Source of the DNA: a virus
Length of the DNA stretch: 64,000 bases
Virus record (IMG/VR): IMGVR_UViG_3300037420_002497
Direction: 5' to 3' (one strand)
Position numbers and translations under genes: made by a program. The notes below the pieces were generated by a model. The model ran no database searches and was not told where the DNA came from. It saw only the letters and a list, made by a program, of their open reading frames with translations. Shown piece by piece: positions 1 through 64,000 of the stretch (positions within the stretch are counted from its first letter, which is position 1; the number at the start of each line of letters is the position of its first letter).

Positions 1-454
1 TCCGTTCCCTCGGCGCGCCAAAGGCGCGACCCCCCTCCCGCCCCCTCTGGAGCGGCGCAGCTGGCGCGGCGCATCGCACCAGGGCGCAGGGCACAGGGGC
101 GCGGCGCAGCTGGGCCCCCTCATGCGGCGCACCAGGGGCGCAGGACACAGGCACCAGGGCGCACGCCAAGGGATGCGCCGCAGCTGGTGCGAGCTGCACC
201 GGGGCACAGGCACCAGGGACGCAGGGCGCAGGACCAGGGCACAGGGGCGCACCAGGGACAGGACCAGGGGCGCGGCGCAGCTGGGCCCAGAGCTGCACCA
301 GGGCGCGCCAGCTGTGCACCAGGGACGCAGGGCACCAGGGGCGCGGATGTCACGCACCAGGGGCCCAGAGGGGGCACCAGGGCGCGCCAGCTGGGCCCAG
401 AGCTGCACAGGCACCAGGGCACCAGAGCTGCGCGCCAGAGCTGCCCGGTTTACT

Positions 455-514
455 CCAGGGTGAACGGACCATTAACGCAGGGCGCAGCTTCCGTTAATGA
501 ATCGTTCACCCTGG
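455..514. repeat. imperfect 60-bp inverted repeat (long hairpin) inside the repeat array
   Basis: arms CCAGGGTGAACGgacCATTAACG and CGTTAATGaatCGTTCACCCTGG; the element is AT-richer than its flanks. Confidence 0.5.
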
Positions 515-1265
515 AGCAAAGCGACGGCGCAGGGGCACTAGGGCGCAGGACCAGGGCACCAGGGGCGCAGGGATGCGCCGCAGGGCACCAGGGCGCGGCG
601 CAGCTGGCCCCAGAGCTGCACAGGCACCAGGGACCAGGGACGCGCGCCAGCTGGGCCCATTCGTGCGCCGCAGGGCACCAGGGCACAGGACCAGGGCGCA
701 TGGCACCAGAGCTGCGGCGCAGGACCAGAGCAGGGCGCACCAGGGGCGCAGGGCACAGGGATGCGCCGCAGGGCACCAGGGGCCCGGGTTCACTAGGTGA
801 GCTGCACCAGGGCACCAGAGCTGCACAGCTGGGCCCGCTGCCTGGTGCAAGTAACATCCAGTAAGCGAAAGGCGCCCAGAGCAGGGCAACCCATGGCATC
901 CCCAGAGTGGAAAGCCACTGTGCACCCAGTTACATGGTCCCTTCGCGAGCAGGGCGCAGGGACTCAAAACGTGCACCTAGTGCACAGTGCGCAAGGCACC
1001 AGGGGCGCGCGTCAGCTGGGCCCAGAGCTGCGCACCAGGGACCAGGGCGCACCAGGGCGCAGGGATGCGCCGCAGGGCACCAGCTGCACCAGAGCTGCAC
1101 CAGGGCGCGCCAGCTGGGCCCAGAGCTGCGCGCAGGCACCAGGGGCCCGGGTTCACTAGGTGAGCTGCGGCGCAGGGCACCAGGGGCGCAGCTGGTGCGC
1201 CATGGGAGCGGCGCAGCTGGTGCGAGCTGCACCAGGGGCACAAAAGCAAAAAGGCCCGGTTTCCC

Positions 1266-1294
1266 GGGCCCCCTCATGCGGCGCAGCTGGTGCG
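1266..1294. repeat. direct repeat copy A (GGGCCCCTCATGCGGCGCAGCTGGTGCG)
   Basis: near-identical 27-28 bp copy at 3518-3545; partial copy at about 107-131. Confidence 0.5.
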
Positions 1295-1301
1295 GGTTGA
1301 A

Positions 1302-1607
1302 TCAATAGCGTGGCATCTTGAATTCATCGGGTGAGCAGCTGCGCACAAGCTCATGCCCACCGTAATAGTCCTGCTCCAGAGTATTGAAAACATCAACCCA
1401 GAATCCCTTTTTGCCCAGCTGCGCCGCGAGCTGCGCGCCACGCATCCAGCTAGCACGGTGGAAAATGTTCACAGGGCGCAGCTTTTCCGCACTGTCATAC
1501 ACCATGCACAAAAACGGATTTTCAAGCTCATATGCCGTGACGTGGCTGTCATGTTCGCTTGCAGCTTCAAAGGCGATAAGGGTGAGCAGGGTTTGCATTT
1601 TCAACAC
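1302..1607 (-). CDS. hypothetical protein (101 aa), lower-GC island
   Basis: ORF lies in a lower-GC segment and has a protein-like composition; last gene of a 4-gene minus-strand operon. Confidence 0.5.
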   Translation of the reverse strand: MLKMQTLLTLIAFEAASEHDSHVTAYELENPFLCMVYDSAEKLRPVNIFHRASWMRGAQLAAQLGKKGFWVDVFNTLEQDYYGGHELVRSCSPDEFKMPRY

Positions 1608-1638
1608 TCCAGAATTGCGGGTTGATTGATTCGGCGCT

Positions 1639-2028
1639 TTAGATTATCCAAACCCCTGATGTTTCCTTGCCTTCGGGCGCATGGGTTCGGGCAAGGTCAA
1701 TCAAGCTCTGCAACTGCGCCCATTCGCTAGGCAAGGCGCGCGCGGATTCGGATTGAATTTGATATTCCAGCGAATACAGCAGCGCCAGCGCATAAGCGGC
1801 AGCTTCGGGCGAATAGTCAATATCCGGGTATGCCTGCCTTTCCTGCTCATACACAGCAGCGAATCCGCGCAGGGGTTCGGGCGCGCAGTTATAGGCGTGC
1901 GCCATGGTGTGATTGTTCAAGCGGCGCAGCTGCTGTGCCAGCTTCGCAGGGTTGTTTGTATAGGTGCGGGCATGGGCCCATGCGGCAATGGCTGCGATAT
2001 GACGGACAGAGCAAAGGACGCTAGACAT
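1639..2028 (-). CDS. hypothetical protein (129 aa), lower-GC island
   Basis: ORF collinear with its neighbours; protein-like composition. Confidence 0.5.
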   Translation of the reverse strand: MSSVLCSVRHIAAIAAWAHARTYTNNPAKLAQQLRRLNNHTMAHAYNCAPEPLRGFAAVYEQERQAYPDIDYSPEAAAYALALLYSLEYQIQSESARALPSEWAQLQSLIDLARTHAPEGKETSGVWII

Positions 2029-2158
2029 GATGGAAACTCCAGAGGGTCAAAACATCAGGTGGACCAGGGCGCGCACCATATCGGCGAGCTGCGCGCCAGT
2101 CAGGGAAAGCGCTGCAGAACGGACAACGGCAAGAATCGTCGTTTTCATGCTGTGCCCC

Positions 2159-3001
2159 TCATGCTGCGATCGCGAGGGGGACAACCCGACGGGGCGCGTC
2201 CACAACGAATCCGCTCATGTCCGTTCGTGCCTTGCCTTTTGCGTAAAGCGCCACCACCACCCCCGGGGGGTCATAAGGGCGCAAATCCGAATTATCCCCA
2301 GGGACGCAGGGCAAACCCAGGAAAGTATTCGGGATGTCCTGTTCATTGCGGAAAACAACGGCAATGCGCATGCCCTGCGCAATTGCCTGTTGCACGTACT
2401 TTTGATAAGCAGGCAAGCCAGAGTATGAAAATGTCAAATCGTAGTTTTTGGGGATGCTGCGCCGGTTCGGGAGCTTGGTGTAATCGTAGAAAATCACACC
2501 AGGAAAAACCGCCATGATATTGACGTATTCACCAGGGGCGCAGCCGATTTTCTTGGCCATGTTTTGATCTACAAACACAGGGACAAGCTCCCAGCGAATG
2601 TCACTTGTCCCATTCAAGCGAACCATGAAAACGAATCCTTTGCGCTGGGCATAACGCAGTCGGCGCGCAATCTCCAGTGCCAGCGCTTGCATGAATTCCC
2701 GGCGGAATCGAATGAAAAGCTGGGTCTTGTTCATGCGGGCATCATTGATGCCGCTCATATGTTCGGCGCGCCCTGCGGTAAACAAACAGGGCTCCAGACA
2801 ACCCGCAATTGCCGCCATGGCGCACAGGTTTTGCCCGGACAGGTTACCGGGCGCAAGGTACAGAATGGCCGTTTGCACCTGCTCGGTTTCACCCTTTTTG
2901 GTTTTCGCATTCTCTGTGCCCAGCAAATCCGAAGGCACGTACAAACCAGCTGCCGCAGCCTTTTGAGCGAAAGCCTTTGCGCAATAATTGAAGTTTTCCA
3001 T
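2159..3001 (-). CDS. hypothetical protein with Cys cluster (C-x7-C-x3-C), 280 aa
   Basis: longest ORF of the low-GC island; motif LCAMAAIAGCLEPC; family not recognised. Confidence 0.55.
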   Translation of the reverse strand: MENFNYCAKAFAQKAAAAGLYVPSDLLGTENAKTKKGETEQVQTAILYLAPGNLSGQNLCAMAAIAGCLEPCLFTAGRAEHMSGINDARMNKTQLFIRFRREFMQALALEIARRLRYAQRKGFVFMVRLNGTSDIRWELVPVFVDQNMAKKIGCAPGEYVNIMAVFPGVIFYDYTKLPNRRSIPKNYDLTFSYSGLPAYQKYVQQAIAQGMRIAVVFRNEQDIPNTFLGLPCVPGDNSDLRPYDPPGVVVALYAKGKARTDMSGFVVDAPRRVVPLAIAA

Positions 3002-3014
3002 TTTCGCCCCCTGG

Positions 3015-3212
3015 TTAGATACTGCGAATGCGCTGGATGTCCGCGCGGATAATGGCGCGGATAGAAATACGCTGCGAAATATCGGCGCAATTGCGCGCGT
3101 GAATCAATATCCGAAGGGCCGATTCAATATGGATTCGGTTCATTTTCTTCCCATTCCACAGGTAAACAGCTGCGGTCCCTGTCGCATCCCGCACTGCGCG
3201 GGGCGAAGCCAC
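3015..3212 (-). CDS. small hypothetical protein (65 aa)
   Basis: lies 13 nt upstream of the 280-aa gene on the same strand; purine-rich stretch precedes the ATG. Confidence 0.35.
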   Translation of the reverse strand: MASPRAVRDATGTAAVYLWNGKKMNRIHIESALRILIHARNCADISQRISIRAIIRADIQRIRSI

Positions 3213-3278
3213 ACCCTATAGGCGCCGCGCCTGCTCTGGAATACGTCAAGCCCCCGCGTTTGAGGGGGTCACACAGAT

Positions 3279-3660
3279 TTAGGGGGGTGGACAGGGGGGG
3301 CGCGCCCAGTGCGAGCGTGCGAGCTGCGCCCGATTGCCTGCGACACAGGACCAGGGCGCACCAGGGCACCAGGGGCACAGCTGCACAGCTGGGCCCCTGG
3401 GCGCGCGCGCCACTCCACTAGTGACACAGGGCACAGGGCATGAGCTGCACCAGGGCACCAGCTGCACAGGACCAGGGGCACAGCTGCACAGCTGGGCCCC
3501 TGGGCGCGCGCCAGCTGGGCCCCTCATGCGGCGCAGCTGGTGCGACAGGGCGCGGCGCAGCTGGCGCGAGCTGCACCAGGGCACCAGAGCTGCGCCGCAG
3601 CTGGTGCACCAGGGCGCAGGACCAGGGCGCGCGGCGCACCAGGGGCGCAGCTGGGCCCAG
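3279..3660. repeat. second GC-rich degenerate repeat array (same module family as 60-1295)
   Basis: reiterated GCACCAGGG and CAGCTGGGCCC modules; six-frame ORFs. Confidence 0.6.
3518..3545. repeat. direct repeat copy B (GGGCCCCTCATGCGGCGCAGCTGGTGCG)
   Basis: matches 1266-1294. Confidence 0.5.
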
Positions 3661-3785
3661 GGCAAAAAAGCACGACCGATCGTTTCTGAAACCGATTTCA
3701 GGCGATTTTTTCGGGATCGAGCCCTGGGGGCCCGGTCGAGCCGGGCGCCTGGGCAACGGCCCGGCGCTGGAAACGGAAAACGCCG

Positions 3786-3911
3786 ACCCCTTCCGGGGGA
3801 ATCACGGGCGAAAACGGCCCCGCCAGTTTTTCCCAGGTCGAGCCCGGCCCTGCCGGCCGCACCCCTTCCGTGGGAATCACGGACGGCGCACCCCTTCCGT
3901 GGGAATGAAGG
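3786..3911. repeat. three copies of the ACCCCTTCCGKGGGAATCACGG motif
   Basis: copies at 3786-3807, 3861-3882 and 3890-3911; the same motif recurs at 17777 after a stop codon. Confidence 0.6.
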
Positions 3912-3949
3912 GCCGAAGCGCCGACCCCCATGAACGAGGGTTACTGTAC

Positions 3950-3980
3950 TTGCATCCATAGGCGCGCCGCCTATATGATC
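3950..3980 (+). promoter_or_regulatory. promoter-operator copy 1 (TTGCAT -35, palindrome ATAGGCGCGCCGCCTAT, TATGAT -10)
   Basis: 17-bp palindrome at 3958-3974 sits between the -35-like and -10-like hexamers; the element is repeated 6 times in the window. Confidence 0.6.
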
Positions 3981-4009
3981 AAGGCTCGCACCGACCACCA
4001 GACAACGCA

Positions 4010-4480
4010 ATGACCACCAAGCCCACCACCAGCCAGCAGCGCCAGCTGATCCTGGACTTCGTGCAGACGGCGCAAAGTCTGGGCGCCACCGGCATCGCCG
4101 TGCGGCTGCCCTCCAGCGACCGGCTCATCGCCTCGCGCGCGGCGCGCCAGATCCGGGGCGATCGCGCCCTGGCCGACTACCACGATGAGCTGGGCAACCG
4201 GGTGAGCCTGGACATGGACGGCGTGGTGCGCCAGTACCTGAAGGGCGAGAAGCCCAGGGCTGCCGCCCCTTCCCCGGCTGTGTCGGTCGTGCTGCGCACC
4301 TGGGACAACGAGCTGGGCGGCTGGCAGCGCCAGTCCATCACCGACTGCGTGGTGGACGGACTGGACGCCGAGCAGCTGCGCAACGCCGCCACGCTGGAGG
4401 AGATCGCCGAGGCCTACGTGCTGGCGCGTCACCCGACCCTGCGCCTGGGCGATTACGGCATCGACATCCGCCTGGGCTGA
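4010..4480 (+). CDS. hypothetical protein (156 aa)
   Basis: first ORF after promoter copy 1. Confidence 0.6.
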   Translation: MTTKPTTSQQRQLILDFVQTAQSLGATGIAVRLPSSDRLIASRAARQIRGDRALADYHDELGNRVSLDMDGVVRQYLKGEKPRAAAPSPAVSVVLRTWDNELGGWQRQSITDCVVDGLDAEQLRNAATLEEIAEAYVLARHPTLRLGDYGIDIRLG

Positions 4481-4510
4481 GCCCCTTCCCCTCCTCCCCG
4501 GAGCCACCGC

Positions 4511-4744
4511 ATGAACGTCCGCACCGCCATCCGCATCGCCCGCGAGTTGCGCCCCGCGATCGGCGCCCATACGCGCCTGATCGGCAACAGCAACGCCACG
4601 CAGGAGCAGTACGAGGCAGCCGAGCTGGCCAGCTCCGAGGCTGTGTCCCTGGCGAAGTACCTGATCTGCCACCTGGACGATCGCCACGCCGCTGTGGTGT
4701 TCGCCCGTGCCGTGGGCATGCCCGGCTACATCAACCTGCGCTGA
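4511..4744 (+). CDS. hypothetical protein (77 aa)
   Basis: GGAGCCACCGCATG start context. Confidence 0.5.
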   Translation: MNVRTAIRIARELRPAIGAHTRLIGNSNATQEQYEAAELASSEAVSLAKYLICHLDDRHAAVVFARAVGMPGYINLR

Positions 4745-4782
4745 CCGGCAGCGCCGACCACCCCCACCCTCCAGGAGCCACC

Positions 4783-5178
4783 ATGACCACCACCAAGCAC
4801 CTGACCGAGAAGCGCGCCGCCGACCGCAAGCGCATGGCAGACCAGCTGCAGCAGCTGGTGCTGAGGCTGGGCGGCACCGTCGAGCGCAGCCAGCTCACGC
4901 CGCGCTGCGAGATGCTGGACATCACCGGTGCGCAGGGTCTGCACGTCTACATCGACCTCGACGGCGAAAGCTGCCAGCCCGACGTGCATGTGATCCCCTG
5001 GCACATCACCTCCCCCTCCGAGGCCAAGCTGGCGCCCAGCTTCGGGGACGTGAACCCGCACCACTTCCGCAAGGCCACGCACGTTGTGTATGGCTTCGCC
5101 GCGCTGCACGCCGAGATCGAGCGCGGCCTGAGCGCAGCCAAGGACGGCAGCGCCTTCCAGCGCCAGCACGGCGCCTGA
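4783..5178 (+). CDS. hypothetical protein (131 aa)
   Basis: CAGGAGCCACCATG start context. Confidence 0.6.
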   Translation: MTTTKHLTEKRAADRKRMADQLQQLVLRLGGTVERSQLTPRCEMLDITGAQGLHVYIDLDGESCQPDVHVIPWHITSPSEAKLAPSFGDVNPHHFRKATHVVYGFAALHAEIERGLSAAKDGSAFQRQHGA

Positions 5179-5215
5179 CCCTTCCACCACTCGACAGATT
5201 CGACAGGAGCACACC

Positions 5216-5731
5216 ATGGGCTGGACCTTCCCCTACTGCACCAACACCCGCGCGCAACTGGTTGAGCACCTGCGCCGCCCCGAGCGCTTCGGCGATCGCA
5301 CCGAACTGCTGGCCGCCTGCACGCGCGGCAACCATCACTGGTATCTGGCGCGCAACAAGGACACCGGCGTGGTGTGGATCGGCCTGGACCTGATGCAGGG
5401 CGGCACGCGCCGCGAGCCGGGCTGGGGCTACAAGGACATGGACGAGTCCATGGGCCCGTATGCCAGCGACTGCCCGCTGAGCTACCTGGACCGGGCCACC
5501 GAGCCCTGCAACGAACACAGCCGCGACTGGCGCGACGGGGTGCGCAAGTACCACGCCCAGCGCAAGGAACGCCCCGAGCCGCGCGCCGGGCTGCGCGTGA
5601 CCTACTGCGGCCACACCTACGAACTGGTGCGCCCCGCCGGCCCGCGCCGGGGCTGGGAAGTGCGCAACACCAGCGGGACCACGTACCGCATGAACGCGCG
5701 CCAGCTGGCCAGCGCCCAGCCGGTTGCCTGA
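5216..5731 (+). CDS. hypothetical Cys/His-rich protein (171 aa)
   Basis: ACAGGAGCACACCATG start context; TGACCCTTCC motif follows the upstream stop codon. Confidence 0.6.
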   Translation: MGWTFPYCTNTRAQLVEHLRRPERFGDRTELLAACTRGNHHWYLARNKDTGVVWIGLDLMQGGTRREPGWGYKDMDESMGPYASDCPLSYLDRATEPCNEHSRDWRDGVRKYHAQRKERPEPRAGLRVTYCGHTYELVRPAGPRRGWEVRNTSGTTYRMNARQLASAQPVA

Positions 5732-5761
5732 GCCCTTCCCCATCACTACAGGAGCTGCACC

Positions 5762-6169
5762 ATGCACACCCTCTACCGGGTCCACGCCAACGGCACCACG
5801 TTCGGGGACTACCTTGCCGACGACACCCAGGGCGCGCGCAACGCTTGCGCCATGGATGCCGGCTATGCGAGCGAGGCCGACATGGAGCGCCAGCTGGAGC
5901 GCCCCAGCGGACTGGTTGCCGAGCCCATCCCCTGCGTCATCACGCTGAGCTGCGAGGTCGCCAAGGTGCAGGCCGGCGGCTTCGTGTACTACGCAGAGTT
6001 CTACGTGGAGCCCGGCGCCGGCTTCGATGCCGACCTGTACGCCCAGACCTTCGACCTGAACCGTGCCGAGATGGATGCGGACAGCGTGAAGGCGGCGCAG
6101 GACGCGGCGGCGCGGCTGGGCGCCGACGAGGTGCTGATGGTGGGCCGCGTCATCCAGCCGAAGATGTGA
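5762..6169 (+). CDS. hypothetical protein (135 aa)
   Basis: CAGGAGCTGCACCATG start context. Confidence 0.6.
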   Translation: MHTLYRVHANGTTFGDYLADDTQGARNACAMDAGYASEADMERQLERPSGLVAEPIPCVITLSCEVAKVQAGGFVYYAEFYVEPGAGFDADLYAQTFDLNRAEMDADSVKAAQDAAARLGADEVLMVGRVIQPKM

Positions 6170-6255
6170 CCACCGTTGAAGTCGCCACAAGGTTGCGAGC
6201 CACCCTCCAGCGCCAGCCGGCGCCCGATCATCTGCACCCCCACCAGGAGCACCCC

Positions 6256-6519
6256 ATGACCACCAGCACCGCGAACATCGTTGAGATCCTGATCTGGGCC
6301 CCGCAGGTCTGCGGGGAGGACCACACCGGCGCCACGGTCGCCGAAGCGGTGGCCTATGCCGCCAGCCTGGGCGGCCACGCCCAGATCCTGGGCGCCGACT
6401 GGGAGCTGTCCTGGTTCGCGGACTCCACCGACCCCTGGAACTGGATCAAGGCCCGGGGCCCGGTGCCGGCGCACCATGCCCAGGAGCTGGAGCGGGCGCT
6501 GCGCGCGCTGGCCACCTGA
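6256..6519 (+). CDS. hypothetical protein (87 aa)
   Basis: internal start chosen at CAGGAGCACCCCATG; an intrinsic terminator follows. Confidence 0.5.
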   Translation: MTTSTANIVEILIWAPQVCGEDHTGATVAEAVAYAASLGGHAQILGADWELSWFADSTDPWNWIKARGPVPAHHAQELERALRALAT

Positions 6520-6540
6520 GCACCGAGCCCTGCGGCGCCA

Positions 6541-6565
6541 GCCCGGCCCAGCCGGGCTTTTTTTC
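6541..6565 (+). terminator. rho-independent terminator
   Basis: stem GCCCGGCCCAGCCGGGC followed by TTTTTTT. Confidence 0.7.
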
Positions 6566-6597
6566 GCCTGCGGCCCCTCGTTTGCATGGGAAGATGC

Positions 6598-6628
6598 TTG
6601 CGTTGATAGGCGCGCCGCCTATATGATC
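6598..6628 (+). promoter_or_regulatory. promoter-operator copy 2
   Basis: TTGCGT, then the palindrome at 6606-6622, then TATGAT; conserved leader GGCTCGCTCAACGCACCGGAGA. Confidence 0.6.
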
Positions 6629-6657
6629 GAGGCTCGCTCAACGCACCGGAGACCGAG

Positions 6658-7029
6658 ATGCCCAACTGGATTCGCCGCCCGCAGCTGATGGTCGAGACCC
6701 ACCACGAGCTGGTGTATGCGTCCCTGACGCACGCGGGCACCGAGTACCGCTTCACCTGCAACGAGAAGGGCGAAGTGGACCCGGCTGGGCAGACCGAAGC
6801 GCGGCAGCTGGCGCTGGCGCGCTGCGTCGCGGGCCTGGGCACCGCATACGCCCAGCCGCGTCTGGTCTCGCGCGAGCACAGCTGGTTCGACTCTGGCGCC
6901 ATCCGCTGCCACTGCGGCGCGCGCCACGAGCTGGAGCGCCACGACAGCACCTGCGACAGCTGCGGCCAGGACTACAACGGCTTCGGCCAGGAGCTGCGCC
7001 CGCAGTCGCAGTGGGAGGAGGACTACTGA
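6658..7029 (+). CDS. zinc-ribbon-like protein (123 aa)
   Basis: CHCG...C..C motif near the C-terminus; first ORF after the promoter. Confidence 0.6.
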   Translation: MPNWIRRPQLMVETHHELVYASLTHAGTEYRFTCNEKGEVDPAGQTEARQLALARCVAGLGTAYAQPRLVSREHSWFDSGAIRCHCGARHELERHDSTCDSCGQDYNGFGQELRPQSQWEEDY

Positions 7030-7078
7030 GTCCGCCACCCCTTCCACGCCTACCCGCAACCATCCCAGGAGCCACACC

Positions 7079-7750
7079 ATGAAGCCCACCAAAGCCGCCA
7101 CCAGCAACGCACGCAAGGCCCGCGCACAGCGCGCCGACGAGATCATCTGCACCGTTCCCCGCGAGGGAGACGGCGGCTGGTATCTGGATCTTTACTGGCT
7201 TTATTCCAATGGCCGCTATGGCGTCAGCGACACCGATGGGAACCACACCAGCTGCTACGCCCGCGAGCTGCCCAACGCCCGCGAGGAGGCGCAGGCGTGG
7301 CTGGACTATTCCCTGCACGTCGAGAGCACCGGCACCGATCCCCTGGGCGAGTTCAACATCAAGGCGGTGGAGCGCATCAACGAGCTGTGGCACTTCAGGG
7401 TCGAGCCGGATGCGCAAGGCAAGACCCGCGTCCTGGCCGCGCGCCACCACAACGACGCCGAGACCCCGCTGGACGCGCTGCCCGAGCACGTCACCGACTA
7501 CCTGCACCTGATCCCAGGCACGAACGTGTCCGATGACGACTGGACGGCAGTGGCCGACTTCCACGGGGTCAAGCCGGGCGACTGGCTGCAGGACACGGTG
7601 GAGTCCATCACACGCCGCCCGGACGGCGTGGTGCGCGCCGAGCTGATCGAGGCCGCCCGCGCCAGCGTGGAGCGCCAGCGCACGGCGCTGGAGTGGCTGC
7701 CTGCCCGCAAGCGGCGCACGAAGGCCACCCCCGCCCCAGCGCAACCCTGA
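7079..7750 (+). CDS. hypothetical protein (223 aa)
   Basis: CAGGAGCCACACCATG start context. Confidence 0.6.
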   Translation: MKPTKAATSNARKARAQRADEIICTVPREGDGGWYLDLYWLYSNGRYGVSDTDGNHTSCYARELPNAREEAQAWLDYSLHVESTGTDPLGEFNIKAVERINELWHFRVEPDAQGKTRVLAARHHNDAETPLDALPEHVTDYLHLIPGTNVSDDDWTAVADFHGVKPGDWLQDTVESITRRPDGVVRAELIEAARASVERQRTALEWLPARKRRTKATPAPAQP

Positions 7751-7765
7751 ACAGGAGCCACCACC

Positions 7766-7999
7766 ATGACCACGACCCAAGCACCAGCAGCCGAGTTGCG
7801 CCGCGCATGGCTTGTGCCAACGCCCGCCTGGACCCATCCCGCGTGGGTTGTCTGCGCACCCAGACCCATCACCGAGGATGACGCACGGCTGTCCGTCTTT
7901 GGCCCGGTGCCCGCCGGCTTCCCAACCGCGACGCACTTCTTCCCGGCCAACAGCGAGCAGGCCGGCAAGGAGCTGGTGGCGAGCCTGTTGGAGATATAG
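7766..7999 (+). CDS. hypothetical protein (77 aa)
   Basis: CAGGAGCCACCACCATG start context. Confidence 0.5.
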   Translation: MTTTQAPAAELRRAWLVPTPAWTHPAWVVCAPRPITEDDARLSVFGPVPAGFPTATHFFPANSEQAGKELVASLLEI

Positions 8000-8010
8000 G
8001 CGCGCCGCCC
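7996..8010 (+). promoter_or_regulatory. partial (half) copy of the operator palindrome
   Basis: ATAGGCGCGCCGCCC lacks the right arm; lies 30 nt upstream of full copy 3. Confidence 0.4.
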
Positions 8011-8031
8011 CTCGTTTGAGTGGTGATTCTC

Positions 8032-8062
8032 TTGATCGCATAGGCGCGCCGCCTATATGATC
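8032..8062 (+). promoter_or_regulatory. promoter-operator copy 3
   Basis: TTGATC, then the palindrome at 8040-8056, then TATGAT; same conserved leader as copy 2. Confidence 0.6.
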
Positions 8063-8092
8063 TGGGCTCGCTCAACGCAAACGGAGATCGAC

Positions 8093-9061
8093 ATGCAAGC
8101 CACCACCACCCGCACCGGCACCGCCTTCGACGACATGGACAGCGACCTGGGCGCGCTGGCCGGCGAGACCGCCGTCTACGTCCCGGGCGAAGGCCGCAAC
8201 CGTCGCGAGCCGCGCGAGGAGCTGGTGGCGCTGCACGAGGAGAAGTGCCCGAAGTGCCAGGGCTCGGGCCGCTTCCGGGGATTCACGGGCCGCCTGCTGG
8301 GCCAATGCTTCACTTGCCAGGGCGGCGGCAAGGTGTTCTTCAAGACCAGCGCCGTGCAGCGCGCCAAGTGCCGCGAGCAGGCCAAGGCGCGCGAGGAGCG
8401 CAAGCAGCAGGAGGCGCACAGCGCCTTCGCGGCCGAGCACCCGACCGAGTGGGCGTGGATGCGGGAGCGCGCCCTGCGCTGGGACTTCGCCCGCTCCATG
8501 GTCGAGGCGGTGGCCAAGTGGGGCCGCCTGACGGACGGCCAGCTGGCCGCCGTGCGCAAGTGCATCGCCAAGGATGCCGAGCGCGCCCAGCTGCGCGCCG
8601 CCGAGCAGCAGCAGCGCGCCGAGCTGGAGCGCACCGCCCAGGCGGTGAACATCGCCGCCGTCGAGGAAGCCTTCCAGCGCGCCAAGGACCGGCAGGTGAA
8701 TCGCCCGAAGCTGCGCCTTGCCGCCGATGCGGTGGAAGGCGCCGATGCGGCCGAGTACGTGTTCAGCCCGGCCGGCGAGAACAGCCGCAACGCCGGGTCC
8801 GTGTACGTCACCACCCGCCCGGAGCGCGGCGAGGAAGGGGTCTACCTGGGCAAGATCATGGGCGGCAAGTTCCTGAAGGTGCGCGACTGCAGCGCCGCCC
8901 AGGAAGCGCAGATCGTCGCCGTCGCATCCAACCCGGGCGAGGCCGCCAAGGCCTACGGGCAGCGCATCGGCGCCTGCAGCGTGTGCGGTCGCACCCTGAC
9001 GGACGGCACCAGCATCGACCTGGGCATCGGGCCGATTTGCGCAGAGCGCTACGGGTTCTAA
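8093..9061 (+). CDS. zinc-ribbon protein (322 aa) with C-terminal CxxCGRxLTDGTSIDLGIGPICA motif
   Basis: start placed by analogy with the other cassettes; motifs CPKCQGSG, CFTCQGGG and CSVCGR are present. Confidence 0.6.
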   Translation: MQATTTRTGTAFDDMDSDLGALAGETAVYVPGEGRNRREPREELVALHEEKCPKCQGSGRFRGFTGRLLGQCFTCQGGGKVFFKTSAVQRAKCREQAKAREERKQQEAHSAFAAEHPTEWAWMRERALRWDFARSMVEAVAKWGRLTDGQLAAVRKCIAKDAERAQLRAAEQQQRAELERTAQAVNIAAVEEAFQRAKDRQVNRPKLRLAADAVEGADAAEYVFSPAGENSRNAGSVYVTTRPERGEEGVYLGKIMGGKFLKVRDCSAAQEAQIVAVASNPGEAAKAYGQRIGACSVCGRTLTDGTSIDLGIGPICAERYGF

Positions 9062-9096
9062 TCCTTCCTGGCCCGGCCACCACGCCGGGCCCCTTC

Positions 9097-9160
9097 CGGC
9101 GGCTTCGGCCGCCACCACCCCAGCCGGCGAGGAGCCGGCCAGATCGAGGAGATCGCCATG
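9097..9160 (+). repeat. 64-bp direct repeat copy 1 (5'UTR and RBS region)
   Basis: about 97% identical to 9423-9486. Confidence 0.6.
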
Positions 9161-9415
9161 CTGATCAACATCAACACCACCGCCGCGCAGGTGGCAAAGC
9201 AGTTCGGTCCTGAGCTGAACATGGGCATCCTGTCCGAGAGGGACGGCATGGCCGCCCTGCTCTGGCTGGGGAGCCACGCCTACAGCAACACGGATCACGC
9301 CGCCCCGGAGTTCAGCAAGATCAGGGATGCCATCCGCGCCGATCGCGAGTACATGAAACACCTGCGCGAACTGGACGCCGCCGAGAACGCCGCCCGCGCC
9401 GCGCGCCGCGCCTGA
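9158..9415 (+). CDS. hypothetical protein (85 aa)
   Basis: flanked by the duplicated 64-bp sequence. Confidence 0.5.
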   Translation: MLININTTAAQVAKQFGPELNMGILSERDGMAALLWLGSHAYSNTDHAAPEFSKIRDAIRADREYMKHLRELDAAENAARAARRA

Positions 9416-9422
9416 CCCGTTT

Positions 9423-9486
9423 CGGCGGCTTCGTCCGCCACCACCCCAGCCGGCGAGGAGCCGGCCAGATCGAGGAGATCACCATG
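9423..9486 (+). repeat. 64-bp direct repeat copy 2
   Basis: matches 9097-9160. Confidence 0.6.
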
Positions 9487-10077
9487 ACCCGCACCGTTTC
9501 CCTGGTGGCCACCACCGAAGCCATCCAGCGCCACTTCCCGGGCTCGCGCGAGCCGTCCGGCAACTGCCGGCCCGGCATCATGTCCGCGCGCTTTGAGGTG
9601 GACCCCGAGAAGTGCACCAGCAAGTTCGGCCGGTGGCTGGCCGAGCGCGTCACCACCACCCGCTTCGACGACGACCGCGCCACGCTGAGCGTGACCCTGC
9701 GCGCCACCGAGGAGGATCTGCATGTGCGCGAGCTGGCGCAGCGCATCAGCTCCACGAGCGTGCGCGACGCGGACGACGCAGAGCGCCTGCACCAGCTGCT
9801 GCTCAAGTGGGTCGAGAAGCGCCGGGGCGTCATCGCCTGCTTCGGCGAGCATTGCTTCACGCCGCGCACCATCGACTTCGCATGGCCCGTGTACGGGTCG
9901 GCCATGGCCGAGCACCTGGACACCGTGGAGGCTTACTTCGACCTGTGCGCCAAGCGCATCCGGGGCCTGCGCCCGGCGCGCGTGCGCCTGTGGAACGGCG
10001 AGGAGCCGCCCGAGGCGCTGCAGGTGACGCAGAACCACCCCGTGGCCGCACCCGACATCCCGGCGCTGGGCGCCTGA
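9484..10077 (+). CDS. hypothetical protein (197 aa)
   Basis: ORF with GAGGAGATCACCATG start context. Confidence 0.6.
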   Translation: MTRTVSLVATTEAIQRHFPGSREPSGNCRPGIMSARFEVDPEKCTSKFGRWLAERVTTTRFDDDRATLSVTLRATEEDLHVRELAQRISSTSVRDADDAERLHQLLLKWVEKRRGVIACFGEHCFTPRTIDFAWPVYGSAMAEHLDTVEAYFDLCAKRIRGLRPARVRLWNGEEPPEALQVTQNHPVAAPDIPALGA

Positions 10078-10090
10078 GCAGGAGCATACC

Positions 10091-10375
10091 ATGACCCATC
10101 CGTCCTATGGCGCGAGCGGCCCCGCCATCCTGGCCAAGAGCTACCGCACGCCGACCGCTGCCGAGCGCCGCAAGATCCGCAGCAAGCTGCGCGGCATCGA
10201 CGCCGACCTGCAGCTGATCGTGCGCAAGGCGCCAGCCCCAGACGAGCCGCACTGCTGGGTTGAGGCGCCGGCCCGCTTCAACTCCTTCACGCACTACAGC
10301 CGCCGAGGCAAGGCCCAGCTCGCCTTCCGCGAAGTCATGGGCTGCACCATGGGCCAGGACAAGCCCCAAAGCTGA
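10091..10375 (+). CDS. hypothetical protein (94 aa)
   Basis: AGGAGCATACCATG start context; a terminator follows. Confidence 0.5.
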   Translation: MTHPSYGASGPAILAKSYRTPTAAERRKIRSKLRGIDADLQLIVRKAPAPDEPHCWVEAPARFNSFTHYSRRGKAQLAFREVMGCTMGQDKPQS

Positions 10376-10395
10376 CCGCTGAAGCTCCCGCCCAG

Positions 10396-10419
10396 CCCGG
10401 CCGCCGCCGGGCTTTTTTT
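10396..10419 (+). terminator. rho-independent terminator
   Basis: stem CCCGGCCGCCGCCGGG followed by TTTTTTT. Confidence 0.7.
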
Positions 10420-10454
10420 CGCCTGGGTCACCCCGCGAACGCGTGGCGAAGCGC

Positions 10455-10485
10455 TTGCCTTGATAGGCGCGCCGCCTATATGATC
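10455..10485 (+). promoter_or_regulatory. promoter-operator copy 4
   Basis: TTGCCT, then the palindrome at 10463-10479, then TATGAT; conserved leader. Confidence 0.6.
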
Positions 10486-10515
10486 AAGGCTCGCAACGAC
10501 GCACCGGAGAACACG

Positions 10516-10905
10516 ATGCCCTTCGTCATCTGCCCGACCTGCCGCAACAACGCATACGCCCGCAAGGGGGTCGCCGAGGCGACCTGCTTCCTGGACCACA
10601 CCTTCCCCGTGGCCGGCAACGAGCAGCCCAAGACCACCAGCGACCTGCTGCGCGATGAGGTCGAGGCGATCGCGGCCGAGTTCCCCGACCTGGGCCTGTC
10701 GTTCGGCTACATCGGCAATTGGGAGCGCGACTTCGATGGCCGCAGCTTCCGCGTGTTCACGAACCGCCAGGACGAGCACTTCCGCAGCTACTCGATGCAC
10801 CTGGGTGGCGCCGACTCCCTGGAGCGCGCCCTGGAGAGCTTCAAGGCCGGCGCGCTGCGCGCCTTCTGCGAGCGAGCCATGCAGCAGCAGCGCCGCTACT
10901 ACTGA
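10516..10905 (+). CDS. hypothetical protein with N-terminal CPTC zinc-knuckle-like motif (129 aa)
   Basis: start placed by analogy with the other cassettes (leader ...GGAGAACACGATG). Confidence 0.55.
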   Translation: MPFVICPTCRNNAYARKGVAEATCFLDHTFPVAGNEQPKTTSDLLRDEVEAIAAEFPDLGLSFGYIGNWERDFDGRSFRVFTNRQDEHFRSYSMHLGGADSLERALESFKAGALRAFCERAMQQQRRYY

Positions 10906-10946
10906 CCCCTTCCCCGCCTACCCGCACAACCACCAGGAGCCACACC

Positions 10947-11489
10947 ATGGAAACCATCACCAACTTGCACGCCGCGATCGAAGCCCACAAGCCGGCGCTG
11001 GCCGCCAGCTTCACCAGCCGCGTCGAGTCCATGTTCGGCTACCTCGTGTCCAAGTTCGGCGTGCGGATGGACGGCATCTACAACACCACCAGCGCCAAGG
11101 TGTGGCGTGAAACGCTGAGCCCGTTGTGCTCCCACACCCGGGCCAACGACCTGCGCCGCAGCGCCGAGTACCACCTCAACCCGGAGAAGGTGGCCAAGGC
11201 CGCCGCCGAGTACGCCAACCAGACCACCGCAGCCTGGGAAGCCAAGATCCAGGCCAAGCTGGGAGAGCTGGACAGCGCCACGGTGCACTGCCTGGAAGGC
11301 GTGCGCTTCCGCATCACCGGCACGCGCGCCGGCCGCGCCGTCGAGATCCAGCAGGACATGATCCTGAACGTGTCGGCCAAGGGAACGGTGTTCAACCAGT
11401 TCCCGGCGCGCATATACATCGACCGCAAGTTCACCAGCGAGACCGCCTACAAGCGGCTGTTCGCCCCCCAGCAAGCGCAGACCATCTGA
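10947..11489 (+). CDS. hypothetical protein (180 aa)
   Basis: CAGGAGCCACACCATG start context. Confidence 0.6.
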   Translation: METITNLHAAIEAHKPALAASFTSRVESMFGYLVSKFGVRMDGIYNTTSAKVWRETLSPLCSHTRANDLRRSAEYHLNPEKVAKAAAEYANQTTAAWEAKIQAKLGELDSATVHCLEGVRFRITGTRAGRAVEIQQDMILNVSAKGTVFNQFPARIYIDRKFTSETAYKRLFAPQQAQTI

Positions 11490-11548
11490 CCCCTGACCGA
11501 CCCGCCCGGCCGCCGCGCTGGGCCCTCCAGCACCGCCAGGAGACCGCC

Positions 11549-11737
11549 ATGAACGAACTGGTTGCCGCCCTCAACGCCGCCTTCGCCGGCACCCTCTATG
11601 CCGTCGAGGAGGACTACGGTGAACTGCTGTTCTCCCACCTGGACGAGCCCATCGACTTCGGCGAGCTGCCCGAGGAGCTGCAGCACGCCGCCAACGAGCT
11701 GCTGGCAGGCCCCTTCATCCACCTGCACCACGCCTGA
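11549..11737 (+). CDS. small acidic hypothetical protein (62 aa)
   Basis: CAGGAGACCGCCATG start context. Confidence 0.45.
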   Translation: MNELVAALNAAFAGTLYAVEEDYGELLFSHLDEPIDFGELPEELQHAANELLAGPFIHLHHA

Positions 11738-11744
11738 GCTGGCC

Positions 11745-11761
11745 CGTTGGACCGTCCAACA
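11745..11761. promoter_or_regulatory. dispersed palindrome site 1 (cGTTGGACCGTCCAACa), intergenic
   Basis: member of the 7-copy TGTTGGACNGTCCAACA family. Confidence 0.5.
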
Positions 11762-11795
11762 GCCGCCCCGTCCCCACCTACCGAGGAGCAAGACC

Positions 11796-12290
11796 ATGAG
11801 CACCACCTGGACCCCCATCGGCGGCCTAACGGAGAACCCCGGCGCGTGGAGCGACAACAACGGCGGGTTCATCTTCGTCGCCCGAAACGACGATGGCGTG
11901 ATCCGCCGGCAGTTCCGTCCCCACCCCTACCAGGGCGAGCCCTACACGCTCTACACCGGCGACCCCAAGGACCAGGGCGGGCCCAATGTGCCCGATGGCG
12001 CGGTCGCATTCCGGTCGCCGGAAAAGGCCGCCGCCCACCGCCGCAAGCTGGAGGAACAGGAAGCGCTCAAGGGTGTGACTTGGACGGCATCCGGGACGGT
12101 CAGGACAAAGGCCGCGAGCGTTGACGCCGCCATTCAAGCGGCGGCCGAGCATCTGCGCTATCGGCTTGATGGCGGCAGCGCCAGCGTGCGCGTCGATGGC
12201 GTGCTGGCCGCAGACATCGAGTGCTCTTACGCCACCGGCTGGGCCTTCAGGGTCGAGCGTCACAGCCAATGGGCCAAGAAGCGCGCCTGA
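11796..12290 (+). CDS. hypothetical protein (164 aa)
   Basis: GAGGAGCAAGACCATG start context. Confidence 0.55.
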   Translation: MSTTWTPIGGLTENPGAWSDNNGGFIFVARNDDGVIRRQFRPHPYQGEPYTLYTGDPKDQGGPNVPDGAVAFRSPEKAAAHRRKLEEQEALKGVTWTASGTVRTKAASVDAAIQAAAEHLRYRLDGGSASVRVDGVLAADIECSYATGWAFRVERHSQWAKKRA

Positions 12291-12320
12291 CCCCTTCCGC
12301 CGCTGCCCAGGAGCCACGCC

Positions 12321-12704
12321 ATGAGCAAGCCACGCCACGAGCACCGGCTGCACGAGCTGGTACGAAACGTCACCCAGGCGCAGGCCGACGCCTGGGCCAA
12401 GCGCTGCGACCGCAGCTTCGCGTTCTGCATTGAGCTGCTGGGCCTGTCCGTGGAGCGCCACGGGCTGGACTTCTGCGAAGCCTGGGCCGCTCGCCTGGAG
12501 GAGCGCTTCCAGGAGCTGGACGATGCCGCGTGGCGCGAATACTGCGCCGCCGATGACGCGTTCTGGGCCCAGCAGGAGCACACCATGCCCAGCTATCAGG
12601 ACTGGCTGCGCGACCAGGAGCCCGACCGACCCATCAGGGTGGACAGCTGGGCATTCGACCGGCACATGGAGCTGCAGCGCGAGCGCCTGGACGGCTACCG
12701 CTAA
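12321..12704 (+). CDS. hypothetical protein (127 aa)
   Basis: CAGGAGCCACGCCATG start context. Confidence 0.55.
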   Translation: MSKPRHEHRLHELVRNVTQAQADAWAKRCDRSFAFCIELLGLSVERHGLDFCEAWAARLEERFQELDDAAWREYCAADDAFWAQQEHTMPSYQDWLRDQEPDRPIRVDSWAFDRHMELQRERLDGYR

Positions 12705-12750
12705 ACCCACCCCTTCCCCGCTCACCCACAACACCCACAGGAGCCACCCC

Positions 12751-13185
12751 ATGGAAACCGTCACCCGCGACACCATCACCACCCAGACCCTGAGCGCCGA
12801 CGCCCTGCGCGAGCTGGTGCTGCTGGGCCTGAAGGCCAAACGCCCCAACGACCCCGTCATCGAGCTGCTGGAGATCAAGCCGGGCGAGCGCAACACCTAC
12901 GAGCTGACCCTGCGCCGCGCCCCGCAGGACGCCGACTTCGTGCGCGCGGTGCTGCACTTCCAGCCCGAGCACGTCGCGCAGGCACTCAACCAGCTGACCC
13001 AGGCGGGCCGGCTCTGGCTGGGCTTCACCAAGGCCGACATGGCGCGCGAGTACCGGCGCGCCTGCGCCCACACGCCGGGGCTGCTGCCCACCGGGGTGGC
13101 CGAGCGGCTGCGCCGGCTGGATCTGCAGCAGCTGGCGCAGTGCGCCCAAGCCTGCGAAGACGGCACCCCCTGGACCGGCGCCTGA
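12751..13185 (+). CDS. hypothetical protein (144 aa)
   Basis: CAGGAGCCACCCCATG start context. Confidence 0.55.
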   Translation: METVTRDTITTQTLSADALRELVLLGLKAKRPNDPVIELLEIKPGERNTYELTLRRAPQDADFVRAVLHFQPEHVAQALNQLTQAGRLWLGFTKADMAREYRRACAHTPGLLPTGVAERLRRLDLQQLAQCAQACEDGTPWTGA

Positions 13186-13201
13186 GCCCGAGGAGAGCAG
13201 C

Positions 13202-13468
13202 ATGCTGATCGGTTTTCTGGGGTGGTACGCCGAGGCGTGCCACAGCGCCAACTTCGCCGACCGGGGCACCCGCTACAACGTGCTCCACATCCTGGTGCCC
13301 AGGCTGGCGCGCGAACGGCGCGAGCTGCTGCAGGGGCTGGCCCAGCAGCGCAAGCACAGCCGCCCGCTGCCGCCCGAGTACCGGCGGCTGGTGCTGGAGG
13401 ACGTGGCCGACTGCCGCCGCGCCATCCAGGCCGCCCGGCGCCGCGCCCGGGAGCACGGCCATGGGTGA
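13202..13468 (+). CDS. hypothetical protein (88 aa)
   Basis: GAGGAGAGCAGCATG start context. Confidence 0.45.
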   Translation: MLIGFLGWYAEACHSANFADRGTRYNVLHILVPRLARERRELLQGLAQQRKHSRPLPPEYRRLVLEDVADCRRAIQAARRRAREHGHG

Positions 13469-13658
13469 GCTGGACGCCGCCCGCGAGCGGCTGCGGCGCG
13501 AGGCCCGGCTGCGCTGCGCCGAAGCCCTGCTGCGCCTGGGCGACCAGGGCAACGGCCCCGTGACGGTGCTGCTGTACGAGCTGCAGCGCATCCAGCGCAT
13601 GGCGCCGCACGAGCTGCTGGCGCAGCGCGCCCCCGAGCCCGAGCCGCAGCTCCTCTGA
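13461..13658 (+). CDS. hypothetical protein (65 aa)
   Basis: overlaps the upstream gene by 8 nt; a terminator follows. Confidence 0.4.
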   Translation: MGELDAARERLRREARLRCAEALLRLGDQGNGPVTVLLYELQRIQRMAPHELLAQRAPEPEPQLL

Positions 13659-13676
13659 CCCCTCCCGCCCCGCCCG

Positions 13677-13700
13677 CCCGGCCGACGCCGGGCTTTTTTT
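13677..13700 (+). terminator. rho-independent terminator
   Basis: stem CCCGGCCGACGCCGGG followed by TTTTTTT. Confidence 0.7.
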
Positions 13701-13737
13701 CGTCCGCGCGCGACCCCCTTGAATGCGGGGACAAATA

Positions 13738-13768
13738 CTTGCGCAGATAGGCGCGCCGCCTATATGAT
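13738..13768 (+). promoter_or_regulatory. promoter-operator copy 5
   Basis: TTGCGC, then the palindrome at about 13746-13762, then TATGAT. Confidence 0.55.
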
Positions 13769-13845
13769 GTGTCCATCGCAGCAAACAAAGCAGCGACGCC
13801 GAAACAGCCTCCCGGCGCCAGGAGGCAGATCCCAGGAGCCACACC

Positions 13846-14763
13846 ATGTACGAAGCCATCACCCCCGCCGCCCGTTTTGGTCGCGACGCCACGGTGATCC
13901 GCAAGGACCGCGCCCTGACAACCGATGAGCTGCGCGCCGTGGTCCCGTCCCTGTTCGCCCCAGGCGCTCACGAAAGCCGCTCGCAGCGCTACACCTACAT
14001 CCCCACCATTGATGTCCTGAACGAGCTGCGCAAGGAGGGCTTCATGCCCTTCAAGGCGATGCAGTCCAAGTGCCGCGACGTGTCTAAGCGCGAGTACACC
14101 AAGCACGCGCTGTGGCTGCGCCACACCTCGCAGTACGACCGGGGCCAGCTCAAGCAGGTGGGCGATTCGGTGCACGAGATCGTGCTGCTCAACAGCCATG
14201 ACGGCACCAGCGCCTACCAGATGAAGGCCGGCGTGTTCCGCTTGATCTGCACCAACGGCATGGTGGTCAGCGACGGCGCGGTGCAGGACATCCGCGTGCC
14301 GCACAAGGGGGACGTGGGGCATGAGGTGATGCGCGGCGCTTTCGAGGTGCTGGACGGCTTCACCCGCGTGGTGGGCCCCAAGGTCGAAGACATGCGTCGC
14401 ATCACGCTCAGCGAGGAGGAGCAGACCATCATGGCCGACGCCGCCCTGATGCTGCGCTTCGATGACCCGAGCCGGCCGGCGCCCGTCACCGCCAACGACA
14501 TCAACGTGCCGCGCCGCTGGGAGGATCGGGGCAACAGCCTGTGGCTGACTGCCAACCGCTTTCAGGAGAACCTGACCAAAGGCGGGCTGGATGGCCGCAA
14601 CGCGCGCGGCAAGCAGATGAAGACCCGCCCGGTGCAGGGCCTGGATCGCGACGTGGGCCTGCAGTCGGCGCTGTGGCAGCTCACCGAGCGCATGCGTGCC
14701 CTCAAGAACGGCGAGCCCATCCCCGAGATGGCGCGCCCGGCTGAGGATCTGGTCGCCGCCTAA
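13846..14763 (+). CDS. DUF932-family protein (305 aa), a family typical of plasmids and ICEs
   Basis: motifs YTYIPT, WLRHTSQ and LLNSHDGTSAY...RLICTNGMV recognised from memory of the DUF932 family. Confidence 0.65.
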   Translation: MYEAITPAARFGRDATVIRKDRALTTDELRAVVPSLFAPGAHESRSQRYTYIPTIDVLNELRKEGFMPFKAMQSKCRDVSKREYTKHALWLRHTSQYDRGQLKQVGDSVHEIVLLNSHDGTSAYQMKAGVFRLICTNGMVVSDGAVQDIRVPHKGDVGHEVMRGAFEVLDGFTRVVGPKVEDMRRITLSEEEQTIMADAALMLRFDDPSRPAPVTANDINVPRRWEDRGNSLWLTANRFQENLTKGGLDGRNARGKQMKTRPVQGLDRDVGLQSALWQLTERMRALKNGEPIPEMARPAEDLVAA

Positions 14764-14818
14764 GCAGTCCGGCCCGGCCGCCGCGCCGGGCCCTTCCATC
14801 ACCACCCCGGAGAGCGCC

Positions 14819-15103
14819 GTGAGCACGATCAAATTTTTGACCCTGGAACACCTGCGCGTGATCCTTGGCACCGCCGCCGCGATCGCAAAGAGCCCGTCGC
14901 GGCGTGGCGCCGGGTGGCTGCCCGCAGCCATCACCAGCAGCGTGCCGCGCCGCACCGGCGGCGAGGTGGGGCGCTGGGACGACAACGCCGAGGCGCGCCG
15001 CCTGGACACGGACGCCCGGCGCGCCCTGGACGCTGGCGACCGCCTTGGCGCCGCCAGCATCCTGAGCAAGCTGCTTGAGCTGCAGCGCGGCGCAGGACGA
15101 TGA
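14819..15103 (+). CDS. hypothetical protein (94 aa), GTG start
   Basis: GGAGAG sits 5 nt upstream of the GTG; a GC hairpin plus the CCCTTCC motif lie upstream. Confidence 0.4.
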   Translation: MSTIKFLTLEHLRVILGTAAAIAKSPSRRGAGWLPAAITSSVPRRTGGEVGRWDDNAEARRLDTDARRALDAGDRLGAASILSKLLELQRGAGR

Positions 15104-15447
15104 GCAAGCCGCCCCGCAAGCAGCTGGTGACGTACCGAGAAGGCCGCAAGGCCCGGTGCCAGCACAAGAGCCCCTGCAGCGACTGCCCCTGGAGCCGCAA
15201 GGCGCTACCGGGATGGCTGGGCGGCGAGCGCGCCCAGGAGTGGCTGCGCATCGCGCACGGCGAGGACACGGTGGAGTGCCACACGCTGCACGGCGCGCAG
15301 TGCGCCGGCATGGCGATCTACCGGCGAAACGTGGTCAAGAACCCGCGCAACCCCGAGGCGCTGCGACTGGAGGCTGACCGCGAGACCGTGTTCGCCACAC
15401 CGATCGAGTTTCTGGACCACCACACGCTGACAAAGCAAGGAGATTGA
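15100..15447 (+). CDS. Cys-rich hypothetical protein (115 aa)
   Basis: ATGA stop-start overlap with the upstream gene; CSDCPW motif. Confidence 0.5.
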   Translation: MSKPPRKQLVTYREGRKARCQHKSPCSDCPWSRKALPGWLGGERAQEWLRIAHGEDTVECHTLHGAQCAGMAIYRRNVVKNPRNPEALRLEADRETVFATPIEFLDHHTLTKQGD

Positions 15448-15448
15448 C

Positions 15449-16036
15449 ATGGCAACTTGGCTTGGCTCTCGCGCATGGCACTGCGGCAACCCCGAGTGCC
15501 CCGAAGGCGGCTGGCACAAGGCGAGCTACGAGCACGACACCGCCACCGACACCTTCACGGTGGACGAATACTCGGACGGCAAGACCGAGGAGATAGATGA
15601 GGGTGAGGTGCCCGGCCAGCTGGCGCTGGATGCCTCGTGGATGGCGTACAGCATCGACGTGGCCCGCACCGGCGCCGACCCGCTGCACGCCTTCCCGGTG
15701 CCCCGCACCAACCCCACCGCCGAGTGGTGGGAAATCTGCGTGCAGCCGGCCCCCAACGGCATGGCCAACCTCCTGGGCGCGCGCCCGTTCGGCGCCCAGA
15801 CAGCCACGGCACCGCTGCCGCTGTGCGTTGCCGAGAGCCTGGGCGTGATCCCGGACACCGGCACGCTGCGCACGCCCTGGGCCCAGCTGCAGGTCGCCGG
15901 GCCGCCGCTGGTCGCCAACCAGTGGCACCTCGTCCAGCTGATGGTGCAGCGCGATCGCCCGGCCGAGCAGGTGGAGCACGAGCTGAAGCTGGCCGCCTGC
16001 GACTTCATCGCCCAGCGGCGCAACGCCAAAGCCTGA
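15449..16036 (+). CDS. hypothetical protein (195 aa)
   Basis: starts immediately after the previous stop codon. Confidence 0.55.
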   Translation: MATWLGSRAWHCGNPECPEGGWHKASYEHDTATDTFTVDEYSDGKTEEIDEGEVPGQLALDASWMAYSIDVARTGADPLHAFPVPRTNPTAEWWEICVQPAPNGMANLLGARPFGAQTATAPLPLCVAESLGVIPDTGTLRTPWAQLQVAGPPLVANQWHLVQLMVQRDRPAEQVEHELKLAACDFIAQRRNAKA

Positions 16037-16064
16037 CCCCTTCCGCCGCTGCCAGGAGAACAGC

Positions 16065-16283
16065 ATGCATATCGAGAACCCCACCCCCGAGCAGCAGCGC
16101 CTGCTGCAGCACGCCCAGGAATGGCGTGACTACGCCGCCACCGCCAGCCCGGAGGGCTTGGCCCGCACCTGCCTGGACGCCGCCAAGGCGCTGGAGATGC
16201 AGGCGCAGGACGGCATCGCCCGCTGCAGCTGCTGCTTCAAGCCCCGCTCGCGCGGCATGTGGGACGGCCACTTCGACCGTTGA
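16065..16283 (+). CDS. hypothetical protein (72 aa)
   Basis: CAGGAGAACAGCATG start context. Confidence 0.45.
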   Translation: MHIENPTPEQQRLLQHAQEWRDYAATASPEGLARTCLDAAKALEMQAQDGIARCSCCFKPRSRGMWDGHFDR

Positions 16284-16297
16284 CCTGGAGACCACCC

Positions 16298-16462
16298 GTG
16301 AAGATGAAATGCGCATGGTGCGGCCTGGAGCTGGAGACCACCCGCAAGAACCGCCCGAAGCAGCACCGCAACGGCACCACGACCTGCGTGGGCAGCGGGC
16401 AGGAGCGCGCGATCCACGAGCGGCTGCGCGCCGCCGCTGCAGCAGCACACAAGCAGAAGTAA
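16298..16462 (+). CDS. small zinc-ribbon protein (about 54 aa)
   Basis: CAWCG...C motif; GGAGA lies 6 nt upstream of the GTG (an alternative ATG is at 16304). Confidence 0.4.
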   Translation: MKMKCAWCGLELETTRKNRPKQHRNGTTTCVGSGQERAIHERLRAAAAAAHKQK

Positions 16463-16482
16463 GCCACCCCAGGAGATCCCCT

Positions 16483-16776
16483 ATGAACACGCAAGCCACC
16501 CAACCCAACCGCAAGCCGCTGGCTCCCACCTGGGGCGGCATCGTGCACCTGCTGGCCGAGGTGTCCGTCACGGCCGAAAGCATCGAGGCCCGCCGGCAGG
16601 CCAGGACCGAGCTGCAGCGGCTGGCGCGCATCGCCGACGCGCTGGCGCCTGCCCTGGCTGAAGCACTGCAGGGCTTCCTGGACCAGTACGAGGGCACCGA
16701 TGCCGAGTTCCCCGCCCTGACCCAAGGCCGGGCCGCCATGAAGCTGTTCAACGAGATCCGCAAGCCCAAGGACTGA
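16483..16776 (+). CDS. hypothetical protein (97 aa)
   Basis: CAGGAGATCCCCTATG start context. Confidence 0.5.
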   Translation: MNTQATQPNRKPLAPTWGGIVHLLAEVSVTAESIEARRQARTELQRLARIADALAPALAEALQGFLDQYEGTDAEFPALTQGRAAMKLFNEIRKPKD

Positions 16777-16832
16777 CCCCTTCCCCGGTTGGCGCTGCCA
16801 ACCCTTCCCCCGCCACCAACAGGAGCCACACC

Positions 16833-17447
16833 ATGAGCCAGAAATCCGTCAGCGTCGCCATCAGCAACGGCCAGATGCGCGTGCAGTGCCCGTTCAATGA
16901 GCTGTTCATCGGCAGCGCCCACAAGAGCACGGGAACCTGGGATCGCATCAGCAAGTGCTGGGTGTTTGACGCGCGCAACGAGGTGCCGGTGCGCAAGTTG
17001 CTCGCCAAATACTTCGGCACCGATGGCGACTCCATTCCCGACGTGGTTTCGCTGCGCGTGCGGTACGCAGCCGGCGAAGGCGTGACACGCGGCCCCATCA
17101 CCCTGTTCGGCCGCATCATCGCCCGCGCCGAGGACCGCGACGGCGGCGCCGAAGTGGGCTCGGGCGTGCTGGTGGAGAGTGGAGGCTTCACCAGCGGCGG
17201 CAGTCGCGCGAACTGGTGCACCGAAGCCGATCGCCAGGGCGCCGTGGTGGTGCTGCACGACTTCCCGCGCAAGCGTGCGCTGCAGCTGGTGGAGTCGGAC
17301 CCCAAGAGCTACGAGATCGTGAAGCCCGAGCAGCCCACCATCGACGTGGAAGGGCTGACCGCCGAGCGCCAGCGGCTGGCCGCACGCATCGCCGAGATCG
17401 ACGCCGCCCTGGCCACCGCCAGCATCGTCAAGAAAGCCTCAGCCTGA
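16833..17447 (+). CDS. hypothetical protein (204 aa)
   Basis: CAGGAGCCACACCATG start context. Confidence 0.6.
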   Translation: MSQKSVSVAISNGQMRVQCPFNELFIGSAHKSTGTWDRISKCWVFDARNEVPVRKLLAKYFGTDGDSIPDVVSLRVRYAAGEGVTRGPITLFGRIIARAEDRDGGAEVGSGVLVESGGFTSGGSRANWCTEADRQGAVVVLHDFPRKRALQLVESDPKSYEIVKPEQPTIDVEGLTAERQRLAARIAEIDAALATASIVKKASA

Positions 17448-17458
17448 AGGAGCCAGCC

Positions 17459-17776
17459 ATGGAATCCGACCTGCTACTGGTGGCCGACCACGCCCTGACG
17501 CCCGACGAGCGCAAGCTGTTCCTGGACCGCTTCACTGCCGTCAACCGCCACTATCGCGGCGCCCATGTGGCGGACGTGCTGGAAGTGCTGTACGACACCG
17601 ACGCCTATTGCGGCCACGTCGAGCAGTTCCTGCAGGAGCACCCGGAAGTGCCCGGCGAGGTCGGGGCCCTGGCCCTGCTGTGCGCGATCCTCCTCTACAA
17701 CGGCCCCGGCGAGCCCACCGACGCCCAGGCGCTGGCGCTGGCCGATCGCATCACCAAGGCCGCCGCCCGCGACTGA
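17459..17776 (+). CDS. hypothetical protein (105 aa)
   Basis: GAAGGAGCCAGCCATG start context. Confidence 0.5.
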   Translation: MESDLLLVADHALTPDERKLFLDRFTAVNRHYRGAHVADVLEVLYDTDAYCGHVEQFLQEHPEVPGEVGALALLCAILLYNGPGEPTDAQALALADRITKAAARD

Positions 17777-17835
17777 CCCCTTCCGGGGGAATCGGCCGCC
17801 TATCCCCCGAGGCAGGTGGGGGCACGGCGGGCTCT

Positions 17836-17856
17836 TAGGCGCGGCGCCTATACTGC
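17836..17856 (+). promoter_or_regulatory. promoter-operator copy 6 (variant: palindrome TAGGCGC-G-GCGCCTA, -10 TATACT)
   Basis: has a 1-nt spacer instead of 3, but the same half-sites. Confidence 0.5.
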
Positions 17857-17886
17857 GCCCGAAGACCACAGCACCAGGAGCACACC

Positions 17887-18165
17887 ATGGCAGGCCCCCA
17901 CCGCCATCGCGGCCCACACACCGTGGAGCTGGGCGAAGGCTGGCAGGAGTTCATGACCCCGCAGCAGGCCCCGCAGGGCTGGCAGATGCTGGGCACGATC
18001 CACCGGGTGGAGGCCGGCAAGGGCGCCCTGGTGCTGTCCCCCAAGGGCGAGTATTTCTGCGGCAAGGGCATCACCCTGGAGCCGCTGATTCATCGCAAGG
18101 TCGAGGGCGCGCTGCGCGCCGCCGGCCACATGCCACCCAGGAAGGACAGGAGCGTCACCCCATGA
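17887..18165 (+). CDS. hypothetical protein (92 aa)
   Basis: CAGGAGCACACCATG start context. Confidence 0.5.
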   Translation: MAGPHRHRGPHTVELGEGWQEFMTPQQAPQGWQMLGTIHRVEAGKGALVLSPKGEYFCGKGITLEPLIHRKVEGALRAAGHMPPRKDRSVTP

Positions 18166-18524
18166 GCACCGCCACCATCGAACAGCCGAAGGCCGCCAGC
18201 CGGCCCAAGCGCCGCCTCAACCGCATCCAGGTGCCGTACCTGCCGACGCCCGAGCCCGAGCGCGTGCGCGCGCTGCGCCTGGAGCTGGGCCTGACCCACA
18301 AGCAAATGGCCAAGCTGCTGCACCTGTACGACGCCCAGGCCGCCACCCGCTACGAGCGCACGGACGAGGCCGGCGAGTCGGGCTACTCGCTGCACCCCTG
18401 CGCCTGGGACTTGCTGAACCTGTATCACGGCACCAACCCGAAGTTCGTGCTGGTCAACCGCGAGGTGGCCGAAGCCCTTGGCCTGCCGAAGCGGCCGAAG
18501 CTCGACAGCGCGCTGGAGAGCTGA
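18162..18524 (+). CDS. putative HTH DNA-binding protein (120 aa)
   Basis: ATGA overlap with the upstream gene; segment LRLELGLTHKQMAKLL resembles an XRE-type HTH. Confidence 0.45.
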   Translation: MSTATIEQPKAASRPKRRLNRIQVPYLPTPEPERVRALRLELGLTHKQMAKLLHLYDAQAATRYERTDEAGESGYSLHPCAWDLLNLYHGTNPKFVLVNREVAEALGLPKRPKLDSALES

Positions 18525-18527
18525 GCC

Positions 18528-18872
18528 ATGGACATCAAGGATCTGAACAAGGCCACCCTGGCCGGGCCGGCGGAAGTGTTGGCGTTCAAGCGGGGCGAGA
18601 GCGAGCTGGAGGGCGTGACCGTCACGGTGCCGATGCGCGGCCCCGCCCGCCCCCAGCCGAACACCCGCGAGATTCGCGAAAAGCTCGGGTTGACGCCGCA
18701 GGAGTTCTCGACCCGCTTCGGCCTTCCCCTGGCTCAGCTGGAGCTGTGGGAGGACGGACGGGGCATCCCCGCACCCCTGGCGCTGCTGCTGCGGCTGATC
18801 GAGCGCTTCCCCGAGCAGGTCGCCGAGGAGGTGGCCAGGGTCGCCGCCGAGGATGGCAACGAGGACGACTGA
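18528..18872 (+). CDS. XRE-family HTH protein, HigA/antitoxin-like (114 aa)
   Basis: IREKLGLTPQEFSTRFGLPLAQLELWEDGRGIPAPLALLLRLI matches the HTH_XRE antitoxin pattern. Confidence 0.6.
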   Translation: MDIKDLNKATLAGPAEVLAFKRGESELEGVTVTVPMRGPARPQPNTREIREKLGLTPQEFSTRFGLPLAQLELWEDGRGIPAPLALLLRLIERFPEQVAEEVARVAAEDGNEDD

Positions 18873-18875
18873 GCC

Positions 18876-19148
18876 ATGGACCGACGCCAGCGGTTTGAAG
18901 CCTGGGCCCGCGAACAGGGCTGGAGCCTGACGCGCGTCACCGGCAGCGACGACTACGCCTGGGCGCCGGCCCGGGCCGCCTGGGCAGCGTGGCAGGAGCT
19001 GGCGCCGGACGCCGAGCGCTGGCGCTGGGCGCTCAAGCGCAACCGGCCCACGCTGCTGGCCATCGCCTACAGCTCCCGCGCCGCGTGCGCCTACGGTCTC
19101 GACGAGGTGGAGGACGCCTACGCCGCCGCGATGCGCGAGGCGCCCTGA
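18876..19148 (+). CDS. hypothetical protein (90 aa)
   Basis: ORF ending just before the bidirectional terminator. Confidence 0.5.
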   Translation: MDRRQRFEAWAREQGWSLTRVTGSDDYAWAPARAAWAAWQELAPDAERWRWALKRNRPTLLAIAYSSRAACAYGLDEVEDAYAAAMREAP

Positions 19149-19173
19149 CCCCTTCCCCGGCTGCGCGGGACAG

Positions 19174-19211
19174 AAAAAAGCCCCGGGGTTTGCCGTGCCC
19201 CGGGGCTTTTC
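19174..19211. terminator. bidirectional rho-independent terminator
   Basis: AAAAAAGCCCCGGGG...CCCCGGGGCTTTT, at a convergent junction. Confidence 0.7.
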
Positions 19212-19408
19212 CATTTCTGCAGAAACTCGGTGAGGACCAGACCAGCCGCCGCCGGTTGTGCGCCGCCTGCGAGGCCAGTTCCCTATTCGCGGCGCTGCGA
19301 TTCGGGGCCGTGTCCAGCGCGTGCTCCCTGCACGCTCGGCTGGAACCTCACCATGTGGCCGCAACTATAACCACTGATATTAACCACAGGGTAACAAAGC
19401 CCCCGGAT

Positions 19409-19612
19409 CTACCGGCCGCCGCGCCAGCGCCACACCGTCCAGGGCCACAGCACCACCAGCACGAGCGCCCAGTGCAGCGGCGCCGCGTCGATCCGGCGCC
19501 ACAGGGTCTGTTCGTAGTCGTCCACCCACGCCAGCACGGTGCAGCCCAGCGAGAACCAGCACAGGGCCAGCAGCGCCAGCACGACCAGGGTCTGCAGCGG
19601 CCCTGCCGTCAC
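19409..19612 (-). CDS. small membrane protein (67 aa), GTG start
   Basis: GTGA overlap with the upstream stop codon; hydrophobic sequence LVVLALLALCWF...LVLVVLWPW. Confidence 0.4.
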   Translation of the reverse strand: MTAGPLQTLVVLALLALCWFSLGCTVLAWVDDYEQTLWRRIDAAPLHWALVLVVLWPWTVWRWRGGR

Positions 19613-19968
19613 AGCGCCGGCACGCCAGCCATGAACGCGCGCGCGCTGGCCAGCGAGCGGTTGAAGTCGTCCGGCATCAGGAAGTGCTTGCCGCGCCCCA
19701 GGGCGAAGTCCGCCTCCTTGTGCGGGTGCGGCAGGTCCAGCGGCACCACCTCCCGGGAGACCTTCCAGGCGTCGCGCCGGCCGTCCCAGGAGTGCACATG
19801 CTTCACGCTCCACAGCTCGCCGCTGGCGTCCCAGCGCTCCGACACCACCACCGTGGCGCCGGGCGTGCCCGGGTGGTCGATCACCCGGCGGCGGAAGATG
19901 GGGAAGGCCACCTTGACCTCGGCGGTCTCGCGGCGGGTCTCCACCACGCGCAGTGTTTGCATCGTCAT
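19609..19968 (-). CDS. hypothetical protein (119 aa)
   Basis: ORF inside the minus-strand operon. Confidence 0.55.
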   Translation of the reverse strand: MTMQTLRVVETRRETAEVKVAFPIFRRRVIDHPGTPGATVVVSERWDASGELWSVKHVHSWDGRRDAWKVSREVVPLDLPHPHKEADFALGRGKHFLMPDDFNRSLASARAFMAGVPAL

Positions 19969-19975
19969 CGTGTTG

Positions 19976-20860
19976 TCACCTCTGGGCGAGGAAGCGCTTC
20001 ATCTGCTGCTTCACCTCGTTGACCTTGTTGTCGATCTCGCTGAGCAGGTGCGCCACGAAAGCGCGCTCGGCGTCCGTCTTGCCGATGGAGTAGCGGGCCT
20101 TGCCGGTGCCGTGGCAGGCGGTGCACTTGAGCTGCGGCCCGCCATGGCGGCCGATGAACGCCCGGCCGGCGCACTTGTGGCAGTCCCCGAGCAGGTACGC
20201 CTGGAGGACGCGGCCAGCGATGGCCAGCACGTCCTTGTCGGTGCCGACGTTGTTCTCCAGCGCCGCCTGGACCACCCGGCGGTGGTGGCGCTCGCACGCG
20301 GCGCGGTGCTGCTGCAGCTGCTCGGCGCTGGCCTTGGGGCCCGGGGCGCGCGGCTCGGGCGGCAGCCCGCGCAGCGGGAACTTCGACGCCTGCGCCAGCA
20401 CCCAGGCGCCGAACGCTTCCTTGGCGCCGGCCAGCGTCTTCAGGTTCTCCACCACCGTCAGGGCGTCGTGGGCACGCTGGTGCTCCAGCTGCTTCTCCAG
20501 CTTCTCGATCTTGGTGGCGATCTCCTCCTTGTCGGCATTGCGCCGCTTGGACTTGATCTTCCAGCCCGCGATCTGGTCCTGCAGCTGGCGCTGGTAGCCC
20601 TCGGCGGCCAGCACCAGCCCCCGGGCCGCGTCGTACTCGCCGCGCAGCCGGAACAGGTACAACCCCACCGCGTCCGTCACCCAGCCGGCAGCGATCAGCA
20701 GGTCCAGCGTGCACGGCGCTTCCAGGTTCAGCGCCAGCTTCTTGGAGCTGACCGCCGCGAGGTAGCGCTCCTCCATCTCGGCGGGCGTGTCGGCGCCGAC
20801 GATCTCGCCCTCGCCGACCTCGATGTGCGAGCCGTTGGCGTGGTGGATCTTCGCGCTCAA
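19976..20860 (-). CDS. protein with DnaJ-type zinc finger (two CxxCxGxG motifs), 294 aa
   Basis: CHKCAGRAFIGRHGGPQLKCTACHGTG; the TTG start overlaps the upstream stop codon (TTGA). Confidence 0.5.
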   Translation of the reverse strand: MSAKIHHANGSHIEVGEGEIVGADTPAEMEERYLAAVSSKKLALNLEAPCTLDLLIAAGWVTDAVGLYLFRLRGEYDAARGLVLAAEGYQRQLQDQIAGWKIKSKRRNADKEEIATKIEKLEKQLEHQRAHDALTVVENLKTLAGAKEAFGAWVLAQASKFPLRGLPPEPRAPGPKASAEQLQQHRAACERHHRRVVQAALENNVGTDKDVLAIAGRVLQAYLLGDCHKCAGRAFIGRHGGPQLKCTACHGTGKARYSIGKTDAERAFVAHLLSEIDNKVNEVKQQMKRFLAQR

Positions 20861-21099
20861 GTGCGCTTCTCCCCGAAGATGCCGTCGAAGATGTCGTCGA
20901 AGGCGCCACCGAACGCCCCGGGCTGGTCGCCGCCGGCCCCGGCAGGCTGGACCTGGGGCGGCTCCTGGCGCGTGCGCTGCATCCGGCGGATCAGGTCCAC
21001 CAGCAGCAGCACGTCCCTGGCCACACGCTCGCGGTTGGCCTTGGACATGCCATCGAGCACGTCCCTGGAGCGCTTCTCGATCTCGTCCAGCTGGTTCAT
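20857..21099 (-). CDS. hypothetical protein (80 aa)
   Basis: start-stop overlap with the HAD-like gene. Confidence 0.45.
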   Translation of the reverse strand: MNQLDEIEKRSRDVLDGMSKANRERVARDVLLLVDLIRRMQRTRQEPPQVQPAGAGGDQPGAFGGAFDDIFDGIFGEKRT

Positions 21100-21593
21100 C
21101 ACCGCTCCCAGGCCAGTTTCTCGCTCACCCACCCCGGGTGCCGGGACTCGCCGGCATACGGGCTCTCGCCGAACAGCTCGCACAGGTCGCTGAACTTCGC
21201 CCAGGTCAGCCCCTCGCGCGGGTCCACCTGGATGAAGCGCGAGAGCTGCCCGTCCAGCATCTCTGGCGCGTCGTCCAGGATGGCGTACTGCTCCGCCTCG
21301 GGGTGCTGCGCCAGCCAGTGCGCGATCTCCAGCCCCCGGTTCCCGAGCTGCGGCGTGGCGTCGATGATCGGCAGGCCGAACGCCTGCGCCGCGTCCTGCC
21401 AGCGATGGTCCTGGCGCCACGCCGAGGACCACACGATGGAGATGCCGGCCGACTCGCACAGCCGCCGCAGCAGCGCGATGGCCACCTGATCGAACATGCC
21501 CTGGTGGTGGAGCTTCGACGGGTAGCCGCCGAAGGCGAGGAAGGTGCGCGTGCTGTTGAGCACTCCGTCTACGTCGAGAAATAGCGCCTTCAA
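21099..21593 (-). CDS. HAD-superfamily phosphatase-like protein (164 aa)
   Basis: N-terminal FLDVDGVLN, the HAD motif I (DxD); TTG start. Confidence 0.55.
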   Translation of the reverse strand: MKALFLDVDGVLNSTRTFLAFGGYPSKLHHQGMFDQVAIALLRRLCESAGISIVWSSAWRQDHRWQDAAQAFGLPIIDATPQLGNRGLEIAHWLAQHPEAEQYAILDDAPEMLDGQLSRFIQVDPREGLTWAKFSDLCELFGESPYAGESRHPGWVSEKLAWER

Positions 21594-21832
21594 GACTTGT
21601 CCTCCCCGGTGCCGACCACAAAGGGGAGCAGATCCCCGTGGCGCTCGATTTCTTCATGACCGCCACGCATCGCCATGTGCCTGGACATGAACTCCCTGGC
21701 GTCCGCCATGGAGGCGTGCGAGTTGGTGATGCTCCCGTTCAGCCCGCACTGCCTCCAGAACGGCGCCCACCAGCGCCGCCACTGGACCTCAAAGCCGAGG
21801 TATCCGTCCCGGACGATTCGGTACTGCACCAT
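21590..21832 (-). CDS. hypothetical protein (80 aa)
   Basis: ATG overlaps the upstream stop codon; an alternative GTG lies at 21844. Confidence 0.45.
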   Translation of the reverse strand: MVQYRIVRDGYLGFEVQWRRWWAPFWRQCGLNGSITNSHASMADAREFMSRHMAMRGGHEEIERHGDLLPFVVGTGEDKS

Positions 21833-22107
21833 CACATCCCCCACGTCCTGGCCTTGATGGCCTGCGCGATGCCGCGCGCCTCACGCGATTGCGCGCGCAA
21901 CTGCTCAAACTCGGGCGTGCCGAACTTTTGGTCCTCCCACGCCTGCTGCAGCAGCACCGGACGGCGGGCCTCGGCGATCTTGGCGCACTCCTGGCGCTCA
22001 AACGCCGCCACCAGCCGCACGAGGTTGCGCAGCGTCTTGATGTTGGGACGCAGCGGCCGGGCGAAGCCGGCGAGATCCATCAGCTTGAAGAACTCCGCGT
22101 CGTTCAT
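21832..22107 (-). CDS. hypothetical protein (91 aa)
   Basis: ATGA overlap with the upstream gene. Confidence 0.5.
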   Translation of the reverse strand: MNDAEFFKLMDLAGFARPLRPNIKTLRNLVRLVAAFERQECAKIAEARRPVLLQQAWEDQKFGTPEFEQLRAQSREARGIAQAIKARTWGM

Positions 22108-22304
22108 GCCGGCTCACCCCCTTCGCTGTCGGTGATGCCATCGGGCACGGGCATCCTCGCCTCGTACTCCAGGCGCGTCACGGGCTCGGGCGTGCGCTTG
22201 CACACCGGCGCGCCGCGCACGGAGCGCGCATGGGCGTAGGTGTCGCCATAGCGCACCACCAGGACGCCGCCGCAATGCAGGCAGACCTTGTTCTGCAGGA
22301 TCAT
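22104..22304 (-). CDS. small zinc-ribbon-like protein (66 aa)
   Basis: AGGAG lies 10 nt upstream of the ATG; CLHCGG...C motif. Confidence 0.45.
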   Translation of the reverse strand: MILQNKVCLHCGGVLVVRYGDTYAHARSVRGAPVCKRTPEPVTRLEYEARMPVPDGITDSEGGEPA

Positions 22305-22311
22305 GCCGGCC

Positions 22312-22674
22312 TCACTCCTGGATGCCGTAGAAGGCAATGAGGATCAACTTACGGACAAAGGAATGGGCCGCCTTCGGATCGAATCCGGTGACCAGCAGAT
22401 CCCCGAACTCGTCCAGCTCGCCCGCGATGAAGCCCGCCTTGACCAGCGGCTTATAGACCTCGTACTCCCAGCCGCTGTTGCCGAACGGGTATCTGGCATT
22501 GAAGCTGTCGCCTTCCTTCCACAGTCGCATCAGCAGCTCGCACAGGTAGTCCCGCACCGTCAGCTGGTCGCCCGCGTCGCTGTCGAAGCGAACCTCCAGC
22601 GCAGCCTCCAGCCCCTTGTCGGTCGGCACGTCGGGCATGGGGACGTACCGTGCCCCGTCGATCAAAACTTCCAC
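22312..22674 (-). CDS. hypothetical protein (120 aa), GTG start
   Basis: AGGGAG lies 9 nt upstream of the GTG; a longer upstream extension of the ORF is an R/S/W-rich artefact. Confidence 0.5.
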   Translation of the reverse strand: MEVLIDGARYVPMPDVPTDKGLEAALEVRFDSDAGDQLTVRDYLCELLMRLWKEGDSFNARYPFGNSGWEYEVYKPLVKAGFIAGELDEFGDLLVTGFDPKAAHSFVRKLILIAFYGIQE

Positions 22675-22678
22675 GATC

Positions 22679-23389
22679 TCAGGCTCCCTGTTCGGCCGCC
22701 TCGCGGGCGACCATCCACAGTTGACGAATACGACGATCAAAACGGCCCCAGGCCTCAGGGTCGTTGTCCAGGTCGGCGCGCGAGCGGATCTCGCACACCA
22801 GACGCAGGGTTTCGGCGGCCAGGGCGGCGCCCGGGTCGCCCGTGACTTTCCTGCCGGCCAGCCGCGCGCGGGCCAGCGCGGTGGTCTTGACGAAGCGCTG
22901 CTCCAGCCAGAGCTGGAACGCATCCTCGGCACACCAGCGGGCGGCCAGCGCGCCGCGCACGCCCCCCTTCCCGCGCTCGGGCTCGGGCGGCTGGCGCTGC
23001 TGCTCGCGCTCCAGCTGGTGGTCGCTCTTGAGCGCGGCCACCACCAGTTCCTTGCCCGGCTCCTTGAACCAGCGGTCGCGCACCAGCTGCGCATCGCAGG
23101 GCTCGACGTAGCCATAGAGGCGCACGTTGCCGCTGTCCAGGGTCTCGACCGAGGCGCTGGTGGCGCGCACCGCCTCCTCGCCAGGGCTGCCCAGCGGCAG
23201 CAGCGCCATCGCGGTGCCGCGCGTCTTGAACCACAGGAAGGTGGCGTCGGCGTGCACCCCCTTCTCGATCTTCAGCACGAACTTCAGCGAGTCGTCGGCC
23301 GAGGTCCAGGAGCGCCCGGACTTGGCTTCGATCAGGCTGTCGCCGACCAGCTGCCCGTCCTGGCCCACCTCGACCCCGGCCTGCATCAC
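22679..23389 (-). CDS. hypothetical protein (236 aa)
   Basis: ORF with protein-like composition. Confidence 0.55.
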   Translation of the reverse strand: MMQAGVEVGQDGQLVGDSLIEAKSGRSWTSADDSLKFVLKIEKGVHADATFLWFKTRGTAMALLPLGSPGEEAVRATSASVETLDSGNVRLYGYVEPCDAQLVRDRWFKEPGKELVVAALKSDHQLEREQQRQPPEPERGKGGVRGALAARWCAEDAFQLWLEQRFVKTTALARARLAGRKVTGDPGAALAAETLRLVCEIRSRADLDNDPEAWGRFDRRIRQLWMVAREAAEQGA

Positions 23390-23745
23390 GCCTCCCGCTT
23401 GCCGGCGCAGCTGGCGCAGTCGCCGCCGCAGCCGTCCTTGGACGGGCTGGCTTCCACGTAGATCACGCGCTCACCCAGGTTGCGGATCGGCATGCCGCCC
23501 ACCTCGCGCACGTCGCCCGGCAGGATGGCGGTGGGCGGCGGACGCGTGGGCCTGGGCGGCGCAGGCGGGTAGTGCGACGCCGGCCGGTTGCGCAGGCGCC
23601 CCTGGTGCTCGGCCCAGGCGTCGGCATTGCGGTTGTGGGCCCACTCGCTGGCGAGATAGAACACCACCAGCGCGACCATGGCCGCCAGGAACGGAAACCA
23701 GGGCGAGGTCCGCGCCCACTCGACGATCGGGTGCAGCCAGTCCAT
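23386..23745 (-). CDS. NfeD-like membrane protein with Cys-rich C-terminal tail (119 aa)
   Basis: N-terminal transmembrane segment; start overlaps the SPFH gene stop codon; pairing with SPFH is typical. Confidence 0.45.
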   Translation of the reverse strand: MDWLHPIVEWARTSPWFPFLAAMVALVVFYLASEWAHNRNADAWAEHQGRLRNRPASHYPPAPPRPTRPPPTAILPGDVREVGGMPIRNLGERVIYVEASPSKDGCGGDCASCAGKREA

Positions 23746-24665
23746 CAGCGCCCCACAGGCACACCCATGAACGGGATCGGCGCGCCGGCATACATCGACT
23801 GCGGCAGCGCGCCATCCCAGCGCTCGGCCTTCACCTTCTCGACCTCGATCTTGCGCAGTTCCAGCACGTCCTGGCTCTGGCGCAGCGCCTCGTTCTGGAT
23901 GCGCAGGGCATCGGCCTGGGCCTTGGCTGCCGTCATCACCGCATAGGCCGCACCGTCCGCCGTCCTGCGCGCCGCCTCGGCTTCGGCCTCGGCCACGGCG
24001 ACCTTCTCCTTCTGCTCGGCCTGCACGCGCAGCACCTTGTTCTCGGCCGCCTGCCGCAGCTCCTCCTCAGTCACCTTGCGGTTGATCGCCTCCATGTACT
24101 TCTCGTTGAAGGCGAAGTCCGTCATGTCGTTGCTGATGATGTGAGCACCGAACACGGCCACCTTGGCACCCAGGCGCTGCTTCACGTCCACCGACACCTC
24201 CTCGCGCCGCGTCACCAGCTCGGGCGCGGTGAAGCCGGCCGTGGCCGCCTTGAAGGCTTCCTGCGTCGCGGTGGCGACATAGGGGTCCAGGTCGCCGTCC
24301 TTGGAGAAGCGCTCATAGACCATCACCTCCTGGCCCGGCGTGATGGCGTAGCGAGGGACCATGCTGACCGTCACCGGCTGGCGGTCAGCAGTCGCACCCT
24401 GCGCGCCCTTCACCTCCACCGAGTTGGCGCGCATGTTCATCAGGTGCATCTGCTCCCAGGGGAACAGCAGCATGAAGCCCTCGTGATGAACGGCGGTGGT
24501 CTTGCCGCCGATGGTGATGATGGCGCGATGCCCGCTGGGCACCGAGCGCAACGGCCAGTAGGCCATGACGACGATCAGCGCCAGAAAGACGGCGAAGGCG
24601 CAAACCGATGCCTGGACAACCTTCAGCTGGCCGCGCTCGGTGAAGAAGACGTTCTTGATGTTCAT
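23745..24665 (-). CDS. SPFH/band-7 (prohibitin/HflKC-like) membrane protein (306 aa)
   Basis: N-terminal transmembrane segment, then a PHB-like domain, then an A/E/K-rich coiled-coil tail. Confidence 0.7.
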   Translation of the reverse strand: MNIKNVFFTERGQLKVVQASVCAFAVFLALIVVMAYWPLRSVPSGHRAIITIGGKTTAVHHEGFMLLFPWEQMHLMNMRANSVEVKGAQGATADRQPVTVSMVPRYAITPGQEVMVYERFSKDGDLDPYVATATQEAFKAATAGFTAPELVTRREEVSVDVKQRLGAKVAVFGAHIISNDMTDFAFNEKYMEAINRKVTEEELRQAAENKVLRVQAEQKEKVAVAEAEAEAARRTADGAAYAVMTAAKAQADALRIQNEALRQSQDVLELRKIEVEKVKAERWDGALPQSMYAGAPIPFMGVPVGR

Positions 24666-24688
24666 GGGGAGGACGGTTCTCCTGGAGA

Positions 24689-25091
24689 TCAGGCGCCCTG
24701 TTCGGGCGCGGGGGCATCCGGCAGCTCGGCCGCCGGCTGTTCGTTGGCGGCCTGGGCCTGGGCCTGGGCCGCAGCCTGCTGCTCCAGCACGTACTGCACG
24801 CCGTCGCGGAAGCCCGCGAGGTGCGCCTCGGTGAAGACCCAGGCGCCCCAGAGCGGCGCCACCTCGGTCTTGCCGTCCGGGAGGTGGCTCACGTAGTCGC
24901 CGCCGCGCGCCGTCTGAGCAGCGGAGTAGCCGATGGCAGCCTGCAAGTCGGGCGGCATCTTGGGCGTCTTGCTCTGGTCGCCGCCGGCCGCGATCAGCTG
25001 CTGCTTGTAGGCCGCCATCGCGTGCGAATAAAACGGGCGCGGGTCGCCGTTCTGGTGGACCTCGGTCCAGGGACGGGGGGTGATGTTCATG
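24689..25091 (-). CDS. hypothetical protein (134 aa)
   Basis: internal ATG chosen; upstream part of the ORF is a compositional artefact. Confidence 0.45.
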
Positions 25092-25140
25092 CTCAAAAAT
25101 CCAAACGCTCGGTTGTTAGCTCGTTCCCGCGCTGCGGGAT

Positions 25141-25740
25141 TCAGGTCAGCTCGCTGAAGGCGTAATCGGCGATCAGCAGGGCGTCCGCTTGGTTGTGCGC
25201 CTTCACCGGTTGCAGCTGATGAGCCAAACCGGGGAAGCGCTCGGCGGCCTTGTCGCGGCTGGCGTTCTTGTCCGCCTTGCCGCCGTTGGCCGCCTTCTGC
25301 TCTTTGGTCTCGGTGAGCTTGAAGTGCTCCTTCCACGCCTGCGGGCGGATGGCCCGGGTCTCGTGGCCGAACACATCCAGGACGCCCTCGACCACGCCGC
25401 GCGAGTGCATCAGGCTGCCCTGCGACTGGATCGAGTTGCCGTGCGCGCCGCCGTTGCCCTGCGGGCGCGCCTGCACGTCCTCGTAGACGATCAGCGCCGC
25501 CTCGCCCGGGGGCACCAGCTGGCGCAGCAGGGCCAGCAGCTGGTCGCCGCAGATGCGCACGGCCTGCTTGACGCGGGTCTTGGCCTTCTTGCCGGGTACG
25601 GGCGCCTTCTTGCTTCTGACCTTGACCACCTTGGCCTCACCCACCTTGCGCAGCGGCAGGTCGTGCACCTCGGCGCCGCCGTTGTGGTCAACCTTGGCCA
25701 CGGCGCCCGTTTTCCCGATGTCAATGCCGATGACAACCAT
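25141..25740 (-). CDS. RuvC-like Holliday junction resolvase (199 aa)
   Basis: N-terminal VIGIDIGKTGAVA, and then LIVYED and ADALLIADY motifs, as in RuvC/YqgF-fold nucleases. Confidence 0.6.
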   Translation of the reverse strand: MVVIGIDIGKTGAVAKVDHNGGAEVHDLPLRKVGEAKVVKVRSKKAPVPGKKAKTRVKQAVRICGDQLLALLRQLVPPGEAALIVYEDVQARPQGNGGAHGNSIQSQGSLMHSRGVVEGVLDVFGHETRAIRPQAWKEHFKLTETKEQKAANGGKADKNASRDKAAERFPGLAHQLQPVKAHNQADALLIADYAFSELT

Positions 25741-25988
25741 TACCACTTGCTCTTTTGGAATTGACGAAACCACGGCTTGTTCTTCGGCGCCTGCAGCGGC
25801 TTGGGCCGGTCGCACAGCTCGGTCTGGGGCCACAGCCGGCCATCGGTACGCAGCACCATCCCGCTCGGGCCCACGCTGACCACCACCAGCCGCTGGCTGC
25901 CGTTCACGATCACGTCGCCGACCTCATAGGCCACGGCAGCGAAGCGCGTCACGTTGGACGCTTGCGCGAACGCCACACCGAACTTCAC
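25740..25988 (-). CDS. hypothetical protein (82 aa), GTG start
   Basis: GTGA overlap with the upstream gene and TAATG overlap with the downstream gene. Confidence 0.4.
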   Translation of the reverse strand: MKFGVAFAQASNVTRFAAVAYEVGDVIVNGSQRLVVVSVGPSGMVLRTDGRLWPQTELCDRPKPLQAPKNKPWFRQFQKSKW

Positions 25989-26221
25989 GCCGCGCCCCTG
26001 AACCACGTTGCCCAGACGGCCCAGGCCGCCAGCGAGGGCAGCGCCCAGCCGATGGCGAAGAAGAAGGCGATGAACAGCGGGCTCGTGTCGCAGCCAAAGG
26101 CGCCGCCAGCGCCATCGAACAGGCCGCCCAACCAGCACAGCAACGTCATGCCGACGAACAGCACGATGGTGAGCGCGATCAGCGCCATCGCGCCGATCGA
26201 CAGGGAGAAGGTGAAGATCAC
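25985..26221 (-). CDS. small membrane protein, two transmembrane segments (78 aa)
   Basis: GGGAGG lies 9 nt upstream of the GTG; hydrophobic sequence IALTIVLFVGMTLLCWL...FIAFFFAIGWAL. Confidence 0.4.
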   Translation of the reverse strand: MIFTFSLSIGAMALIALTIVLFVGMTLLCWLGGLFDGAGGAFGCDTSPLFIAFFFAIGWALPSLAAWAVWATWFRGAA

Positions 26222-26544
26222 GATGCCGCGCCTCCCTCGGCTTGCCGCGCCCTGGCCAGCTCCTCGCGCACGATCTGGCGCACGTCCTCCTTCGTCAGCA
26301 TCTGCAGCGGCTCGCACTTCGGCAGCGACGGATCGGGGTTGGCGATGGGGATCGGCAGGCCGCGCGCAGGCACCGAAGGCAGCCAGTTCGGGCGCGGCCG
26401 GGAGCGGAACTCCTCGGCGCGCTGGCGCTGCTGGGCGCAGCCGTTGACCATGCACTCGGGGCTGGAGCACAAGCAGGCGATGCCGACGCTCACGCCAGCC
26501 CCCTGGCCTGCCAGCGCAGCGCGCTGCCCCACAGATCCACCCAA
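26218..26544 (-). CDS. hypothetical protein (start uncertain: TTG 26544, GTG 26532 or ATG 26451)
   Basis: its stop codon overlaps the downstream GTG start (GTGA). Confidence 0.3.
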   Translation of the reverse strand: MGGSVGQRAALAGQGAGVSVGIACLCSSPECMVNGCAQQRQRAEEFRSRPRPNWLPSVPARGLPIPIANPDPSLPKCEPLQMLTKEDVRQIVREELARARQAEGGAAS

Positions 26545-26590
26545 GTGCGCTCAAAGGCGCCCATCAGCCAGTTGACGATCAGCTTCCAGA

Positions 26591-26971
26591 TCACGCGGTC
26601 TCCATCTCGGGTTGGGCTTGTTCGGCCGGTTGCTCACCCTGCTGCTCGGCCATGGCGATGGACAGCAGGTACTTGATCTCGATGTCGCGGGCCGCGCCGC
26701 GCACGATCGCGGGGCCCGCGCGTTCGCCGGCCAGGATCAGGCACTCCAGCAGCGACTCGACGTTGACCAGCTCGTTCTCGACCTCCTCGGTCAACGGGCC
26801 GGCGCGCCGCACGGCGGCATGGATGACGCGCAGCGCCTTGGCCGCGCCGAGCTTGGCCACCCGCATGTCGGCGAGCTGCGGCTCGGGCTTCACGCCGGAC
26901 AGCGGCGCCAGCAGCTTCTGCATCGTCGGCGACGGTTGCGCGCGCGACGGAATGTTGGCCTTGCGCTTCAT
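26591..26971 (-). CDS. hypothetical protein (126 aa)
   Basis: GGAGG lies 4 nt upstream of the ATG. Confidence 0.5.
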   Translation of the reverse strand: MKRKANIPSRAQPSPTMQKLLAPLSGVKPEPQLADMRVAKLGAAKALRVIHAAVRRAGPLTEEVENELVNVESLLECLILAGERAGPAIVRGAARDIEIKYLLSIAMAEQQGEQPAEQAQPEMETA

Positions 26972-27534
26972 TGCGCCTCCAGCACGTTGCCCTGGTCGCG
27001 GCGCCAGCTGAATTCCTGCAGCGCCCACAGCAGCAGGGCTTGGTTGAAGTCCTCATGGTCCAGTTGCTGCTCGTGCAGCTCCACCACGTCGGTGAGCACC
27101 ACCAGCTCCGGGCCGCTGCCGACCCAGGGGATCGGCCGCTCATCGACGGCCTCGCCGCGCGCTCGCCGCTCCTCGCGCTCGCGCTCCCGGCGCGTCACGC
27201 GCGCCTTGATGCTCAGCAGCGCCTCCTGGGCCTGCCGGGTCAGCGGCTTGTATTCCGCCCCCAGCCCGCGCTCGCAGAACAGCATCGACAGGTTGGCCAC
27301 CTCGGTGAGCACGCCCGCGTGGTCCTCGCAGCCCTCGCCCAGGCGCAGCGCGTCGATCGCCGTGCGCGCCCACATGCACAGGTCCAGCAGCTGCTCGCGC
27401 CCCAGGCCCCGGCCGAGGTTGCTCAGGTCGTCGGGCAGGTACACCGCGCAGGGGTTGGGCACCGGGCCCACCACCGCCTGGACGGCGGCAGCGACCGCGC
27501 GCAGCGGGACGTGCGCCGGGGGCTGGATGAACAT
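26968..27534 (-). CDS. hypothetical protein (188 aa)
   Basis: internal ATG chosen; the upstream extension of the ORF is not credible. Confidence 0.5.
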   Translation of the reverse strand: MFIQPPAHVPLRAVAAAVQAVVGPVPNPCAVYLPDDLSNLGRGLGREQLLDLCMWARTAIDALRLGEGCEDHAGVLTEVANLSMLFCERGLGAEYKPLTRQAQEALLSIKARVTRREREREERRARGEAVDERPIPWVGSGPELVVLTDVVELHEQQLDHEDFNQALLLWALQEFSWRRDQGNVLEAQ

Positions 27535-27539
27535 GCCGA

Positions 27540-28463
27540 TCACGCTGCAGCTCCCGCCAGCCGGAAGATGGAGGACTGCGGCACCGGCATGCGCGGCGGC
27601 GGCTCCCGCCAGCGCCGGCCGCTGACGATGTCGCGCACCGTGACCGGCCCCAGCCCCGTGCGGGCCACGATCTCGGGGGCGGCCACGCCTTGCGCCTTGA
27701 GCAGGCGCACCTCGCGCGCCAGCTCCATGGTGCAGAAGCTGCGTTGGCGGCGCATCGTGTCGGCCCGCTTGGCGTTGGTCTCGGGGCGGCCCATGACGCC
27801 CTGCTGGTGCAGCCAGCTCATGTGCTCCGAGCGCGTCATCGCCTTGAGGTGGCGCAGGCACAGGCGGTTGCCGCAGGCCGGCGCGATCGTGAAGCCATCG
27901 GGGCTGCGCCCGTACATCTCGCGGTACACGCGGTTGCGCACGTCGATGTGCCCCTGCACCGGGCGGCCCCACTTGTTGGTCTCGCGCGTCCACAGCAGGC
28001 AGCGCCCGACGTGCCGGGCCAGCGTGGTGGGCGAGCTGTCGGAGCGCTCCACGCGCTCCCGCAGCCACACCTCCAGCCACTCGCGGCGCGCCTGGACGTG
28101 CGCGTCCTGCAGCGGCTCAAGCAGCGAATCCAGCCACTTCTGGCGCTTGGCGCGCTGCCCCGGGGTCTGCAGATCCAGCGCGGTGATGAGGCGCGGCTTG
28201 GCCTTGCTCTCGACCCGGGCCTGCTCGATCACCTCGGCCGCCTCGATGGCGGCGCTGAGGGCGGTCTTGGGCGTGGCCGGCTTGGCGGCGGCCGGGGCGG
28301 CGCAGCCCGGGCAGTGCCACCACGTCTTGTCCACGCGCTTCCAGCCGGGCCCTTCCAGGCGGGGCTGGTGGCACTTGTCGCACAGCCGGGTGAACAGCTG
28401 CGCGGGCGCGGAAAACGCGATCCGGCGCTCCGGGGCGCCTGTGGCGGATTCGTAGTTTCTCAT
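27540..28463 (-). CDS. HNH endonuclease-domain protein with N-terminal zinc finger and C-terminal HTH (307 aa)
   Basis: CGNRLCLRHL is an HNH_3-like motif; CDKCH...WHCPGC is a zinc finger. Confidence 0.55.
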   Translation of the reverse strand: MRNYESATGAPERRIAFSAPAQLFTRLCDKCHQPRLEGPGWKRVDKTWWHCPGCAAPAAAKPATPKTALSAAIEAAEVIEQARVESKAKPRLITALDLQTPGQRAKRQKWLDSLLEPLQDAHVQARREWLEVWLRERVERSDSSPTTLARHVGRCLLWTRETNKWGRPVQGHIDVRNRVYREMYGRSPDGFTIAPACGNRLCLRHLKAMTRSEHMSWLHQQGVMGRPETNAKRADTMRRQRSFCTMELAREVRLLKAQGVAAPEIVARTGLGPVTVRDIVSGRRWREPPPRMPVPQSSIFRLAGAAA

Positions 28464-29251
28464 CGGGTCTGGGGAGTCTTGGACCGGGCCTCGCGCAGCT
28501 CGCGCGCCTTGGCCGCCGCCTCGGCGCGCTGCTGGGGCGTCATCTCGTCGGCACGCAGGTACTGCTGGGTCCGGTCGGCATCACGGGAGGGGACGGTGGG
28601 GGCCGGGCCGGCGGGCAGCGAGCCCTGGTGCAGACCCTTGGCTTGCAGGGCGGCTTCTTCGCGCCGCTTGGTCACGATGGCCAGGGCGTAGGCAAAGCCC
28701 CGGCGGCGCTCGGCCGCCTCGCGGGCGGCGCCGACGAACTCCTCTTGCGTGGCGCCGGACTGCAGCAGCATCAGCAGCCCGGCATGCCCGGGGTTCACGT
28801 CCTGGCAGCCCACCTGCCGCATGGCCCGGCACACCAGACCGGCCTGGGTCGGCACCACGCGCTGGTCGCCCGTGACGGGGCTGTTGGACGGTCCAACAGG
28901 CGCGTCCGCCTCGGGCAGGCGGTGCTCGTCGAAGCGCGGGATGACGACGCCGCCACCGTCCGCGCGCAGCCAGTCAATGGCCACCAGCGCCTCGGCAAAC
29001 CCGGGGATGCCCGTCTTGCGGTCGATCTGGCGTGCCGGCAGATTCGGCAGCTGGCCCTGGCGCCCGTGCCGGCTCACCGCCGCCCAGAGCCAGTAGAGCC
29101 CGCCGATGACGTGCGCCTCGGCACAACCCGTGACCTCGCACAGGGCGGCCACGCGGGGGTCATCCCACAGGTTCGCGCGCATGAAGATCCCCGGGCCGCT
29201 CACGCCGACCCCCGCGCACGAAAGACCCGCTGCATGGAAAATTTCCCGCAA
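28460..29251 (-). CDS. hypothetical protein, possibly replication-associated (263 aa)
   Basis: second gene of the early operon after the Cro-like gene; basic C-terminal tail; contains one copy of the 17-bp palindrome. Confidence 0.4.
   Translation of the reverse strand: MREIFHAAGLSCAGVGVSGPGIFMRANLWDDPRVAALCEVTGCAEAHVIGGLYWLWAAVSRHGRQGQLPNLPARQIDRKTGIPGFAEALVAIDWLRADGGGVVIPRFDEHRLPEADAPVGPSNSPVTGDQRVVPTQAGLVCRAMRQVGCQDVNPGHAGLLMLLQSGATQEEFVGAAREAAERRRGFAYALAIVTKRREEAALQAKGLHQGSLPAGPAPTVPSRDADRTQQYLRADEMTPQQRAEAAAKARELREARSKTPQTR
28882..28898. promoter_or_regulatory. dispersed palindrome site 2 (TGTTGGACGGTCCAACA), inside a CDS
   Basis: perfect 8-1-8 palindrome. Confidence 0.5.
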
Positions 29252-29333
29252 GAACGTGTGACAAATTCACGACAAATGCGGCTTGCCCCTATTGCAGGGA
29301 GGGGTCGCCCAACGGGGCGATTGCGCGAAGCGA

Positions 29334-29347
29334 ACCAATGGCTAAAC
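29334..29347. promoter_or_regulatory. operator-like site O1 (ACCAATGGCTAAAC)
   Basis: related to O2, O3 and O4. Confidence 0.4.
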
Positions 29348-29383
29348 ATCAGGCTCATGGATGCAGGCACGCCGTTCGCTCCG

Positions 29384-29674
29384 TCACGCCGTTTGCGCGG
29401 TCTCCGCAGGGAGGCCGGGCGCCCCAGGACTGCCGATCAGCTCAGGCCAATGGATCGGCCAGTCGAGCGGGCGCAGCTTCCAGCGCGGCACCTGCCCGTT
29501 GGTTGCGCGCTCCACCTCGGCGCAGCGATACAGGGGAACGGCCTTCCACCCCTTTTCGTCGCGCTGCTTCTTCCACCGACTCACGACCACCGGGCTCACC
29601 CCCAGCTCGCGCGCAAGACGGGCTGCAAGGCCGCGCTCGGGCTGCATGAGGTACTGCCGGATGTCCATTTCCAT
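29384..29674 (-). CDS. YdaS/Cro-like HTH regulator (about 96 aa; a GTG at 29716 would give 110 aa)
   Basis: LARELGVSPVVVSRWKK...VPLYRCAEVERATNGQV...LRPLDW resembles YdaS/Cro-family proteins. Confidence 0.55.
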   Translation of the reverse strand: MEMDIRQYLMQPERGLAARLARELGVSPVVVSRWKKQRDEKGWKAVPLYRCAEVERATNGQVPRWKLRPLDWPIHWPELIGSPGAPGLPAETAQTA

Positions 29675-29685
29675 GGGCCAAAAGT

Positions 29686-29701
29686 TTAGCCGTTGGCTTA
29701 A
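29686..29701. promoter_or_regulatory. operator-like site O2 (TTAGCCGTTGGCTTAA)
   Basis: imperfect palindrome 12 nt upstream of the cro-like ATG. Confidence 0.45.
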
Positions 29702-29774
29702 CTTCCCCGAAGCCACGGGATTCGCTTCCCCGGCCCGTCAGCGATCCACTGGATACAAGTCCACTTGAATCAAG

Positions 29775-29787
29775 TAGCCAATGGCTA
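29775..29787. promoter_or_regulatory. operator-like site O3 (TAGCCAATGGCTA, perfect 13-bp palindrome)
   Basis: in the divergent intergenic region, 14 nt upstream of the repressor-like gene. Confidence 0.5.
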
Positions 29788-29800
29788 TCAAAATCGCGCC

Positions 29801-30316
29801 ATGAAAACTAGCGAAGAAATAAGGGTTGTTCGGCTCAAGCAGCTGATAGAGGAGTGCGGAGGTTCCGTGCAGGCGGTAGCCCACGCCATGGGACGGCCGA
29901 CCTCCCAAATCTGCAGCCTGCGCGACATGACCGTGCGGAAGGTGGGCTCCAAGGCCAAGGGAACCGAGAAGGAGCTGCCGCGTGTCATAGGGCCGGATCT
30001 GGCCCGCGAGTTTGAGGTACGGTTCGGCAAGCCCCGAGGCTGGATGGACAACGATCCCAGGCTCGTAGCGGGCGTCAACGACGAGCACACGGAAATCTGG
30101 CGCCAGATCGCGATGAAGCTGGCCAAGAAGTGCCGCGCCGAAGGCATCCTGGTGGATGCATCCAACTTCCTCGGGCTCGTGGACGACCTGACCGCCAAGC
30201 TGGAGGTCAGCGACGACGCCGCCGAGAAGGCCGCCGCCCTGTACGAGGAGTTCATGGGCATCTTCGCCCGGCGGCTGCTGCAGCCGAGCAACGGAGACGC
30301 TTCCGTTCTGCGGTAA
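29801..30316 (+). CDS. HTH repressor-like protein (171 aa)
   Basis: N-terminal HTH (SVQAVAHAMGRPTSQICSL); divergent from the cro-like gene; ATG chosen over an upstream TTG. Confidence 0.5.
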   Translation: MKTSEEIRVVRLKQLIEECGGSVQAVAHAMGRPTSQICSLRDMTVRKVGSKAKGTEKELPRVIGPDLAREFEVRFGKPRGWMDNDPRLVAGVNDEHTEIWRQIAMKLAKKCRAEGILVDASNFLGLVDDLTAKLEVSDDAAEKAAALYEEFMGIFARRLLQPSNGDASVLR

Positions 30317-30351
30317 AAGCTACCGGATTCTGTATTATCCGAAGGTAACCG

Positions 30352-30657
30352 GTGCTTAACGTTCGGCGCCGGACATCGGCCGATGGCCGTCACCGAAGGA
30401 TCACCGTGGGCGAGACGAAGAAGCAGCTGCGAGCCGAGGACATCGGCTCCAAGGTCGATCAACTCCTGGAGGGCATCGACCTCCGAGAGCTGCAAGGCGG
30501 GGGCGGCGACCCGGGCGGCGACTACCGCAGGGCGCCCGTCTTCGTCATCGTCGGGGACAACAACACGATCAATGTGCCCAGCGCCTGCGCCGGCTGCGCC
30601 AAGGCGCCCCGGGTCGTCGAGGTTCCGACCATCCAAGGGGTTGGACTGTCCAGCTAG
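30352..30657 (+). CDS. hypothetical protein (GTG 30352, or GTG 30409 with a GAAGGA RBS)
   Basis: TATTAT -10-like hexamer upstream; a terminator lies downstream. Confidence 0.3.
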   Translation: MLNVRRRTSADGRHRRITVGETKKQLRAEDIGSKVDQLLEGIDLRELQGGGGDPGGDYRRAPVFVIVGDNNTINVPSACAGCAKAPRVVEVPTIQGVGLSS

Positions 30658-30702
30658 GCAACCCCGCAACTGCGGGTCGCGGCCCTCCAGCCCCCCCCCA
30701 AA

Positions 30703-30727
30703 GGCCCGCTTCGGCGGGCTTTTTTGC
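30703..30727 (+). terminator. rho-independent terminator
   Basis: stem GCCCGCTTCGGCGGGC followed by TTTTTT. Confidence 0.65.
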
Positions 30728-30771
30728 GCCCCCCATGAATCCAAGGGATCGACATAAACCCCTGGATATGA

Positions 30772-30811
30772 ACCGTTGGCTATTGACACGGTTAATCCCA
30801 CAGCTACCATG
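30772..30811 (+). promoter_or_regulatory. operator-like site O4 (ACCGTTGGCTAT) overlapping a TTGACA -35 box
   Basis: TTGACA at 30783-30788, then about 17 nt, then TACCAT. Confidence 0.4.
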
Positions 30812-30840
30812 CGATCCCACAGCGTCAGCCATGACGCAGC

Positions 30841-31395
30841 ATGGAGGCACTGGTGGCAGACAGGGCGGAATTCCTCATCCAACGCGCCGAGGCGGCCGGG
30901 CAAGCTGCCCACGCGGCCGAGACCCGGCGCAGCGGAGGCAACAGCGCCCTGGCCGCACTGGCTCGCGCCTGGGCCGTCATCAACGCGCTGAAGGCCGCGC
31001 TGCGGCAGGTGTTCCTCGACCACGGCAGCCCGCACACGGCCTTCGCGCCCACGCAACCCGCCGAGCCGGCGCCCACCAGCCACGTCATCGACTCGACCAT
31101 GGGCGTCGGCGGCACGCCGGTGCGCATCGAGTACGACATCGACCGCGAGGGCGTCCCGTGCATCCTGGCGATCTGGTTCAACGACCAGCCGCCGTACCTC
31201 GGCGACCTGGAGGAAGCCTTCTCGGGCTGGCAGGTGCGCACCTGGAACGCCCAGGTCGAGATCGACGCGATGTGCCAGCTCCAGGCCCACGCCCAGGACG
31301 AGACGGCGCGCCCGGCCAAGAACCGCACGCACGTCACCCACAACCGGTTCCTGGATCGTCCCTACAGCAACGATCGGATCAAAGGGGGCGCGTGA
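30841..31395 (+). CDS. hypothetical protein (184 aa)
   Basis: ORF coupled (TGATG) to the next gene. Confidence 0.5.
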   Translation: MEALVADRAEFLIQRAEAAGQAAHAAETRRSGGNSALAALARAWAVINALKAALRQVFLDHGSPHTAFAPTQPAEPAPTSHVIDSTMGVGGTPVRIEYDIDREGVPCILAIWFNDQPPYLGDLEEAFSGWQVRTWNAQVEIDAMCQLQAHAQDETARPAKNRTHVTHNRFLDRPYSNDRIKGGA

Positions 31396-31724
31396 TGGCG
31401 GCCAATGCCTACCTGAGCTGCGTGGAGCTGCAGTCGGCGCTGCGGATCGTGCACCGCCGCCGTGACCCGTCGAACGAGCGGCTGCTCGACGCCATGGAGC
31501 GCACTTGCTTCGCGCTGGCGCAGCCGGGCGAGGGCTGCGACCGGGCCGAGGACTGCAAGCGCAGCGCCGAGTGCGCCGCGCTGCGCACCCCGCCCGAGGC
31601 GCCCGAGATCGCCCGCGTCGTGCTCACGCACATGCTGCCGCTGCGCTCCCGCCCGTCCATGCGCGACGGCATCCACCGCAACATCGCCGTGATCCGCCGC
31701 GAGAGCCAAGGGAACCCCCAATGA
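31395..31724 (+). CDS. hypothetical protein (109 aa)
   Basis: AAAGGGGG RBS; GTGATG start overlaps the upstream stop codon. Confidence 0.5.
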   Translation: MAANAYLSCVELQSALRIVHRRRDPSNERLLDAMERTCFALAQPGEGCDRAEDCKRSAECAALRTPPEAPEIARVVLTHMLPLRSRPSMRDGIHRNIAVIRRESQGNPQ

Positions 31725-31921
31725 GCGCCCTGCTGCGCTTCCTGCGCACCGCCCCCAGCGAGTTCCCCAACCCCGACCTGATGAACCACGAGGTCGAGCA
31801 CGAGCTGGCGCCGCGCCTGGACGACGCGGCCGGCAAGGGCGGCAGCTGGCTGGTGGCGCTGGTCGTCGCGCTGTCCACCGTGGCCGTCATCGCGCTGTCC
31901 GCCGCGACCCTGCCCGCCTGA
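31721..31921 (+). CDS. small membrane protein (66 aa)
   Basis: ATGA overlap with the upstream gene; C-terminal transmembrane segment WLVALVVALSTVAVIAL. Confidence 0.4.
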   Translation: MSALLRFLRTAPSEFPNPDLMNHEVEHELAPRLDDAAGKGGSWLVALVVALSTVAVIALSAATLPA

Positions 31922-31976
31922 ACCCATTCGCGGGGGAGCCGGCAGCCCGCCTTTTCTGCCGGCAGTTGAAAGACAA

Positions 31977-32618
31977 ATGATGACCGCAATCACCGCCGCC
32001 CAGCTGGGTGAGTTCGACTACAAGTTCCTGATCGACGCCTCCTTCTCCCAGGGAACGAAGGACTGTGCCGGCGGCAAGAAATCGCGCTGGGACTTCATGC
32101 AGGAAACCCTGCTGTCCACCTTCGCCGACATCGAGAAGTTCGACAGCGATGGCGTGGAAGTGCTCATCTACCAAGGCTCCCATGTGCATGAGCACAAGGG
32201 CGTGACCAGCGCGACCCTGCCGGGCATCCTGGCCAAGTACGAGCCTCGCAACAGCACGCCCACCGCCGAGGCACTGCGCAAGGTGCTGCCCGTGACCGCC
32301 GGCAGCAACGGCAAGAAGCTGTTCATCCAGTGCTGGACGGATGGCGTGCCCAACAGCAAGGAAGGCGTCGAGGACATCCTGATCGCCCAGGCCAGCGCCC
32401 AGAAGAACGACGAAGACTGCACGGTGCAGTTTGTCCAGGTGGGCTTCGATGAGGAGGCCGGCGACTGGCTGCTCAACGAGCTGGACAACGGCCTCAAGGC
32501 CAAGGCCAAGGCGCTGGGCTACGGGGAAATCTTCGACATCGTGGACGTGCGCACGATGAAGGATCTGGAAGCCTTCGCCAACCCGGTGGACATGATCGTC
32601 GCCGGCATCAACGACTGA
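31977..32618 (+). CDS. von Willebrand factor A (vWA) domain protein (213 aa)
   Basis: MIDAS-like DASFS and TDG motifs in a Rossmann-like arrangement. Confidence 0.65.
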   Translation: MMTAITAAQLGEFDYKFLIDASFSQGTKDCAGGKKSRWDFMQETLLSTFADIEKFDSDGVEVLIYQGSHVHEHKGVTSATLPGILAKYEPRNSTPTAEALRKVLPVTAGSNGKKLFIQCWTDGVPNSKEGVEDILIAQASAQKNDEDCTVQFVQVGFDEEAGDWLLNELDNGLKAKAKALGYGEIFDIVDVRTMKDLEAFANPVDMIVAGIND

Positions 32619-32673
32619 TCCCGAGCCTGCACTGAAACCGGGCGGCTTGCCGCCGCCCTTTCCCGAGACACCC

Positions 32674-32799
32674 ATGATCGGCGACTTCCTCCTCCTCGTC
32701 CTGGCCTTTGCCGGCGGCGCGCACCTGGGCCACAAGTACGGCGGCCCGCTGGCGCTGTGGGCCAAGGCAAAGGCCTTGCTGCAGAGCCTCAAGGGCTGA
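32674..32799 (+). CDS. tiny membrane protein (41 aa)
   Basis: hydrophobic sequence IGDFLLLVLAFAGGAHL; weak RBS. Confidence 0.25.
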   Translation: MIGDFLLLVLAFAGGAHLGHKYGGPLALWAKAKALLQSLKG

Positions 32800-32832
32800 C
32801 GCCCTTTTTCTGTCCCACAGCCAGGAGTTCCC

Positions 32833-34032
32833 ATGAGCAGCTTCCCCCTCGGTCCCGTCGTCGGCAACCCCCTCGCCGCGTCGCGGCAGCACCAGCACAA
32901 GCCCCGCCTGCTGGCCGCGCTGCAGCCGCCGGCCGCGCGCGTCACGGCGCTGGGCACCGTAAGCCAGGACGCCAGCGGGAAGCTGCAGTTCGTGCCGAAC
33001 TACGCCAAGCAGGAAAGCAAGCCAGCCCCGGCCAAGCCCGCCCCCGCCACCCGCTTCAAGGCCGGCGAGCGCGTGCGCATCCAAGCCAGCGCAGCCCAGC
33101 TCCACGGGTACGGCATCACCTACGAATCCGCCGTCTGGATGTCGGCGCAACCCTCGCTGCTGGTGGACGGCGCCCACGAGCAGAGCGACGACGCCGCCTA
33201 CTCGCTCAAGGACCAGCACGGGTACAGCTGGGCGGTGCCTGGGCGGTTTGTTGCCGCCCCCACACCCGAGCCGCAGACGCCGGCTGCGCACCAGACCGCC
33301 CTCCAGGCCGGCGCCGACCACTATGCGTGGCTGCAAGGCATGGCCCGCAGCCTGGAGCCGGTGCAGGTGCATGCACCCAACTGGGCCGAGCACGGCCTGC
33401 TCGGTTACATCTCGCGGGTGGACGTGGCCGTCACCTCGGGCCACCACAACGAGGTGCGAGTCGCTGTCCACCTGCAGAACAACAGCACGCTGGAGCTGTC
33501 CGGCGACGAGGCCGTGCAGGTGCTGCGCAAGGCCGCCAAGCAACCCCGGCAGGAGCCGGCCGAGCTGCCGCGCTTCAATTGCTTCCACGACATGGCCACC
33601 TACACCGGCGACGTGCAGGTCCACCTCCCCGGGCACCCCAAGCACGGCCTGCGCGGGCGCATCGACCGCATGAACACGCTTTTTGATGGCGACGCGCTCA
33701 GGGTGACCGCCTATGCCCTGCTGGAGGACGGCACGGCGCTGGCGCTGGTCGGGGACAAGGCACTGGACGGATTCCGCCGCGCCTTCGATCCGCTCAAGGA
33801 GCCGCTGGCGATGGGCGACCAAGCCGAGGTTGACTGCCCTGGGATGGATGCCCACGGCAAGCGCGGCGTCATCAGCCAGATCACCCGGGACAGCCGCTGC
33901 CCGGAAGACGCCACCTACGAGCTGACCCTGGAGGGTGTCCCGGCCAGGATGATCCAGTTCCACAGCCGCCGCCTGCTCAAGCTGCTGCGCAAGGCCGGCA
34001 GCGTCACGCTGGCGCTGGAGGGGCAGCGCTGA
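32833..34032 (+). CDS. hypothetical protein (399 aa)
   Basis: CAGGAGTTCCCATG start context. Confidence 0.6.
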   Translation: MSSFPLGPVVGNPLAASRQHQHKPRLLAALQPPAARVTALGTVSQDASGKLQFVPNYAKQESKPAPAKPAPATRFKAGERVRIQASAAQLHGYGITYESAVWMSAQPSLLVDGAHEQSDDAAYSLKDQHGYSWAVPGRFVAAPTPEPQTPAAHQTALQAGADHYAWLQGMARSLEPVQVHAPNWAEHGLLGYISRVDVAVTSGHHNEVRVAVHLQNNSTLELSGDEAVQVLRKAAKQPRQEPAELPRFNCFHDMATYTGDVQVHLPGHPKHGLRGRIDRMNTLFDGDALRVTAYALLEDGTALALVGDKALDGFRRAFDPLKEPLAMGDQAEVDCPGMDAHGKRGVISQITRDSRCPEDATYELTLEGVPARMIQFHSRRLLKLLRKAGSVTLALEGQR

Positions 34033-34163
34033 TGTTCAACGTCCAGCAACTGCTGGCCAAGGGCTCGATCGAGGGCCCTTGCCGGCCCCGTCGCCCCTCG
34101 CTGCGCGTGCTGCTGACGCTGGCCGCGCGCGCGCTGCTGCAGCGCCTGGAGGGCCGCCGGTGA
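34031..34163 (+). CDS. tiny basic protein (43 aa) bridging two genes
   Basis: TGATG overlap upstream and GTGA overlap downstream. Confidence 0.25.
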
Positions 34164-35260
34164 GCCTGTTCCAGCGGGCCGAGAACGCCCAGGCCTACGC
34201 CAAGATCGGCATCCTGGGCTTCACCGGCGACGGCAAGACGCACACCGCCTGCGTGATCGCGATCGGTCTGGTGCAGCTGCTGCGCGAGCGCAACATCGCC
34301 GCCGGCAGCCGCCCGGTGCTGTTCATCGACACCGAGCGCGGCAGCGACTGGATGAAGCCGCTGTTCGATGACGCCGGCATCGAGCTGTGGGTGTCGCGCA
34401 CGCGCAGCTTCGTTGACCTGCTCACCGCGATCGAGGAAGCCGTCAAGGCCGGCGCGGTGCTCATCATCGACAGCATCACGCACTTCTGGCGCGTGCTGTG
34501 CGACGAGTACATGCTGCGGCGCAACCGCCGCAACGGACTGGAGATCAGCGACTGGTCCTGGCTCAAGGCCAAGTGGGGCGAGTTCACCCGCGCGTTCCTC
34601 AATGCCGAGTGCCACATCATCATCTGCGGGCGCGCGGGCTACATCTACGACCGCTCGGAAGATGCCGATGGCCGCCAGCAGGTGCGCAAGACCGGCGTGC
34701 AGCTCAAAGCCGAGGGCGAGACCGGGCACGAGCCCAGCCTGCTGGTCCTGATGGAGCGCCAGGAGGGCCCGCCCGAGGAGTGGGGCGGCAAGCCGCGCAT
34801 CTGGCGCACCGCGACCATCCTGAAGGACCGCAGCCGCCAGATCGACGGCAAGACCTTCGACGACCCGGGCTTCGACGCCTTCCGCGCGCACATCGAGTGC
34901 CTGAACCTGGGCGGCACGGACGAGGGCATCGACTTCAGCCGCAACAACAGCGCCCTGTTCTCCGAGGACGGCACGCCGACGTGGCAGCGCGAGCGCCAGT
35001 GGAAAGACGTGGCCCTGGACGAGATCGACGCGTGCCTCGCCAAGCACTTCCCCGGCCAGGGCGCCGAGGCCAAGGCCAAGCGCATGGAGTTCCTGGAGAA
35101 GGCGCTGGACACCCGCAGCTGGGAGCGCGCCAAGACCCTGCCCTGGCTCGACATCGAGCGCGGGCGCAACTTTTTGTGGATCACGCTGGAGGGCAAGCCC
35201 TACAGCGTGGCTCCGGTGGTGCACCAGACGAATGAGGAGTTCGGCGACGTGCCCATGTGA
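34160..35260 (+). CDS. P-loop ATPase, AAA_24/Sak4-like core plus C-terminal extension (366 aa)
   Basis: Walker A GFTGDGKTHT; FIDTERG; Walker B VLIIDSITHF. Confidence 0.6.
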   Translation: MSLFQRAENAQAYAKIGILGFTGDGKTHTACVIAIGLVQLLRERNIAAGSRPVLFIDTERGSDWMKPLFDDAGIELWVSRTRSFVDLLTAIEEAVKAGAVLIIDSITHFWRVLCDEYMLRRNRRNGLEISDWSWLKAKWGEFTRAFLNAECHIIICGRAGYIYDRSEDADGRQQVRKTGVQLKAEGETGHEPSLLVLMERQEGPPEEWGGKPRIWRTATILKDRSRQIDGKTFDDPGFDAFRAHIECLNLGGTDEGIDFSRNNSALFSEDGTPTWQRERQWKDVALDEIDACLAKHFPGQGAEAKAKRMEFLEKALDTRSWERAKTLPWLDIERGRNFLWITLEGKPYSVAPVVHQTNEEFGDVPM

Positions 35261-35340
35261 CGTTTTCAAGGGCGACCAGCGGTGTGGGGTTCGCCATCCC
35301 TCCTGATCGAGGTTGTCACTGGCCTCGGTCCTTCCCACAC

Positions 35341-35371
35341 CGCGCCCCTCGGGGCCGCCCTTTCTTTTTTC
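35341..35371 (+). terminator. putative rho-independent terminator
   Basis: stem GCCCCTCGGGGC followed by CGCCCTTTCTTTTTTC. Confidence 0.5.
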
Positions 35372-35529
35372 GGGTGCCGCGCGTGCCGGGGGTCTTTTCC
35401 TCATCCCTCCCTCGTTGCCCGGCGCGCCTCATGCAAATGAGCACCCTTTTTTCATACGTGGCAACTGCGTAGTCCAGGGGTGGCGAGCCCGGCCGATAGA
35501 GCCGGGCCGCTACCCCACCCCACAACACC

Positions 35530-35886
35530 ATGAACACGCTCAAGATCGTTGACGACCTCCACGTTGCCCAGGCGTGGATCTACCTCGGCGCCAAGAACGC
35601 CGCCGAGTACGCCCGCAGCAAGGCCGACGAGCACGGGGTCGTGGGCATGAACGTGCTGGCCGACCTGCTGGAGGCGGATCTTCGTGCGCAGGGCGCCGAG
35701 CTGAGCCTGCGCAACATCGGGGTGGCCACCGAGCACGGTTTCAAGGCGTCCGCCGACAGGCTCAAGATCCGCACCGGCAAGGATGGCGTGTGGCTGGAAT
35801 GGGAGCCGCTGGACGACGCCGCGACGCCGGCCCAGCAGCTGGGCGCGGGCGCCGATGGCGATGCGGGCGTGGTGGGGGTGGCGTGA
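35530..35886 (+). CDS. hypothetical protein (118 aa)
   Basis: first ORF after the terminator. Confidence 0.5.
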   Translation: MNTLKIVDDLHVAQAWIYLGAKNAAEYARSKADEHGVVGMNVLADLLEADLRAQGAELSLRNIGVATEHGFKASADRLKIRTGKDGVWLEWEPLDDAATPAQQLGAGADGDAGVVGVA

Positions 35887-36071
35887 TGGTCCCTTTCACC
35901 AGCATCGAAGTCATCAAGACCACCGTGCGCAAGCTGCTGAGCGTCGAGCCCGGACAGACCACGCGCGAGGCGACCGCCGCTGCCGTCGAGCGGGCCGCCG
36001 AGGAGCTGAGCCTCACGCCCGAGATCGTGCGTCGCGCCTTTGAAGGCCGGCGCGACGAGACCCCCGCCTGA
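35886..36071 (+). CDS. hypothetical protein (61 aa)
   Basis: GTGATG start overlaps the upstream stop codon. Confidence 0.4.
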   Translation: MVPFTSIEVIKTTVRKLLSVEPGQTTREATAAAVERAAEELSLTPEIVRRAFEGRRDETPA

Positions 36072-36747
36072 ACCCGCCCTGATCGAGCCCGCCGTGCTGT
36101 CCTCCAGCCCGTTCGCGCAGCTGCTGCGCATCGCCGAGAACCCCAAGAAGCTCAGGAAGCTCAGCGGGCCGAAGCAGCGCCCGCTGCAGGCGGGGCGCCA
36201 GCGCAATCCGCTGCTGCCGCCGAAGGAGCTGCCGGCGATCGAGCCCGTCCGCGTGCAGGACCACGGCTCGCACGTCGCGGCGCTGCTGCACCTGCTGGAG
36301 ACGCGGGGGCCGCTGTGGGCCACCCAGCTGCGTGACGCGACGGGGCTGGACCTGCAGCAGATCCGCTGGGCGCTGGCGCAGCCCTACCACCAGGGCCGCA
36401 TCGCCTCGGCGGGGGTGCGCGGCAACCCGCAGCGGATCTGGATCGTCGAGGGCCCGATCAGGCCGCGACGACACCACCGAACCTGCCTGGATGGCCTGCA
36501 GCCGCTGGACCTGCCGCGTATCGAGCCGGTGCGCCTGGAGGACTTCCCGTCCCGAGCCGAGGCCCTGGTGCAGCTGCTGGCCACGCACGGCCCGCTGTGG
36601 GCGCCGCAGCTGGCCGAGGCCACCGGGCTGACCGTGCGCGACGTGCGCAACGCGCTGATCCACCGCATCGAGAAGGGCGAGGTCAAGACCAAGCGCCGCG
36701 CGCCGTGCCCGCTGCTCTACAGCCTCAACCGCAAGGCCGCCGCATGA
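36040..36747 (+). CDS. protein with two tandem winged-helix-like repeats (235 aa; TTG start, start uncertain)
   Basis: internal repeat LL.LLETRGPLWATQLRDATGL and LVQLLATHGPLWAPQLAEATGL. Confidence 0.45.
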   Translation: MKAGATRPPPEPALIEPAVLSSSPFAQLLRIAENPKKLRKLSGPKQRPLQAGRQRNPLLPPKELPAIEPVRVQDHGSHVAALLHLLETRGPLWATQLRDATGLDLQQIRWALAQPYHQGRIASAGVRGNPQRIWIVEGPIRPRRHHRTCLDGLQPLDLPRIEPVRLEDFPSRAEALVQLLATHGPLWAPQLAEATGLTVRDVRNALIHRIEKGEVKTKRRAPCPLLYSLNRKAAA

Positions 36748-37094
36748 CCGCCGACAACCCCTTCGCGCAACTGGTCCGGGTGTGCCTGCGCGGTCACGCC
36801 GGGCGCGCCCCGGAGGCCCGGGTGGAGCGGGACAACACGCCGATTCCGCCGCTCGATCCCAAGCCCCGCAAGGGAACGATCGGCCCGGCCATGGTGCGGC
36901 TGCTGGAGCAGTACCACCACCGCGAGCTGAGCACCGAGCAGCTGGCCGCCGCCGTGGGACTGGCCAGCCTCGCCGATGTCTGGGGGCTGCTCAAGCAGGC
37001 CCGCAAGACCGGCCGCGTCGTGGTCGCGCGCGGCCTGTGGCGCATCAACCCCGACTGGACCAACAACACGAAAGCCCGCCATGACGACGAATGA
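36744..37094 (+). CDS. winged-helix-like protein, paralog of the upstream gene (116 aa)
   Basis: shares the N-terminal NPFAQL(V/L)R motif and an HTH-like segment; ATGA overlap with the upstream gene. Confidence 0.5.
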   Translation: MTADNPFAQLVRVCLRGHAGRAPEARVERDNTPIPPLDPKPRKGTIGPAMVRLLEQYHHRELSTEQLAAAVGLASLADVWGLLKQARKTGRVVVARGLWRINPDWTNNTKARHDDE

Positions 37095-37548
37095 CCCCCA
37101 GGCCCAGGCCATCACCGAGGAGTGCTGGTCGCACGACGGCGAGACCTTCGACTGCCAGTCGCTGGGCGAGCTGCTGGACAACCATGGCGACGAGCTGGCG
37201 CCCGGCGACACGGTGTATGTGGGCACCGCCCACCGCCCGCCGCTGGAGAAGCTGATCTACGTGGACGACGTGCTGGAGCCCATGGGCGAGCGCGCCTACG
37301 AGATCGTGGGCGAGCACGCCGAGGACTATCCCGAGGTGTCGCAGGAGGCCAAGGGCGAGCTGCTGGCGCTGCTGCTGGGCTGGGCCCGCAAGCACGCCAT
37401 GCCGAATTTCTGGACCGTGCGCGGTGTGCGCGAGTACGTGCTCAGCGAGGAGGATCTGGCTGTTGGACCGTCCAACAGCGAGCTGCCGCCCGAGCTGTAC
37501 GCCCAGTCCCCGCTGGATGCGGTGGACGCCGCGCTGGGGGCCGAGTGA
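37081..37548 (+). CDS. hypothetical acidic protein (155 aa)
   Basis: 14-nt overlap with the upstream gene; contains one palindrome site. Confidence 0.5.
   Translation: MTTNDPQAQAITEECWSHDGETFDCQSLGELLDNHGDELAPGDTVYVGTAHRPPLEKLIYVDDVLEPMGERAYEIVGEHAEDYPEVSQEAKGELLALLLGWARKHAMPNFWTVRGVREYVLSEEDLAVGPSNSELPPELYAQSPLDAVDAALGAE
37461..37477. promoter_or_regulatory. dispersed palindrome site 3 (TGTTGGACCGTCCAACA), inside a CDS
   Basis: perfect palindrome. Confidence 0.5.
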
Positions 37549-37549
37549 C

Positions 37550-38161
37550 ATGAGCCGTCCGATCCTCCAAGAAGGCCCGAACGGCGAGTGCCTGTATTGC
37601 GGCATCGTGCGCGACGAGCCGTGCAGCCGCTTCTGCTCGCAGGAGAAGGCCGCCATGAGCTGCAGCACCTGGAAGCAGAAGGCCGCCTCGCCGGGGCTGG
37701 ACGACAACGCTTGGGTGCACGAGCCGGGCCCGCGCCGCGCCTACGTGCCGCGCGAGTGGCTGGCGTTCGCGCACGAGGTCATCGGCTGCTGCGAGGCGGT
37801 GGCGGGGCCCATCGGCGAGCTGGCCAAGAAGGCACGGGAACTGGTGGCCACCACGCAGCCCACCCCGCGCCGGATGCAGGCCATCAAGGACATCCCGAAC
37901 CTGATGGCCAAGGGCAGCTTCTGGGTCGAGATCCGGCCCAACGTGTTCCGTCCGGCAATACACCCCGAGGGCGACGCCGGGCTGGACTTCAACTACCTGG
38001 GAGCATGCGGCTACCCGGTGGAGAAATACCTCGCGCCGGTGACGCCGCGCGCACCTGCCGGCAAGAGCGCCTGCGGGGAATGCGGGCGCGTGTGCGAGCC
38101 GTGCTCGGACTACTGCGGCAACACGCAAGTGCCTGTCGCGCGGCGAGAAATCCGGGGCTGA
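37550..38161 (+). CDS. Cys-rich hypothetical protein (203 aa)
   Basis: several CxxC-like pairs; start lies 2 nt after the upstream stop codon. Confidence 0.5.
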   Translation: MSRPILQEGPNGECLYCGIVRDEPCSRFCSQEKAAMSCSTWKQKAASPGLDDNAWVHEPGPRRAYVPREWLAFAHEVIGCCEAVAGPIGELAKKARELVATTQPTPRRMQAIKDIPNLMAKGSFWVEIRPNVFRPAIHPEGDAGLDFNYLGACGYPVEKYLAPVTPRAPAGKSACGECGRVCEPCSDYCGNTQVPVARREIRG

Positions 38162-38239
38162 GCTGGCACAGGCCGAGAAGCCACTGATTTTTGATGCCCA
38201 AGATTATCGGACGTAATCTGAACTAGAAGTTAACGAAGC

Positions 38240-38533
38240 ATGGACCGCAAGACCCTCAACCGCCTCGCCCTGGAGGCTGGCTTCCCGCCCGGCGTGCTGG
38301 CGCCGCATGGCGTGAGCGCGAGCTACGACTTGCCGCTGCTGGATCGCCTGGAGCTGTTTGCCAAGCTGGTGCTGCAGGAGCGTGACGGCTCGCGCGAGCA
38401 CTGGCGCCGCACCTTTGCCGCCGCCGCGCTGCCCGCCTACTTGGGCAAGAACGGCTACGGCGCCGCCGAGGCCCTGGACATCGCCATCGAGACGGCCAAT
38501 GTGATGACGCAGCGCCTTTTCCCCAACGAGTAA
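38240..38533 (+). CDS. hypothetical protein (97 aa)
   Basis: lower-GC promoter-like region upstream. Confidence 0.5.
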   Translation: MDRKTLNRLALEAGFPPGVLAPHGVSASYDLPLLDRLELFAKLVLQERDGSREHWRRTFAAAALPAYLGKNGYGAAEALDIAIETANVMTQRLFPNE

Positions 38534-38934
38534 TGGAAGCAATGGACGCAAATATCCCGACGACCGAAGCCATCCGCGAGGCCGGCAACGTGCTGGTGCT
38601 CGCCTGCCACGGCGCTTCCAGACGCGGCGGCTGGTGGCATGACCTGCACACCGGCGAGCCGCTGAAGCGCAACGTTGGCGAGCTGCTGTGCCTTGTCCAC
38701 AGCGAAGTCAGCGAGGCCATGGAAGGCCATCGCAAGAACCTCATGGACGACAAGCTGCCCCATCGACCGATGATCGAAGTCGAGCTGGCCGACGCCGTGA
38801 TCCGCATCAGCGACATGGCCGGCGGCCTGGGCTTGGACCTGGGCGGCGCCATCGCGGAAAAGATGGCGTTCAACGCCTCCCGTGCGGATCACAAGCCCGA
38901 GGCCCGCAAAGCCCCCGGCGGCAAGGCGTACTGA
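38533..38934 (+). CDS. mazG: MazG-like nucleotide pyrophosphohydrolase (133 aa)
   Basis: LLCLVHSEVSEAMEG and ELADAVIRISDMA match the MazG EExxE and helix pattern. Confidence 0.65.
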   Translation: MEAMDANIPTTEAIREAGNVLVLACHGASRRGGWWHDLHTGEPLKRNVGELLCLVHSEVSEAMEGHRKNLMDDKLPHRPMIEVELADAVIRISDMAGGLGLDLGGAIAEKMAFNASRADHKPEARKAPGGKAY

Positions 38935-39251
38935 TGAAAGCCCTCTACCAGTTCTATTGGGACTGCAAGCGCAGTGGCGATGTCACAGGCCTGTTCGTCG
39001 CCCACAAGACCGAGGTCGAGGCCGCCATTGGTCGCAATGTCAACTTCGGCGAGATCCTGGGCAAGCACTCCGAAATCTGCGGCGTGCTGGAAACCGACGA
39101 CTTGACCATCAAGAGCGAGGACCAGGAGTTCATCGCCAAGCTGGTGGACGTGATCGGCCGCAACACGATCAGCGGCTACAACCCGCTGGAGTACCTGGGC
39201 GAGGACGAGCCGGACGACGAGGACGAGGACGAGGACGGTGAAGATGACTGA
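38934..39251 (+). CDS. hypothetical protein with poly-acidic C-terminus (105 aa)
   Basis: ATGA overlap with the upstream gene; EDEPDDEDEDEDGEDD tail. Confidence 0.5.
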   Translation: MKALYQFYWDCKRSGDVTGLFVAHKTEVEAAIGRNVNFGEILGKHSEICGVLETDDLTIKSEDQEFIAKLVDVIGRNTISGYNPLEYLGEDEPDDEDEDEDGEDD

Positions 39252-40002
39252 CTTCACCTACCACCGCAAGCCCGCCACGATCGAGGCCGTGCAATGGAAT
39301 GGCACGAAGCTGGACGCCGTGCCGCAGTGGCTCAACGATGCCATCAAGCGCGGCCCCATGCGCCGCAACGGCGTTGCCCGGGTCTTCAATGACATCGACG
39401 TGTGGAGCGCCATCGGCAGTGTCAGCACCGCCAAGCCCGGCGACTGGCTGACCTGGGAAAACGGCAGCCTGGGTACGTGCAAGGACGCCATCTTCACCAC
39501 GCTGTACGACGCGCAGCCGGATCTGCGCGCGCCCGTCGTGCGGATGGCGCATGACCAGCTGGCGCTGGAGATCGAGCGCCTGCGCCGCGACTGCGGCGAG
39601 GCCTACCAAGTCATCGGCGCCGGCATGTTCCTCGACCCCGTGGCCTACACGCAGGACGACGTGGAGCGCGCGATGGACAACCTGAATGCGGCAGCCAACG
39701 GCGCGCCCCGTCCGCACGACGACCTGCTGCCCTGGCCCAAGCCGGCCCAGGCGCTGCAGCTGTCCGCCGAGGGCTGCACGAAACCCGGCTGCTGCCCGAA
39801 CCCGGGCGCCTGCGAGGCCGAGGCCGGCGAGCAGGGCGTTGCGCAGGAGCTGGTGGAGCACTGCCGCCAGTTCATCCGCGACCAGGGCATCCATGGCCCC
39901 GAGACCATCTACCAGTGCGATGGCGTGGTCCTGAACGCCCTGGAGTTCGTCCAGGGCGTGTGCGACATCGTGGGCTACGAGCCCATCCCCAACGAAACCT
40001 GA
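39238..40002 (+). CDS. hypothetical protein (about 252 aa)
   Basis: overlaps the upstream gene; Cys pairs near the C-terminus. Confidence 0.5.
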   Translation: MKMTDFTYHRKPATIEAVQWNGTKLDAVPQWLNDAIKRGPMRRNGVARVFNDIDVWSAIGSVSTAKPGDWLTWENGSLGTCKDAIFTTLYDAQPDLRAPVVRMAHDQLALEIERLRRDCGEAYQVIGAGMFLDPVAYTQDDVERAMDNLNAAANGAPRPHDDLLPWPKPAQALQLSAEGCTKPGCCPNPGACEAEAGEQGVAQELVEHCRQFIRDQGIHGPETIYQCDGVVLNALEFVQGVCDIVGYEPIPNET

Positions 40003-40021
40003 CCCAACAAGGAACGACGAA

Positions 40022-40441
40022 ATGATGCACATCGGAAGCGGTATCCGCGACAAGTGGACCTTCGCCTACACGGCCGCCGAGGTGGCCGCTGGCGCCAAGC
40101 GCCAACAGGAATACCGCCAGTCCCGCGTGAACTGGTGGGCCGAGAAGAAGGCACAGGTGCTCAACGACATCAAGGCGCGCGGTCTGGAGGTGATCGAGAG
40201 CATCGCCGACGCCAACTACGTGCAGACGGTCTCGGCCATGAGCGGCGCGCGCGGCAATGCGCCCCGCATCGCCATCCCCTCGGACCTGCAAGAGAAGCTG
40301 CAGGAGTGCACCCAGCGCATCAGCCACCACACCAACGCCGTGCACGAGTACGCCGCCTGGGTGCAGTTCCTGGAGGCCAAGCCCGAGGAACAGCTGCAGC
40401 TCACGCAGTCCGACTGGCTGTTTTTCTTCCGCACCGCCTGA
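40022..40441 (+). CDS. hypothetical protein (139 aa)
   Basis: ORF inside the gene run. Confidence 0.5.
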   Translation: MMHIGSGIRDKWTFAYTAAEVAAGAKRQQEYRQSRVNWWAEKKAQVLNDIKARGLEVIESIADANYVQTVSAMSGARGNAPRIAIPSDLQEKLQECTQRISHHTNAVHEYAAWVQFLEAKPEEQLQLTQSDWLFFFRTA

Positions 40442-40444
40442 GCC

Positions 40445-40756
40445 ATGTTCGCGATCTTCGGCCCCGTGAAGCCCACGCCGCTGCCTCAGTGGCAAGCCCC
40501 GGCGGCGCGCCGGCCCGGCCGCCCGCCCGTGAAAACCGACTGGTTCAGCTGGCGCACCGAGCCGGCCAAGCTGGGCGTGTTTGAGCACGACGTTGCGGAC
40601 GGCAAACCCTTCTCGTGGTGGAGCGGCGTGGGCTGGTGCCTGCGCGCGAGTACGCCCGAGGAGGCCGAGCAGAACAAGTGGCTCCCGTACACCCGCCCGC
40701 AGCGCACGAGCTGGCGCGGCCTGAAGAACAAGCCCAAGGCTCGCGCCAGGAGCTGA
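40445..40756 (+). CDS. hypothetical protein (103 aa)
   Basis: ORF inside the gene run. Confidence 0.45.
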   Translation: MFAIFGPVKPTPLPQWQAPAARRPGRPPVKTDWFSWRTEPAKLGVFEHDVADGKPFSWWSGVGWCLRASTPEEAEQNKWLPYTRPQRTSWRGLKNKPKARARS

Positions 40757-40760
40757 CGCC

Positions 40761-41003
40761 GTGGCACGCAAGCTGGTTGCGCCGCACATCAAGGCCAAGG
40801 TCAGGACCGAGGCAGGGGGCTTTGAGATCGCCGGCCCCTTCCCCGGCACCCTGGTCTACCTGCTGTCCGGCGTGGCCAAGCGCTCCGAGCGCGAGCGCGT
40901 GCTGCGCGAGATGCGGGAGACCCACCAGCGCCTGTGCGAGGCCGAGGACCAGCGGCTGCGCGAGCAGATGCCCATCAACGACCTGTTTCCCGAGACCAAA
41001 TGA
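40761..41003 (+). CDS. hypothetical protein (80 aa), GTG start
   Basis: ORF inside the gene run. Confidence 0.4.
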   Translation: MARKLVAPHIKAKVRTEAGGFEIAGPFPGTLVYLLSGVAKRSERERVLREMRETHQRLCEAEDQRLREQMPINDLFPETK

Positions 41004-41500
41004 CCATTGCCCTTTCCCTTGACCGCGACGCCCTGGAGGCGCTGTTCCCCGAAGGCTCCGAGGTGCGGCTGCAGCTGCGCGGCGCCGTGCTCGATCAGGC
41101 GGTCAAGCGCTACGCCGCCAAGGACTGGCCCGAGATCCAGCAGCAGGTGAAGCGCATCACCGACAGCGCCTTCCGCGAGGCGCTGGCCACGCAGGGGCTG
41201 CGCGTGACCTACGGCAACACGGTGCAGCTGTCCGAGGAGATCAAGACCGCCATGCGGCAGCAGGCCAAGGAGCTGATCCAGCAGCACATGGCCGAGGAGC
41301 TGGACCTGTCGCCCGAGCGGCTGCGCCTTCTGCGCGACGACCTGATGCAGGTCTTGGGCCTGCGCATCACGCAGGAGCTGAGTGGCCCCTTGTTCCAGCA
41401 GATCACCCAGCTGGTCGTGGACACCATGAAGAAGTTCCTGACGGTGCAGTTCAACCCCGCGTGGCTCCAGGCGGCGGATCAACAGGGGACGCAAGGGTGA
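41000..41500 (+). CDS. hypothetical protein (166 aa)
   Basis: ATGA overlap with the upstream gene. Confidence 0.5.
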   Translation: MTIALSLDRDALEALFPEGSEVRLQLRGAVLDQAVKRYAAKDWPEIQQQVKRITDSAFREALATQGLRVTYGNTVQLSEEIKTAMRQQAKELIQQHMAEELDLSPERLRLLRDDLMQVLGLRITQELSGPLFQQITQLVVDTMKKFLTVQFNPAWLQAADQQGTQG

Positions 41501-41679
41501 AGTCCAGCAACTTTGAAGCCCTGGCCTTCCTGGGCGCCGCCCTGATCGGCTTCCTGCTTGGCGGCGTGTGCGGCCTCGCGTTCCAGGACCACTTCTTCCC
41601 CGGCGCCTGGGTCGGGCTGGCCATCGCCCTGGGCGTGTGCGTCTGTGGGCACTGGCTGGACAACTGCGACTTGAGCTGA
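41497..41679 (+). CDS. small membrane protein (60 aa), GTG start
   Basis: GTGA overlap with the upstream gene; two hydrophobic segments. Confidence 0.4.
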   Translation: MKSSNFEALAFLGAALIGFLLGGVCGLAFQDHFFPGAWVGLAIALGVCVCGHWLDNCDLS

Positions 41680-41684
41680 GCGCC

Positions 41685-42167
41685 ATGAGCGACGAAAAGA
41701 TCCCGTACAACCCGGTGGCCATCTGGTACATGCGCAACGACCGCACCTCGCTGCAGCTGCCGCTCAATGTCGAGCGGGCGTTGGAGCTGCTGCGCATCGA
41801 GCGCGAGAAGGGTCACTCGCATGGAATGCTGTGCTCGCAACACCCCGAGCTGCGCGGCAGCATCATCCAGGCCCGAGGCGTGGAGTGCTGGCAGGAATTT
41901 GAAGCGCTGGCAGACGAATGGCTGGCGCGCGCCGTGATGCTGGGCGCGCAGGCCGAGGCGCAGCTCAACAGCACGGCGCACCTGGAGCTGCTGGACCAGC
42001 TGGCCATGCATTCCGGCATCGACGCCGACTTCGCCCTGCGCATCTGGGGCGGCGACCAGCGCGCGCTCGCCACCGACGCCGAGGCACTGGACGGCTTCCT
42101 GGCGACCTGGGCCATGCTGGAGTACCGCAAGGCCCGCGTGCGGCTCCAGGTGAGGTCCGCGCAATGA
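41685..42167 (+). CDS. hypothetical protein (160 aa)
   Basis: ORF inside the gene run. Confidence 0.5.
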   Translation: MSDEKIPYNPVAIWYMRNDRTSLQLPLNVERALELLRIEREKGHSHGMLCSQHPELRGSIIQARGVECWQEFEALADEWLARAVMLGAQAEAQLNSTAHLELLDQLAMHSGIDADFALRIWGGDQRALATDAEALDGFLATWAMLEYRKARVRLQVRSAQ

Positions 42168-42427
42168 GCCCCGCCCTGGACCACGCCGCGAAGGCGCTGG
42201 ACATCGTGCGCCGCGCCATCGGCGAGATCCTGGGCATGCCGCCCGAGGACGTGAAGCCCGAGCAGCGGCTGCGCGCCGACCTGGACTGCGACGAGGTGGA
42301 CCTGATCGAGACGGTCTACCTGATCGAGCTGGAGGCCGACATCGAGCTGGCCGACATGGACCTGATGGAAATCCAGACCGTGGGCCGACTCATCGAGCTG
42401 ACGGTGCTGGCGCTGGAGACTGTGTGA
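42164..42427 (+). CDS. acyl-carrier-protein-like small acidic protein with Glu at the phosphopantetheinyl-Ser position (87 aa)
   Basis: LRADLDCDEVDLIETVYLIELEADIEL aligns with the ACP motif [23 protein letters not shown]. Confidence 0.4.
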   Translation: MSPALDHAAKALDIVRRAIGEILGMPPEDVKPEQRLRADLDCDEVDLIETVYLIELEADIELADMDLMEIQTVGRLIELTVLALETV

Positions 42428-42822
42428 TGGTGATCTACCCCCGCCTCGCGATCGACAAGGTGCGCGAGCTGTTCCTGGCCAACGGCTTCACGGTCAAGCC
42501 CGGCAACGAAGACCTGAAGGGCTACGTGTACGACGCCGCGCGCAGCCTGGAGCGCGAGGTGCACAAGGTGGCGCAGGAGACCGACGCCGCGCTGCTGCAG
42601 CAGGCGCTGGAGGCGCTGCTCGATGGCCCGGACCCGAACACCGGCGCTTTCACGCCCGAGTACGCCGCCGCGATCGCGGCACTGGAGGAGCGGCTGGCGC
42701 CTGCGGTGCAGGTGATGTGCTGGTGCGGCGACATCTTCAGCGGCGCCGATGTCATCGACCCGGCCGGCAAGTGCCGGGTGTGCGGCGAGGGCGAGTTCCG
42801 GCAGGAGGCGGCCACGGCATGA
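42424..42822 (+). CDS. hypothetical protein with C-terminal Cys motif (132 aa)
   Basis: GTGATG start overlaps the upstream stop codon; CWCG...CRVCG motif. Confidence 0.5.
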   Translation: MMVIYPRLAIDKVRELFLANGFTVKPGNEDLKGYVYDAARSLEREVHKVAQETDAALLQQALEALLDGPDPNTGAFTPEYAAAIAALEERLAPAVQVMCWCGDIFSGADVIDPAGKCRVCGEGEFRQEAATA

Positions 42823-43151
42823 AGATCGAGCCGATCGAGTTGCAGGGCTTCGTCATCAAGGACGCGCCCAGCCTGGACCCCATTACCGTGATCACGCGCG
42901 ACTTCGCCCCTGGCAAGGGACAGCTGCTGGTCGAGTGCTATGGCGAGGCTTGGAGCGCGTGGTGGGGCTCCATGGGCCCGGAGAACGACGTGCGCCGCTT
43001 TGTGCTGCAGGCGGACGCCGACTACGTCGCCACCAAGCTGGTGAGTAGCCAGCGCAAATTCGCCTACGTGAAGCGCATCGTGCAGGCCATCCAGGGCGCG
43101 CTGCGCCAGCTGGCCGAGCCCGTCACCTCCACCGCCGAGGCCACCGCATGA
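42819..43151 (+). CDS. hypothetical protein (110 aa)
   Basis: ATGA overlap with the upstream gene. Confidence 0.5.
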   Translation: MKIEPIELQGFVIKDAPSLDPITVITRDFAPGKGQLLVECYGEAWSAWWGSMGPENDVRRFVLQADADYVATKLVSSQRKFAYVKRIVQAIQGALRQLAEPVTSTAEATA

Positions 43152-43609
43152 GCACCGAGTCCCCCATGTACGACTGCATCCCCTTTTGGGCCGATGCGCC
43201 ACCCTGGGCCACGCACCTGATGCGCCGCACCCCGACGCCCAGCTCTGTCCAATACTGCTTCGCGCGCAAAGAGGGCAGCCGCTTCCTCACGACACCCGAA
43301 GGCGCCTGCACCGAGGTCTCAGTCATTACCGAGGCGAGCGCCCTCGGGCTGGCGCCCTGGGAGGTGCTGGAGGAGCGGCTGGCAGCGCCCGCCAAGCCGG
43401 TCCTGGGCCCCGGCGCGCAGCTGGACCAGCGCGTCAAGGATCTGGCGACGTTGCTGACCCGGATGGTCTACGCCAACGAAAAGCGCAATCGCCTCTACTT
43501 GGCGGCCGACGCCTTGGATGTGATCGGGGGCATGGCCAGGGAGTATCTGGCCAGGAACCAGCTGCTGCTGCCGGAAAAACTGCTCGACGACGCGAGGGAG
43601 GCCGCATGA
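43148..43609 (+). CDS. hypothetical protein (153 aa)
   Basis: ATGA overlap with the upstream gene. Confidence 0.5.
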   Translation: MSTESPMYDCIPFWADAPPWATHLMRRTPTPSSVQYCFARKEGSRFLTTPEGACTEVSVITEASALGLAPWEVLEERLAAPAKPVLGPGAQLDQRVKDLATLLTRMVYANEKRNRLYLAADALDVIGGMAREYLARNQLLLPEKLLDDAREAA

Positions 43610-43848
43610 GCGACAACCCGCTGGTGATCGAGTTCACGTTTGAGCAGCAGTTGCACATGCAGTCGATCTTCTCCTCCATGCCGACCGGCTCCACGGTGAT
43701 CGCCCAGGTGTACGGCAACGGCATCCGCATGAAGGTGCTCACGCCTGAGCAGAGCGTGGCCGTGTCCGATGTCCTTGGCGGCGACCACACCCGCGCCCAC
43801 AACTGCGTGCACGAGGCTGCCGCGCAACCCAAGAGGCTGCTGTCTTGA
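43606..43848 (+). CDS. hypothetical protein (80 aa)
   Basis: ATGA overlap with the upstream gene. Confidence 0.45.
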   Translation: MSDNPLVIEFTFEQQLHMQSIFSSMPTGSTVIAQVYGNGIRMKVLTPEQSVAVSDVLGGDHTRAHNCVHEAAAQPKRLLS

Positions 43849-44225
43849 GAGACGAAAACCACAAGCCGCTGCCCAACGCCGTCGAGGCCATCAAGAACGC
43901 CGTGGCGGCCCTGCGCGCCGCACCCAAGCACCTGACGTTGGCACAGAGCCGCGCCCTGCTGGAGCTGGAGCATGTGCTGGCGCAGCGCGCCCTGCCTGAG
44001 TTCCACTGGCTCGGCGACTCGCTGGACCAGCTCAGCGGCACCGCCCGTTGGACCACCAAGGACGGCTACGGCGTGGCCGTGCGCTTCCCCACGTTCCAGG
44101 CCGCCTGGGACGTGAGCAACGCGGTCACCACGGCCTATCAGCTGGGCGAGCGCGCCGGCATGGCACGGCTGATGGCCGAGATCCAGCCCGCGCTGGACAA
44201 GTGGAAAGGCCTGCACCGCCTATGA
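43845..44225 (+). CDS. hypothetical protein (126 aa), TTG start
   Basis: TTGA overlap with the upstream gene. Confidence 0.4.
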   Translation: MRDENHKPLPNAVEAIKNAVAALRAAPKHLTLAQSRALLELEHVLAQRALPEFHWLGDSLDQLSGTARWTTKDGYGVAVRFPTFQAAWDVSNAVTTAYQLGERAGMARLMAEIQPALDKWKGLHRL

Positions 44226-44734
44226 AGATCGTCATCGTCGCCGCCGTGGCCAGCAACGGCGTGATCGGCCGCCAGGGGAAGCTGCCCTGGCACCTACCGG
44301 AAGACCTGCGCCACTTCCGCAAGCTCACCGAGGGCGCTGCCGTACTCATGGGCCGCGCCACCTGGGACAGCCTGCCGGCGGCCTACAAGCCGCTGCCGGG
44401 GCGGCGCAACGTGGTGCTGTCGCGAGCCGGCGAGTGGGCCGAGGGAGCCGAGGTGGCCAACAGCCTGGAGCTGGCGCTGACGCTGCTGGCGCGCGAGCCC
44501 GTGGTCTACGTCATCGGCGGCGCGCAGCTCTTTGCCCAGCTGCTGCGGCAGGCCGACGAGGTGGTGCTCACGCAGATCGACCGCGCCTTCGACGGCGACA
44601 CGCACTTTCCGATGGTGCAGCTGGAGGCCGAGCTGAAGCACCGCTTCGACGGCCTGCGGATGCAGACCTTCATGGCCGAGAAGCCCAACGACTTCACCTT
44701 CTCCATCACCACGTACCGCCTCAAGCCGGCATGA
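44222..44734 (+). CDS. folA: dihydrofolate reductase (170 aa)
   Basis: MKIVIVAAVASNGVIGRQGKLPWHLPEDLRHFRKLT, VLMGRATWDSLP and VIGGAQLF are canonical DHFR motifs. Confidence 0.8.
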   Translation: MKIVIVAAVASNGVIGRQGKLPWHLPEDLRHFRKLTEGAAVLMGRATWDSLPAAYKPLPGRRNVVLSRAGEWAEGAEVANSLELALTLLAREPVVYVIGGAQLFAQLLRQADEVVLTQIDRAFDGDTHFPMVQLEAELKHRFDGLRMQTFMAEKPNDFTFSITTYRLKPA

Positions 44735-45333
44735 AGAACCTCAAGGACGATCGCAAGATGGCGGTGGACAAGAGCCACCCGAGCATGCAGCTCATGTGCG
44801 CTACCTGCCGGCACGAGAAGCTGGCCGGCGACGTGTACCCGTGCAACTGCTGCTGGAACCCGTCCGGCGACATGTACCAAGCCAAGCCGCCGGCACCCCC
44901 GCCGCCCGTGGCGCCGCCGCCGGGCTACGTGACGCTGCAGGAGCACATGACCAAGGTGCGCCAAGACCCGGCCAAGGCCGCCGCGATCGACCGTGCGCGC
45001 GTCCGGCTGGCCGCCGCCTGGGCCCGCAGCGACGACGAGCTGATCGCGGCAGCCGAGCAGCACGCGGACCTGTTCAGCGACCAGCCCGAGCCGCTGCAGC
45101 GCGCCGACCTGATGAACGCGGTGTTCGTCGGTGCGCGCTGGCAGCGCAAGAAGATGATGCCGCGCGCCGGTGACGTGCGGCTGCTGTTCGACATGATCGG
45201 CGACTACTTCGACATCGGCGTGACCGAAGGCAAGGAAGGCCGCAGCCACGACACGGTGGACGGCGCCGCGCAGCGCAAGTGGCGCGAGATCCAGGAGGTG
45301 GTGTTCCGGCTGGCAGCGGGGCGTGCCGCATGA
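44731..45333 (+). CDS. hypothetical protein with N-terminal Cys cluster and proline-rich stretch (200 aa)
   Basis: ATGA overlap with the upstream gene; CATCRHEKLAGDVYPCNCCW motif. Confidence 0.5.
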   Translation: MKNLKDDRKMAVDKSHPSMQLMCATCRHEKLAGDVYPCNCCWNPSGDMYQAKPPAPPPPVAPPPGYVTLQEHMTKVRQDPAKAAAIDRARVRLAAAWARSDDELIAAAEQHADLFSDQPEPLQRADLMNAVFVGARWQRKKMMPRAGDVRLLFDMIGDYFDIGVTEGKEGRSHDTVDGAAQRKWREIQEVVFRLAAGRAA

Positions 45334-45551
45334 AGTGCACGCCAGTCTTTGGGCTCAACGCCACCGAGATCATCGGCATCGACCCGGCCGAGGGCAAGGA
45401 CCAGTGCTTCATGCTGCTGGTGCACATCGAGGCCGGGAAGCTGCGCCATGGCGACGTGATCGACCTGAGCAAGCCGCCCGAGCCGATGCGCCAGTCCCTC
45501 AAGGACACGGACTGCGTCGGCGTGCTGCACGAGCTGAAGGAGCCGCATTGA
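45330..45551 (+). CDS. hypothetical protein (73 aa)
   Basis: ATGA overlap with the upstream gene. Confidence 0.45.
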   Translation: MKCTPVFGLNATEIIGIDPAEGKDQCFMLLVHIEAGKLRHGDVIDLSKPPEPMRQSLKDTDCVGVLHELKEPH

Positions 45552-45811
45552 ACCGCACCAAGACGCCCTGCTACTGCCGCGCGTGCGACATCCAGGCCGC
45601 CCGCGAGGAGGTGGCCACGCTGGAGGCTGCCGGCGTGGAGGTGACGGAGACCACGCGGCTTTTCATGCGCGTGTCGTGGCTGCGCATCAACCAGTGCGGC
45701 CTGTGCGGGCACAAGCGCTGCGCCAAGGCGACGTACCACGGCAACGAGTGCCACCACAGCAACCTGCCCGGCCAACCAGGGAGCGACTACGCATGCAGCG
45801 CGACGCCCTGA
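45548..45811 (+). CDS. Cys-rich small protein (87 aa; TTG start, start uncertain)
   Basis: CYCRAC...CGLCGHKRC...ECHH motifs. Confidence 0.35.
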   Translation: MNRTKTPCYCRACDIQAAREEVATLEAAGVEVTETTRLFMRVSWLRINQCGLCGHKRCAKATYHGNECHHSNLPGQPGSDYACSATP

Positions 45812-46098
45812 CCGGCGCCATGCGCGACACCCTGGTGGCACTGGTGGAACACGGCCCCCTGATGGATGGCGACGTGCCCAGCAAGCAAGCGCGCGACATG
45901 CTCATCAGCGGCGGACTGGCCGTGCGCGTGGTCGTGCTGGGCATGGACGGATTCACGGCGGCCACCTACCAGGGCCGCGATGTCTACAAGCTGGTGTTCG
46001 GCACGAGCCTGGGCGGCAGGGCCGACACCATCACCGAGGCGTGGGCCAACCGCCTCGCCGAGCAGGCGGTGAAGGCCGCCCAGAAGAAAGAAGCCTGA
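45793..46098 (+). CDS. hypothetical protein (101 aa)
   Basis: ORF overlaps the upstream gene by 19 nt. Confidence 0.45.
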   Translation: MQRDALTGAMRDTLVALVEHGPLMDGDVPSKQARDMLISGGLAVRVVVLGMDGFTAATYQGRDVYKLVFGTSLGGRADTITEAWANRLAEQAVKAAQKKEA

Positions 46099-46508
46099 TG
46101 ACCGAGAAGTTCGATCTCGTGCGCGAGCTGCGCGAGGGGCTGGAAGACGCCGACCACTTCAACGACACCTGGATCGACGGCGTGATGCATGAGGTGGAGA
46201 AGCTGCAAGCCGACGCCGAGCGCTTCCGCGCGCTGCGCGACATGCCGTGCGTTGCGCTGCACCTCAGCCGCAACGACCACGCCACCAGCTACCAGAGCGC
46301 CGAGGAACGCATCAAGGACGGCGAGAACGACCTCGCCGACTACTTCCGAGGCACCGACCCGGCCGAGCTGCAGCGCATGAAGGACACCAACACCATCTGG
46401 ACGCTGCACTGGTATCCCGACACGCCCATCGGCTTCTGCACGAGCCATGGCGCGACGCTGGAGGCCGCCATCGACGCCGTGAAGGGGAGCACCGAATGCT
46501 CGGTCTGA
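46098..46508 (+). CDS. hypothetical protein (136 aa)
   Basis: ATGA overlap with the upstream gene. Confidence 0.5.
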   Translation: MTEKFDLVRELREGLEDADHFNDTWIDGVMHEVEKLQADAERFRALRDMPCVALHLSRNDHATSYQSAEERIKDGENDLADYFRGTDPAELQRMKDTNTIWTLHWYPDTPIGFCTSHGATLEAAIDAVKGSTECSV

Positions 46509-46762
46509 TCCCCGGCACCACGCTCTTTGGCATGCGCGTGTTCGTGAGCCGTGACCACCCGCGCATGCAGCTGCCGACCGACCTGCCCCTGCCCGACGCC
46601 TTCCGCGCCGAATTCAACGCGTGGATGGCGGACTTCTTCGGCTGGGACAACGTGGTGCCGGACGGCAAGGCCTACCAGATCGGCGACACCGTGCACATGA
46701 ACCCTCGCACCTTCGTCGAGCTGCGCAAGGCGGCCGACATCCACACCTGCCCCGTCCGATGA
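46496..46762 (+). CDS. hypothetical protein (88 aa)
   Basis: ORF inside the gene run. Confidence 0.45.
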   Translation: MLGLIPGTTLFGMRVFVSRDHPRMQLPTDLPLPDAFRAEFNAWMADFFGWDNVVPDGKAYQIGDTVHMNPRTFVELRKAADIHTCPVR

Positions 46763-47034
46763 TCCACGTCACTACCGAAGACGCCCAGGCCCAGGTGGAC
46801 CTGTGCCGCATCGGCAACTTCACCGCCGAGGGCGCGCACCGGCAGCTGGTGGAGTGCGCCGCCATGATCCAGGCCCTCGCCAGCGAGCGAAACGCCCTCA
46901 TGAGTGCGATGCGCAACCTGTGCGAGAGCCCCTGCAACGACCCGAACCGGGGCCGCAGCAACGAAGGGCGCTGGCTGGCGCTGACGGTGCGCGCGCACCA
47001 CGCGCACGAAGCCGTGGCGCTGCTCAAGCCATGA
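46759..47034 (+). CDS. hypothetical protein (91 aa)
   Basis: ATGA overlap with the upstream gene. Confidence 0.45.
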   Translation: MIHVTTEDAQAQVDLCRIGNFTAEGAHRQLVECAAMIQALASERNALMSAMRNLCESPCNDPNRGRSNEGRWLALTVRAHHAHEAVALLKP

Positions 47035-47579
47035 CGCCCGAGCGCTTCAAGAGCCTGCTGGCCGGCATGACCGCCGTGGCCGCCAAGGTGCTCGGCGCCG
47101 TGCCGATCGCCGAGAGCTGGACCTCGGCCGAGATCATCGCGGAGCTGGTCCGCCAGGGGCAGACGATCCGGGACCGCGTGGTGGTCGAGGGCTGCCTGGG
47201 CAAGCTGCGCGAAGCCGGCCTCGTGCGCGAAGCCGAGCCACAGAAATTTCGCCGCGTGAAGGTGCGCGAGCGCGCGACCGTGAAGAAGGAGGCGCCCGAG
47301 GTGGCGCCGAAGGAGCAAGAGCAGATGATTCCCGCGACCATCGTCCCCGGGTCGGCCGAGACGCTGTCCCACGCCCTGAGCCCCAGGAAGCCCGGCCACC
47401 TGGAGCGCCTGGGCGCGATTTCCGCCGACCTGCGCCAGCGGGCCCAGAGCCTGATCCAGCTGGCCGACAGCATCGACGCCGCCGCGCTCGCCACCGAGGA
47501 CGAGATCGCCGCGCTGGGCGCCGACAGCCGCAAGCTGCGCCAGCTGCAGGCCCTGCTCACCGGCGCCGCCACCGTCTGA
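47031..47579 (+). CDS. hypothetical protein (182 aa)
   Basis: ATGA overlap with the upstream gene. Confidence 0.5.
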   Translation: MTPERFKSLLAGMTAVAAKVLGAVPIAESWTSAEIIAELVRQGQTIRDRVVVEGCLGKLREAGLVREAEPQKFRRVKVRERATVKKEAPEVAPKEQEQMIPATIVPGSAETLSHALSPRKPGHLERLGAISADLRQRAQSLIQLADSIDAAALATEDEIAALGADSRKLRQLQALLTGAATV

Positions 47580-47598
47580 CCACACCAAGGAGCCACCC

Positions 47599-48828
<1,230 letters not shown>

Positions 48829-48830
48829 CG

Positions 48831-49295
48831 ATGGACCTGTTCGGCATCGGCAACGCCGTGAGCTGCATGCTCAACATCTACCGCACCTCGGCGCGGCGCA
48901 CCGGCCGCACGACCATGATGCTGGAGAGCCTGAAGGACGGCGACCGGATCATCTGCGCCAGGATCGAGCACAAGCGCGACCTGGAGCACAAGCTGCGCGA
49001 GCGCGGGCTGAAGGTCGAGGTGCGGGTGATTCCGCCGCAAAGCACCCATGAGCTGCGCGAGCTGGGCACCCCCCAGGGCCGGACGGTGTTTGAGCACGCC
49101 TGGGTCGAGGAGTCGTATGAGGACGCCCTGAAGTGCCACGCGGACTACATCGACCATTACCAGCAGCGCCTGAGCGGGTTCGGCGACGCCCACCGGCAGA
49201 CCCAGCGCGCCGCGATGATGGCTCGCGCCTTCGATCCCAGAACCCCGATCGCCGAGGTCGCGCGGCTGACGCGCGAGCTGGGCTTGGACAAGTAA
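48831..49295 (+). CDS. hypothetical protein (154 aa)
   Basis: starts 2 nt after the rtcB stop codon. Confidence 0.5.
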   Translation: MDLFGIGNAVSCMLNIYRTSARRTGRTTMMLESLKDGDRIICARIEHKRDLEHKLRERGLKVEVRVIPPQSTHELRELGTPQGRTVFEHAWVEESYEDALKCHADYIDHYQQRLSGFGDAHRQTQRAAMMARAFDPRTPIAEVARLTRELGLDK

Positions 49296-49304
49296 GGCGA
49301 GACC

Positions 49305-49523
49305 ATGGCACGCCAACGCCTCGGACTCAAGAAAACGCTGCGCCTGCGCCAGCAGACCGGGCTCCCGGTTGTGCGGGTGCTGGTGCGCGGCGGCACCAAC
49401 CACAGCCGCGACCTGCTCCTGAGCACGGGTCACATCGTCATGCTGTCCCGCGACGGCAGCATGGAGCTGGACCGGGTGTGCACCTGGAATGTGCCGCCCC
49501 TGCTGACCTACACGCCGAGCTGA
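49305..49523 (+). CDS. hypothetical basic protein (72 aa)
   Basis: short ORF with weak RBS. Confidence 0.35.
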   Translation: MARQRLGLKKTLRLRQQTGLPVVRVLVRGGTNHSRDLLLSTGHIVMLSRDGSMELDRVCTWNVPPLLTYTPS

Positions 49524-49525
49524 CT

Positions 49526-49804
49526 ATGGCCACGACCTACCCCGACACCGACGCCGAGCGCGTGCAGTGGCTGCTGGCGCTGCAGGCCAGCCGCACCGGC
49601 CCGCACATGCACCTGCAGCCCGGCGACCGCTGCTGCACCGGCTACTCCAAGCGGTTGACGACGCACACGGTTGTCGAGCGCCTGGAGAACCAGCAGTCCC
49701 AGACGCGCGTGATGTACGTGGTCAAGCCGCCGGTGCCCGGCAGCAGCGGCGGCCCGATCGACGCCAGCTGGTTTAGCGTGGCGAGCCAGGGGTGGCGCGG
49801 GTGA
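49526..49804 (+). CDS. hypothetical protein (92 aa)
   Basis: ORF inside the gene run. Confidence 0.45.
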   Translation: MATTYPDTDAERVQWLLALQASRTGPHMHLQPGDRCCTGYSKRLTTHTVVERLENQQSQTRVMYVVKPPVPGSSGGPIDASWFSVASQGWRG

Positions 49805-50061
49805 ACGGCGCGCAACCACTCAAGATCGGCGATCAGGTGATCGGCTGGATTCAGGACGAACACGCCGCCGCCCTGGCGCGGTTCGCCCGCGATCAGGAAC
49901 CGGGCTGGCCGGTGCCAATCCACTTCAGGGTGGACGGCCCGCCGGTGTGCGTGACCATGGACCGGCGAGGCATCCAGACACTCCAGAGGGAGCTGACCAC
50001 GCACGAGCTGACGTTCACCATCGTGCTCACCGAGGGCCGCACCGTGAGGACCGAGCCGTGA
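49792..50061 (+). CDS. hypothetical protein (89 aa; an alternative GTG at 49801 overlaps the upstream stop codon)
   Basis: ORF inside the gene run. Confidence 0.4.
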   Translation: MARVNGAQPLKIGDQVIGWIQDEHAAALARFARDQEPGWPVPIHFRVDGPPVCVTMDRRGIQTLQRELTTHELTFTIVLTEGRTVRTEP

Positions 50062-50435
50062 ACATCGTGCTCTACACCGACGACTTTGAGCCCATCACCA
50101 TCCTGGACCTGCCGCTGCGCACGATCGAGATCGGCCGCAAGAGCCGGATGGTGCATGTGCCCGTGCGGCGGCGCCTCGTGGTGGGCGACCTGCACCCCGA
50201 TGCGCCGATCCGCTCCCGCCAGAACATCTGCACGATCGAGTTCCAGCCGCTGATCTGGCGACGCGGCGAGGAGCCGAAGTGGGTGATGACGACGCGCGAT
50301 GAGGAGCTGGCGCTGCTGCTGCGCCCGGGTTGGCTCCCGGGCCAGCAAGGCGCGATCAACCAGCTGGAGGAGCGTGCCAAGCTCAACGCGGACTTCGTGG
50401 CGGCGCTGGTGCGCACGCTGGGAGGCGATCGGTGA
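50058..50435 (+). CDS. hypothetical protein (125 aa), GTG start
   Basis: GTGA overlap with the upstream gene. Confidence 0.45.
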   Translation: MNIVLYTDDFEPITILDLPLRTIEIGRKSRMVHVPVRRRLVVGDLHPDAPIRSRQNICTIEFQPLIWRRGEEPKWVMTTRDEELALLLRPGWLPGQQGAINQLEERAKLNADFVAALVRTLGGDR

Positions 50436-51019
50436 AGCTGCGCCAGCTCAAGCGCCGGCACATCAGCCGCCTACGGCTGCGCCTGGAGTTCCGCCGCATC
50501 CGCGCCTCGATCAATGCGGACTGCGATCGCCTGGGGCTGCCCAGGCTGGATGCGCGCCCGCTGGACGAGGTGCTGCCCGAGCTGCTGCGGTCGGTCGATC
50601 CCGAGGAGCTGGCCAAGGGCCGCGCCTGGGTCCAGGAGTGGGCCGCCGAGGGCTACCCGGGCATGGAGGTGGTGGACATCACGGACTGGATCGCGCCGGG
50701 CGCGACGACCGAGCAGCTGAACGCCGTCGCCGCTTGTCCCGGGGCGGAAATGCCCCCGTGCAGGGGTAGGATTACGGGGTACGAGATCACCGGCACCCTG
50801 GCCACGGTCTCGATGGATGCCCCTGGCGGGCCCGTGGAGGGCCCGTCCACGCTTTGGGACAGCTGTCGGGACCGAGGGGCCCGTGGCCTCGGCAAGAGGG
50901 CTCTGGACCATCACCGCGAGCGGGCTTATAGCCAACAGGCGAAGCCCACGGATAAACTTGCGACCCCTGGCTTCGACGACAGCCAGGACGAGGGCTCAGA
51001 GCGGAAGCTGGCGGACTAG
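50432..51019 (+). CDS. hypothetical protein (195 aa), GTG start
   Basis: GTGA overlap with the upstream gene; last gene before an approximately 200-bp gap. Confidence 0.45.
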   Translation: MKLRQLKRRHISRLRLRLEFRRIRASINADCDRLGLPRLDARPLDEVLPELLRSVDPEELAKGRAWVQEWAAEGYPGMEVVDITDWIAPGATTEQLNAVAACPGAEMPPCRGRITGYEITGTLATVSMDAPGGPVEGPSTLWDSCRDRGARGLGKRALDHHRERAYSQQAKPTDKLATPGFDDSQDEGSERKLAD

Positions 51020-51222
51020 CCATCCGCCCGAAACAACCCCAACCTCGAAAGGAATGGGACCACCCAGCAAAAGCTGAGCGACAAAGAAAAAAGCCCTTGG
51101 GGGCCAACCCAAGAGCTTCTTCCGTATTGCTGACTTCCCCAGCGGAGCCACCCACATCGGAAATCCAGGAACCACCAAACAGCCTGGATTGTAGGGGTCT
51201 CGGGGAAGTGTGCAAGACGTAG

Positions 51223-52107
51223 TTGCGCACGTCCCTACGATCCATGAAGCTGCGCCCCCCCGCAGACCCGGGCCGCGACGAGTTTTCGCCGCTGCCGCCC
51301 CCCATCCAGGACGCCATACAGATCGGCCTGTTCGACAGCGCCACCACCCTGGACGCCCTGACCCACAACGAGACGCTGGCCCTGGCCGCCGTGCTGCGCG
51401 CGGTGGACTCCGACAAGCCCGGCGAGCCCTTCCGGGTGCTGGTGACCACGCTGATGGAGCGGCTTCACCGCAGCCGCCCGACCGTCACCCGCTACCTCAA
51501 AGCCCTTGTGGACAAAGGGTGGGTGACGCGCTGGCAGGTGAAAGCCAACAGCCGGCGCTGGGGCTTTCGCTGCGCCTGGATGCAGCTCACCGACGACGCC
51601 TTGGCCCACCTGTTCCAGCGTGCATCACTTTCGATCAACAGTTCTAAGCCTTCTCCTTCGGACAAGGGCAAGCGCTGGGTGCGGGTCCAAAAGAGGATTC
51701 CCAAAGACCTCAAGGCCCTGGAGAGCGTGATGACGCCGGCCAGGATCGTGTGGCTGATGGCCGAGGCCAAGGCCGCCGGGGTGCGGCTGCAGACCATCCT
51801 GGCGACGCACCTGGAGGACGTTCTCACCGCGCGCAAGCCCGCCGCGCGCCTCGCGCACCTCGTGTGGACCTGGAACAAGCCCAGCAACCGCCCGGCGTAC
51901 CAGCGGCGCCAGCAGGCCCAGGCCCGCAGCGGCTACACGGTGGAGGGCTCGATCACGAGCGCCAGCACCGTCGCCGAGCACCGCCAGAGCGAGGAGCTGC
52001 AGCAAAAGCTCAAGACCGACCAGCAGACCAAGAAGGCTCCCCCGGCGAACCTGCGCGAGCGCATGCGTCAGGCGGTGGCCGAGAACATGCTCCGCAAGGC
52101 CGCTTGA
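51223..52107 (+). CDS. winged-helix protein, putative plasmid-type replication initiator (Rep)-like (294 aa; an alternative ATG lies at 51241)
   Basis: TVTRYLKALVDKGWVTRW resembles a winged-helix motif; immediately followed by four phased GTTC repeats; parAB lies downstream. Confidence 0.45.
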   Translation: MRTSLRSMKLRPPADPGRDEFSPLPPPIQDAIQIGLFDSATTLDALTHNETLALAAVLRAVDSDKPGEPFRVLVTTLMERLHRSRPTVTRYLKALVDKGWVTRWQVKANSRRWGFRCAWMQLTDDALAHLFQRASLSINSSKPSPSDKGKRWVRVQKRIPKDLKALESVMTPARIVWLMAEAKAAGVRLQTILATHLEDVLTARKPAARLAHLVWTWNKPSNRPAYQRRQQAQARSGYTVEGSITSASTVAEHRQSEELQQKLKTDQQTKKAPPANLRERMRQAVAENMLRKAA

Positions 52108-52115
52108 TTACACAT

Positions 52116-52155
52116 TGTTCACACTATGTTCATGCGATGTTCTATACTTGGTTCC
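52116..52155 (+). repeat. iteron-like cluster A: four GTTC repeats at exact 11-bp spacing ending in TGTTCTATACT
   Basis: GTTCAC at 52117, GTTCAT at 52128, GTTCTA at 52139 and GTTCCG at 52150. Confidence 0.65.
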
Positions 52156-52189
52156 GCGTTGGTGATGCCACCGACAACTGGAGCGACAC

Positions 52190-52603
52190 ATGACGGACGA
52201 GCAGTGGACCGAGATTGAGCAGCGCAAGGCCGAGGTGTTGAAGGCGCTGGCGCCGCTGGGCTTTTCGGACCTGGACGATGGCGAGTTGCCCGGCGGGATC
52301 TACATCAGCGGCCACGCCCTGCTCCGCAAGCCCGGGATGCCCAGTCTCACCATCGACGTTGCGCGCTATGGATCGGTGGAGGCGCTGCTGAAGGAGGTGC
52401 TGGCCCTGGTGGCCAATCACGCCTTCCAGCTCGGCCACTCGGATATGCAATTCAGATTCCGCCAACTCATGAACGTGGCCGCGCCCGCGCCACGGGTGAC
52501 GCACTGGCAGATTGAGCAAGCCGAGGAGCAGGAGCGGCGCGCTCAGCAGCGGCTGGAGGAGCGCATGCGCCAGATCGCTCGTGAAGAAGTTCGCAGGAGC
52601 TGA
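52190..52603 (+). CDS. hypothetical protein (137 aa)
   Basis: GGAGCGACACATG start context, immediately downstream of iteron cluster A. Confidence 0.5.
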   Translation: MTDEQWTEIEQRKAEVLKALAPLGFSDLDDGELPGGIYISGHALLRKPGMPSLTIDVARYGSVEALLKEVLALVANHAFQLGHSDMQFRFRQLMNVAAPAPRVTHWQIEQAEEQERRAQQRLEERMRQIAREEVRRS

Positions 52604-52606
52604 GCC

Positions 52607-52801
52607 ATGGTGGCCCTACTTCGCGCGCCGGAACCCGGCACCACCCCCGCCGATCAACTGACGCCGCTGGATGCGCTGGCGCAGCTGGTCAAGGCCTTGA
52701 ACCACCCGGCGGACATGCCGGTGTGGCAGGTCAAGGAAAACCTCGCCAAGGCCGAGCGCGACGCGCAGCAGGTACTGGCCCAACACAAGCGAGACCACTG
52801 A
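52607..52801 (+). CDS. hypothetical protein (64 aa)
   Basis: GGAGCTGAGCCATG start context. Confidence 0.4.
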   Translation: MVALLRAPEPGTTPADQLTPLDALAQLVKALNHPADMPVWQVKENLAKAERDAQQVLAQHKRDH

Positions 52802-53226
52802 TGGAATTCAATCTGACCACGGGAGAATGGCACCAGGGCGTGGAGTTCGTGGTGCTGCCGCCGGGCACTTACGTCTGCGTGCTGAACCCCGAAAACGGAG
52901 CAGCCAACGTGATGGCGATCTGCGGCGCGGTGGTGGACGACGATGCCGAGCAGACCATCGCCAACGCCCGCGCCATGGCCGCCGCCAAGGACATGCTGGG
53001 CCTGCTGCCCAGCGCGCGACAGTTGCTGCTGCAATCCTTTGTTGGCGAGGCCAGCAAGCTGGAGCAGGCCGAGCTGCGGCGCGTGATCGACGCGATCGAC
53101 AGCGCTATCGCCAAGGGCACCGGCAAGCCGGTGGAATTGGTGCAGGCCGAGCTGGACATTGCCTACACCGAGATGGCCGCCGAGATCGCCGAGCGCGCGC
53201 GCATCGAAGCGGAGAGCAGGCCATGA
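52801..53226 (+). CDS. hypothetical protein (141 aa)
   Basis: TGATG overlap with the upstream gene. Confidence 0.5.
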   Translation: MEFNLTTGEWHQGVEFVVLPPGTYVCVLNPENGAANVMAICGAVVDDDAEQTIANARAMAAAKDMLGLLPSARQLLLQSFVGEASKLEQAELRRVIDAIDSAIAKGTGKPVELVQAELDIAYTEMAAEIAERARIEAESRP

Positions 53227-53516
53227 GCGACATCAAACCCTACAGCGCACGCCCCTGGCGGCTGGACGGCGACAAGGTGCTCGCCGCCGATGGCGAGATT
53301 GTCGTAGACCTCGTGGGGGTGCGCCCAGGCGATGCCCAGGTGCTTGCGCTGGCGCTGGACCTGCTCGATGCGGTGGAGCCGTTCGCCCAGCTGGCCAAAC
53401 ATCAGGGCAAGGTGGTGCAGATGAGCGGCGCCCTGCCGGCGACGCACCGCCCATTGTTCCTGGACGCCTTCCAGAAGGCCCTGGAAGCCCATCAAGCCGC
53501 AACCAAGGAGATGTGA
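53223..53516 (+). CDS. hypothetical protein (97 aa)
   Basis: ATGA overlap with the upstream gene. Confidence 0.45.
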   Translation: MSDIKPYSARPWRLDGDKVLAADGEIVVDLVGVRPGDAQVLALALDLLDAVEPFAQLAKHQGKVVQMSGALPATHRPLFLDAFQKALEAHQAATKEM

Positions 53517-53962
53517 TGCTCACCACGAATGTCGAAACCTTGACCCCCGAGATGCTGGCCGCGCTGCTGGACGGCAACCAGTACCGCAACGAGATGACCC
53601 CCATGGAGGAAGCCAACGCCAAGGCTTCCGGTTTGGTGGTGGTGTTCGGCGGCTCCGACGACCTGATCGAGTTCCGTGGCGCCATCGACGACGAGCAGGG
53701 CGCAGGCCAGGGCACCGAGATCCTGGTGGACGCCCGGGGCCTGCTACCAGACCGGGACAACATCGAGGACGACGACGAGCTGCAGGACTACTTCGCGCGC
53801 AAGCCCTGGGCCCGAACCATCACGACCGTGTGGGCCCAAGGCGACCATGCATGGCAGTACAGAACCGACATCCCGCACGCGACCTTTGAGGTCATGGACG
53901 ACGGCGAGAAGTATTGCAAGGGCATCGTGTTCCGCCTCGCCGACGCCGCCACGAGGCCGTGA
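53516..53962 (+). CDS. hypothetical acidic protein (148 aa)
   Basis: TGATG overlap with the upstream gene. Confidence 0.5.
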   Translation: MLTTNVETLTPEMLAALLDGNQYRNEMTPMEEANAKASGLVVVFGGSDDLIEFRGAIDDEQGAGQGTEILVDARGLLPDRDNIEDDDELQDYFARKPWARTITTVWAQGDHAWQYRTDIPHATFEVMDDGEKYCKGIVFRLADAATRP

Positions 53963-54216
53963 TGCAGTTGCTGGGCTACGCCGTTGTGTTCATCTGGCTT
54001 GCGCTGACGTTTTTCGTCCTGGCCATGTCCTTCATCCGCCTGTTCGGCTTTTTCCATGTCCAGCGCGGCCTGCAATTGGGTGCTGCATCCGTGACGAACC
54101 TCCTGGTGGCCCAGCATGCGCGCGAGCTGCCCTGGCTGATGTACGGCGTGTGCTTCCTCCTCCTTTACCTCGCATGGGAAGAAGCCATGCACCTTCTCTT
54201 GAGATCGAAACCATGA
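53962..54216 (+). CDS. small membrane protein (84 aa)
   Basis: two hydrophobic segments: VVFIWLALTFFVLAMSFI and WLMYGVCFLLLYLAW. Confidence 0.4.
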   Translation: MQLLGYAVVFIWLALTFFVLAMSFIRLFGFFHVQRGLQLGAASVTNLLVAQHARELPWLMYGVCFLLLYLAWEEAMHLLLRSKP

Positions 54217-55193
54217 CCGAACGGCGAGTGTTCTGGACCCCGGCACAGTGGTCCGAGGTGACCCATCGCGCTGCCGAGCTGATCGTGCACAGCGGGTACA
54301 AAGAGCTGCAGGCGCTGCGCCAAGCAGCCGATGAAATGCCGGAAGGGCTGCAGCGCCACTTCCATCAGCTCAGCAAGGCGCCCGAGTTCCTGAAGCGCCT
54401 GCCGGCCGAGCTGGCGTCGCAACGGCACCTCCTGGAGCACAACCTGCAGCACGCGGTCCAGGCACCGCCACCGCCGGCCGAGGCGCCGCCGCCGGCACCG
54501 GCGCCGACCCCAGGGCCCGAACCCACTCCGGCGGCCGAGCTGGCACCAGAACCCGAGCCCGCACCAGCCCCCGCACCTGAGCAGGAGCCGGAACCCGAGC
54601 CCGCACCTGCGCCGGTGAAGCGCGCCCGCAAACGGCGAGCGCCAGCACCCTTCCATGGGCTGATGCCAGAACCCGAGCCCGCACCGGCCCCAGCTGTGCC
54701 AGCCATCGACCCGCTGGCCGACTCGCTGTTTGGAGGGCTGAAGGCGCTGATGCTGCAGGTGCTGCAGTCGCCAGAGGGGCAGGCTGCGATCGCCACAGCC
54801 ATCGCCTCCCAGCGTCAGGCCCAAGCGGCTGCGCCCGCCCAGGCGACAGTCACCGTGAGCTATGCGGCCGAGAAGAAGCCTCGCGTGCTGATCGTTGGCG
54901 CCTTGCCCGTGCAGGCCGCCTCCATCCATCAGCAGTTCTCGGACAAGGCGCGGCTGGAGTTCCTGCGCTCCAGCGAGGCCAGCGAGCGCATGAAGGCCCA
55001 CGCCAAAAGCGCCGACTACACCTTCAGCCTGCGCAGCTACATCAGCGCCACCGCCGACAAGCTGCTGCTCAAGTACAGCAAGCGCTACGAGCGCATCAGC
55101 GGGGCCGGCGACATGCTGAGCACTGCCTTGACCCGGATGCTCAATCTGCGCGAGGTCGATCGCGCCAAACCGGAGAACTACCGTGACCAGTGA
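54213..55193 (+). CDS. protein with a P/E/A low-complexity linker (PEPEPAPAPA repeats), 326 aa
   Basis: DNA-level tandem repeats GAACCCGAGCCCGCACC lie within the ORF. Confidence 0.5.
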   Translation: MTERRVFWTPAQWSEVTHRAAELIVHSGYKELQALRQAADEMPEGLQRHFHQLSKAPEFLKRLPAELASQRHLLEHNLQHAVQAPPPPAEAPPPAPAPTPGPEPTPAAELAPEPEPAPAPAPEQEPEPEPAPAPVKRARKRRAPAPFHGLMPEPEPAPAPAVPAIDPLADSLFGGLKALMLQVLQSPEGQAAIATAIASQRQAQAAAPAQATVTVSYAAEKKPRVLIVGALPVQAASIHQQFSDKARLEFLRSSEASERMKAHAKSADYTFSLRSYISATADKLLLKYSKRYERISGAGDMLSTALTRMLNLREVDRAKPENYRDQ

Positions 55194-55371
55194 ACTGAAG
55201 AAGTGCATTGCACGGAACGAGCCGTGCATCAACCCGGGCCGCTGCGTAATGCTCCGGGCCTGCCTGCAGCGGCAAGTGAGCCCGGCCATCGTGCCGCAGC
55301 CAAAGGCTGACCGCGAGCCGTTCAAGTCCGCCCGCCATTGCCCACTGGACCACGACAGCGAGGAGATGTGA
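55183..55371 (+). CDS. small Cys-rich protein (62 aa), GTG start
   Basis: CxxxxxCxNPGRC motif. Confidence 0.35.
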   Translation: MTSELKKCIARNEPCINPGRCVMLRACLQRQVSPAIVPQPKADREPFKSARHCPLDHDSEEM

Positions 55372-55372
55372 G

Positions 55373-55882
55373 GTGGACATCCATGCCATCCTGACTCGTG
55401 CGCCGATCAACAAGCTGGCGGCCAGCGTGATAGCCCGGCGCCGCGAATCCGGGCCCGAGGCGCCGCTGACCAGAGAGGAGCTGAGCTACCTGATGCAGCA
55501 TGCGGCGCGCAAGCAGCAACTGCTGAAGCGGGTGCTTGGCATCCACAACGACCGGCAGCACAAGAACGTCACCTACCGTGCGGCCAAGGGCATGAAGCAG
55601 TTCCGCGCCCAATCCCCCGCCCTGGCCGAGTACCTAGCGCTGGGTCAGACGATCCACAGGTTCACGCTTGAGCTGAGCGAGCTGCGCAAGCAGCGGCGCC
55701 AAGAGGCGCAACTCACTCCAGAGGAGCAGGCGCTGGCGAAACAGCGCCGCCGCGAGCGGATATTCAGGCGCGGGCAGGCGTTTATTGATGTCGCCAAGGA
55801 ACGACTACCCGAGGAGCAGTTCAGGAGCTTCATGGAAGAAGCCATGAGGCGAGCAGACCCCGAAGAAGGACCGGCAGCATGA
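55373..55882 (+). CDS. hypothetical basic protein (169 aa), GTG start
   Basis: ORF inside the gene run. Confidence 0.45.
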   Translation: MDIHAILTRAPINKLAASVIARRRESGPEAPLTREELSYLMQHAARKQQLLKRVLGIHNDRQHKNVTYRAAKGMKQFRAQSPALAEYLALGQTIHRFTLELSELRKQRRQEAQLTPEEQALAKQRRRERIFRRGQAFIDVAKERLPEEQFRSFMEEAMRRADPEEGPAA

Positions 55883-56277
55883 CCAAAGCCAAGACCGAGC
55901 CCAAGCGCAAGAGCTTTGAGATGCGCAAGCTCAAGTACGCCGACTGGATCGCCGAGGGCGAGCAGCGCTTCGGCGCCGACAGGATGCAGTGGCGCTTCGT
56001 GTGCCCGATCTGTCGCCATGTCGCCACCGTTAAGGATTGGAAGGATGCCGGCGCCCCGGAAGGGTCTGTTGCATTCGCCTGCGTGGGTCGCTGGACTGGC
56101 ACTCGTGAAGCCCCCGCCAGGGACGCCTTTGGCGGCAAGGGCAAGGGCCCCTGCAACTACACCGGCGGCGGCTTGTTTGCGCTCAACCCGGTGCAGGTCG
56201 AGCTGGAGGACGGCAAGACGGCCGGGGCCTTTGAGTTCGACGGCGCCCAGCCGGAAGCCCAGGCCGCCCAGGAGTGA
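55879..56277 (+). CDS. Cys-containing hypothetical protein (132 aa)
   Basis: ATGA overlap with the upstream gene; CPICRH...C motif. Confidence 0.5.
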   Translation: MTKAKTEPKRKSFEMRKLKYADWIAEGEQRFGADRMQWRFVCPICRHVATVKDWKDAGAPEGSVAFACVGRWTGTREAPARDAFGGKGKGPCNYTGGGLFALNPVQVELEDGKTAGAFEFDGAQPEAQAAQE

Positions 56278-56280
56278 ACG

Positions 56281-56430
56281 ATGAAGACAAGCAACCAGCA
56301 GCCGGTCACGCGCAAGGACAATAGGCCCTGCCCGAATCGGCCCAAGGGCGAGCGCTGCCCGGTGTGCGGCGGCAGCTACGTCTGCCTCCACTCCTGGCGG
56401 CCAAAGAAACTCACCGGGAAGAAGGCCTGA
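56281..56430 (+). CDS. tiny zinc-ribbon protein (49 aa)
   Basis: AGGAG lies 7 nt upstream of the ATG; CPNRPKGERCPVCGGSYVC motif. Confidence 0.35.
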   Translation: MKTSNQQPVTRKDNRPCPNRPKGERCPVCGGSYVCLHSWRPKKLTGKKA

Positions 56431-56433
56431 GCC

Positions 56434-56655
56434 ATGGAAAGGTACGCCGGCAACCAGATTCTGGGGGCCCCCGAGGGCTACTACTGGCACCCGTGGGACG
56501 GCGAGGTCGAGCTGGTGGAGTTGAAGCACCGCGAGAGATTTCGCGACACCAATGTGCGCCGATTCGGTGAAACCCATGGCCGCTGGGCCTACGGTTTCTC
56601 GCAAGAGTTCGTGCTGGTCGGCCCAATCCTTCCCCCTGACGAAGCGAGGTCGTGA
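56434..56655 (+). CDS. hypothetical protein (73 aa)
   Basis: ORF inside the gene run. Confidence 0.45.
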   Translation: MERYAGNQILGAPEGYYWHPWDGEVELVELKHRERFRDTNVRRFGETHGRWAYGFSQEFVLVGPILPPDEARS

Positions 56656-56906
56656 TGGCAGAGAAGATCCGTCCGTGCATGGGTGGCATCGTTCGCCACT
56701 CCTGGTACTTCATCCGCAACGTCGAGCAAGTTGAGCTGGGCCCCAGCAGCGGCAGCTTCAAGCTCAGGGGGCGCTACGGCTGCCGCAACCCCGGCTGCGC
56801 CGCCCGCAAGTATGGCCCGCCACAGACGACGAAAGAGCCCGGCGACACCTCTCCACTGCTCGATGTGATTGAGCGGCTGAGCGGCCAATCTGGCGGCAAA
56901 GAGTAG
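56652..56906 (+). CDS. hypothetical protein (84 aa)
   Basis: overlaps the upstream gene. Confidence 0.4.
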   Translation: MMAEKIRPCMGGIVRHSWYFIRNVEQVELGPSSGSFKLRGRYGCRNPGCAARKYGPPQTTKEPGDTSPLLDVIERLSGQSGGKE

Positions 56907-56928
56907 GCAACATTATCTGGAGTACCAC

Positions 56929-57561
56929 ATGACTGATGCTCAGCTTGAGCAGTACCTGCCCGTGGCTAGGTCCACCGGCAAACCCCAGGTGTGGCTGTCC
57001 AAGGCCGACGCCATCCAGGCGATCCGCGCAGCCCTGGCTGCTGCAGAGGACGAATTCGTGACGTTCAACCTGGGAGGCGGCGCCGGCTGCATCAAGGTCG
57101 CTGATGTGGACGTGCCCACCTTGGCGAATTGCCTGCGAGCCCTGGCCGGCGCCCCGCAGGCGCAGCCGGATGCAGTGACCATCCCTCGCGCCACTGCGGA
57201 GAGCTTGTTGGGTTTCGCGGATTCGATGCTGACGCTCACCCGGCAGCCGGCGTCCGTGCAAATCCTGCGCGATGCCCTGGCCGCCCCGCAGGCGCAGCCG
57301 CAAGTGACGGAAGCCATGGTTGATGCGGCTGAAGGATTCTTCACGGCCTACAACGCCCGCGACTTGGCGCGCCGGACGCTGGAAGCCGCCCTGGCCGCCA
57401 CCCCGCAGGCGCAGCCGCAGAAACGGCACAAGCGCCCCCTCACGCGCTGCGCAGCCAACAGGGATGGAGACTGCTGCCACCCGGACTGCCCCCAGGTGCG
57501 CGATGGCGAGCCAAAAAAGTCGGGGCGGGACTGCCCGCTGGACTACCCCCGCGAATATTGA
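56929..57561 (+). CDS. protein with three A(P/T)PQAQPQ repeats and a C-terminal Cys cluster (210 aa)
   Basis: GGAGTACCACATG start context. Confidence 0.5.
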   Translation: MTDAQLEQYLPVARSTGKPQVWLSKADAIQAIRAALAAAEDEFVTFNLGGGAGCIKVADVDVPTLANCLRALAGAPQAQPDAVTIPRATAESLLGFADSMLTLTRQPASVQILRDALAAPQAQPQVTEAMVDAAEGFFTAYNARDLARRTLEAALAATPQAQPQKRHKRPLTRCAANRDGDCCHPDCPQVRDGEPKKSGRDCPLDYPREY

Positions 57562-57577
57562 CCTTGGATTAGCCCAC
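57562..57577 (+). promoter_or_regulatory. upstream motif CCTTGGATTAGCCCAC (copy 1) overlapping a TTGACC -35-like box
   Basis: near-identical motif at 58206-58222. Confidence 0.4.
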
Positions 57578-57596
57578 CTGTTATTTAGGGGTGAAT

Positions 57597-58199
57597 ATGA
57601 AGATGAGACAGCGAAAGGCGCGGTACTGGCGCCGCCTGTTTGCCCGTCTGGACAACTGCGAGGTCTGCAAAGGCTGGCGCGGCGGCGTGCGCGGCAATGA
57701 GAACCGGGTCGATGGCGTCGTGATGTGTGACGCCTGCACCTCGGACCACCAGCGGCCGGGCTTGGTCGCCACGGCAGGCGAGTTCCTGGGGTGCGAGGCC
57801 CCCCTGCCCGACTGCATGAACCCGGACCTGTGCGCCACGCTGGGCGCGTGCATCGGCATGTCGCGCAGCGCGATTGCGGAGCGGGAACTGGCCGCGAGCT
57901 TGGCGAAGGGTCTGCGTGAGGTTGGAGAGCACGCCGAGGGCAAGCTGGCCCTGAAAGAAACGATGGTGCAGGGGCCGCACGTCGAGGGCGACAAGAGCAT
58001 TGCCGTCTGCCATGAATGCCGCGAGGTCGTGGATACCACGCTCAAGCGCCGCGACGTGCCTTTCAGTGACGGGAGCGGCGTGGTGCGCGACATCCTGGCC
58101 GCCGTGTGCGACGTGTGCGGCAGCGTGGTTGCGATCCCGGCGTGCTCGGCACCCACCATCAAGGCGGCCCGGGAGGCCCAGGCAAAGCCCGCCTCGTGA
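57597..58199 (+). CDS. zinc-ribbon protein (two CxxC pairs at each end), about 200 aa
   Basis: AGGGGTG RBS; CEVCKG...CDAC and CHEC...CDVCG motifs. Confidence 0.5.
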   Translation: MKMRQRKARYWRRLFARLDNCEVCKGWRGGVRGNENRVDGVVMCDACTSDHQRPGLVATAGEFLGCEAPLPDCMNPDLCATLGACIGMSRSAIAERELAASLAKGLREVGEHAEGKLALKETMVQGPHVEGDKSIAVCHECREVVDTTLKRRDVPFSDGSGVVRDILAAVCDVCGSVVAIPACSAPTIKAAREAQAKPAS

Positions 58200-58205
58200 A
58201 TCCAG

Positions 58206-58222
58206 CCTTGGAATTAGCCCAC
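58206..58222 (+). promoter_or_regulatory. upstream motif CCTTGGAATTAGCCCAC (copy 2)
   Basis: matches 57562-57577. Confidence 0.4.
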
Positions 58223-58242
58223 ATATCAAAGAGGAAACCGAC

Positions 58243-58488
58243 ATGGAACATGAGTTCAGCCTGCTGTTCAGGCTTCCCCCCGGGGCCGACGACATGCGCA
58301 AGATCATGGACGCACTGCTGAAGGCCGAGTGCACGGACGCCCTGGTTGGCTTTGGCAACATCGACAAAGCCGAGCTGTCGCTTGACTTCATCCGCGAGGG
58401 CGAGTCACCCGAGGCAGCCCGCAAAAGCGCCATCAATGACGTGCTGCGAGCACTGCCTGGGGCGCAGCTACTGGAGGAGCACCGTTGA
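58243..58488 (+). CDS. hypothetical protein (81 aa)
   Basis: AGAGGA RBS. Confidence 0.45.
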   Translation: MEHEFSLLFRLPPGADDMRKIMDALLKAECTDALVGFGNIDKAELSLDFIREGESPEAARKSAINDVLRALPGAQLLEEHR

Positions 58489-58982
58489 GCAAGCTCACCG
58501 AACTGGAGAAAGAGATCGTCCGCATCGCCGAGGAGATCAACAGGGTTGGCGACCTGTGCCACCTCGTTGACTACGACCCGGACATTGGCCAAGTACCTGA
58601 GCACTTCAGGCCCAATGCCGAAGTGCTGGCGCTGGTCAAGCAGTTGCTGGCCGACACCAAGACCAACGCCGCGACCGTCATCAAGGCGGTCGCCGAGTAC
58701 GGCAAGCGCTTCGACAACCCGAACGGCCTGCCCACCCCGTTCAGCGCCGGCTTCTCGCTGGCGTGCGAGGAGATCGAGGTCCGGCTGCTTGGCGAGCGCA
58801 CCGACCTGCCGCCTTTCCCGCGCATGACGCCTGAGCAGGTGCAGCAGTGCATCCAGGAGGCGGACAAGACCAGTGGCGCCTATCAGCGCACGCCCTGGGC
58901 CACCTTGCTGGTCTACATCGTTGAGGACGCACTCGCCAAGGCATGGGGCATCACGCTACCGACCACGGAGACCAAAGCATGA
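58485..58982 (+). CDS. hypothetical protein (165 aa), TTG start
   Basis: GGAGGAG lies 5 nt upstream of the TTG. Confidence 0.5.
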   Translation: MSKLTELEKEIVRIAEEINRVGDLCHLVDYDPDIGQVPEHFRPNAEVLALVKQLLADTKTNAATVIKAVAEYGKRFDNPNGLPTPFSAGFSLACEEIEVRLLGERTDLPPFPRMTPEQVQQCIQEADKTSGAYQRTPWATLLVYIVEDALAKAWGITLPTTETKA

Positions 58983-59233
58983 GAGCCAAGCTGATCGGTG
59001 GCCCACTACACGGACAGAGCGTGTTCGTTCATGCCTTGAAGCAGGGGCAGCTGCAGAGCCAGCATGCGTTCTATCGGTACGACGGCACGTTGTACGTACA
59101 CCGAATGTGGATCGACCCCGAAGGGCGCTACGTCCTGGTGCTGGTGGACGCCAGCCTGGATCTGGGCGAAGCCTCCGAAAAGATCCGGCAGGCGATGGAG
59201 CCGAACGCCACGCAGCTTCGGCGGGTGGCTTGA
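58979..59233 (+). CDS. hypothetical protein (84 aa)
   Basis: ATGA overlap with the upstream gene. Confidence 0.45.
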   Translation: MRAKLIGGPLHGQSVFVHALKQGQLQSQHAFYRYDGTLYVHRMWIDPEGRYVLVLVDASLDLGEASEKIRQAMEPNATQLRRVA

Positions 59234-59246
59234 CCCGGGGGCCATG

Positions 59247-59290
59247 GTTCACATTTAGTTCACTCTCGGTTCATTCTGTGTTCTATACTA
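59247..59290 (+). repeat. iteron-like cluster B: four GTTC repeats at 11-bp spacing ending in TGTTCTATACT
   Basis: GTTCAC at 59247, GTTCAC at 59258, GTTCAT at 59269 and GTTCTA at 59280; last 20 nt nearly identical to cluster A. Confidence 0.65.
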
Positions 59291-59333
59291 GGTGCGACGG
59301 CAGCACGGGGCTGCCTCCACCGGAGAACCGCAG

Positions 59334-59588
59334 ATGGATACGGAACTGGAGCAGCTGCGCCGCACACTGGATGCCATCCGGCACCGCGCGCAGTGCACCG
59401 ACACCGGCATGGGCGCGGACATCCTCAAGATCCTCGCCGACGCGCCTGTTGGATCGTCCAACAAGGCGCTGACGCCCGAGGAGCAGGCGGCGCTCAAGTG
59501 GGCGCTGGAGCAGCAGTTCCAGTCGGTCTCGGCGCGCTATGCCCGAACGCTGGCGAAGCTCGTGCAGCACCTCTACCCGCAGCCATGA
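59334..59588 (+). CDS. hypothetical protein (84 aa)
   Basis: GGAGAA RBS; contains a palindrome site. Confidence 0.45.
   Translation: MDTELEQLRRTLDAIRHRAQCTDTGMGADILKILADAPVGSSNKALTPEEQAALKWALEQQFQSVSARYARTLAKLVQHLYPQP
59447..59463. promoter_or_regulatory. dispersed palindrome site 4 (TGTTGGATCGTCCAACA), inside a CDS
   Basis: one mismatched arm position. Confidence 0.45.
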
Positions 59589-59620
59589 ACTACCAACAAA
59601 GGGAGATCCCCATGCCCCGG

Positions 59621-60019
59621 AGCAAAGCGCTCCTCACCCAAGAGCAGTTCGATGCCGCCATCCGCCAGGGTGGCGTCATGAAGGACCACAACATCGAGCT
59701 GGCGCGCCAGATCCTGGTGCTGGGCGTGCCGAACAACGCTGCGGCCAAGGCGGCCGACGTGCTGCCATCCCAGGCCAGCACGATCGTCAAGCGGGTGCTG
59801 CAGTACCACCAGACCGCCCTGACCCTGAAGAAGACCGCCGCGCAGTTCATGGCCGAGAAGCCGCCGCGTGAGCAGGTGATCGAGGCGCTGCGCCCCGAGC
59901 TGCTGAAGCTGCACAAGGCCAAGTACACGGTCGAGCAGCTGATCGAGTTCCTGGCGGCCAATGACGTGCACGCGAACCGCAAGGAAGTCCTCGCGATCAT
60001 CGAAGGGAGCAACCCGTGA
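59621..60019 (+). CDS. hypothetical protein upstream of parA (132 aa; an alternative ATG lies at 59585)
   Basis: AAGGGAG RBS lies 6 nt upstream. Confidence 0.45.
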   Translation, partial: SKALLTQEQFDAAIRQGGVMKDHNIELARQILVLGVPNNAAAKAADVLPSQASTIVKRVLQYHQTALTLKKTAAQFMAEKPPREQVIEALRPELLKLHKAKYTVEQLIEFLAANDVHANRKEVLAIIEGSNP

Positions 60020-60846
60020 GCAAGACCCTCAAGAGCCTGATGCTGGTCGCCCAGAAGGGTGGCGTGGGCAAGACCGCGATCGCCACGCTGCTGGCGCACT
60101 ACCTCGCCCTGCTGCGCGGCAAGCGCGTGCTGGTGATCAACCTGGACCACCAGAAGAACCTCGTGCGCCCGCTGTCGCAATCCGGCAAGGTCACGATGTC
60201 GGCCATCACCAGCGACAAGCTGCTGACCGACCCGGCCGCCGATGTCGAGGCCGCGCCCTACGTGCTGGTGCCCGGCGACAAGGACGCACTGGAGAGCCTG
60301 GAGCGCCAGCCCGACCGGCACAACGCCTTCGCCGGCAACTTCCGTGCGTTCCTCAAGCGCATGGAAGGCCGCTTCGACGTGGTGATCGTGGACACCAACC
60401 CGAACCCGGACATCCGCGTCCTGGCCGCGATGGTCAGCATCGACTACGTGCTGGCGCCGATCCAGCTCAACCAGGAGAGCATCGACGGCATCGCCGACCT
60501 GTTCAACGGCAAGCGCGTGGGGATCGGCCGCATCCGCGCCACGCTCAACAAGCAGCTCAAGTTCCTGGGCATGCTGCCCAACCTCGTGAAGCCGGTGCCG
60601 TTCCAGCGCACGAACCTGGAGAAGCTGCTGGCCGTGCCCGAGTACCGGGCGCAACTGATGTCGATGGTCGATGACCCGACCGAGATCAGCCAGCTGGCCC
60701 GCATCCCCGACCGCACCGTGATCGCCGAGATCCAGGCCAGCGGCAAGGTGCTGTGGGAGGTGAAGGACAAGACCGCCGCGCGCGACGCCTGGGCCGAGAT
60801 CAAGCCGGTCATGGACCGCATCGCGCATCTCATGGGCGTGCAGTGA
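60016..60846 (+). CDS. parA: ParA/MinD-family partition ATPase (276 aa)
   Basis: deviant Walker A AQKGGVGKTAIA; GTGA overlap with the upstream gene. Confidence 0.75.
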   Translation: MSKTLKSLMLVAQKGGVGKTAIATLLAHYLALLRGKRVLVINLDHQKNLVRPLSQSGKVTMSAITSDKLLTDPAADVEAAPYVLVPGDKDALESLERQPDRHNAFAGNFRAFLKRMEGRFDVVIVDTNPNPDIRVLAAMVSIDYVLAPIQLNQESIDGIADLFNGKRVGIGRIRATLNKQLKFLGMLPNLVKPVPFQRTNLEKLLAVPEYRAQLMSMVDDPTEISQLARIPDRTVIAEIQASGKVLWEVKDKTAARDAWAEIKPVMDRIAHLMGVQ

Positions 60847-60884
60847 TTCGCCACCACTGACGCCCCCACCGACAGGAGCCACAC

Positions 60885-61916
60885 ATGAGCATCGACCTTT
60901 CGCAATCCCTGGACCTGGGCGACCTGAGCGCCACCGCCGCCACCGGCGAGCCGCTGAAGCTGTGGGCCGCCACCATCCGGCCCAGCCGCTGGGCCAACCG
61001 CCACGAGCTGAGCTTCCTGAGCCCGGAGTTCAACGCCCTGAAGGAGGAGATCAAGAACGCGGGCGGCAACGTCCAGCCGATCAAGGTGCGCCCGCTGGCG
61101 CAGCCCGAGGACGGCGTGGAGTACGAGGTGGTGTTCGGCCACCGCCGCCACCGCGCCTGCCTGGAGCTGGGCATCGAGGTGGCCGCCGTGGTCGAGGCCG
61201 TGGACGACCAGCATCTGTGGGCGCAGATGGAGCGCGAGAACCGCGCCCGCGAGCCGCTGTCGGCCTACGAGCAGGGGACGATGTACCAGCGCGCGATGGA
61301 CGAAGGGCTGTTCCCGTCCATCCAGGCGCTGGCCAAGGCGATCGGCCGCAGCGCGGGCGACATCAGCAAGGCCATCTCCATCGCCCGGCTCCCGCCCGAG
61401 GTGGTGCAGGCCTTCGGCTCACCCCAGGACATCGGGTTCCGCGACGCCAAGCCGCTGAAGGACGCGGTGGAGGCGGCGCCCGAGGCGGTGGCCCAGGCCG
61501 CCCGCGCGCTGGCCGCCGTGCCCCAGGCGCTGCCGCCGAAGGTGGTGGTGCAGCGGCTCGCCGCCGCCGCCGGCATGGCCGATGACGACCAGAACGAAGC
61601 CGAGGAGGAGCCGGCCGAGGCGGCTGTTGGACGGTCCAACAAGGCCAAGGCAGCGCCCGCGCCGAGCCCGGCAGCGCCAGCTGTTGGGCCGTCCAACAAG
61701 CCCGCGCCGGCCCCGAAGGCGGCCCCGGTTGCGCACCTGCGGGTGGTGGTCGAGGTCGGCGAGGAGCTGATGGAGCTGGTCACCGACTGCCGCCCGAAGC
61801 GGGGCCTGATCCCGGTGCGGCCAGTGGCCAGCGATGAGGCGCCGCAGTACCTGCCGGCGGGCAAGGTGCGCATCGTCCGTGCCGAGGCCCAGGCGCCCCG
61901 CACGTTTACGGGTTAA
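60885..61916 (+). CDS. parB: ParB-like partition protein (343 aa)
   Basis: N-terminal ParB/Srx-like motif VVFGHRRHRACLELG; follows parA; CAGGAGCCACACATG start context. Confidence 0.65.
   Translation: MSIDLSQSLDLGDLSATAATGEPLKLWAATIRPSRWANRHELSFLSPEFNALKEEIKNAGGNVQPIKVRPLAQPEDGVEYEVVFGHRRHRACLELGIEVAAVVEAVDDQHLWAQMERENRAREPLSAYEQGTMYQRAMDEGLFPSIQALAKAIGRSAGDISKAISIARLPPEVVQAFGSPQDIGFRDAKPLKDAVEAAPEAVAQAARALAAVPQALPPKVVVQRLAAAAGMADDDQNEAEEEPAEAAVGRSNKAKAAPAPSPAAPAVGPSNKPAPAPKAAPVAHLRVVVEVGEELMELVTDCRPKRGLIPVRPVASDEAPQYLPAGKVRIVRAEAQAPRTFTG
61625..61641. promoter_or_regulatory. dispersed palindrome site 5 (TGTTGGACGGTCCAACA), inside the parB 3' region
   Basis: perfect palindrome. Confidence 0.5.
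61682..61698. promoter_or_regulatory. dispersed palindrome site 6 (TGTTGGGCCGTCCAACA), inside the parB 3' region
   Basis: one mismatch. Confidence 0.45.
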
Positions 61917-62049
61917 CCCGGGAAGTGAGCGCACGCCCCGGGAAAACTCCGGGTAACTCCTACCGTTCAAGGGCGGCATCCTTGCTCGCGATGATTCCGT
62001 TGCCGTTTAGCGGCAACAATGCCCACCGCGAAAGAAGAAAGGATGTCGC

Positions 62050-62382
62050 GTGAGACTGAAGCCAGAAGAAATCTTGAAGTGCCTGGGGCTGGTCGTGCCG
62101 GCCGAGGGGTTGGAGATCGACGCCAAGGAGGCGCCTATCCACATTGCGGCGTTGACGCTGCTGGGGCGCACGCTGCGCATGCGGGCGATTCCCGACCGTG
62201 AGCTGATGGGGCTGTCGGTTGGGATCGCCGTGCTGTACGACAAGTGGTGTGGCCGCCCGGTCGAGGAGCTGACCCGGGACGTGGACCTGTTGCGGACCAG
62301 CATCGAAAAACTACTGATCGACAACTACTTCCTGGGGCCCGAAGCCATCCGGCGACCGATCCAGGAGCAGCCGCAGGGGTAG
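62050..62382 (+). CDS. hypothetical protein (110 aa), GTG start
   Basis: AAAGAAAGGA RBS; a terminator follows. Confidence 0.45.
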   Translation: MRLKPEEILKCLGLVVPAEGLEIDAKEAPIHIAALTLLGRTLRMRAIPDRELMGLSVGIAVLYDKWCGRPVEELTRDVDLLRTSIEKLLIDNYFLGPEAIRRPIQEQPQG

Positions 62383-62412
62383 GGCCCTGACGCGGCATCT
62401 TCCGCAAACCAG

Positions 62413-62433
62413 CCGCCCCGAAGGCGGCTTTTT
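62413..62433 (+). terminator. rho-independent terminator
   Basis: stem GCCGCCCCGAAGGCGGC followed by TTTTT. Confidence 0.65.
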
Positions 62434-62450
62434 CACGCCTGCCGGGCGGC

Positions 62451-62467
62451 TGTTGGACGGTCCAACA
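62451..62467. promoter_or_regulatory. dispersed palindrome site 7 (TGTTGGACGGTCCAACA), intergenic after the terminator
   Basis: identical, including flanks, to site 5. Confidence 0.5.
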
Positions 62468-62612
62468 AGCCCGCACCCCGTCCTTCTGATCGCGGTATTC
62501 CCGCCGTGCAGACACGCGTGCGAGAAGGAATGGACGTTAGCCAATGGTTAAGGCAGGATAGGCTTCCCGCCGGTTGATGTATTTCAGCTGGCGCGAACCC
62601 CAGGAGCCACAC

Positions 62613-62939
62613 ATGCAAGTCACCATCAACATCCCCGATGCCGTCCTGCGGGAAGCCATCGAAGCCCAAGTCGGCGCTGCCGTCGCCAAGATCACCAGCG
62701 AGGTGATCCACGCCAAGGCCAACGAGATCATCGACAAGAAGATGGAGCGCTTCGACCCGGAGGCGATCGCCAGGGCCTTCGTCACTTCCCAGATGACCGA
62801 AACGGTGCGAGCCCAGATGTCCACCGAGCTGCTGGCCCTGCTCGGCCCGCAGGGCTACCAGCGCCGCCAAAAGGTGGAGGAGCTGGTGATGCAGGTCGCG
62901 AAGCAGCTCCTGCGCGGCGAGGTCGGAGGCAAGGCATGA
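62613..62939 (+). CDS. hypothetical protein (108 aa)
   Basis: CAGGAGCCACACATG start context. Confidence 0.5.
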   Translation: MQVTINIPDAVLREAIEAQVGAAVAKITSEVIHAKANEIIDKKMERFDPEAIARAFVTSQMTETVRAQMSTELLALLGPQGYQRRQKVEELVMQVAKQLLRGEVGGKA

Positions 62940-63364
62940 GCACCACCCCCTTCCAGCCCCCGGCCCCGCTTCCCGCACCGGTGGCCAAGTACGTCCTGTC
63001 CATCCATGCCGACAGCGGCTACCGATCCACCACCGATGGCCGGTGCACGGTGGGCCAGTACAGCGCCGCCATGGCCGCGCTGCATGGCAACCCGACCCCG
63101 ACTGAGCGGCAGCTGCTTTCCGTGCTGCGAGAAGCCCGTGAGGCGCTGGCCACAGCAGTCCGCACGAATGTGGATGTGGAGGGCTTCGACGTGTCGCAGC
63201 ACTTCATGATCCAGAAGATGGACGCGGCCCTGGCCGGCACCAGCCATGAGCCGAGCCTGAGCGACGAGGAGAAGCGAGCGCTGGAATGGGCGAAGGCGCA
63301 GTCGTTCCCGGAGGCCATCACGCTGGTGACACTGGCGCAGCGTCTGGGGGCCACGAATGGTTGA
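62936..63364 (+). CDS. hypothetical protein (142 aa)
   Basis: ATGA overlap with the upstream gene. Confidence 0.5.
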   Translation: MSTTPFQPPAPLPAPVAKYVLSIHADSGYRSTTDGRCTVGQYSAAMAALHGNPTPTERQLLSVLREAREALATAVRTNVDVEGFDVSQHFMIQKMDAALAGTSHEPSLSDEEKRALEWAKAQSFPEAITLVTLAQRLGATNG

Positions 63365-63629
63365 GATCCTTGCCACCGAGCGCCGCATCAAGTCCACCGG
63401 GCGCGGCGCCGAACACTTCGGCAGCTGCGAGCGGTGCGGAAGGCACTGCAGCGAGCACTACGTCCAGCAGTGGCGCCGGCAGTACCGCATCACGAGCGGG
63501 ACGCGCGTCGGCCATGTCGGCTGGACCTTCTGGGATTCTGCCGGCTACGGACATGTGGAGTGCCTGCGCGGCGGCGCCTATGCCGATGTTCCCGTGGTCG
63601 AGTACGGAGCCGCCGAGGAGGCCGCATGA
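63357..63629 (+). CDS. Cys/His-rich small protein (90 aa)
   Basis: CERCGRHC...HVEC motif. Confidence 0.4.
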   Translation: MVEILATERRIKSTGRGAEHFGSCERCGRHCSEHYVQQWRRQYRITSGTRVGHVGWTFWDSAGYGHVECLRGGAYADVPVVEYGAAEEAA

Positions 63630-63880
63630 GCTTCCACTCCACTCCGACGAAGCACACCGCGCGCAAGTGCCACCGCTGCGACTGGTGTGGCGAACTGGTC
63701 CAGGCTGGAGAGCGTTACAGCCGCTACTTCTGGGCCAATGGCGACGACGCGGGCGCCGTGAAGCTGCACCCGGAATGCTTGGTGGCGATGCTGGCAGAGG
63801 CGTCCGCCTGGGGCGCCGGCTACGAGTTCACCCCCTACAGCAACGAGCGGCCCTCGGCCGCAGAAATGGAAGCAGCATGA
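63626..63880 (+). CDS. zinc-ribbon-like protein (84 aa)
   Basis: ATGA overlap with the upstream gene; CHRCDWCG...HPEC motif. Confidence 0.45.
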   Translation: MSFHSTPTKHTARKCHRCDWCGELVQAGERYSRYFWANGDDAGAVKLHPECLVAMLAEASAWGAGYEFTPYSNERPSAAEMEAA

Positions 63881-64000
63881 ACACCGTGAAGCCCGGCAAA
63901 CCCAATTTGGATGATCTGTGGCGCGCCCACGTCGAGGCCCTGGGCACTGGCGTCGGGTCCGGCAAATGGATCAAGTGCGCCCAATTCCTCATGGAGAGCT
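63877..64000 (+). CDS. hypothetical protein, 5' fragment (continues beyond the window)
   Basis: ATGA overlap with the upstream gene. Confidence 0.3.
   Translation, partial: MNTVKPGKPNLDDLWRAHVEALGTGVGSGKWIKCAQFLMES

Follow-up and report, generated by a model that had tools for sequence, protein, structure and literature searches.

Recurrent three-part linkers at gene junctions of a phage-like element: candidate portable translation-initiation sequences and homology patches for cassette exchange

Gene junctions in a rightward gene array of a phage-like element, whose host is a Burkholderiales bacterium, carry a recurrent tripartite linker, in which an (A)CCCCTTCC box beside the stop codon is followed by a spacer poor in G and then by an AGGAGCC(AC)ACC-ATG block. 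The best explanation, to which a probability of about one half is given, is that it is a portable linker for initiating translation which doubles as a short patch of homology in the shuffling of cassettes, comparable to PeSL and SAS elements known from other phages. The window analysed here is a stretch of 64,000 nucleotides (IMG/VR record IMGVR_UViG_3300037420_002497). Its array (4.0-19.2 kb) comprises approximately 34 small, mostly orphan genes with repeated promoter-operator and terminator modules, is hyperplastic and resembles a region of early, host-takeover or anti-defence type. The 5' block, (CTG)ACCCCTTCC, is found at the upstream gene's stop codon or shortly beyond it, and the 3' block, (C)AGGAGCC(AC)ACC-ATG, sets its AGGAG core 7 nt from the ATG. 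Coordinates are given in Table 1.

Table 1. Linkers, long-form boxes, promoter modules and ribosome-binding blocks in the window
Feature	Position	Strand	Details
Three long-form boxes, ACCCCTTCCG(G/T)GGGAAT(CACGG)	3786, 3861, 3890 (3786..3911)	+	inverted repeat TTCC-N3-GGAA; ~85-190 bp upstream of first array promoter
Fourth long-form copy, same family	17776		g30/g31 junction
Promoter-like module P1	3950..3979	+	TTGCAT, 18-nt spacer with palindrome ATAGGCGCGCCGCCTAT, TATGAT; first of five near-identical copies
Full linker g1/g2	4478..4513	+	TGA-g-CCCCTTCC (box one base after stop, 4480), C-rich spacer, GGAGCCACCGC-ATG
Linker g2/g3, without box	4742..4785	+	C-rich spacer and CAGGAGCCACC-ATG
Full linker g3/g4	5176..5218	+	TGA-CCCTTCC, spacer, ACAGGAGCACACC-ATG
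Full linker g4/g5	5729..5764	+	TGA-g-CCCTTCC (7-mer only, 5731), spacer, ACAGGAGCTGCACC-ATG
Terminator, promoter-operator P2, conserved 5' leader	6532..6657	+	stem 6540-6558, seven-T run
Full linker g7/g8	7027..7081	+	TGA, 8 nt, CCCCTTCC, ACGCCTACCCGCAAC..., CAGGAGCCACACC-ATG
Short linker g8/g9	7748..7768	+	TGA-ac-AGGAGCCACCACC-ATG
Promoter-operator P3 and leader	8004..8092	+	additional operator-like half copy 7995-8009
Junction g10/g11	9059..9160	+	stop, GC-rich hairpin (no T run), CCCCTTCC 9090-9097, second hairpin, ribosome-binding site
Terminator, promoter-operator P4, leader	10387..10515	+	10394-10413, seven-T run
Full linker g14/g15, consensus form	10903..10949	+	TGACCCCTTCCCCGCCTACCCGCACAACCACCAGGAGCCACACCATG
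Full linker g17/g18	12288..12323	+	TGACCCCTTCCGCCGCTGCCCAGGAGCCACGCCATG
Full linker g18/g19	12702..12753	+	TAA, 5 nt, CCCCTTCC, spacer, ACAGGAGCCACCCC-ATG
Terminator, P5, start of DUF932 gene	13668..13848	+	13676-13693, seven-T run; CCCAGGAGCCACACC-ATG of DUF932 gene
Junction g22/g23	14761..14821	+	stop, hairpin, CCCTTCC 14791-14797, spacer, GGAG, GTG
Full linker g25/g26	16034..16067	+	left copy of direct repeat CTGACCCCTTCC
Full linker g28/g29, two boxes (16777, 16802)	16774..16835	+	CAGGAGCCACACC-ATG; right copy of g26-g28 direct repeat
Junction g30/g31	17774..17889	+	TGA, long-form box CCCCTTCCGGGGGAATC, sixth operator-like site TTAGGCGCGGCGCCTATACTG, CCAGGAGCACACC-ATG
Array end	19146..19215	+	TGACCCCTTCC after last gene, then terminator-like hairpin (AAAAAAGCCCCGGGG...CCCCGGGGCTTTTCC); read directly
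AGGAGCCAC ribosome-binding block before rtcB	47588..47601	+	outside array, without box
AGGAGCCACAC-ATG before parB	60874..60887	+	outside array, without box
AGGAGCCACAC-ATG before gene starting 62613	62602..62615	+	

The box CCCCTTCC was found at 18 exact sites in the window, 17 of them on the + strand, against 2.45 ± 1.46 in shuffled sequence. The ribosome-binding block CAGGAGCCACACCATG gave 8 matches (4 exact, 2 with one mismatch, 2 with two) against 0.07 expected; chance probably accounts for the - strand match at 36890. These counts bear out a recurrent junction linker, as proposed by an earlier, sequence-only reading. The box core, CCCTTCC, occurs 18 times between 3700 and 19200 (1.7 expected) and shows no enrichment over the element's remaining 48.5 kb (6 against 4.9). 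It is specific rather than an effect of composition, since, when five C and two T are arranged in all 21 possible ways, high counts (12-18 copies) are confined to CCCTTCC and three 7-mers overlapping with it, the remainder being unenriched at two copies or fewer each. An exact core follows within 20 nt of 11 of the 34 array stops (13 with one mismatch allowed), mostly at offsets of 0-2 nt. No box was found in the leftward operons of any of the three elements compared. The motif is specific and confined to the array and to the lineage of this element. The sequence-only reading had placed the box immediately after a series of stops. This holds directly after TGA at 10905, 12290, 16035, 16775, 17775 and 19147; stop and box are separated by 8 nt at 7030 and by 5 nt at 12707, a GC-rich hairpin and not the stop precedes the box at 9090 and 14790, and at 5178 the TGA is followed only by the 7-mer CCCTTCC instead of the full CCCCTTCC. 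The three extra copies claimed at 3786-3911 are present, as are the ribosome-binding blocks (AGGAGCCAC) claimed before parB and before a gene put at 62598, which starts at 62613; rtcB has one too.

The same reading had named a common host context near stops as its alternative. More broadly, the pattern could be the usual surroundings of host stop and start codons. In a high-G+C proteobacterium neither a C after TGA nor an AGGAG set about 7 nt before the start stands out, and AGGAGCCAC stands ahead of three genes outside the array. This explanation is already contradicted and has next to no likelihood: across the genomes of 185,579 species the strict linker pattern occurred as 6 singletons, with no multi-copy locus and no genome holding more than one match, a further 8 singletons were found in JGI metagenomes, and the box is both unenriched in the rest of the element and missing from its leftward operons. 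IMG/VR records outside the lineage of the element likewise held the strict pattern as singletons only. The linker is known from the window element, from one relative 94-98% identical to it and from a distant relative in Azohydromonas aeria. Comparisons draw on only two lineages and three sequences.

The 3' block holds an optimally spaced Shine-Dalgarno core, together with other conserved bases that are unable to pair with 16S rRNA. In short linkers C makes up 51% and G 22%. Around the start (-40 to +20), full linkers had a predicted folding energy of -6.9 kcal/mol, whereas 60-mers from inside coding sequence gave -21.7 ± 5.1 (p = 6e-7), and the spacer RNA is predicted to be unstructured. A C/A-rich, G-poor spacer would hold the initiation region single-stranded within array mRNA of approximately 69% G+C, so that a cassette placed behind any linker could be translated. 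We infer that the linkers drive translation, in agreement with the shared translational signal suggested by the sequence-only reading. A translation role alone explains neither an 8-mer fixed beside the stop nor long palindromic forms upstream of promoters.

Nine events, each an insertion, a deletion or a replacement, set the window apart from its close, mosaic relative. Neither variant is an artefact, since independent samples yielded both of them at 100% identity. Most endpoints fell, to the nucleotide, at a box, at a ribosome-binding block plus ATG or at a repeated hairpin or operator, and the remainder at a gene boundary or within about 30 nt of one. Similarity stops at 9097, 14793, 16044 and 17793, each the end of a box. 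Where r4 replaces g3 and g4 in the relative, the left crossover is the ribosome-binding block plus ATG of g2/g3 and the right crossover the stop and box of g4/g5. The three-gene insertion g26-g28, missing from the relative, is flanked on both sides by the direct repeat CTGACCCCTTCC. Additional genes of the relative lie between duplicated linkers: a 90-aa gene between two linker copies at g1/g2, and two genes at g7/g8, where the repeat comprises the ribosome-binding block and the first 31 nt of the gene. The deletion of g9 from the relative ends at the operator-like half copy near P3. Some events use other microhomologies, such as CTGAGCCATG around g33. Mismatches within shared genes are clustered in patches, which indicates frequent recombination.

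On these alignments the exchange endpoints lie in the blocks, part of the coincidence being a product of how endpoints are defined, since BLAST blocks necessarily run through shared motifs; breakpoints at gene boundaries are also expected in any surviving mosaic. The earlier proposal of recombination linkers is supported by endpoint position and by the changed cassette order in the distant relative, though not as far as a hotspot: junctions with a box were not significantly enriched for breakpoints (8 of 13, against 7 of 21 without one; Fisher p = 0.16). On the preferred reading the linkers are recombination substrates, rather than sites to which selection has confined the surviving events. 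Box and ribosome-binding blocks, like the hairpin/terminator and promoter-operator modules, recur in direct orientation at many junctions and, as the sole sequence common to otherwise unrelated cassettes, would provide short patches of homology. Recombination there could insert, delete, replace or reorder cassettes with reading frames and operon structure intact, and may be assisted by the element's own annealing protein, a Sak4-like AAA_24 protein (recombination function) encoded in the window.

It is quite improbable that the box is functionless, the conserved edge of an ancestral linker copied passively with cassette flanks and owing its abundance solely to the higher mobility of cassettes with linkers at their flanks. 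Entire linkers, about 45 nt long, align as repeat families and not just in their two end blocks, and short linkers diverge between the window and the close relative at the synonymous rate (5.4%, against 5.8% at third codon positions). By manual comparison the box is altered in about 5 of 14 orthologous instances, near the neutral expectation, with degenerate forms (CCCCTCCC, CCCGTCC and CCCCTTGC) at orthologous positions. Linker divergence and box turnover at these rates also count against the preferred reading. Against passive copying, the exact core persists in the Azohydromonas aeria element, whose backbone is syntenic with the window at 32-60% amino-acid identity and whose spacer consensus is different; passive sequence would be randomised at such a distance unless exchange were continuous. 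Long forms outside junctions are also left unexplained. In that array 17 of 20 genes differ and the three in common have changed order, yet the box accompanies 13 of its 20 stops (17 with one mismatch) and ACAGGAGCC stands ahead of starts, with a lineage-specific spacer. The exact 7-8-mer and the blocks have been kept across deep divergence while spacer and neighbouring bases varied.

Such retention would also suit binding of the box, as DNA, by a regulator of the element's own, in the manner of the stoperators of Cluster A mycobacteriophages, with cassette shuffling as a side effect; this is possible, if doubtful. Binding would start from full, partly palindromic sites (ACCCCTTCC-G/C-GKGGAAT) ahead of promoters, and asymmetric half-sites at junctions would block or modulate elongation through the array in its silent state. 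The box is asymmetric, has a single orientation and lies in short intergenic spaces overlapping stops, and the array end encodes two small HTH proteins. Both P1 and the sixth operator-like site have long forms (TTCC-N2-3-GGAA) upstream; similar ones (ACCCCTTCCCGGGAATTGAGAC) lie in a non-coding stretch between leftward genes of the Azohydromonas aeria element, where rightward transcription is unlikely. However, at the five array promoters the palindromic operator is a different one and the promoter core lacks the box, the tie to the stop would be needless for a DNA site, and box turnover between close relatives is near-neutral. Stoperators are spread across the genome and oriented with transcription (PMC9283540), whereas in all three elements the leftward operons lack the box. 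Under the preferred reading as well, the CCCCTTCC box presumably has a sequence-specific reader.

Action of the box in RNA, just downstream of the terminating ribosome, is judged unlikely. It could direct processing of the polycistron into stable units, load Rho or an anti-terminator, or aid termination-reinitiation by retaining the ribosome until the next start. Array boxes are always on the sense strand, directly after a stop or after a 3' hairpin lacking a T run, and the whole -45 to +20 stretch is rich in C and poor in G, as are the rut sites of Rho. Phage precedents exist in the RNase III sites of T7 and the RegB sites of T4, which lie in early intergenic regions. An Rfam search gave no match, though, and among the linkers neither conserved secondary structure nor a fixed distance from box to start was found (box to Shine-Dalgarno, ~6 to >40 nt). 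The long forms are upstream of promoters or antisense, where the RNA would not be made. Anti-termination, which the sequence-only reading had offered as a further role, finds no support: the same promoter recurs directly behind every intrinsic terminator of the array, which leaves no need for it. A consensus promoter scan picked up copies of this module at 8032 and 10455. The arrangement at the array end, with the box followed by a hairpin, is also present in the close relative.

The box CCCCTTCC, which has CCCTTCC as its core and lies by the stop of the preceding gene, is present in 18 copies in the window, compared with 2.45 ± 1.46 in dinucleotide-preserving shuffles. This confirmed its recurrence at gene junctions, as proposed by the sequence-only reading, and 17 of the 18 copies are on the + strand. 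With up to two mismatches allowed, CAGGAGCCACACCATG occurs eight times (0.07 expected), four copies being exact. Between 3.7 and 19.2 kb the 7-nt core occurs 18 times against 1.7 expected from composition, compared with 6 in the remaining 48.5 kb (4.9 expected). Five C and two T can be ordered in 21 ways; CCCTTCC and three 7-mers overlapping it are frequent, and each of the remaining words has at most two copies. CCCTTCC is therefore a specific word and not an effect of C-rich bias, because 7-mers of the same composition are not frequent. The box positions listed previously were correct overall, with small corrections: only the 7-mer, and not the whole box, is present at 5178 and 5731; the gap from stop to box is 8 nt at 7030 and 5 nt at 12707; and at 9090 and 14790 a GC-rich hairpin, not a stop, directly precedes the box. 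Three upstream copies of the long form, an extended and partly palindromic box, were real, and a fourth was located at 17776.

The G+C content of the window is approximately 69%. Calling ORFs that had a Shine-Dalgarno site and were G+C-rich at third codon positions gave 34 rightward array genes (g1 to g34) between 4010 and 19148. Family matches among these genes are few, comprising DUF6011 (g10), DUF932 (g22) and weak helix-turn-helix (HTH) matches (g32 and g33); most have none. Repeated modules divide the array into transcription units, and their coordinates are tabulated with the differences from a close relative.

Repeated modules of the array and events that distinguish the window from its close relative REL
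Feature	Position in window	Description
Terminators	6540, 10394, 13676	GCCCGGCC..GCCGGGC and seven T; each then followed by a promoter-like cassette
Promoter-like cassette, build		CTTGnn, 18 nt containing the palindrome ATAGGCGCGCCGCCTAT, TATGAT
Promoter-like cassettes, near-identical (n = 5)	3950-3979, 6598-6627, 8032-8061, 10455-10484, 13739-13768	
Degenerate sixth cassette copy	near 17836-17856	
Leftward-facing cassette copy	near 3215-3240	
Terminator-like hairpin	near 19180	closes the array
g1/g2		extra 90-aa gene in REL, linker copy on either side
g3 + g4		pair in window, unrelated 74-aa gene in REL
Before g8		two extra genes in REL; duplicated segment is the ribosome-binding block and the gene's first 31 nt
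g9		missing in REL; right endpoint in operator-like half copy
g11-g13	9097 (left endpoint)	two other genes instead in REL; left endpoint at last base of box, right endpoint at terminator stem
g23	14793 (left endpoint)	replaced; left endpoint at hairpin and box
g26-g28		window only; direct repeat CTGACCCCTTCC on either side, inside 33-nt repeats
Indel after long-form box	17793	
g33 (small HTH gene)	18528-18872	window only, precisely missing in REL; 10-nt direct repeat CTGAGCCATG on either side

In the five promoter-operator modules (P1 to P5) the perfect palindrome fills the spacer between -35 and -10, and near-identical intrinsic terminators lie directly upstream of three of the five. From this arrangement it looks as though a single repressor would control every unit of the array. 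Anti-termination, which had been raised as a possible role of the linkers, gained no support, since a fresh promoter comes after every terminator. Hairpins free of T-runs lie at 9073, 11505 and 14770. Elsewhere the window is phage-like, with genes for a Sak4-like AAA_24 protein, RtcB, a HAD_SAK_2 domain protein, DHFR, a GP88-family protein, Band_7 and ParA/ParB. Rfam, tRNA and PADLOC scans returned no matches.

A full linker is present at 9 of the 33 array junctions. It comprises, in order, the stop, (A)CCCCTTCC 0-8 nt further on, a G-poor spacer of 6-30 nt, the ribosome-binding block (C)AGGAGCC(AC)ACC and ATG. Four further boxes were found, two behind a hairpin, one before the sixth operator-like site and one behind the last gene, and several short junctions retain the 3' block alone (e.g. 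TGAacAGGAGCCACCACCATG). Junctions are 11-56 nt long, C-rich and predicted to be unstructured. Alignment extends over whole linkers, which include sub-families such as CCCCTTCCCCGCCTACCCGCA..CCACCAGGAGCC and CCCCTTCCGCCGCTGCC(C)AGGAG, with similarity that can reach a few codons into the adjoining genes. The genes beside them are unrelated. Tandem gene duplication was rejected as the origin of the alike linkers because g8/g25 is the sole paralogous pair, and a weak one (29%). A linker of a different type, an 88-nt direct repeat (89% identical), precedes g11 and g12 (9073-9160 and 9399-9486) and contains the hairpin GGCGGCTTCGGCCGCC and two Shine-Dalgarno-like sites, GGCGAGGAGCC...TCGAGGAGATC.

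All copies of the ribosome-binding block are on the + strand; the consensus here is CAGGAGCCACACC, and CC occupies positions -2/-1 at 28-29 of the 34 starts. The block also precedes parB and the gene at 62613, as had been noticed, and in addition rtcB. Short linkers contain 51% C and 22% G, and most linkers are hairpin-free. The proposal of a shared translational signal was supported both by the AGGAG core lying 7 nt from the ATG and by the mean folding energy from -40 to +20 around full-linker starts, which was -6.9 kcal/mol against -21.7 ± 5.1 kcal/mol for internal coding 60-mers (p = 6e-7). No -35/-10 pair was found in the nine full linkers, such pairs being present only in the five separate promoter-operator modules. 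That ribosomes read through UGA-C into the linker was dropped as an explanation; at g14/g15, the sole junction checked (by eye), the next ATG is out of the upstream frame. Base-pairing between the box and either the Shine-Dalgarno site or 16S rRNA was also set aside, as at most 4 bp are possible with GGAG. Counting of the half-operator CGCCTA in spacers gave nothing clear.

The close mosaic relative (REL; IMG/VR and JGI contig 3300037423, Ga0395907_0000104) was joined from L002, L004, L022, L023 and L025, and is entered in IMG/VR as a viral contig. Blocks shared with the window are 94-98% identical, and the two differ by nine insertion, deletion or replacement events. Both variants are real: one further JGI sample and two Logan runs contain the window version at 100% identity, and a different Logan run contains the REL version. 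Most endpoints of the nine events lie in a box, ribosome-binding block, hairpin or operator, with the caveats that surviving mosaics always show endpoints at gene boundaries and that BLAST blocks necessarily extend through any shared motif. The g3 + g4 replacement is bounded by the ribosome-binding block and ATG on the left and by the stop and box on the right, identity resuming exactly there. REL-specific cassettes have the same linker style. The junction module is the sole sequence common to abutting unrelated cassettes, crossovers lie inside it, and short direct repeats of it flank the indels. Breakpoints were assigned to 8 of 13 box-bearing junctions and 7 of 21 others, a difference that was not significant (p = 0.16). 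The earlier suggestion of recombination linkers was supported by this comparison, with no significant preference for box-bearing junctions over others.

Taken together, we give about even odds (roughly 0.5) to a portable translation-initiation linker that doubles as a homology patch for cassette exchange. The linker would form the translation-initiation region through its AGGAG core, optimal spacing and further conserved bases, the upstream stretch being kept single-stranded through exclusion of G. As direct repeats of the linker run all along the array, it would also serve as a homology patch through which cassettes could be inserted, deleted, replaced and reordered, and the repeated hairpin and promoter-operator modules would act likewise. 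Phage annealing proteins accept short, imperfect homology, and the Sak4-like annealing protein encoded in the window may act on the linkers.

Identity between the window and REL ranges from 85% to 100% per gene, and mismatches cluster in intragenic patches, which indicates that short-tract recombination is frequent in this lineage. Such patches were seen in g14 (10701-10836), g17 (11828-11885) and g21 (13469-13524), with for example 18 mismatches in 136 nt, in genes otherwise identical to REL; they resemble short tracts converted from a third variant that was not sampled. Divergence was 5.4% in short linkers and 5.8% at third codon positions, and 2.9% at first and second codon positions and 3.0% in promoter/terminator modules. 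The ratio of approximately 0.5 (2.9% versus 5.8%) suggests that the cassette proteins are under relaxed or diversifying selection. Listed linker substitutions are mainly in the spacer and none is in the AGGAG core. By manual comparison of a small sample, the box is altered in approximately 5 of 14 orthologous instances, near the neutral expectation, and these linker rates stand against strong per-site selection. At the r24/r25 junction (between two REL genes, REL 24887-24929) a 41-nt insert holds a half operator and a -10-like sequence (GCCGCCTATACT), and is apparently a promoter remnant; its window counterpart (15447-15449) is a one-base gap, TGAcATG.

A distant relative was reached in Azohydromonas aeria (GCA_009760915.1, contig VIDQ01000012.1; L053 and L055) via a single loose-pattern match. 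It shares backbone synteny with the window, with a rightward array next to a leftward operon. Comparison was by ORF-level blastp; tblastx of L053 against the window gave noise and was discarded. Leftward-operon proteins match at 60% (HAD_SAK_2), 52% (236-aa) and 32% (294-aa) identity, and a DUF932 homologue (68% identity) is on a separate contig of the same assembly. Three of the 20 A. aeria array genes have window homologues (55%, 63% and 33% identity), in a different order; the 33% match is to g32, the neighbour of g33. An AcrVA2-like (Pfam) gene of 436 aa in the A. aeria array (L055 14441-15751) suggests that the arrays carry anti-defence genes.

Within 20 nt past the stop, exact CCCTTCC is present at 13 of 20 A. 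aeria stops, and at 17 of 20 with one mismatch allowed; the opposite strand has no copies. The start context is ACAGGAGCC...CC-ATG, the spacer follows a consensus of its own, GCCGCTTTGACA, and a half-site, TTCGCCTAWTMT, is unlike the palindrome of the window. Long-form boxes (ACCCCTTCCCGGGAATTGAGAC) lie at two places, in a non-coding stretch between leftward genes and at the array end. Since the end blocks are conserved, the spacer is lineage-specific and the genes have turned over, these sequences argue that the two blocks are probably maintained, either by selection or by continual linker-mediated exchange. The box as a passive hitch-hiker is quite improbable given its conservation across so deep a divergence.

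Translation initiation and homology would leave the specific role of CCCCTTCC unexplained. Its exact conservation, its fixed place beside the stop and its long, partly palindromic forms ahead of promoters point to a putative sequence-specific reader. Tentatively, and with more doubt than confidence, CCCCTTCC may be a 'stop-associated sequence', a new kind of cis-element after stops, read by an element-encoded factor as DNA or nascent RNA and switching the whole array. At the DNA level the long palindromic forms would be nucleation sites for the factor; at the RNA level it would bind nascent RNA beside the terminating ribosome. If this is true, an array of anti-defence or host-takeover cassettes would be turned on or off as one unit, and captured cassettes would fall under the same control automatically via the linker. 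A signal at the RNA level, for processing, Rho or reinitiation, is unlikely, as long forms occur in untranscribed or antisense contexts and neither structure nor spacing is conserved.

The asymmetric stoperator site of Cluster A mycobacteriophages such as L5 doubles as the operator within early promoters and recurs in every operon of the genome, following local transcription in both arms (PMC9283540). Like stoperators, the box is short, asymmetric, multi-copy, oriented with transcription and located in short intergenic gaps, often at stops, but it differs in two defining respects. P1 to P5 carry ATAGGCGCGCCGCCTAT, another palindrome, and no box. In all three elements boxes are limited to the rightward array, with 0-4 copies on the opposite strand and none at leftward-operon stops. 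Stoperators are bound by a monomeric immunity repressor that combines HTH and stoperator domains; no repressor of this type was identified, g32 and g33 giving weak HTH matches only. With promoters using another operator and leftward operons lacking the box, it is rather unlikely that the box is a stoperator-like DNA site.

The modular theory of lambdoid phage evolution, discussed in PMC2839356, proposed that short conserved boundary sequences target homologous recombination. Those sequences likewise lie between otherwise unrelated modules, whereas the repeats here are far denser, at nearly every second junction, and double as expression signals common to unrelated cassettes in three elements. 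Integron arrays are alike in the single orientation of promoterless small genes, in recognisable junctions and in cassette gain, loss and reordering. An integron attC is an imperfect palindrome of 57-141 bp; none was found at the junctions, and among the window proteins scanned (a subset of ORFs) there was no integrase match, so that neither an attC at each cassette end nor an adjacent IntI was seen. The junction here differs in including a ribosome-binding site, and exchange appears to be homology-dependent rather than due to a site-specific recombinase.

The closest match in working mode is the PeSL (promoter-early stem-loop) cassette of T4-type phages, a conserved intergenic module found on either side of orphan genes where the genome is hyperplastic (Arbiol et al. 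2010, PMC2839356; PMC4122927). Defining features of PeSL also include a stem-loop that works as terminator or attenuator, and mini-circles of cassette DNA produced when flanking modules recombine. Indels and replacements between near-identical phages cross over inside these modules, including between the Shine-Dalgarno site and the start, and the modules have been read as linkers for modular shuffling (PMC2839356, PMC4122927). Orphan genes, hyperplastic regions and crossovers inside conserved intergenic modules are common to both systems, and the terminator and promoter-operator modules at 6532, 10387 and 13668 share the composite build, terminator preceding promoter in PeSL fashion. The two differ in that most window junctions have only box, spacer and ribosome-binding block, with no promoter or stem-loop; the strong sigma-70-type early promoter of PeSL is missing from the nine full linkers. 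As most junctions are promoter-free, the unit shuffled is a cistron within an operon and not a self-expressed gene. There is no sequence similarity between PeSL and window linkers, and the host and phage group differ, being here high-G+C Burkholderiales and a probably temperate or plasmid-like element.

Start-associated sequences (SAS) of Cluster K mycobacteriophages have the 13-bp consensus 5'-GGGATAGGAGCCC (Pope et al. 2011, PMC3203893). Like the block here, they are asymmetric, lie 3-7 nt before ATG and combine AGGAG with conserved bases for which 16S rRNA offers no pairing partner; a single orientation, location in the non-structural part of the genome, unrelated gene families as neighbours and absence from host genomes are also common to both. 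By this analogy, a role in translation initiation is attributed to both. With up to two deviations allowed the SAS consensus was not matched, AGGAGCC alone being common to it and CAGGAGCCACACC, and the host phylum is different. SAS also have no partner, whereas the block here is accompanied by another conserved box, located at the upstream stop; the 17-bp inverted repeats of extended SAS were not seen here, and cassette exchange at the sites is directly evidenced here. The resemblance is functional and not one of membership. The linker is a cistron-level one with a stop-associated box, in a previously undescribed lineage, and a literature search on the box sequence and 'phage' found nothing relevant among the papers listed.

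For specificity, the strict linker pattern CCCCTTCC-N5-35-CAGGAGCCACNCCATG, with five matches in the window, was searched in one genome per species (185,579 species), giving six singletons in unrelated taxa. JGI metagenome contigs gave eight singletons, and IMG/VR one contig only, with four matches. Looser patterns returned one more true relative and otherwise unrelated matches. The possibility that the pattern is merely a common stop-proximal context of the host, which had been named as the finding that would overturn the linker idea, is contradicted by the six singletons and is hardly credible. Megablast of the array against PLSDB found no relative, only weak DUF932 matches in Xanthomonas plasmids; a DUF932 protein scan of genome contigs confirmed nothing, and distant DUF6011 relatives (L026-L030) had no linkers. 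Several candidates were rejected. Extra IMG/VR matches to the operator pattern TAGGCGCGCCGCCTATA (L019-L021 and L024) were low-G+C, linker-free contigs and were attributed to chance. L092, from a looser IMG/VR pattern, was an antisense strand rich in C/T and not a linker set. In L032, L033, L035 and L047, TGACCCC is part of the TTGACC -35 hexamer of an unrelated promoter. L056-L058, found via g17 protein homologues, proved to be further copies of the window sequence, with no new variant among them.

Phages and plasmids house their anti-defence and host-takeover functions in arrays of small orphan genes; outside T4-type phages, it is poorly understood how genes come and go in such arrays without loss of expression. 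The shuffling principle is already known from other phages. The compact answer of this lineage would be a linker of approximately 45 nt that gives the translation start of the next gene together with homology for exchange. Two co-occurring variants in related metagenomes record the exchanges unusually cleanly, at nucleotide resolution. The stop-adjacent box, for which no described counterpart was found, is conserved though the array genes have almost wholly turned over. In practice, the linker could help to find cassette arrays of this lineage in searches, and could be a portable intercistronic part in expression work with high-G+C Betaproteobacteria.

Other features of the element were recorded. 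Its HAD_SAK_2 protein (21099-21593, - strand) and RtcB (47599-48828, + strand) are both of RNA-repair types and may counter host nucleases acting on tRNA or mRNA; a dihydrofolate reductase (44048-44734, + strand) is also encoded. Degenerate short-repeat arrays (GCACCAGGG, CAGCTG, CAGGGCG) occupy 1-1100 and 3300-3660, with the leftward GP88-family gene (2159-3001) between them and G+C there falling to 0.61. Candidate roles for these repeat arrays are those of origin, partition site or packaging region.

Follow-up and report, generated by a model that had tools for sequence, protein, structure and literature searches.

A 17-bp palindrome dispersed over a phage-like conjugative element is the predicted parS site of its ParABS partition system

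A 17-bp palindrome of 8-1-8 design (TGTTGGAC-N-GTCCAACA; core GTTGGAC-N-GTCCAAC) recurs over a circular metagenomic element of 122.7 kb, and in all likelihood serves as parS in the ParABS partition system that this element encodes. Inheritance systems of this kind are well known from plasmids, and the sequence of the palindrome is a new variant. A cluster of sites adjoining parB appears to be ancestral, while the copies located elsewhere appear to be special to this element. The DNA analyzed here (the window) is a 64-kb portion of the circle.

The host of the element is probably a member of the Burkholderiales. Its modules comprise a korA-like/parA/parB operon, a relaxase and complete type IV secretion system (T4SS), a phage-type immunity switch with replication genes, and a full tailed-phage structural module, suggesting that one replicon is both tailed phage and conjugative plasmid. 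An earlier, sequence-only reading had proposed that the element is maintained as a plasmid and may be a phage-plasmid. Circularity, the presence of parA and parB, a phage O-like initiator and the complete tailed-phage module all favor this view, and the full conjugation apparatus goes beyond what that reading could see.

Occurrence and setting of the palindrome

The seven near-perfect copies listed by the sequence-only reading are all present where it placed them. Four are exact (28882, 37461, 61625, and 62451) and three contain one mismatch (11745, CGTTGGAC..; 59447, ..GGATCG..; 61682, ..GGGCCG..). Its judgment that they are not due to chance is upheld, as shuffling gave an expectation of 0.01 sites for the window and none of 100 shuffles attained seven. 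A search of the window allowing three mismatches revealed one further, degenerate copy (GGTTGGACTGTCCAGCT, 30639–30655), which has a single mismatch in its 15-bp core and spans the final codons (VGLSS*) of an 83-aa gene (30406–30657). Two more sites are carried beyond the window on the same element: an LPD7-domain gene contains one (contig position 73,650), and the head-maturation protease gene the other (approximately 106,627). A count across the complete genome, which the same reading had put forward as a check, thus yields 10 sites for the 15-bp core against ~0.02 expected analytically; it covers 119 kb (97%) of the 122.7-kb circle.

Eight of the 10 copies are intragenic and two are intergenic. 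Each of the eight is translated in one common frame, V-G-x-S-N, and always within Ala/Pro/Glu-rich linkers or tails; the palindrome had been thought to encode VGPSNS in one frame and LLDRPT in another, and the latter is read from none of the copies. The sequence flanking the copies is not conserved. At the center of the palindrome, the base is G or C in nine of 10 copies and a switch between the two exchanges Pro for Arg in the encoded peptide; this freedom to vary suggests that it is the DNA, and not the peptide, that is under selection.

Some of the more remote copies had been described as lying inside unrelated coding sequences, which is true of those at 28882 and 37461 but not of that at 11745. 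The exact copy at 28882–28898 occupies codon 96 of a minus-strand gene (28460–29182) for a phage O-like replication initiator (PHROG 2509/9474, N-terminal domain), where it falls in an inter-domain linker (..EADAPVGPSNSPV..), and the exact copy at 37461–37477 lies in a 155-aa gene (37081–37548), 29 codons before its end (..DLAVGPSNSEL..). The copy at 11745–11761 (CGTTGGACCGTCCAACA), whose 15-bp core is perfect, is intergenic; the gap that holds it is 58 bp long and separates the end of a 62-aa gene (11737) from the start of a 164-aa gene (11796). Around this copy are six repeated promoter-operator units (TTGCnn, TAGGCGCGCCGCCTA, TATGAT) that drive the gene array at 4–18 kb.

The par operon and the ParB family

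The par operon, encoded on the plus strand, begins with an 84-aa ORF (59334–59588) that has no family match and contains the copy TGTTGGATCGTCCAACA (59447–59463). This copy, a candidate autoregulatory or loading site, had been counted among four lying 3–50 kb away, but is only 1.4 kb upstream of parB. The second gene (59585–60019) encodes a 144-aa helix-turn-helix protein with weak similarity to KorA/TrfB; it scores 25.2 bits with Pfam PF16509, under the cut-off of 26.7, and its six best PDB matches are all RK2 KorA at E of about 0.25. A 4-bp overlap connects it to the gene for a short ParA-type Walker ATPase of 276 aa (60016–60846; AAA_31 79 bits, CbiA 52 bits), which has its Walker domain from residue 8 and hence no N-terminal DNA-binding extension, and is 91% identical to ParA of a conjugative-plasmid-like contig of Azohydromonas australica. 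After a further 39 bp follows parB (60885–61916), encoding a 343-aa protein composed of a ParB N-terminal domain, a helix-turn-helix, a linker, and a C-terminal domain. Two copies lie in the 3′ part of this gene, as had been noted, both in the segment that encodes the Ala/Pro-rich linker: an exact copy at 61625–61641 (codons 248–252, VGRSN) and TGTTGGGCCGTCCAACA at 61682–61698 (codons 267–271, VGPSN). Downstream are a 110-aa ORF (62050–62382, plus strand), small ORFs, NikA, and the relaxase. Past the 110-aa ORF is a terminator-like hairpin (AGCCGCC-CCGAA-GGCGGCT) with a T-run (62411–62433, plus strand), read by eye and absent from the terminator-scan output; 18 bp beyond it lies the intergenic exact copy at 62451–62467, in agreement with its earlier placement just after the next terminator. 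The flanks of this copy are similar to those of both parB-internal copies.

Assignment of ParB is supported by profile scores of 34.9 bits with PF02195 (cut-off 26.3) and 104.3 with TIGR00180 (cut-off 58.45). The CTP-binding motifs GxRRxRA and ENxxR are kept, GHRRHRA and ERENR aligning to GERRYRA and VENLQR of Spo0J 1vz0, and the motif residues are invariant in ParB alignment A1. Its helix-turn-helix scores 34.1 bits with PF18090 (SopB_HTH; cut-off 27), SopB structures 3mkw and 3mkz match residues 122–208, and the predicted recognition helix is GRSAGDISKA, which includes Asp159. The locus therefore combines the ParB N-terminal domain, the helix-turn-helix, and an adjacent ParA in the same operon with the putative cognate parS, four copies of which are located no more than 1.6 kb from parB.

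The link between the palindrome and ParB comes from comparative evidence. A blind scan for the 17-mer retrieved 115 metagenome stretches, 10 of which encode a ParB homolog (29–59% identical); these 10 contigs are unrelated, and nine of them have the palindrome either within the 3′ part of parB or immediately beyond the gene. Palindromes of the same 8-1-8 design, two to nine per locus and within ~2.5 kb of parB, accompany most of 80 ParB loci taken from genomes; there are about 18 variants, whose two arms vary symmetrically. In 74 of 75 loci, base 5 of the half-site goes with the identity of ParB residue 159, which lies at the start of the predicted recognition helix: Asp occurs with G (37 of 38 loci, nine site types), Asn with T (14 of 14, five site types), and Leu, Ala, or Met with A (23 of 23, three site types). 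L130 (A. australica) and L131 are the closest relatives; both have an identical 17-mer and arrange it likewise, with two copies in parB and one downstream. Co-occurrence with divergent ParB homologs, symmetric arm variation, and residue-base covariation together argue for the earlier suggestion that the palindromes are parS-like sites of the cognate ParB.

We propose that the helix-turn-helix of ParB reads each half-site, and that the three copies in or just after parB, with the copy at the start of the operon, form an ancestral centromere and autoregulatory cluster; the presence of palindromes next to parB across the family suggests that the parB-proximal cluster is the ancestral centromere. 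By analogy with characterized ParB proteins, a dimer at parS would bind CTP, close as a clamp, and slide to neighboring DNA. Sliding ParB would then assemble the partition complex, and such complexes would be separated at cell division by the short ParA.

Distal copies and competing explanations

At the 80 related loci, all sites of a locus's own type within the 10-kb flanks were located 3 kb or less from parB. Dispersal is hence not shared by the ParB family, and its benefit on this element is one that we infer. In a relative with 95% identity, the counterpart of the 11745 copy is degraded and an additional copy occupies another intergenic location, ~115 bp upstream of a TTGCnn-TAGGCGCGCCGCCTA-TATGAT unit, so individual distal sites are not strictly conserved. 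At roughly one per 20 kb of the circle, the distal copies may be additional loading sites that were acquired in disordered linkers of unrelated genes. Their most likely role would be that of auxiliary centromeres, loading ParB across the whole of this large replicon, comparable to the four IR sites of N15, and any local damping of transcription at them would be a secondary effect.

An alternative that we regard as possible, if rather unlikely, is that the distal sites mainly allow ParB clamps to enter the DNA at a distance from the par locus and reach promoters by sliding, with the KorA-like protein aiding repression of phage replication, early, and structural genes, and partition being one of two ParB roles. 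Such KorB-like silencing is compatible with the sites being parS. It draws on the gene order, which matches korA-incC-korB of RK2, on the odd length and predominant G/C center of the palindrome, on the position of copies within genes and distant from promoters, like many RK2 OB sites (PMC11790492), and on the association of promoter-operator units with both site 11745 and the extra site of the close relative. However, KorA similarity is under the Pfam threshold, ParB is without a KorB-specific domain, and sigma-70-like promoters were absent from the scanned regions around 11745, 37461, and the par cluster. There are also no sites in the 20 kb of relaxase and T4SS operons, genes that are under KorB control in RK2; the KorA-like gene is also present in the plasmid relative L130, where distal sites are absent within 10 kb; and distal positions have been gained and lost between close relatives. 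The bolder proposal that ParB has been recruited as an element-wide silencer on an element that is phage, low-copy plasmid, and conjugative plasmid is, in our estimation, doubtful. ParB clamps would in that case load at the ~10 in-frame, gene-embedded parS copies and, acting with the KorA-like protein and with the TAGGCGCGCCGCCTA promoter-operator repeats, couple segregation to repression of phage replication, early, and head genes; if true, a KorB-type long-range circuit would have evolved independently in a phage-plasmid.

It is very improbable that the palindrome is an operator of another protein of the element and only incidentally associated with parB. Several helix-turn-helix proteins are encoded, including the KorA-like protein and CI/Cro-like switch proteins, and site 59447 is within the par operon, where an autoregulator could act; however, palindromes adjoin parB at most related loci though the KorA-like gene and short ParA are missing (for example, Rep_3/long ParA/ParB loci), the covarying partner is the ParB helix-turn-helix itself, and the immunity-switch region and early promoters have palindromes of their own that differ from the 17-mer. 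The common reading frame of all eight intragenic copies and their confinement to linkers or tails might instead indicate that the conserved feature is the peptide V-G-x-S-N, a linear motif in disordered linkers with the DNA palindrome as a by-product. Little credence can be given to this, as two copies are intergenic, the central residue may be Pro, Arg, Ser, or Leu while the palindromic bases are constant, both sites at locus L016 lie past the parB stop codon, and the arm changes in relatives are symmetric in DNA and encode unrelated peptides such as CGPST and VAPCN. Finally, at least 11 contigs of sample ERZ1032871, from an unrelated organism, carry an identical 17-mer as a repeat between genes, flanked by G/C-rich sequence, and the stretches retrieved there contained no ParB gene. 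A selfish or structural repeat, such as a restriction-modification target or a REP-like hairpin, might be expected to occur in this way without having any cognate partition role, but such an origin is most unlikely for the copies described here, which are mostly intragenic, have varying flanks, have G or C rather than A or T at the center, and are specifically linked to ParB.

ParABS systems with multiple parS are already well established, and identification of the palindrome as parS fills in a family and overturns nothing. It provides a concrete, if predicted, cognate parS for a large uncharacterized ParB clade of Burkholderiales mobile elements, which comprises 2,912 database proteins at an E-value of at most 1e-10, with several paralogs per Azohydromonas genome. 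The relation of Asp, Asn, or Leu159 to G, T, or A at base 5 could predict incompatibility and specificity groups, and could yield orthogonal ParB/parS pairs for DNA labeling. The dispersed copies on this 123-kb phage/conjugative-plasmid hybrid offer a natural system in which to ask whether extra parS serve large-replicon segregation, silencing, or both.

Comparison with known partition systems

KorB of RK2/IncP-1 binds centromeres and also acts in silencing as a sliding clamp (PMC11790492). The RK2 central control region consists of korA-incC-korB, with 12 dispersed KorB operators (OB, TTTAGCSGCTAAA). Shared with RK2 are a small helix-turn-helix regulator, short ParA, and helix-turn-helix ParB-family protein in that order, ParB-type CTP motifs, an odd-length palindrome with a mostly G/C center, and ~10 copies scattered over a conjugative replicon, many of them intragenic and far from promoters. 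Unlike RK2, the site sequence is unrelated to OB, only odd length and G/C center being common; a Pfam scan of ParB gives only ParB_N, SoPB_HTH, and HTH_ParB, with the KorB and KorB_C domains absent and no KorB among the PDB matches at E below 0.001; the korA-like gene is separate rather than nested in parA, its product having sub-threshold similarity to KorA; and the transfer-gene operons are without sites.

Chromosomal ParB/Spo0J systems (parS TGTTTCACGTGAAACA) likewise have a short ParA and multiple parS, and Spo0J 1vz0 is the best structural-sequence match of ParB. In Bacillus subtilis, one parS copy lies inside the parB/spo0J gene itself. The chromosomal parS and the 17-mer have the outer TGTT...AACA in common, but the inner half-site is GGAC here versus TCAC, the 17 bp have an unpaired center in contrast to the 16-bp even palindrome of the chromosome, and the site is carried by a mobile element, within a family in which specificity takes many forms. 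A likeness to the repABC plasmids of Rhizobiales (parS GTTNNCNGCNGNNAAC) is that RepB is the second-best NCBIfam match of ParB. Their parS has the same GTT...AAC frame as the 17-mer, with variable inner bases that set specificity and a variable position in or near the operon. However, the TIGR03454 RepB score is 90.5, far under the cut-off of 201.5, repC is absent, ParA is not RepA-like, and the site is of odd length.

N15 is a temperate phage kept as a plasmid whose centromere comprises several single inverted repeats spread among regions for phage functions (PMC7205306; Ravin and Lane 1999 cited there). The element resembles its Sop system, with four repeats (IR1–IR4), in having several single inverted repeats, here 10 core sites, dispersed over a phage-plasmid, and in a ParB helix-turn-helix that matches the SopB family. 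N15 SopA is a long type-Ia ATPase with an N-terminal DNA-binding domain, unlike the 276-aa ParA described here, which scores 18.8 with the SopA model NF010259 against a cut-off of 725. N15 also differs from the element in being linear, 46 kb in size, and non-conjugative, and its repeats (GTGCGACC-NN-GGTCGCAC) are of even length and unrelated in sequence to the 17-mer, which, unlike the N15 repeats, forms a tight three-site cluster at parB.

The element and its gene modules

ParB (343 aa; 60885-61916) is encoded on the JGI metagenome contig 3300037467|Ga0395902_0000093 (122,796 bp), position 113,809 of which corresponds to window position 1; the window passes the contig end at 8988 and resumes at contig position 128. 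With its 127-bp terminal overlap, the contig closes into a circle of 122,669 bp. Four contigs of 50-200 kb are on record for the ParB protein and seven contigs for VirB4 (four of these also of 50-200 kb), which argues against a one-off misassembly. Terminase (TerL) and portal genes lie upstream of the window start, and 3' of the window are genes for NikA, a relaxase, and a full type IV secretion system (SLT, TrbC, VirB3, VirB4, TrbL, VirB8, CagX, TrbI, VirB11, and coupling protein). The window itself also encodes a CI/Cro-like divergent switch, an O-like initiator, DUF932, RtcB, and many small ORFs. The whole element was assembled from window positions 1-64000, two retrieved stretches (L280 and L002) and the IMG/VR contig IMGVR_UViG_3300037420_002498, which was rebuilt by walking (through stretches L220, L213, L210, and L009) and supplies the head protease, major head protein (capsid), 1,815-aa tape measure, and endolysin. 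This contig comes from another sample and represents 77-108 kb of the element, its identity (100%) being verified over the 5.8 kb comparable.

A complete tailed-phage module, a plasmid partition operon, and a relaxase with a full VirB-type secretion system thus share a single circular 122.7-kb contig, suggesting that the element may be a conjugative phage-plasmid. The closest named relatives of ParA (60016-60846; 91% identity) and VirB4 (81%) are both from Azohydromonas australica, and the probable host belongs to the Burkholderiales. In an A. australica contig (L130) the korA-like gene, parA, parB, relaxase, VirB4, and TrbL occur in the same order, and the 10 kb upstream are free of phage genes; the element hence has the appearance of a temperate phage joined to the backbone of a conjugative plasmid. 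A megablast search of annotated phages and plasmids returned no match to window positions 55-64 kb.

Several further features were noted. The long plus-strand early region carries genes for an RtcB RNA ligase (47599-48828), dihydrofolate reductase (44222-44734), and a PP-binding, acyl-carrier-like protein (about 42164-42427), together with many ORFs that have no family match. The CI/Cro-like switch (~29.4-29.9 kb) consists of a minus-strand gene for a 96-aa YdaS/Cro-like helix-turn-helix protein and a plus-strand CI-like helix-turn-helix ORF from near 29800, whose start seems to be placed too late in the published gene calls; TAGCC-N3-GGCTA palindromes recur in and around the switch (29335-29361, 29670-29696, and 29778-29790). 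A family of promoter-operator repeats, each combining a -35-like TTGCnn and a -10-like TATGAT with a spacer that contains the 15-bp palindrome TAGGCGCGCCGCCTA, is found at 3959, 6607, 8041, 10464, 13748, and 17836 (with a degenerate copy at 3219), each unit directly upstream of a plus-strand gene in a 4-19 kb array of small genes. The pattern gave nine matches against 0.01 expected, and the KorA-like protein (59585-60019) is one candidate for the repressor binding these units. Just upstream of the par operon, four GTTCA-containing direct repeats (59240-59290; GGTTCACA, GTTCACTC, GGTTCATT, and GTGTTCTATACT) may constitute its operator or promoter; no consensus promoter was found there.

Copies of the palindrome and their gene context

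The sequence-only reading had reported seven copies of an 8-1-8 palindrome, and a pattern search of the window for TGTTGGAC-N-GTCCAACA recovered exactly these seven, four exact and three with one mismatch, against 0.01 expected from dinucleotide-preserving shuffles. One further copy (30639) appears when three mismatches are allowed. Given the G+C content of the window (64-71%), a 16-base palindrome containing A/T is even less likely to arise by chance. The 15-bp core (GTTGGAC-N-GTCCAAC), with at most one mismatch, occurs 10 times in the 97.1% of the element that was read, which leaves aside contig positions 73,843-77,383 (3,541 bp) and for which an analytic estimate from base composition gives ~0.02 expected sites. 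The 20 kb occupied by relaxase and type IV secretion genes contained no core site in the same search.

According to the gene calls supplied with the contigs, the copies at 11745 and 62451 are intergenic, the latter 18 bp past a hairpin plus T-run (62411-62433) that was seen by eye and missed by the promoter scans. The remainder lie within genes: in the inter-domain linker of the O-like initiator (28882), the last codons of an 83-aa gene (30639), a 155-aa gene 29 codons from its end (37461), the 84-aa first gene of the par operon (59447), the Ala/Pro linker of ParB (61625 and 61682), an LPD7-domain gene (contig 73,650), and the head-protease gene (contig about 106,627). All eight intragenic copies fall in low-complexity linkers or tails and are read in one frame, GTT GGA xxG TCC AAC (V-G-x-S-N), the probability of such a common frame being ~(1/3)^7. 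Around the site in the O-like gene, no convincing iterons or origin-like repeats were seen. A comparison of 62440-62480 with 61615-61715 showed that the left flank of the 62451 copy is like that of 61625 and its right flank like that of 61682; a virtual-frame reading of this intergenic site gives AAVGRSNKPAP, as though a piece of the parB linker had been duplicated here.

ParB as the predicted reader of the palindrome

When public metagenomes were scanned blind for exact matches to the 17-mer, 115 stretches were obtained, which on a rough estimate (the total collection size is not stated) is about the chance yield for such a collection. Ten of these encode a ParB homolog with 29-59% identity to that of the element. 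In eight of the ten the site lies within the parB linker, where it encodes GVGPSNT or GVGRSNT; another (L016) has two copies directly past the parB stop codon, and in the tenth (L124) the site is outside a partial parB frame. Proline and arginine alternate in the linker peptide because the central base of the palindrome is free, such that the palindrome has been conserved while the protein diverged, which points to selection acting on the DNA. Elsewhere, an unrelated organism (sample ERZ1032871) has the identical 17-mer as a repeat between genes, present on at least 11 contigs from a single metagenome assembly (L018, L025, L051, L054, L065, L100, and others), with an A/T center, G-run/C-run flanks, and seven copies on one 63-kb contig. 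None of the retrieved stretches from this sample encodes a ParB homolog, and the repeat is probably an unrelated REP-like element or regulator site. Five other unrelated metagenome or viral contigs (L006, L019, L050, L075, and L122) carry the palindrome within iteron-like arrays, flanked by additional tandem GTCCAACA or TGTTGGAC half-sites.

The converse approach, in which 80 ParB loci were taken from genomes with a ParB alignment, showed that most carry two to nine palindromes of 8-1-8 design, 13 of the 80 having none; the typed palindromes lie within ~2.5 kb of parB. Their arms differ among loci, the two always changing jointly, and define ~18 types, including TGTTGAAC/GTTCAACA, GGTTGGAC/GTCCAACC, TGGTGGAC/GTCCACCA, TGTTAGAC/GTCTAACA, GTTCTAC/GTAGAAC, GTGGAAC/GTTCCAC, and GCTGTAC/GTACAGC. 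An analysis of mutual information between site type and all alignment columns of ParB was discarded as confounded by phylogeny, and the helix-turn-helix was instead inspected by site type, with which it was found to covary. At the position of Asp159, the first residue of the recognition helix predicted from alignment to Spo0J, Asp accompanies G at half-site base 5 (37 of 38 loci, nine site types), Asn accompanies T (14 of 14, five site types), and Leu, Ala, or Met accompanies A (all 23 loci); His157 is found with the GGTGGAC, GGGGGAC, and TGTGGAC types. Two clearly distinct helix contexts (GAQxGNVSTA and GADxGNVSRA) both show the Asn/T pairing, so it does not merely reflect shared ancestry. 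Together, the blind scan, the ParB-led retrieval, and the residue-base covariation identify ParB as the predicted reader of the palindrome.

Among the loci retrieved (L130-L209), Azohydromonas genomes hold at least five paralogous ParB loci of the family, each with its own palindrome variant, a pattern that would be in keeping with replicons or elements that share a cell and whose compatibility depends on parS/ParB specificity. Long arrays were also seen: Ideonella paludis (L195) has nine TGTTGAAC sites, and another stretch (L205) six GTTCTAC sites.

Dispersal, proposed role, and relation to known systems

The closest relatives (L130 and a second retrieved stretch, L131) carry the identical 17-mer in the layout of 61625, 61682, and 62451, with two copies in parB and one downstream, and some relatives have an additional copy ~1.5 kb upstream of parB, like that at 59447. 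Across the 80 loci, the 10-kb flanks contain no own-type site more than 3 kb from parB, whereas five of the 10 copies here lie more than 20 kb from it, indicating that dispersal is a trait of this element. The pattern is also dynamic: a ~95% identical relative, IMGVR_UViG_3300037423_002669, retains the protease-gene copy, has a more degraded equivalent of 11745 (position 9951 of its stretch L279), and carries an extra intergenic copy (L279 position 15452) ~115 bp upstream of the promoter-operator unit equivalent to 17836, where the window has none (~17800). A search of IMG/VR for other phage-plasmids with this ParB clade returned one close relative only (L221), whose palindromes are of a different design and are uninformative on the generality of dispersal.

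At the sequence level the element combines a ParB with intact CTP-type motifs, a short ParA, a cognate palindrome family, and a circular replicon. By analogy with established ParB behavior, ParB would load at parS, close a CTP-dependent clamp, and spread along the DNA, and the ParB-parS complex would be segregated by ParA. The distal copies would serve as extra loading sites. Distal copies and cluster are spaced ~7-33 kb apart around the circle, placing most of the element within reach of a sliding ParB. This spacing would suit an auxiliary-centromere role, as in N15 (PMC7205306), and would equally permit long-range silencing from the sites of the kind attributed to KorB (PMC11790492). A KorA-like gene upstream of parA and the six promoter-operator units (TTGCnn..TAGGCGCGCCGCCTA..TATGAT) in the 4-18 kb array around 11745 are in keeping with such silencing; however, the KorA match is below threshold, promoter scans around 11745, 37461, and the par cluster gave no promoter-like match, the transfer operons are without sites, and site positions turn over between close relatives. 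We regard a significant regulatory role as rather unlikely, and consider partition with ParB loading to be the probable function of the palindrome with good confidence, noting that the two can both hold. Readings of the palindrome as a peptide motif, a REP-like element, or the operator of another regulator were rejected.

A full-text literature search for TGTTGGAC or GTCCAACA with parS or ParB gave unrelated primer matches only and no paper naming the site sequence. That one ParB may have several parS sites is already well known in principle; what is new is the parS consensus family and the recognition code that it appears to follow, the consistent placement of sites, in frame, within disordered linkers of proteins, and the setting in a hybrid of phage and conjugative plasmid. 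Within the ParB/Spo0J/RepB family (TIGR00180), ParB is a generic member, and Spo0J gives the best structural-sequence match. In its predicted working the system is like those of RK2 (KorB and its OB operators) and the prophage-plasmid N15 (SopB and IR1-IR4), but its sequence places it in neither.

Follow-up and report, generated by a model that had tools for sequence, protein, structure and literature searches.

A prohibitin-type SPFH gene in the early operon of a phage, adjoined by a small predicted membrane protein that is not NfeD

The p-prohibitins, which make up subfamily SPFH4 of Hinderhofer et al. (2009; PMC2636767), are SPFH (Band 7) proteins of which no bacterial member has been characterised (PMC2636767). 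They are encoded by single genes without a NfeD partner and without the pairing that is typical of HflK and HflC. Both HflK/C and the prohibitins regulate FtsH-type or m-AAA proteases (PMC2636767; PDB 7wi3, 9cz2), and the HflK/HflC-FtsH system of Escherichia coli provides the precedent: there an SPFH complex, via FtsH, determines how stable lambda CII is (PMC8540360, PMC4936722, PMC10269572). A different arrangement is found in the SPFH-NfeD operons QmcA-YbbJ, YuaG-YuaF and PH1511-PH1510, in which the SPFH gene and an adjacent gene for a small membrane protein share overlapping codons. NfeD proteins have about three N-terminal hydrophobic stretches and a typical length of 140-150 aa; they accompany SPFH1, SPFH2 and SPFH5, and no NfeD partner has been identified for prohibitin-type SPFH, SPFH3 and SPFH6-12 (PMC2636767). 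SPFH or prohibitin genes borne by phages have been noted repeatedly (PHROG 200; CSP3, phiP27, PAK_P3-like), and an HflKC-like role in the modulation of FtsH and lysogeny has been put forward for them as a hypothesis (PMC8540360, PMC4936722, PMC10269572); the literature searched reports no tested function for these genes. In Pseudomonas aeruginosa, deletions of SPFH genes gave no phenotype in laboratory conditions (PMC13086221).

The locus that is compared here with these systems lies in a window of 64,000 nucleotides, the whole stretch of DNA analysed, with a background GC content of 69%. The element is a metagenomic phage (IMG/VR viral genome record IMGVR_UViG_3300037423_002669) that was assembled twice at about 123 kb (122,796 and 123,000 bp). 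No DNA similarity to cultured phages was found and the window contains no match to structured RNAs in Rfam. No integrase is present among the scanned proteins of the element, and of genes that might bear on lysogeny these yielded only Cro-like and ParA/ParB-like ones. The SPFH gene is located inside a leftward early operon on the minus strand. The furthest-upstream gene identified on this strand encodes a Cro/YdaS-like HTH protein (29384..29674; PF15943, E=8.7e-12; P22_Cro, E=1.1e-5), and it is followed by genes for a replication initiation protein (28460-29251; phrog_2509, E=5.8e-20), an HNH endonuclease (27540-28463; phrog_826, E=7e-7) and a RuvC-like Holliday junction resolvase (25141..25833; phrog_1770, E=4.1e-23). 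These PHROG matches bear out the preliminary description of the DNA, which had placed the locus among replication and recombination genes including HNH and RuvC-like ones. The two minus-strand open reading frames at its centre likewise proved exact: the SPFH gene at 23745..24665 (306 aa) and, directly downstream, the gene for a 119 aa protein referred to here as X at 23386..23745. The next gene encodes protein Y (22679..23389, minus strand; 235-236 aa; phrog_19763, E=1.1e-12), which has no assigned function.

The assignment of the 306 aa protein to the SPFH family is robust. Its gene has a strong coding signature (GC by codon position 0.66/0.41/0.91, GC3 0.91), and residues 41-219 match Pfam PF01145 (Band_7) at E=5.7e-24 with a score of 85.6 bits, the cut-off being 23.6, while in PHROG the protein falls into phrog_200 (E=2.7e-37). 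The first reading of the locus, as coding for a membrane-anchored SPFH/band-7 protein whose tail is helical, stands; AlphaFold2 places the corresponding helices at residues 16-35 and 188-281. The N-terminal anchor (24561..24620, minus strand) coincides with the peak of a 19-residue hydrophobicity window starting at residue 16 (mean Kyte-Doolittle 2.64). It precedes the SPFH alpha/beta domain at residues 39-186 (24108..24551), which is delineated by the Band_7 match and by predicted strands and helices with a pLDDT of about 85-92. The 94-residue helix that follows (23823..24104) corresponds to the coiled-coil wall region of SPFH cages and aligns in Foldseek with helical regions of prohibitin, HflK/C and stomatin cage structures. 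The protein ends in a conserved motif, W-D/N-G-x-L-P...Y...P-x-P-F, at residues 283-299 (23769..23819), which was defined from the family alignment and also matches phrog_38808; W283, G285, P288 and P298 are invariant in all 29 aligned family members. The model, a monomer computed from an alignment of the same size (29 sequences) with a mean pLDDT of 80, predicts the complete, full-length SPFH/Band-7 architecture of a cage-former.

Within the SPFH superfamily both sequence and predicted fold point to the prohibitins. In Foldseek the model matches prohibitin, stomatin, HflK/C(-FtsH), erlin, QmcA and flotillin cages with a probability of 1.00, and PHB1/2 occupy ranks 1-4 (6e-16 over 291 columns). 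A profile built from the 29 family members matches PHB2 at 1.8e-23 and PHB1 at 3.2e-22, compared with a far weaker 1.7e-6 for HflK, and retrieves no other SPFH chains at E<=0.001. The protein is thus assigned, on profile and model, to the prohibitin type (p-prohibitin, SPFH4), nearer to prohibitins than to the other SPFH subfamilies. PHB1 and PHB2 share with it the anchor, the SPFH domain, the long helix and the short C-terminal region, although sequence identity to human PHB1/2 is only about 21-25%. Compared with the described p-prohibitins the copy in the window differs in being phage-borne, in its position in an early operon and in forming a long branch within its own family. The resemblance to HflK/HflC extends to the SPFH fold and the cage-forming architecture, but in place of an hflK-hflC pair there is a single SPFH gene, the neighbouring open reading frames have no Band_7 match, and the NCBIfam models for HflK and HflC do not match the protein at E<=0.01. 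Two other readings were considered and discarded. The annotation label of phrog_200 is 'lipoprotein', which was rejected by eye because the sole cysteine near the N-terminus (ASVC) precedes the hydrophobic stretch and there is no lipobox. A spanin-like arrangement, with an anchor, a periplasmic coiled coil and a small overlapping gene, was rejected in view of the robust SPFH match and of the location of the genes, which lie in an early operon and not in a lysis cassette.

SPFH proteins of cultured phages, including CSP3 orf75, phiP27 L05 and those of Rhizobium phage RHEph10 and Acinetobacter phage nACB2, belong to the same PHROG 200 family; in tblastn they cover 86-95% of the window protein at an identity of only 22-28%. 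The gene of Burkholderia phage CSP3 occupies a similar position just downstream of replication initiator and DnaC-like genes, and that of phiP27 is found near int/xis. The closer family of the window protein, at about 42-57% identity, comprises at least 851 homologues, which NCBI names 'prohibitin family protein', and is carried by 53 viral loci or contigs and 233 bacterial genome stretches. The closest relatives (50-57% identity) are all metagenomic or chromosomal. Burkholderiales and related Proteobacteria carry the family on their chromosomes too, and in many bacteria its member is an ordinary gene that adjoins housekeeping genes. A neighbour-joining tree, which gives the window copy a long branch, shows viral copies interspersed with genomic ones; the family moves between phages and Burkholderiales chromosomes. 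At the viral loci the neighbours include integrases, Erf-like and RecE-like recombinases, SSB and NinG/Rap, and the phage copies are typically found in early recombination and replication modules.

The preliminary description had presented the locus as an SPFH-NfeD pair inside an early operon. The SPFH gene and a coupled gene for a small membrane protein are indeed present, but the second protein is not NfeD. Pfam yields no match of X to NfeD at E<=0.1, and no NfeD was retrieved at E<=10 with X as a whole, with its tail or soluble part, or with its only homologue, P0122, in whole or in part; phmmer with X as query likewise gave no NfeD at E<=10 among the sequences of the PDB, one of whose entries (8z5g) is QmcA-YbbJ. 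A hhalign comparison with E. coli YbbJ returned a probability of 0.3% over 5 aligned columns, and the model of X has no Foldseek match in the PDB. As with qmcA and ybbJ the two genes overlap in the order SPFH, then partner. However, hydrophobic stretches extend across residues 10-75 of YbbJ, whereas X has a single segment at residues 14-33 (23647..23706, minus strand) in place of the roughly three N-terminal stretches of NfeD. The OB domain of YbbJ is about 58 residues long, compared with about 31 residues between linker and tail in X, and the five-stranded OB-fold beta-barrel expected of NfeD is missing from the prediction. The structure prediction that had been proposed as a check upheld the anchor, SPFH domain and long helix of the first protein; for X, which had been described as TM-plus-beta-barrel, it shows one long membrane helix and a low-confidence hairpin and no barrel. 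The SPFH neighbour of X is moreover of the prohibitin type and not of the stomatin or flotillin type (SPFH1, SPFH2 and SPFH5). NfeD identity is therefore rejected on sequence, on the number of hydrophobic segments and on predicted fold.

X is a real gene. It has the same strong coding signature as its neighbours (GC by codon position 0.68/0.57/0.93, GC3 0.93) and is predicted to encode a single-pass membrane protein that is nearly an orphan. A word-indexed search of 5.8 bn proteins returned X itself only, and an exhaustive search of 1.84 bn representative proteins yielded one homologue, P0122 (E=7.6e-9). A profile built from the pair added no further homologue, nor did a metagenome scan with patterns of X or viral and metagenome scans with patterns of Y find anything beyond the window phage. 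P0122 is 30-40% identical to X and comes from a related phage in which the flanking genes are 76-79% identical; its locus has the same SPFH-X-Y order, with a counterpart of Y at 79% identity. In the lineage of P0122 the gene has gained an insertion of 22-23 codons. Within X, a block with the pattern ILPGxxRxVGG...N.G...IYV.A.P (residues 74-101; 23443..23526) is conserved in P0122, and the CGGDCASC (CX3CX2C) motif at residues 106-113 (23407..23430) is identical. The motif forms part of the Cys-rich tail CGGDCASCAG (residues 106-115), which had been noticed at the outset and is present as described; it holds three cysteines and X ends six residues past the third. The sequences thus portray X as a fast-evolving single-pass membrane protein which is found in only two related phages.

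Given its rarity, X might be thought a non-functional, spurious or decaying reading frame in a GC-rich spacer that separates two real genes. The single homologue among 1.84 bn representatives fits such an account, as do the proline-rich, low-complexity linker and an AlphaFold2 model of which about 40% has low confidence. This single-sequence model, which is weak evidence when taken alone, consists of a helix at residues 17-52 (pLDDT >90), the proline linker and a weak hairpin at residues 79-90 (pLDDT about 50). The third-position GC content equal to that of real neighbouring genes argues against a spurious frame. So do the open frame that has survived divergence and the insertion in the other lineage, where it still overlaps both adjoining genes through their stop and start codons, and the conservation of the membrane segment and of all eight residues of the cysteine motif; a spurious or decaying X is considered very improbable. 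X and the SPFH gene have 100% DNA identity across all four near-identical contigs of the phage, which made a test for selection uninformative.

The only Pfam match that recurs for X concerns its tail, which resembles PF12669 (FeoB-associated Cys-rich) with a best E-value of 0.0034 and 15.6 bits for the whole protein or 18.1 bits for the tail, compared with a cut-off of 27. Members of PF12669 also have an N-terminal membrane helix and a C-terminal Gly/Cys-rich tail. The family motif Cx3-5Cx2-3Cx6-8C has four cysteines (PMC8749426), whereas X has three, and its helix and tail are about 70 residues further apart. FeoB is not matched among the scanned operon neighbours of X. With a score below the gathering threshold, a different motif and no position next to feoB, membership of PF12669 was rejected. 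Metal binding is the most likely function of the CX3CX2C motif, which may thus hold a metal ion; the idea derives from the three cysteines together with this sub-threshold match. A transmembrane segment combined with such a Cys tail is found in two of the 6192 open reading frames of 40-200 aa across all loci, namely X and P0122.

Although X is not NfeD, it is conceivable that it and the SPFH protein form a dedicated two-component module, functionally analogous to SPFH-NfeD pairs but not homologous to them; the membrane helix of X would tether or regulate the cage, and the Cys tail would sense or bind either a metal or some target in the cytoplasm. The stop codon of the SPFH gene overlaps the start codon of X by one base (TGATG), which suggests coupled translation, the order SPFH-X-Y is kept in the only other lineage with X, and the divergence of X has spared the CGGDCASC motif and the ILPG...VGG block. 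However, stop/start overlaps are the rule along the whole operon, including that between X and Y, and the two phages with X are close relatives, so that a shared gene order is expected without any functional link. The counts of K/R on either side of the membrane segments (N-flank 2.9 versus C-flank 1.9 for the SPFH anchor, 0-1 versus 3 for X, both weak positive-inside signals) hint at opposite sides of the membrane for the SPFH domain and the X tail, which would be periplasmic and cytoplasmic respectively.

The distribution of X also speaks against such a module and against the conserved pair of the preliminary description. In tblastn against 141 SPFH loci X was found only in six near-identical copies of the window phage, and in 111 other non-redundant loci the genes downstream of the SPFH gene are heterogeneous, being unrelated to X and also to one another, with a mean column identity of 5% among them. 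A Pfam scan of 112 downstream proteins recovered 62 families, and NfeD is not among the 25 commonest. A small membrane protein directly follows the SPFH gene at about seven of 50 viral loci, in all cases unrelated to X. A conserved downstream partner was therefore rejected on the combined evidence of tblastn, downstream reading frames and Pfam scan; the SPFH gene stands alone, with neither NfeD nor a further SPFH gene as a conserved partner. A dedicated module of the SPFH protein and X is on balance doubtful. A bolder version, in which X would be the first representative of a novel class of partners of SPFH cages of the prohibitin type, is regarded as speculative and decidedly unlikely: X would be a rapidly evolving single-pass membrane adaptor whose invariant CX3CX2C tail binds iron or zinc, and which either links the state of SPFH/FtsH to a redox or metal signal in the cytoplasm or retargets host membrane proteolysis in early infection.

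Three functions had been raised for the locus at the outset, namely exclusion, abortive infection and protease regulation. Accessory and exclusion genes of lambdoid phages, such as sieB, are located in the early-left region. The SPFH gene is found in a region of the same type, as it is in other phages where its neighbours include integrases and recombination genes, and since both it and X are predicted to encode membrane proteins, the two might constitute a membrane-based device for superinfection exclusion or abortive infection; the fast evolution of X would fit an arms race. None of the 5027 models of PADLOC-DB 2.0 is matched by either protein at E<=0.01, and a known defence system was rejected on these grounds. 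The literature searched provides no link between SPFH proteins and phage exclusion or defence, and the role of the family as an ordinary chromosomal gene near housekeeping genes in many bacteria also tells against it. Furthermore, the genes lie inside a long early operon behind the Cro-like gene, with no promoter-like or convincing terminator-like site between that gene and the SPFH gene; lacking a promoter of their own, they are not expected to be expressed from a repressed prophage. A role in exclusion or abortive infection is therefore considered unlikely.

Of the three functions protease regulation is the best supported, by analogy only. The reading that is favoured, with a confidence only slightly above even, is that the gene encodes a phage p-prohibitin which would act from within the early operon as a scaffold that modulates FtsH-type proteolysis, with X as a neighbour that is not NfeD. 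The SPFH protein would be produced early in infection, be held in the inner membrane via its N-terminal helix and probably assemble into a typical SPFH ring or cage. Like HflK/C and the mitochondrial prohibitins, the cage might then modulate the quality control of membrane proteins or a membrane-bound AAA+ protease of the FtsH type; oligomerisation, topology and contact with FtsH are steps taken by analogy alone. The outcome would be an altered stability of phage or host proteins. Phage lambda likewise uses an early gene, cIII, against FtsH. The deletions in P. aeruginosa that gave no phenotype tell against this reading.

The SPFH protein could also function independently of FtsH as a general organiser or stabiliser of the membrane during infection, either by forming a microdomain for replication or assembly or by maintaining the integrity of the envelope until lysis. 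The predicted architecture of a complete cage-former would suit this function, and bacterial SPFH proteins are tied to microdomains, to the recruitment of PspA and to the stabilisation of unfolded membrane proteins (PMC8581546, PMC11222466). The window contains no evidence that points specifically to such an organiser, and the closest relatives, prohibitins and HflK/C, represent protease-linked branches of the SPFH proteins and not flotillins; the organiser is accordingly held to be improbable and modulation of FtsH-type proteolysis is retained as the preferred role.

The framing of this locus as an SPFH-NfeD pair on a mobile element should be dropped, since there is no NfeD partner here. The window adds one more, divergent, member to the phage-borne SPFH/prohibitin genes that have already been seen in many phages, and the CGGDCASC tail of X, which is kept amid rapid divergence, offers a small lead. 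The early recombination, integration and replication setting in which phages carry these genes, while no proof of it, is consistent with a role in host takeover or in an FtsH-based control of lysis and lysogeny.

The SPFH protein is a 306-residue prohibitin-type protein encoded on the minus strand of the window (23745-24665) and is followed directly by X, a protein of 119 residues (23386-23745, minus strand), both reading frames lying exactly where the preliminary description had placed them. In this window of approximately 69% GC both show the codon-position GC pattern of the genome's real genes (GC3 0.91 and GC2 0.41 for the SPFH gene, 0.93 and 0.57 for X), and the long antisense reading frames are what a high GC content commonly produces. 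The SPFH stop and the X start have one base in common (TGATG), X is joined to the next gene, Y (22679-23389, minus strand), by the same kind of overlap, and all three genes are identically called by JGI on four contigs. IMG/VR lists the contig as a viral genome, and the SPFH gene does sit among replication and recombination genes as had been described: a Cro/YdaS-like gene (29384-29674), a replication initiator (28460-29251), an HNH endonuclease (27540-28463) and a RuvC-like resolvase (25141-25833) precede it on the minus strand, and a HAD_SAK_2 gene (21099-21593; domain match, E=5e-28) lies beyond Y on the same strand. No promoter-like site or convincing terminator was found within this minus-strand run from the Cro/YdaS-like gene downward. 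The window and locus L003, otherwise identical phage variants, differ at 36 nucleotides over a 3.1-kb stretch, and 32 of these differences cluster in about 200 bp of the RuvC-like gene's 3' part (25150-25360), a pattern resembling a small patch of recombination; in the SPFH gene and in X the identity is 100%. The C-terminal region of Y (235-236 residues) matches phrog_19763, 10379 and 5358, all function-unknown PHROGs.

The phage encodes further features of note. The HAD_SAK_2 protein is a 'Swiss Army Knife RNA repair' type of protein, and an RtcB-type RNA ligase (phrog_1075, E=7e-149) is encoded on the plus strand at 47599-48828; a related phage with an SPFH gene has an RNA_ligase gene directly after it (L006, 9135-9707), and at another SPFH locus the gene is followed by one for a Thg1-like protein. 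Such genes may make up a set of RNA-repair tools that counter host anticodon nucleases. At 60016-61916 (plus strand) the window encodes a ParA-like ATPase (AAA_31/CbiA, E=6e-22) and, after it, a ParB-like protein (phrog_4715, E=1e-18); no integrase was found among the window proteins scanned, and the element may be kept as a plasmid-prophage. A DUF932 protein (13846-14763, plus strand; JGI precomputed Pfam match) belongs to a family that is characteristic of conjugative elements and also of some phages. Because the locus lies at different offsets in two independent assemblies that are almost equally long, L001 (JGI 3300037467 Ga0395902_0000093, 122,796 bp) and L003 (JGI 3300037423 Ga0395907_0000104, 123,000 bp), the genome appears to be complete at approximately 123 kb and circular or circularly permuted, and the IMG/VR record covers only a 63.8-kb part of it.

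The SPFH protein matches Pfam Band_7 far over the cut-off (E=5.7e-24) as well as PHROG 200 (E=2.7e-37). Its AlphaFold2 model, built on a 29-sequence alignment (mean pLDDT 80), begins with a membrane helix (residues 16-35), continues with an SPFH domain of alpha/beta type (39-186) and then forms one single helix (188-281), and the C-terminus carries a W-D/N-G-x-L-P...P-x-P-F signature which is invariant across the family. In a PDB search with the family profile PHB2 (1.8e-23) and PHB1 (3.2e-22) score best, and PHB1/2 also take the top Foldseek rank (6e-16 over 291 columns), above stomatin, HflK/C-FtsH, erlin, QmcA-YbbJ and flotillin cages. The profile, the fold ranking, the absence of any NCBIfam match to the HflK/HflC models and the absence of a second SPFH gene adjoining 23745-24665 identify the protein as a p-prohibitin, of the group that Hinderhofer et al. 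2009 (PMC2636767) call SPFH4. It is neither a stomatin nor an HflK/C protein, HflK scoring far lower with the family profile (1.7e-6). The last 60 or so residues (245-306; window 23748-23930) match phrog_38808 by themselves and are 44% identical to stretches in phiP27 (L145, 2501-2680) and Erwinia phage Pastis annotated as 'putative serine protease' or 'lipoprotein'; it seems that this C-terminal cap is conserved, or moves, independently of the SPFH domain.

Homologues of the SPFH protein number at least 851 at E<=1e-5, the best being 50-58% identical and labelled 'prohibitin family protein' or 'HflC (stomatin/prohibitin superfamily)' from Acidovorax, Variovorax and Burkholderiaceae. Pattern scans recovered the gene in 53 viral-contig loci (42-57% identity) and 233 stretches of species-representative genomes, mostly Burkholderiales, Methylotenera, Nevskiales and Xanthomonadales, and in a neighbour-joining tree viral and genomic copies are interleaved, with the window copy on a long branch. 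In bacterial genomes the gene 3' of SPFH is a housekeeping one (AIR-synthase-related proteins, ABC transporters, PLP enzymes), which makes the family an ordinary chromosomal gene as well. Around the viral copies, the neighbours (two genes upstream and one downstream) most commonly match integrases, Erf-like or RecE-like recombinases, SSB, NinG/Rap, helicases and methyltransferases. The early-operon placement seen in the window recurs in Burkholderia phage CSP3, where the gene lies directly 3' of replication initiator and DnaC-like genes, and in phiP27, where it lies near int/xis.

X had been described as an NfeD-like partner with a transmembrane segment, a beta-barrel and a Cys-rich tail; the tail is real, as are the SPFH protein and its context, and the NfeD-like beta-barrel is not. 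NfeD proteins are typically 140-150 residues long, contain three hydrophobic stretches together with an OB domain that is soluble and all-beta, and accompany SPFH1, SPFH2 and SPFH5, with no such partner known for SPFH3, SPFH4 or SPFH6-12 (PMC2636767). X has one hydrophobic segment, and its linker and Cys tail are separated by about 31 residues as compared to about 58 for the OB domain of YbbJ. The NfeD profile does not match X at E<=0.1, nor is NfeD matched at E<=10 by X, its soluble part or its homologue P0122; NfeD proteins among PDB sequences likewise give no match to X at E<=10, and hhalign against E. coli YbbJ returns a probability of 0.3%. The AlphaFold2 model of X shows helices at 5-13 and 17-52 (pLDDT >90), a proline-rich linker and, in the C-terminal half, only a weak hairpin (79-90) and a disordered tail, with no barrel and no Foldseek match. 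This fold test would be weak alone because the model rests on one sequence and its C-terminal half is poor, but the tests by sequence, length and segment number all agree with it; X fails every one and is not NfeD.

Judged by the sequences searched, X is nearly an orphan. Among 5.8 billion proteins it matches only itself, and a full HMMER pass over 1.84 billion representatives gave one true homologue, P0122 from a related phage (141 residues, E=7.6e-9); a second match, to a repetitive 851-residue protein, was taken as spurious. The 1.4-kb contig of P0122 has the gene order of the window with overlapping stops and starts, an upstream SPFH tail 76% identical to the window's and a downstream gene 79% identical to Y, a protein that has no annotation. 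X itself is far less conserved (30-40% identity, with a 22-23-residue insertion difference), retaining an N-terminal M-x-W-L, the membrane segment, a PPAPP linker, the block ILPGxxRxVGG...N.G...IYV.A.P and, exactly, the tail CGGDCASC..K.EA. Of the 6192 reading frames of 40-200 residues in all loci, these two alone have both a membrane segment and a CX2-4CX2C at the C-terminus. The tail weakly resembles the FeoB-associated Cys-rich family (PF12669; 15.6-18.1 bits, under the cut-off of 27), whose four-Cys motif is thought to bind iron (PMC8749426); the last of these four cysteines is missing from X. X would appear to be a genuine protein that evolves fast, crosses the membrane once and probably binds a metal through its tail.

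That the SPFH protein and X form a dedicated pair, as their overlapping stop and start and the SPFH-X-Y order retained in the second lineage might suggest, is rather unlikely. The two X-bearing lineages are close relatives, such overlaps are general along this operon, and X occurs in none of the other approximately 130 SPFH loci, whose downstream genes are unrelated to one another. Charge counts, moreover, hint weakly that the two are oppositely oriented in the membrane, the SPFH domain lying outside and the X tail inside. A different lineage-specific small membrane protein, unrelated to X, follows the phage SPFH gene in two other viral contigs, L032 (5847-6092) and L057 (6013-6237), with an N-terminal hydrophobic segment and a common W-D-L/Y-R-K-W-T-Y-K-Q-W/F-F-P motif.

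By analogy with HflK/C-FtsH and prohibitin/m-AAA protease, the SPFH protein may form a membrane ring and, in the early phase of infection, modulate proteolysis of the FtsH type or the quality control of membrane proteins. A comparable case is lambda, whose early gene cIII targets FtsH (PMC1838920). An FtsH-type role has already been proposed for phage SPFH genes by the authors of genome papers, without experiments (PMC8540360, PMC4936722, PMC10269572), and one phage paper simply calls the role unclear. The preliminary description also considered membrane-based exclusion or abortive infection; that the SPFH protein and X act as such a device is improbable, as neither PADLOC nor the literature searched supports it and a promoterless gene behind a Cro-like gene fits it poorly. 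The SPFH gene is a divergent new copy of a kind of phage gene already noted and X an uncharacterised near-orphan in which one small motif is conserved, and the function of phage prohibitins is no more testable at this locus than in cultured phages such as CSP3.
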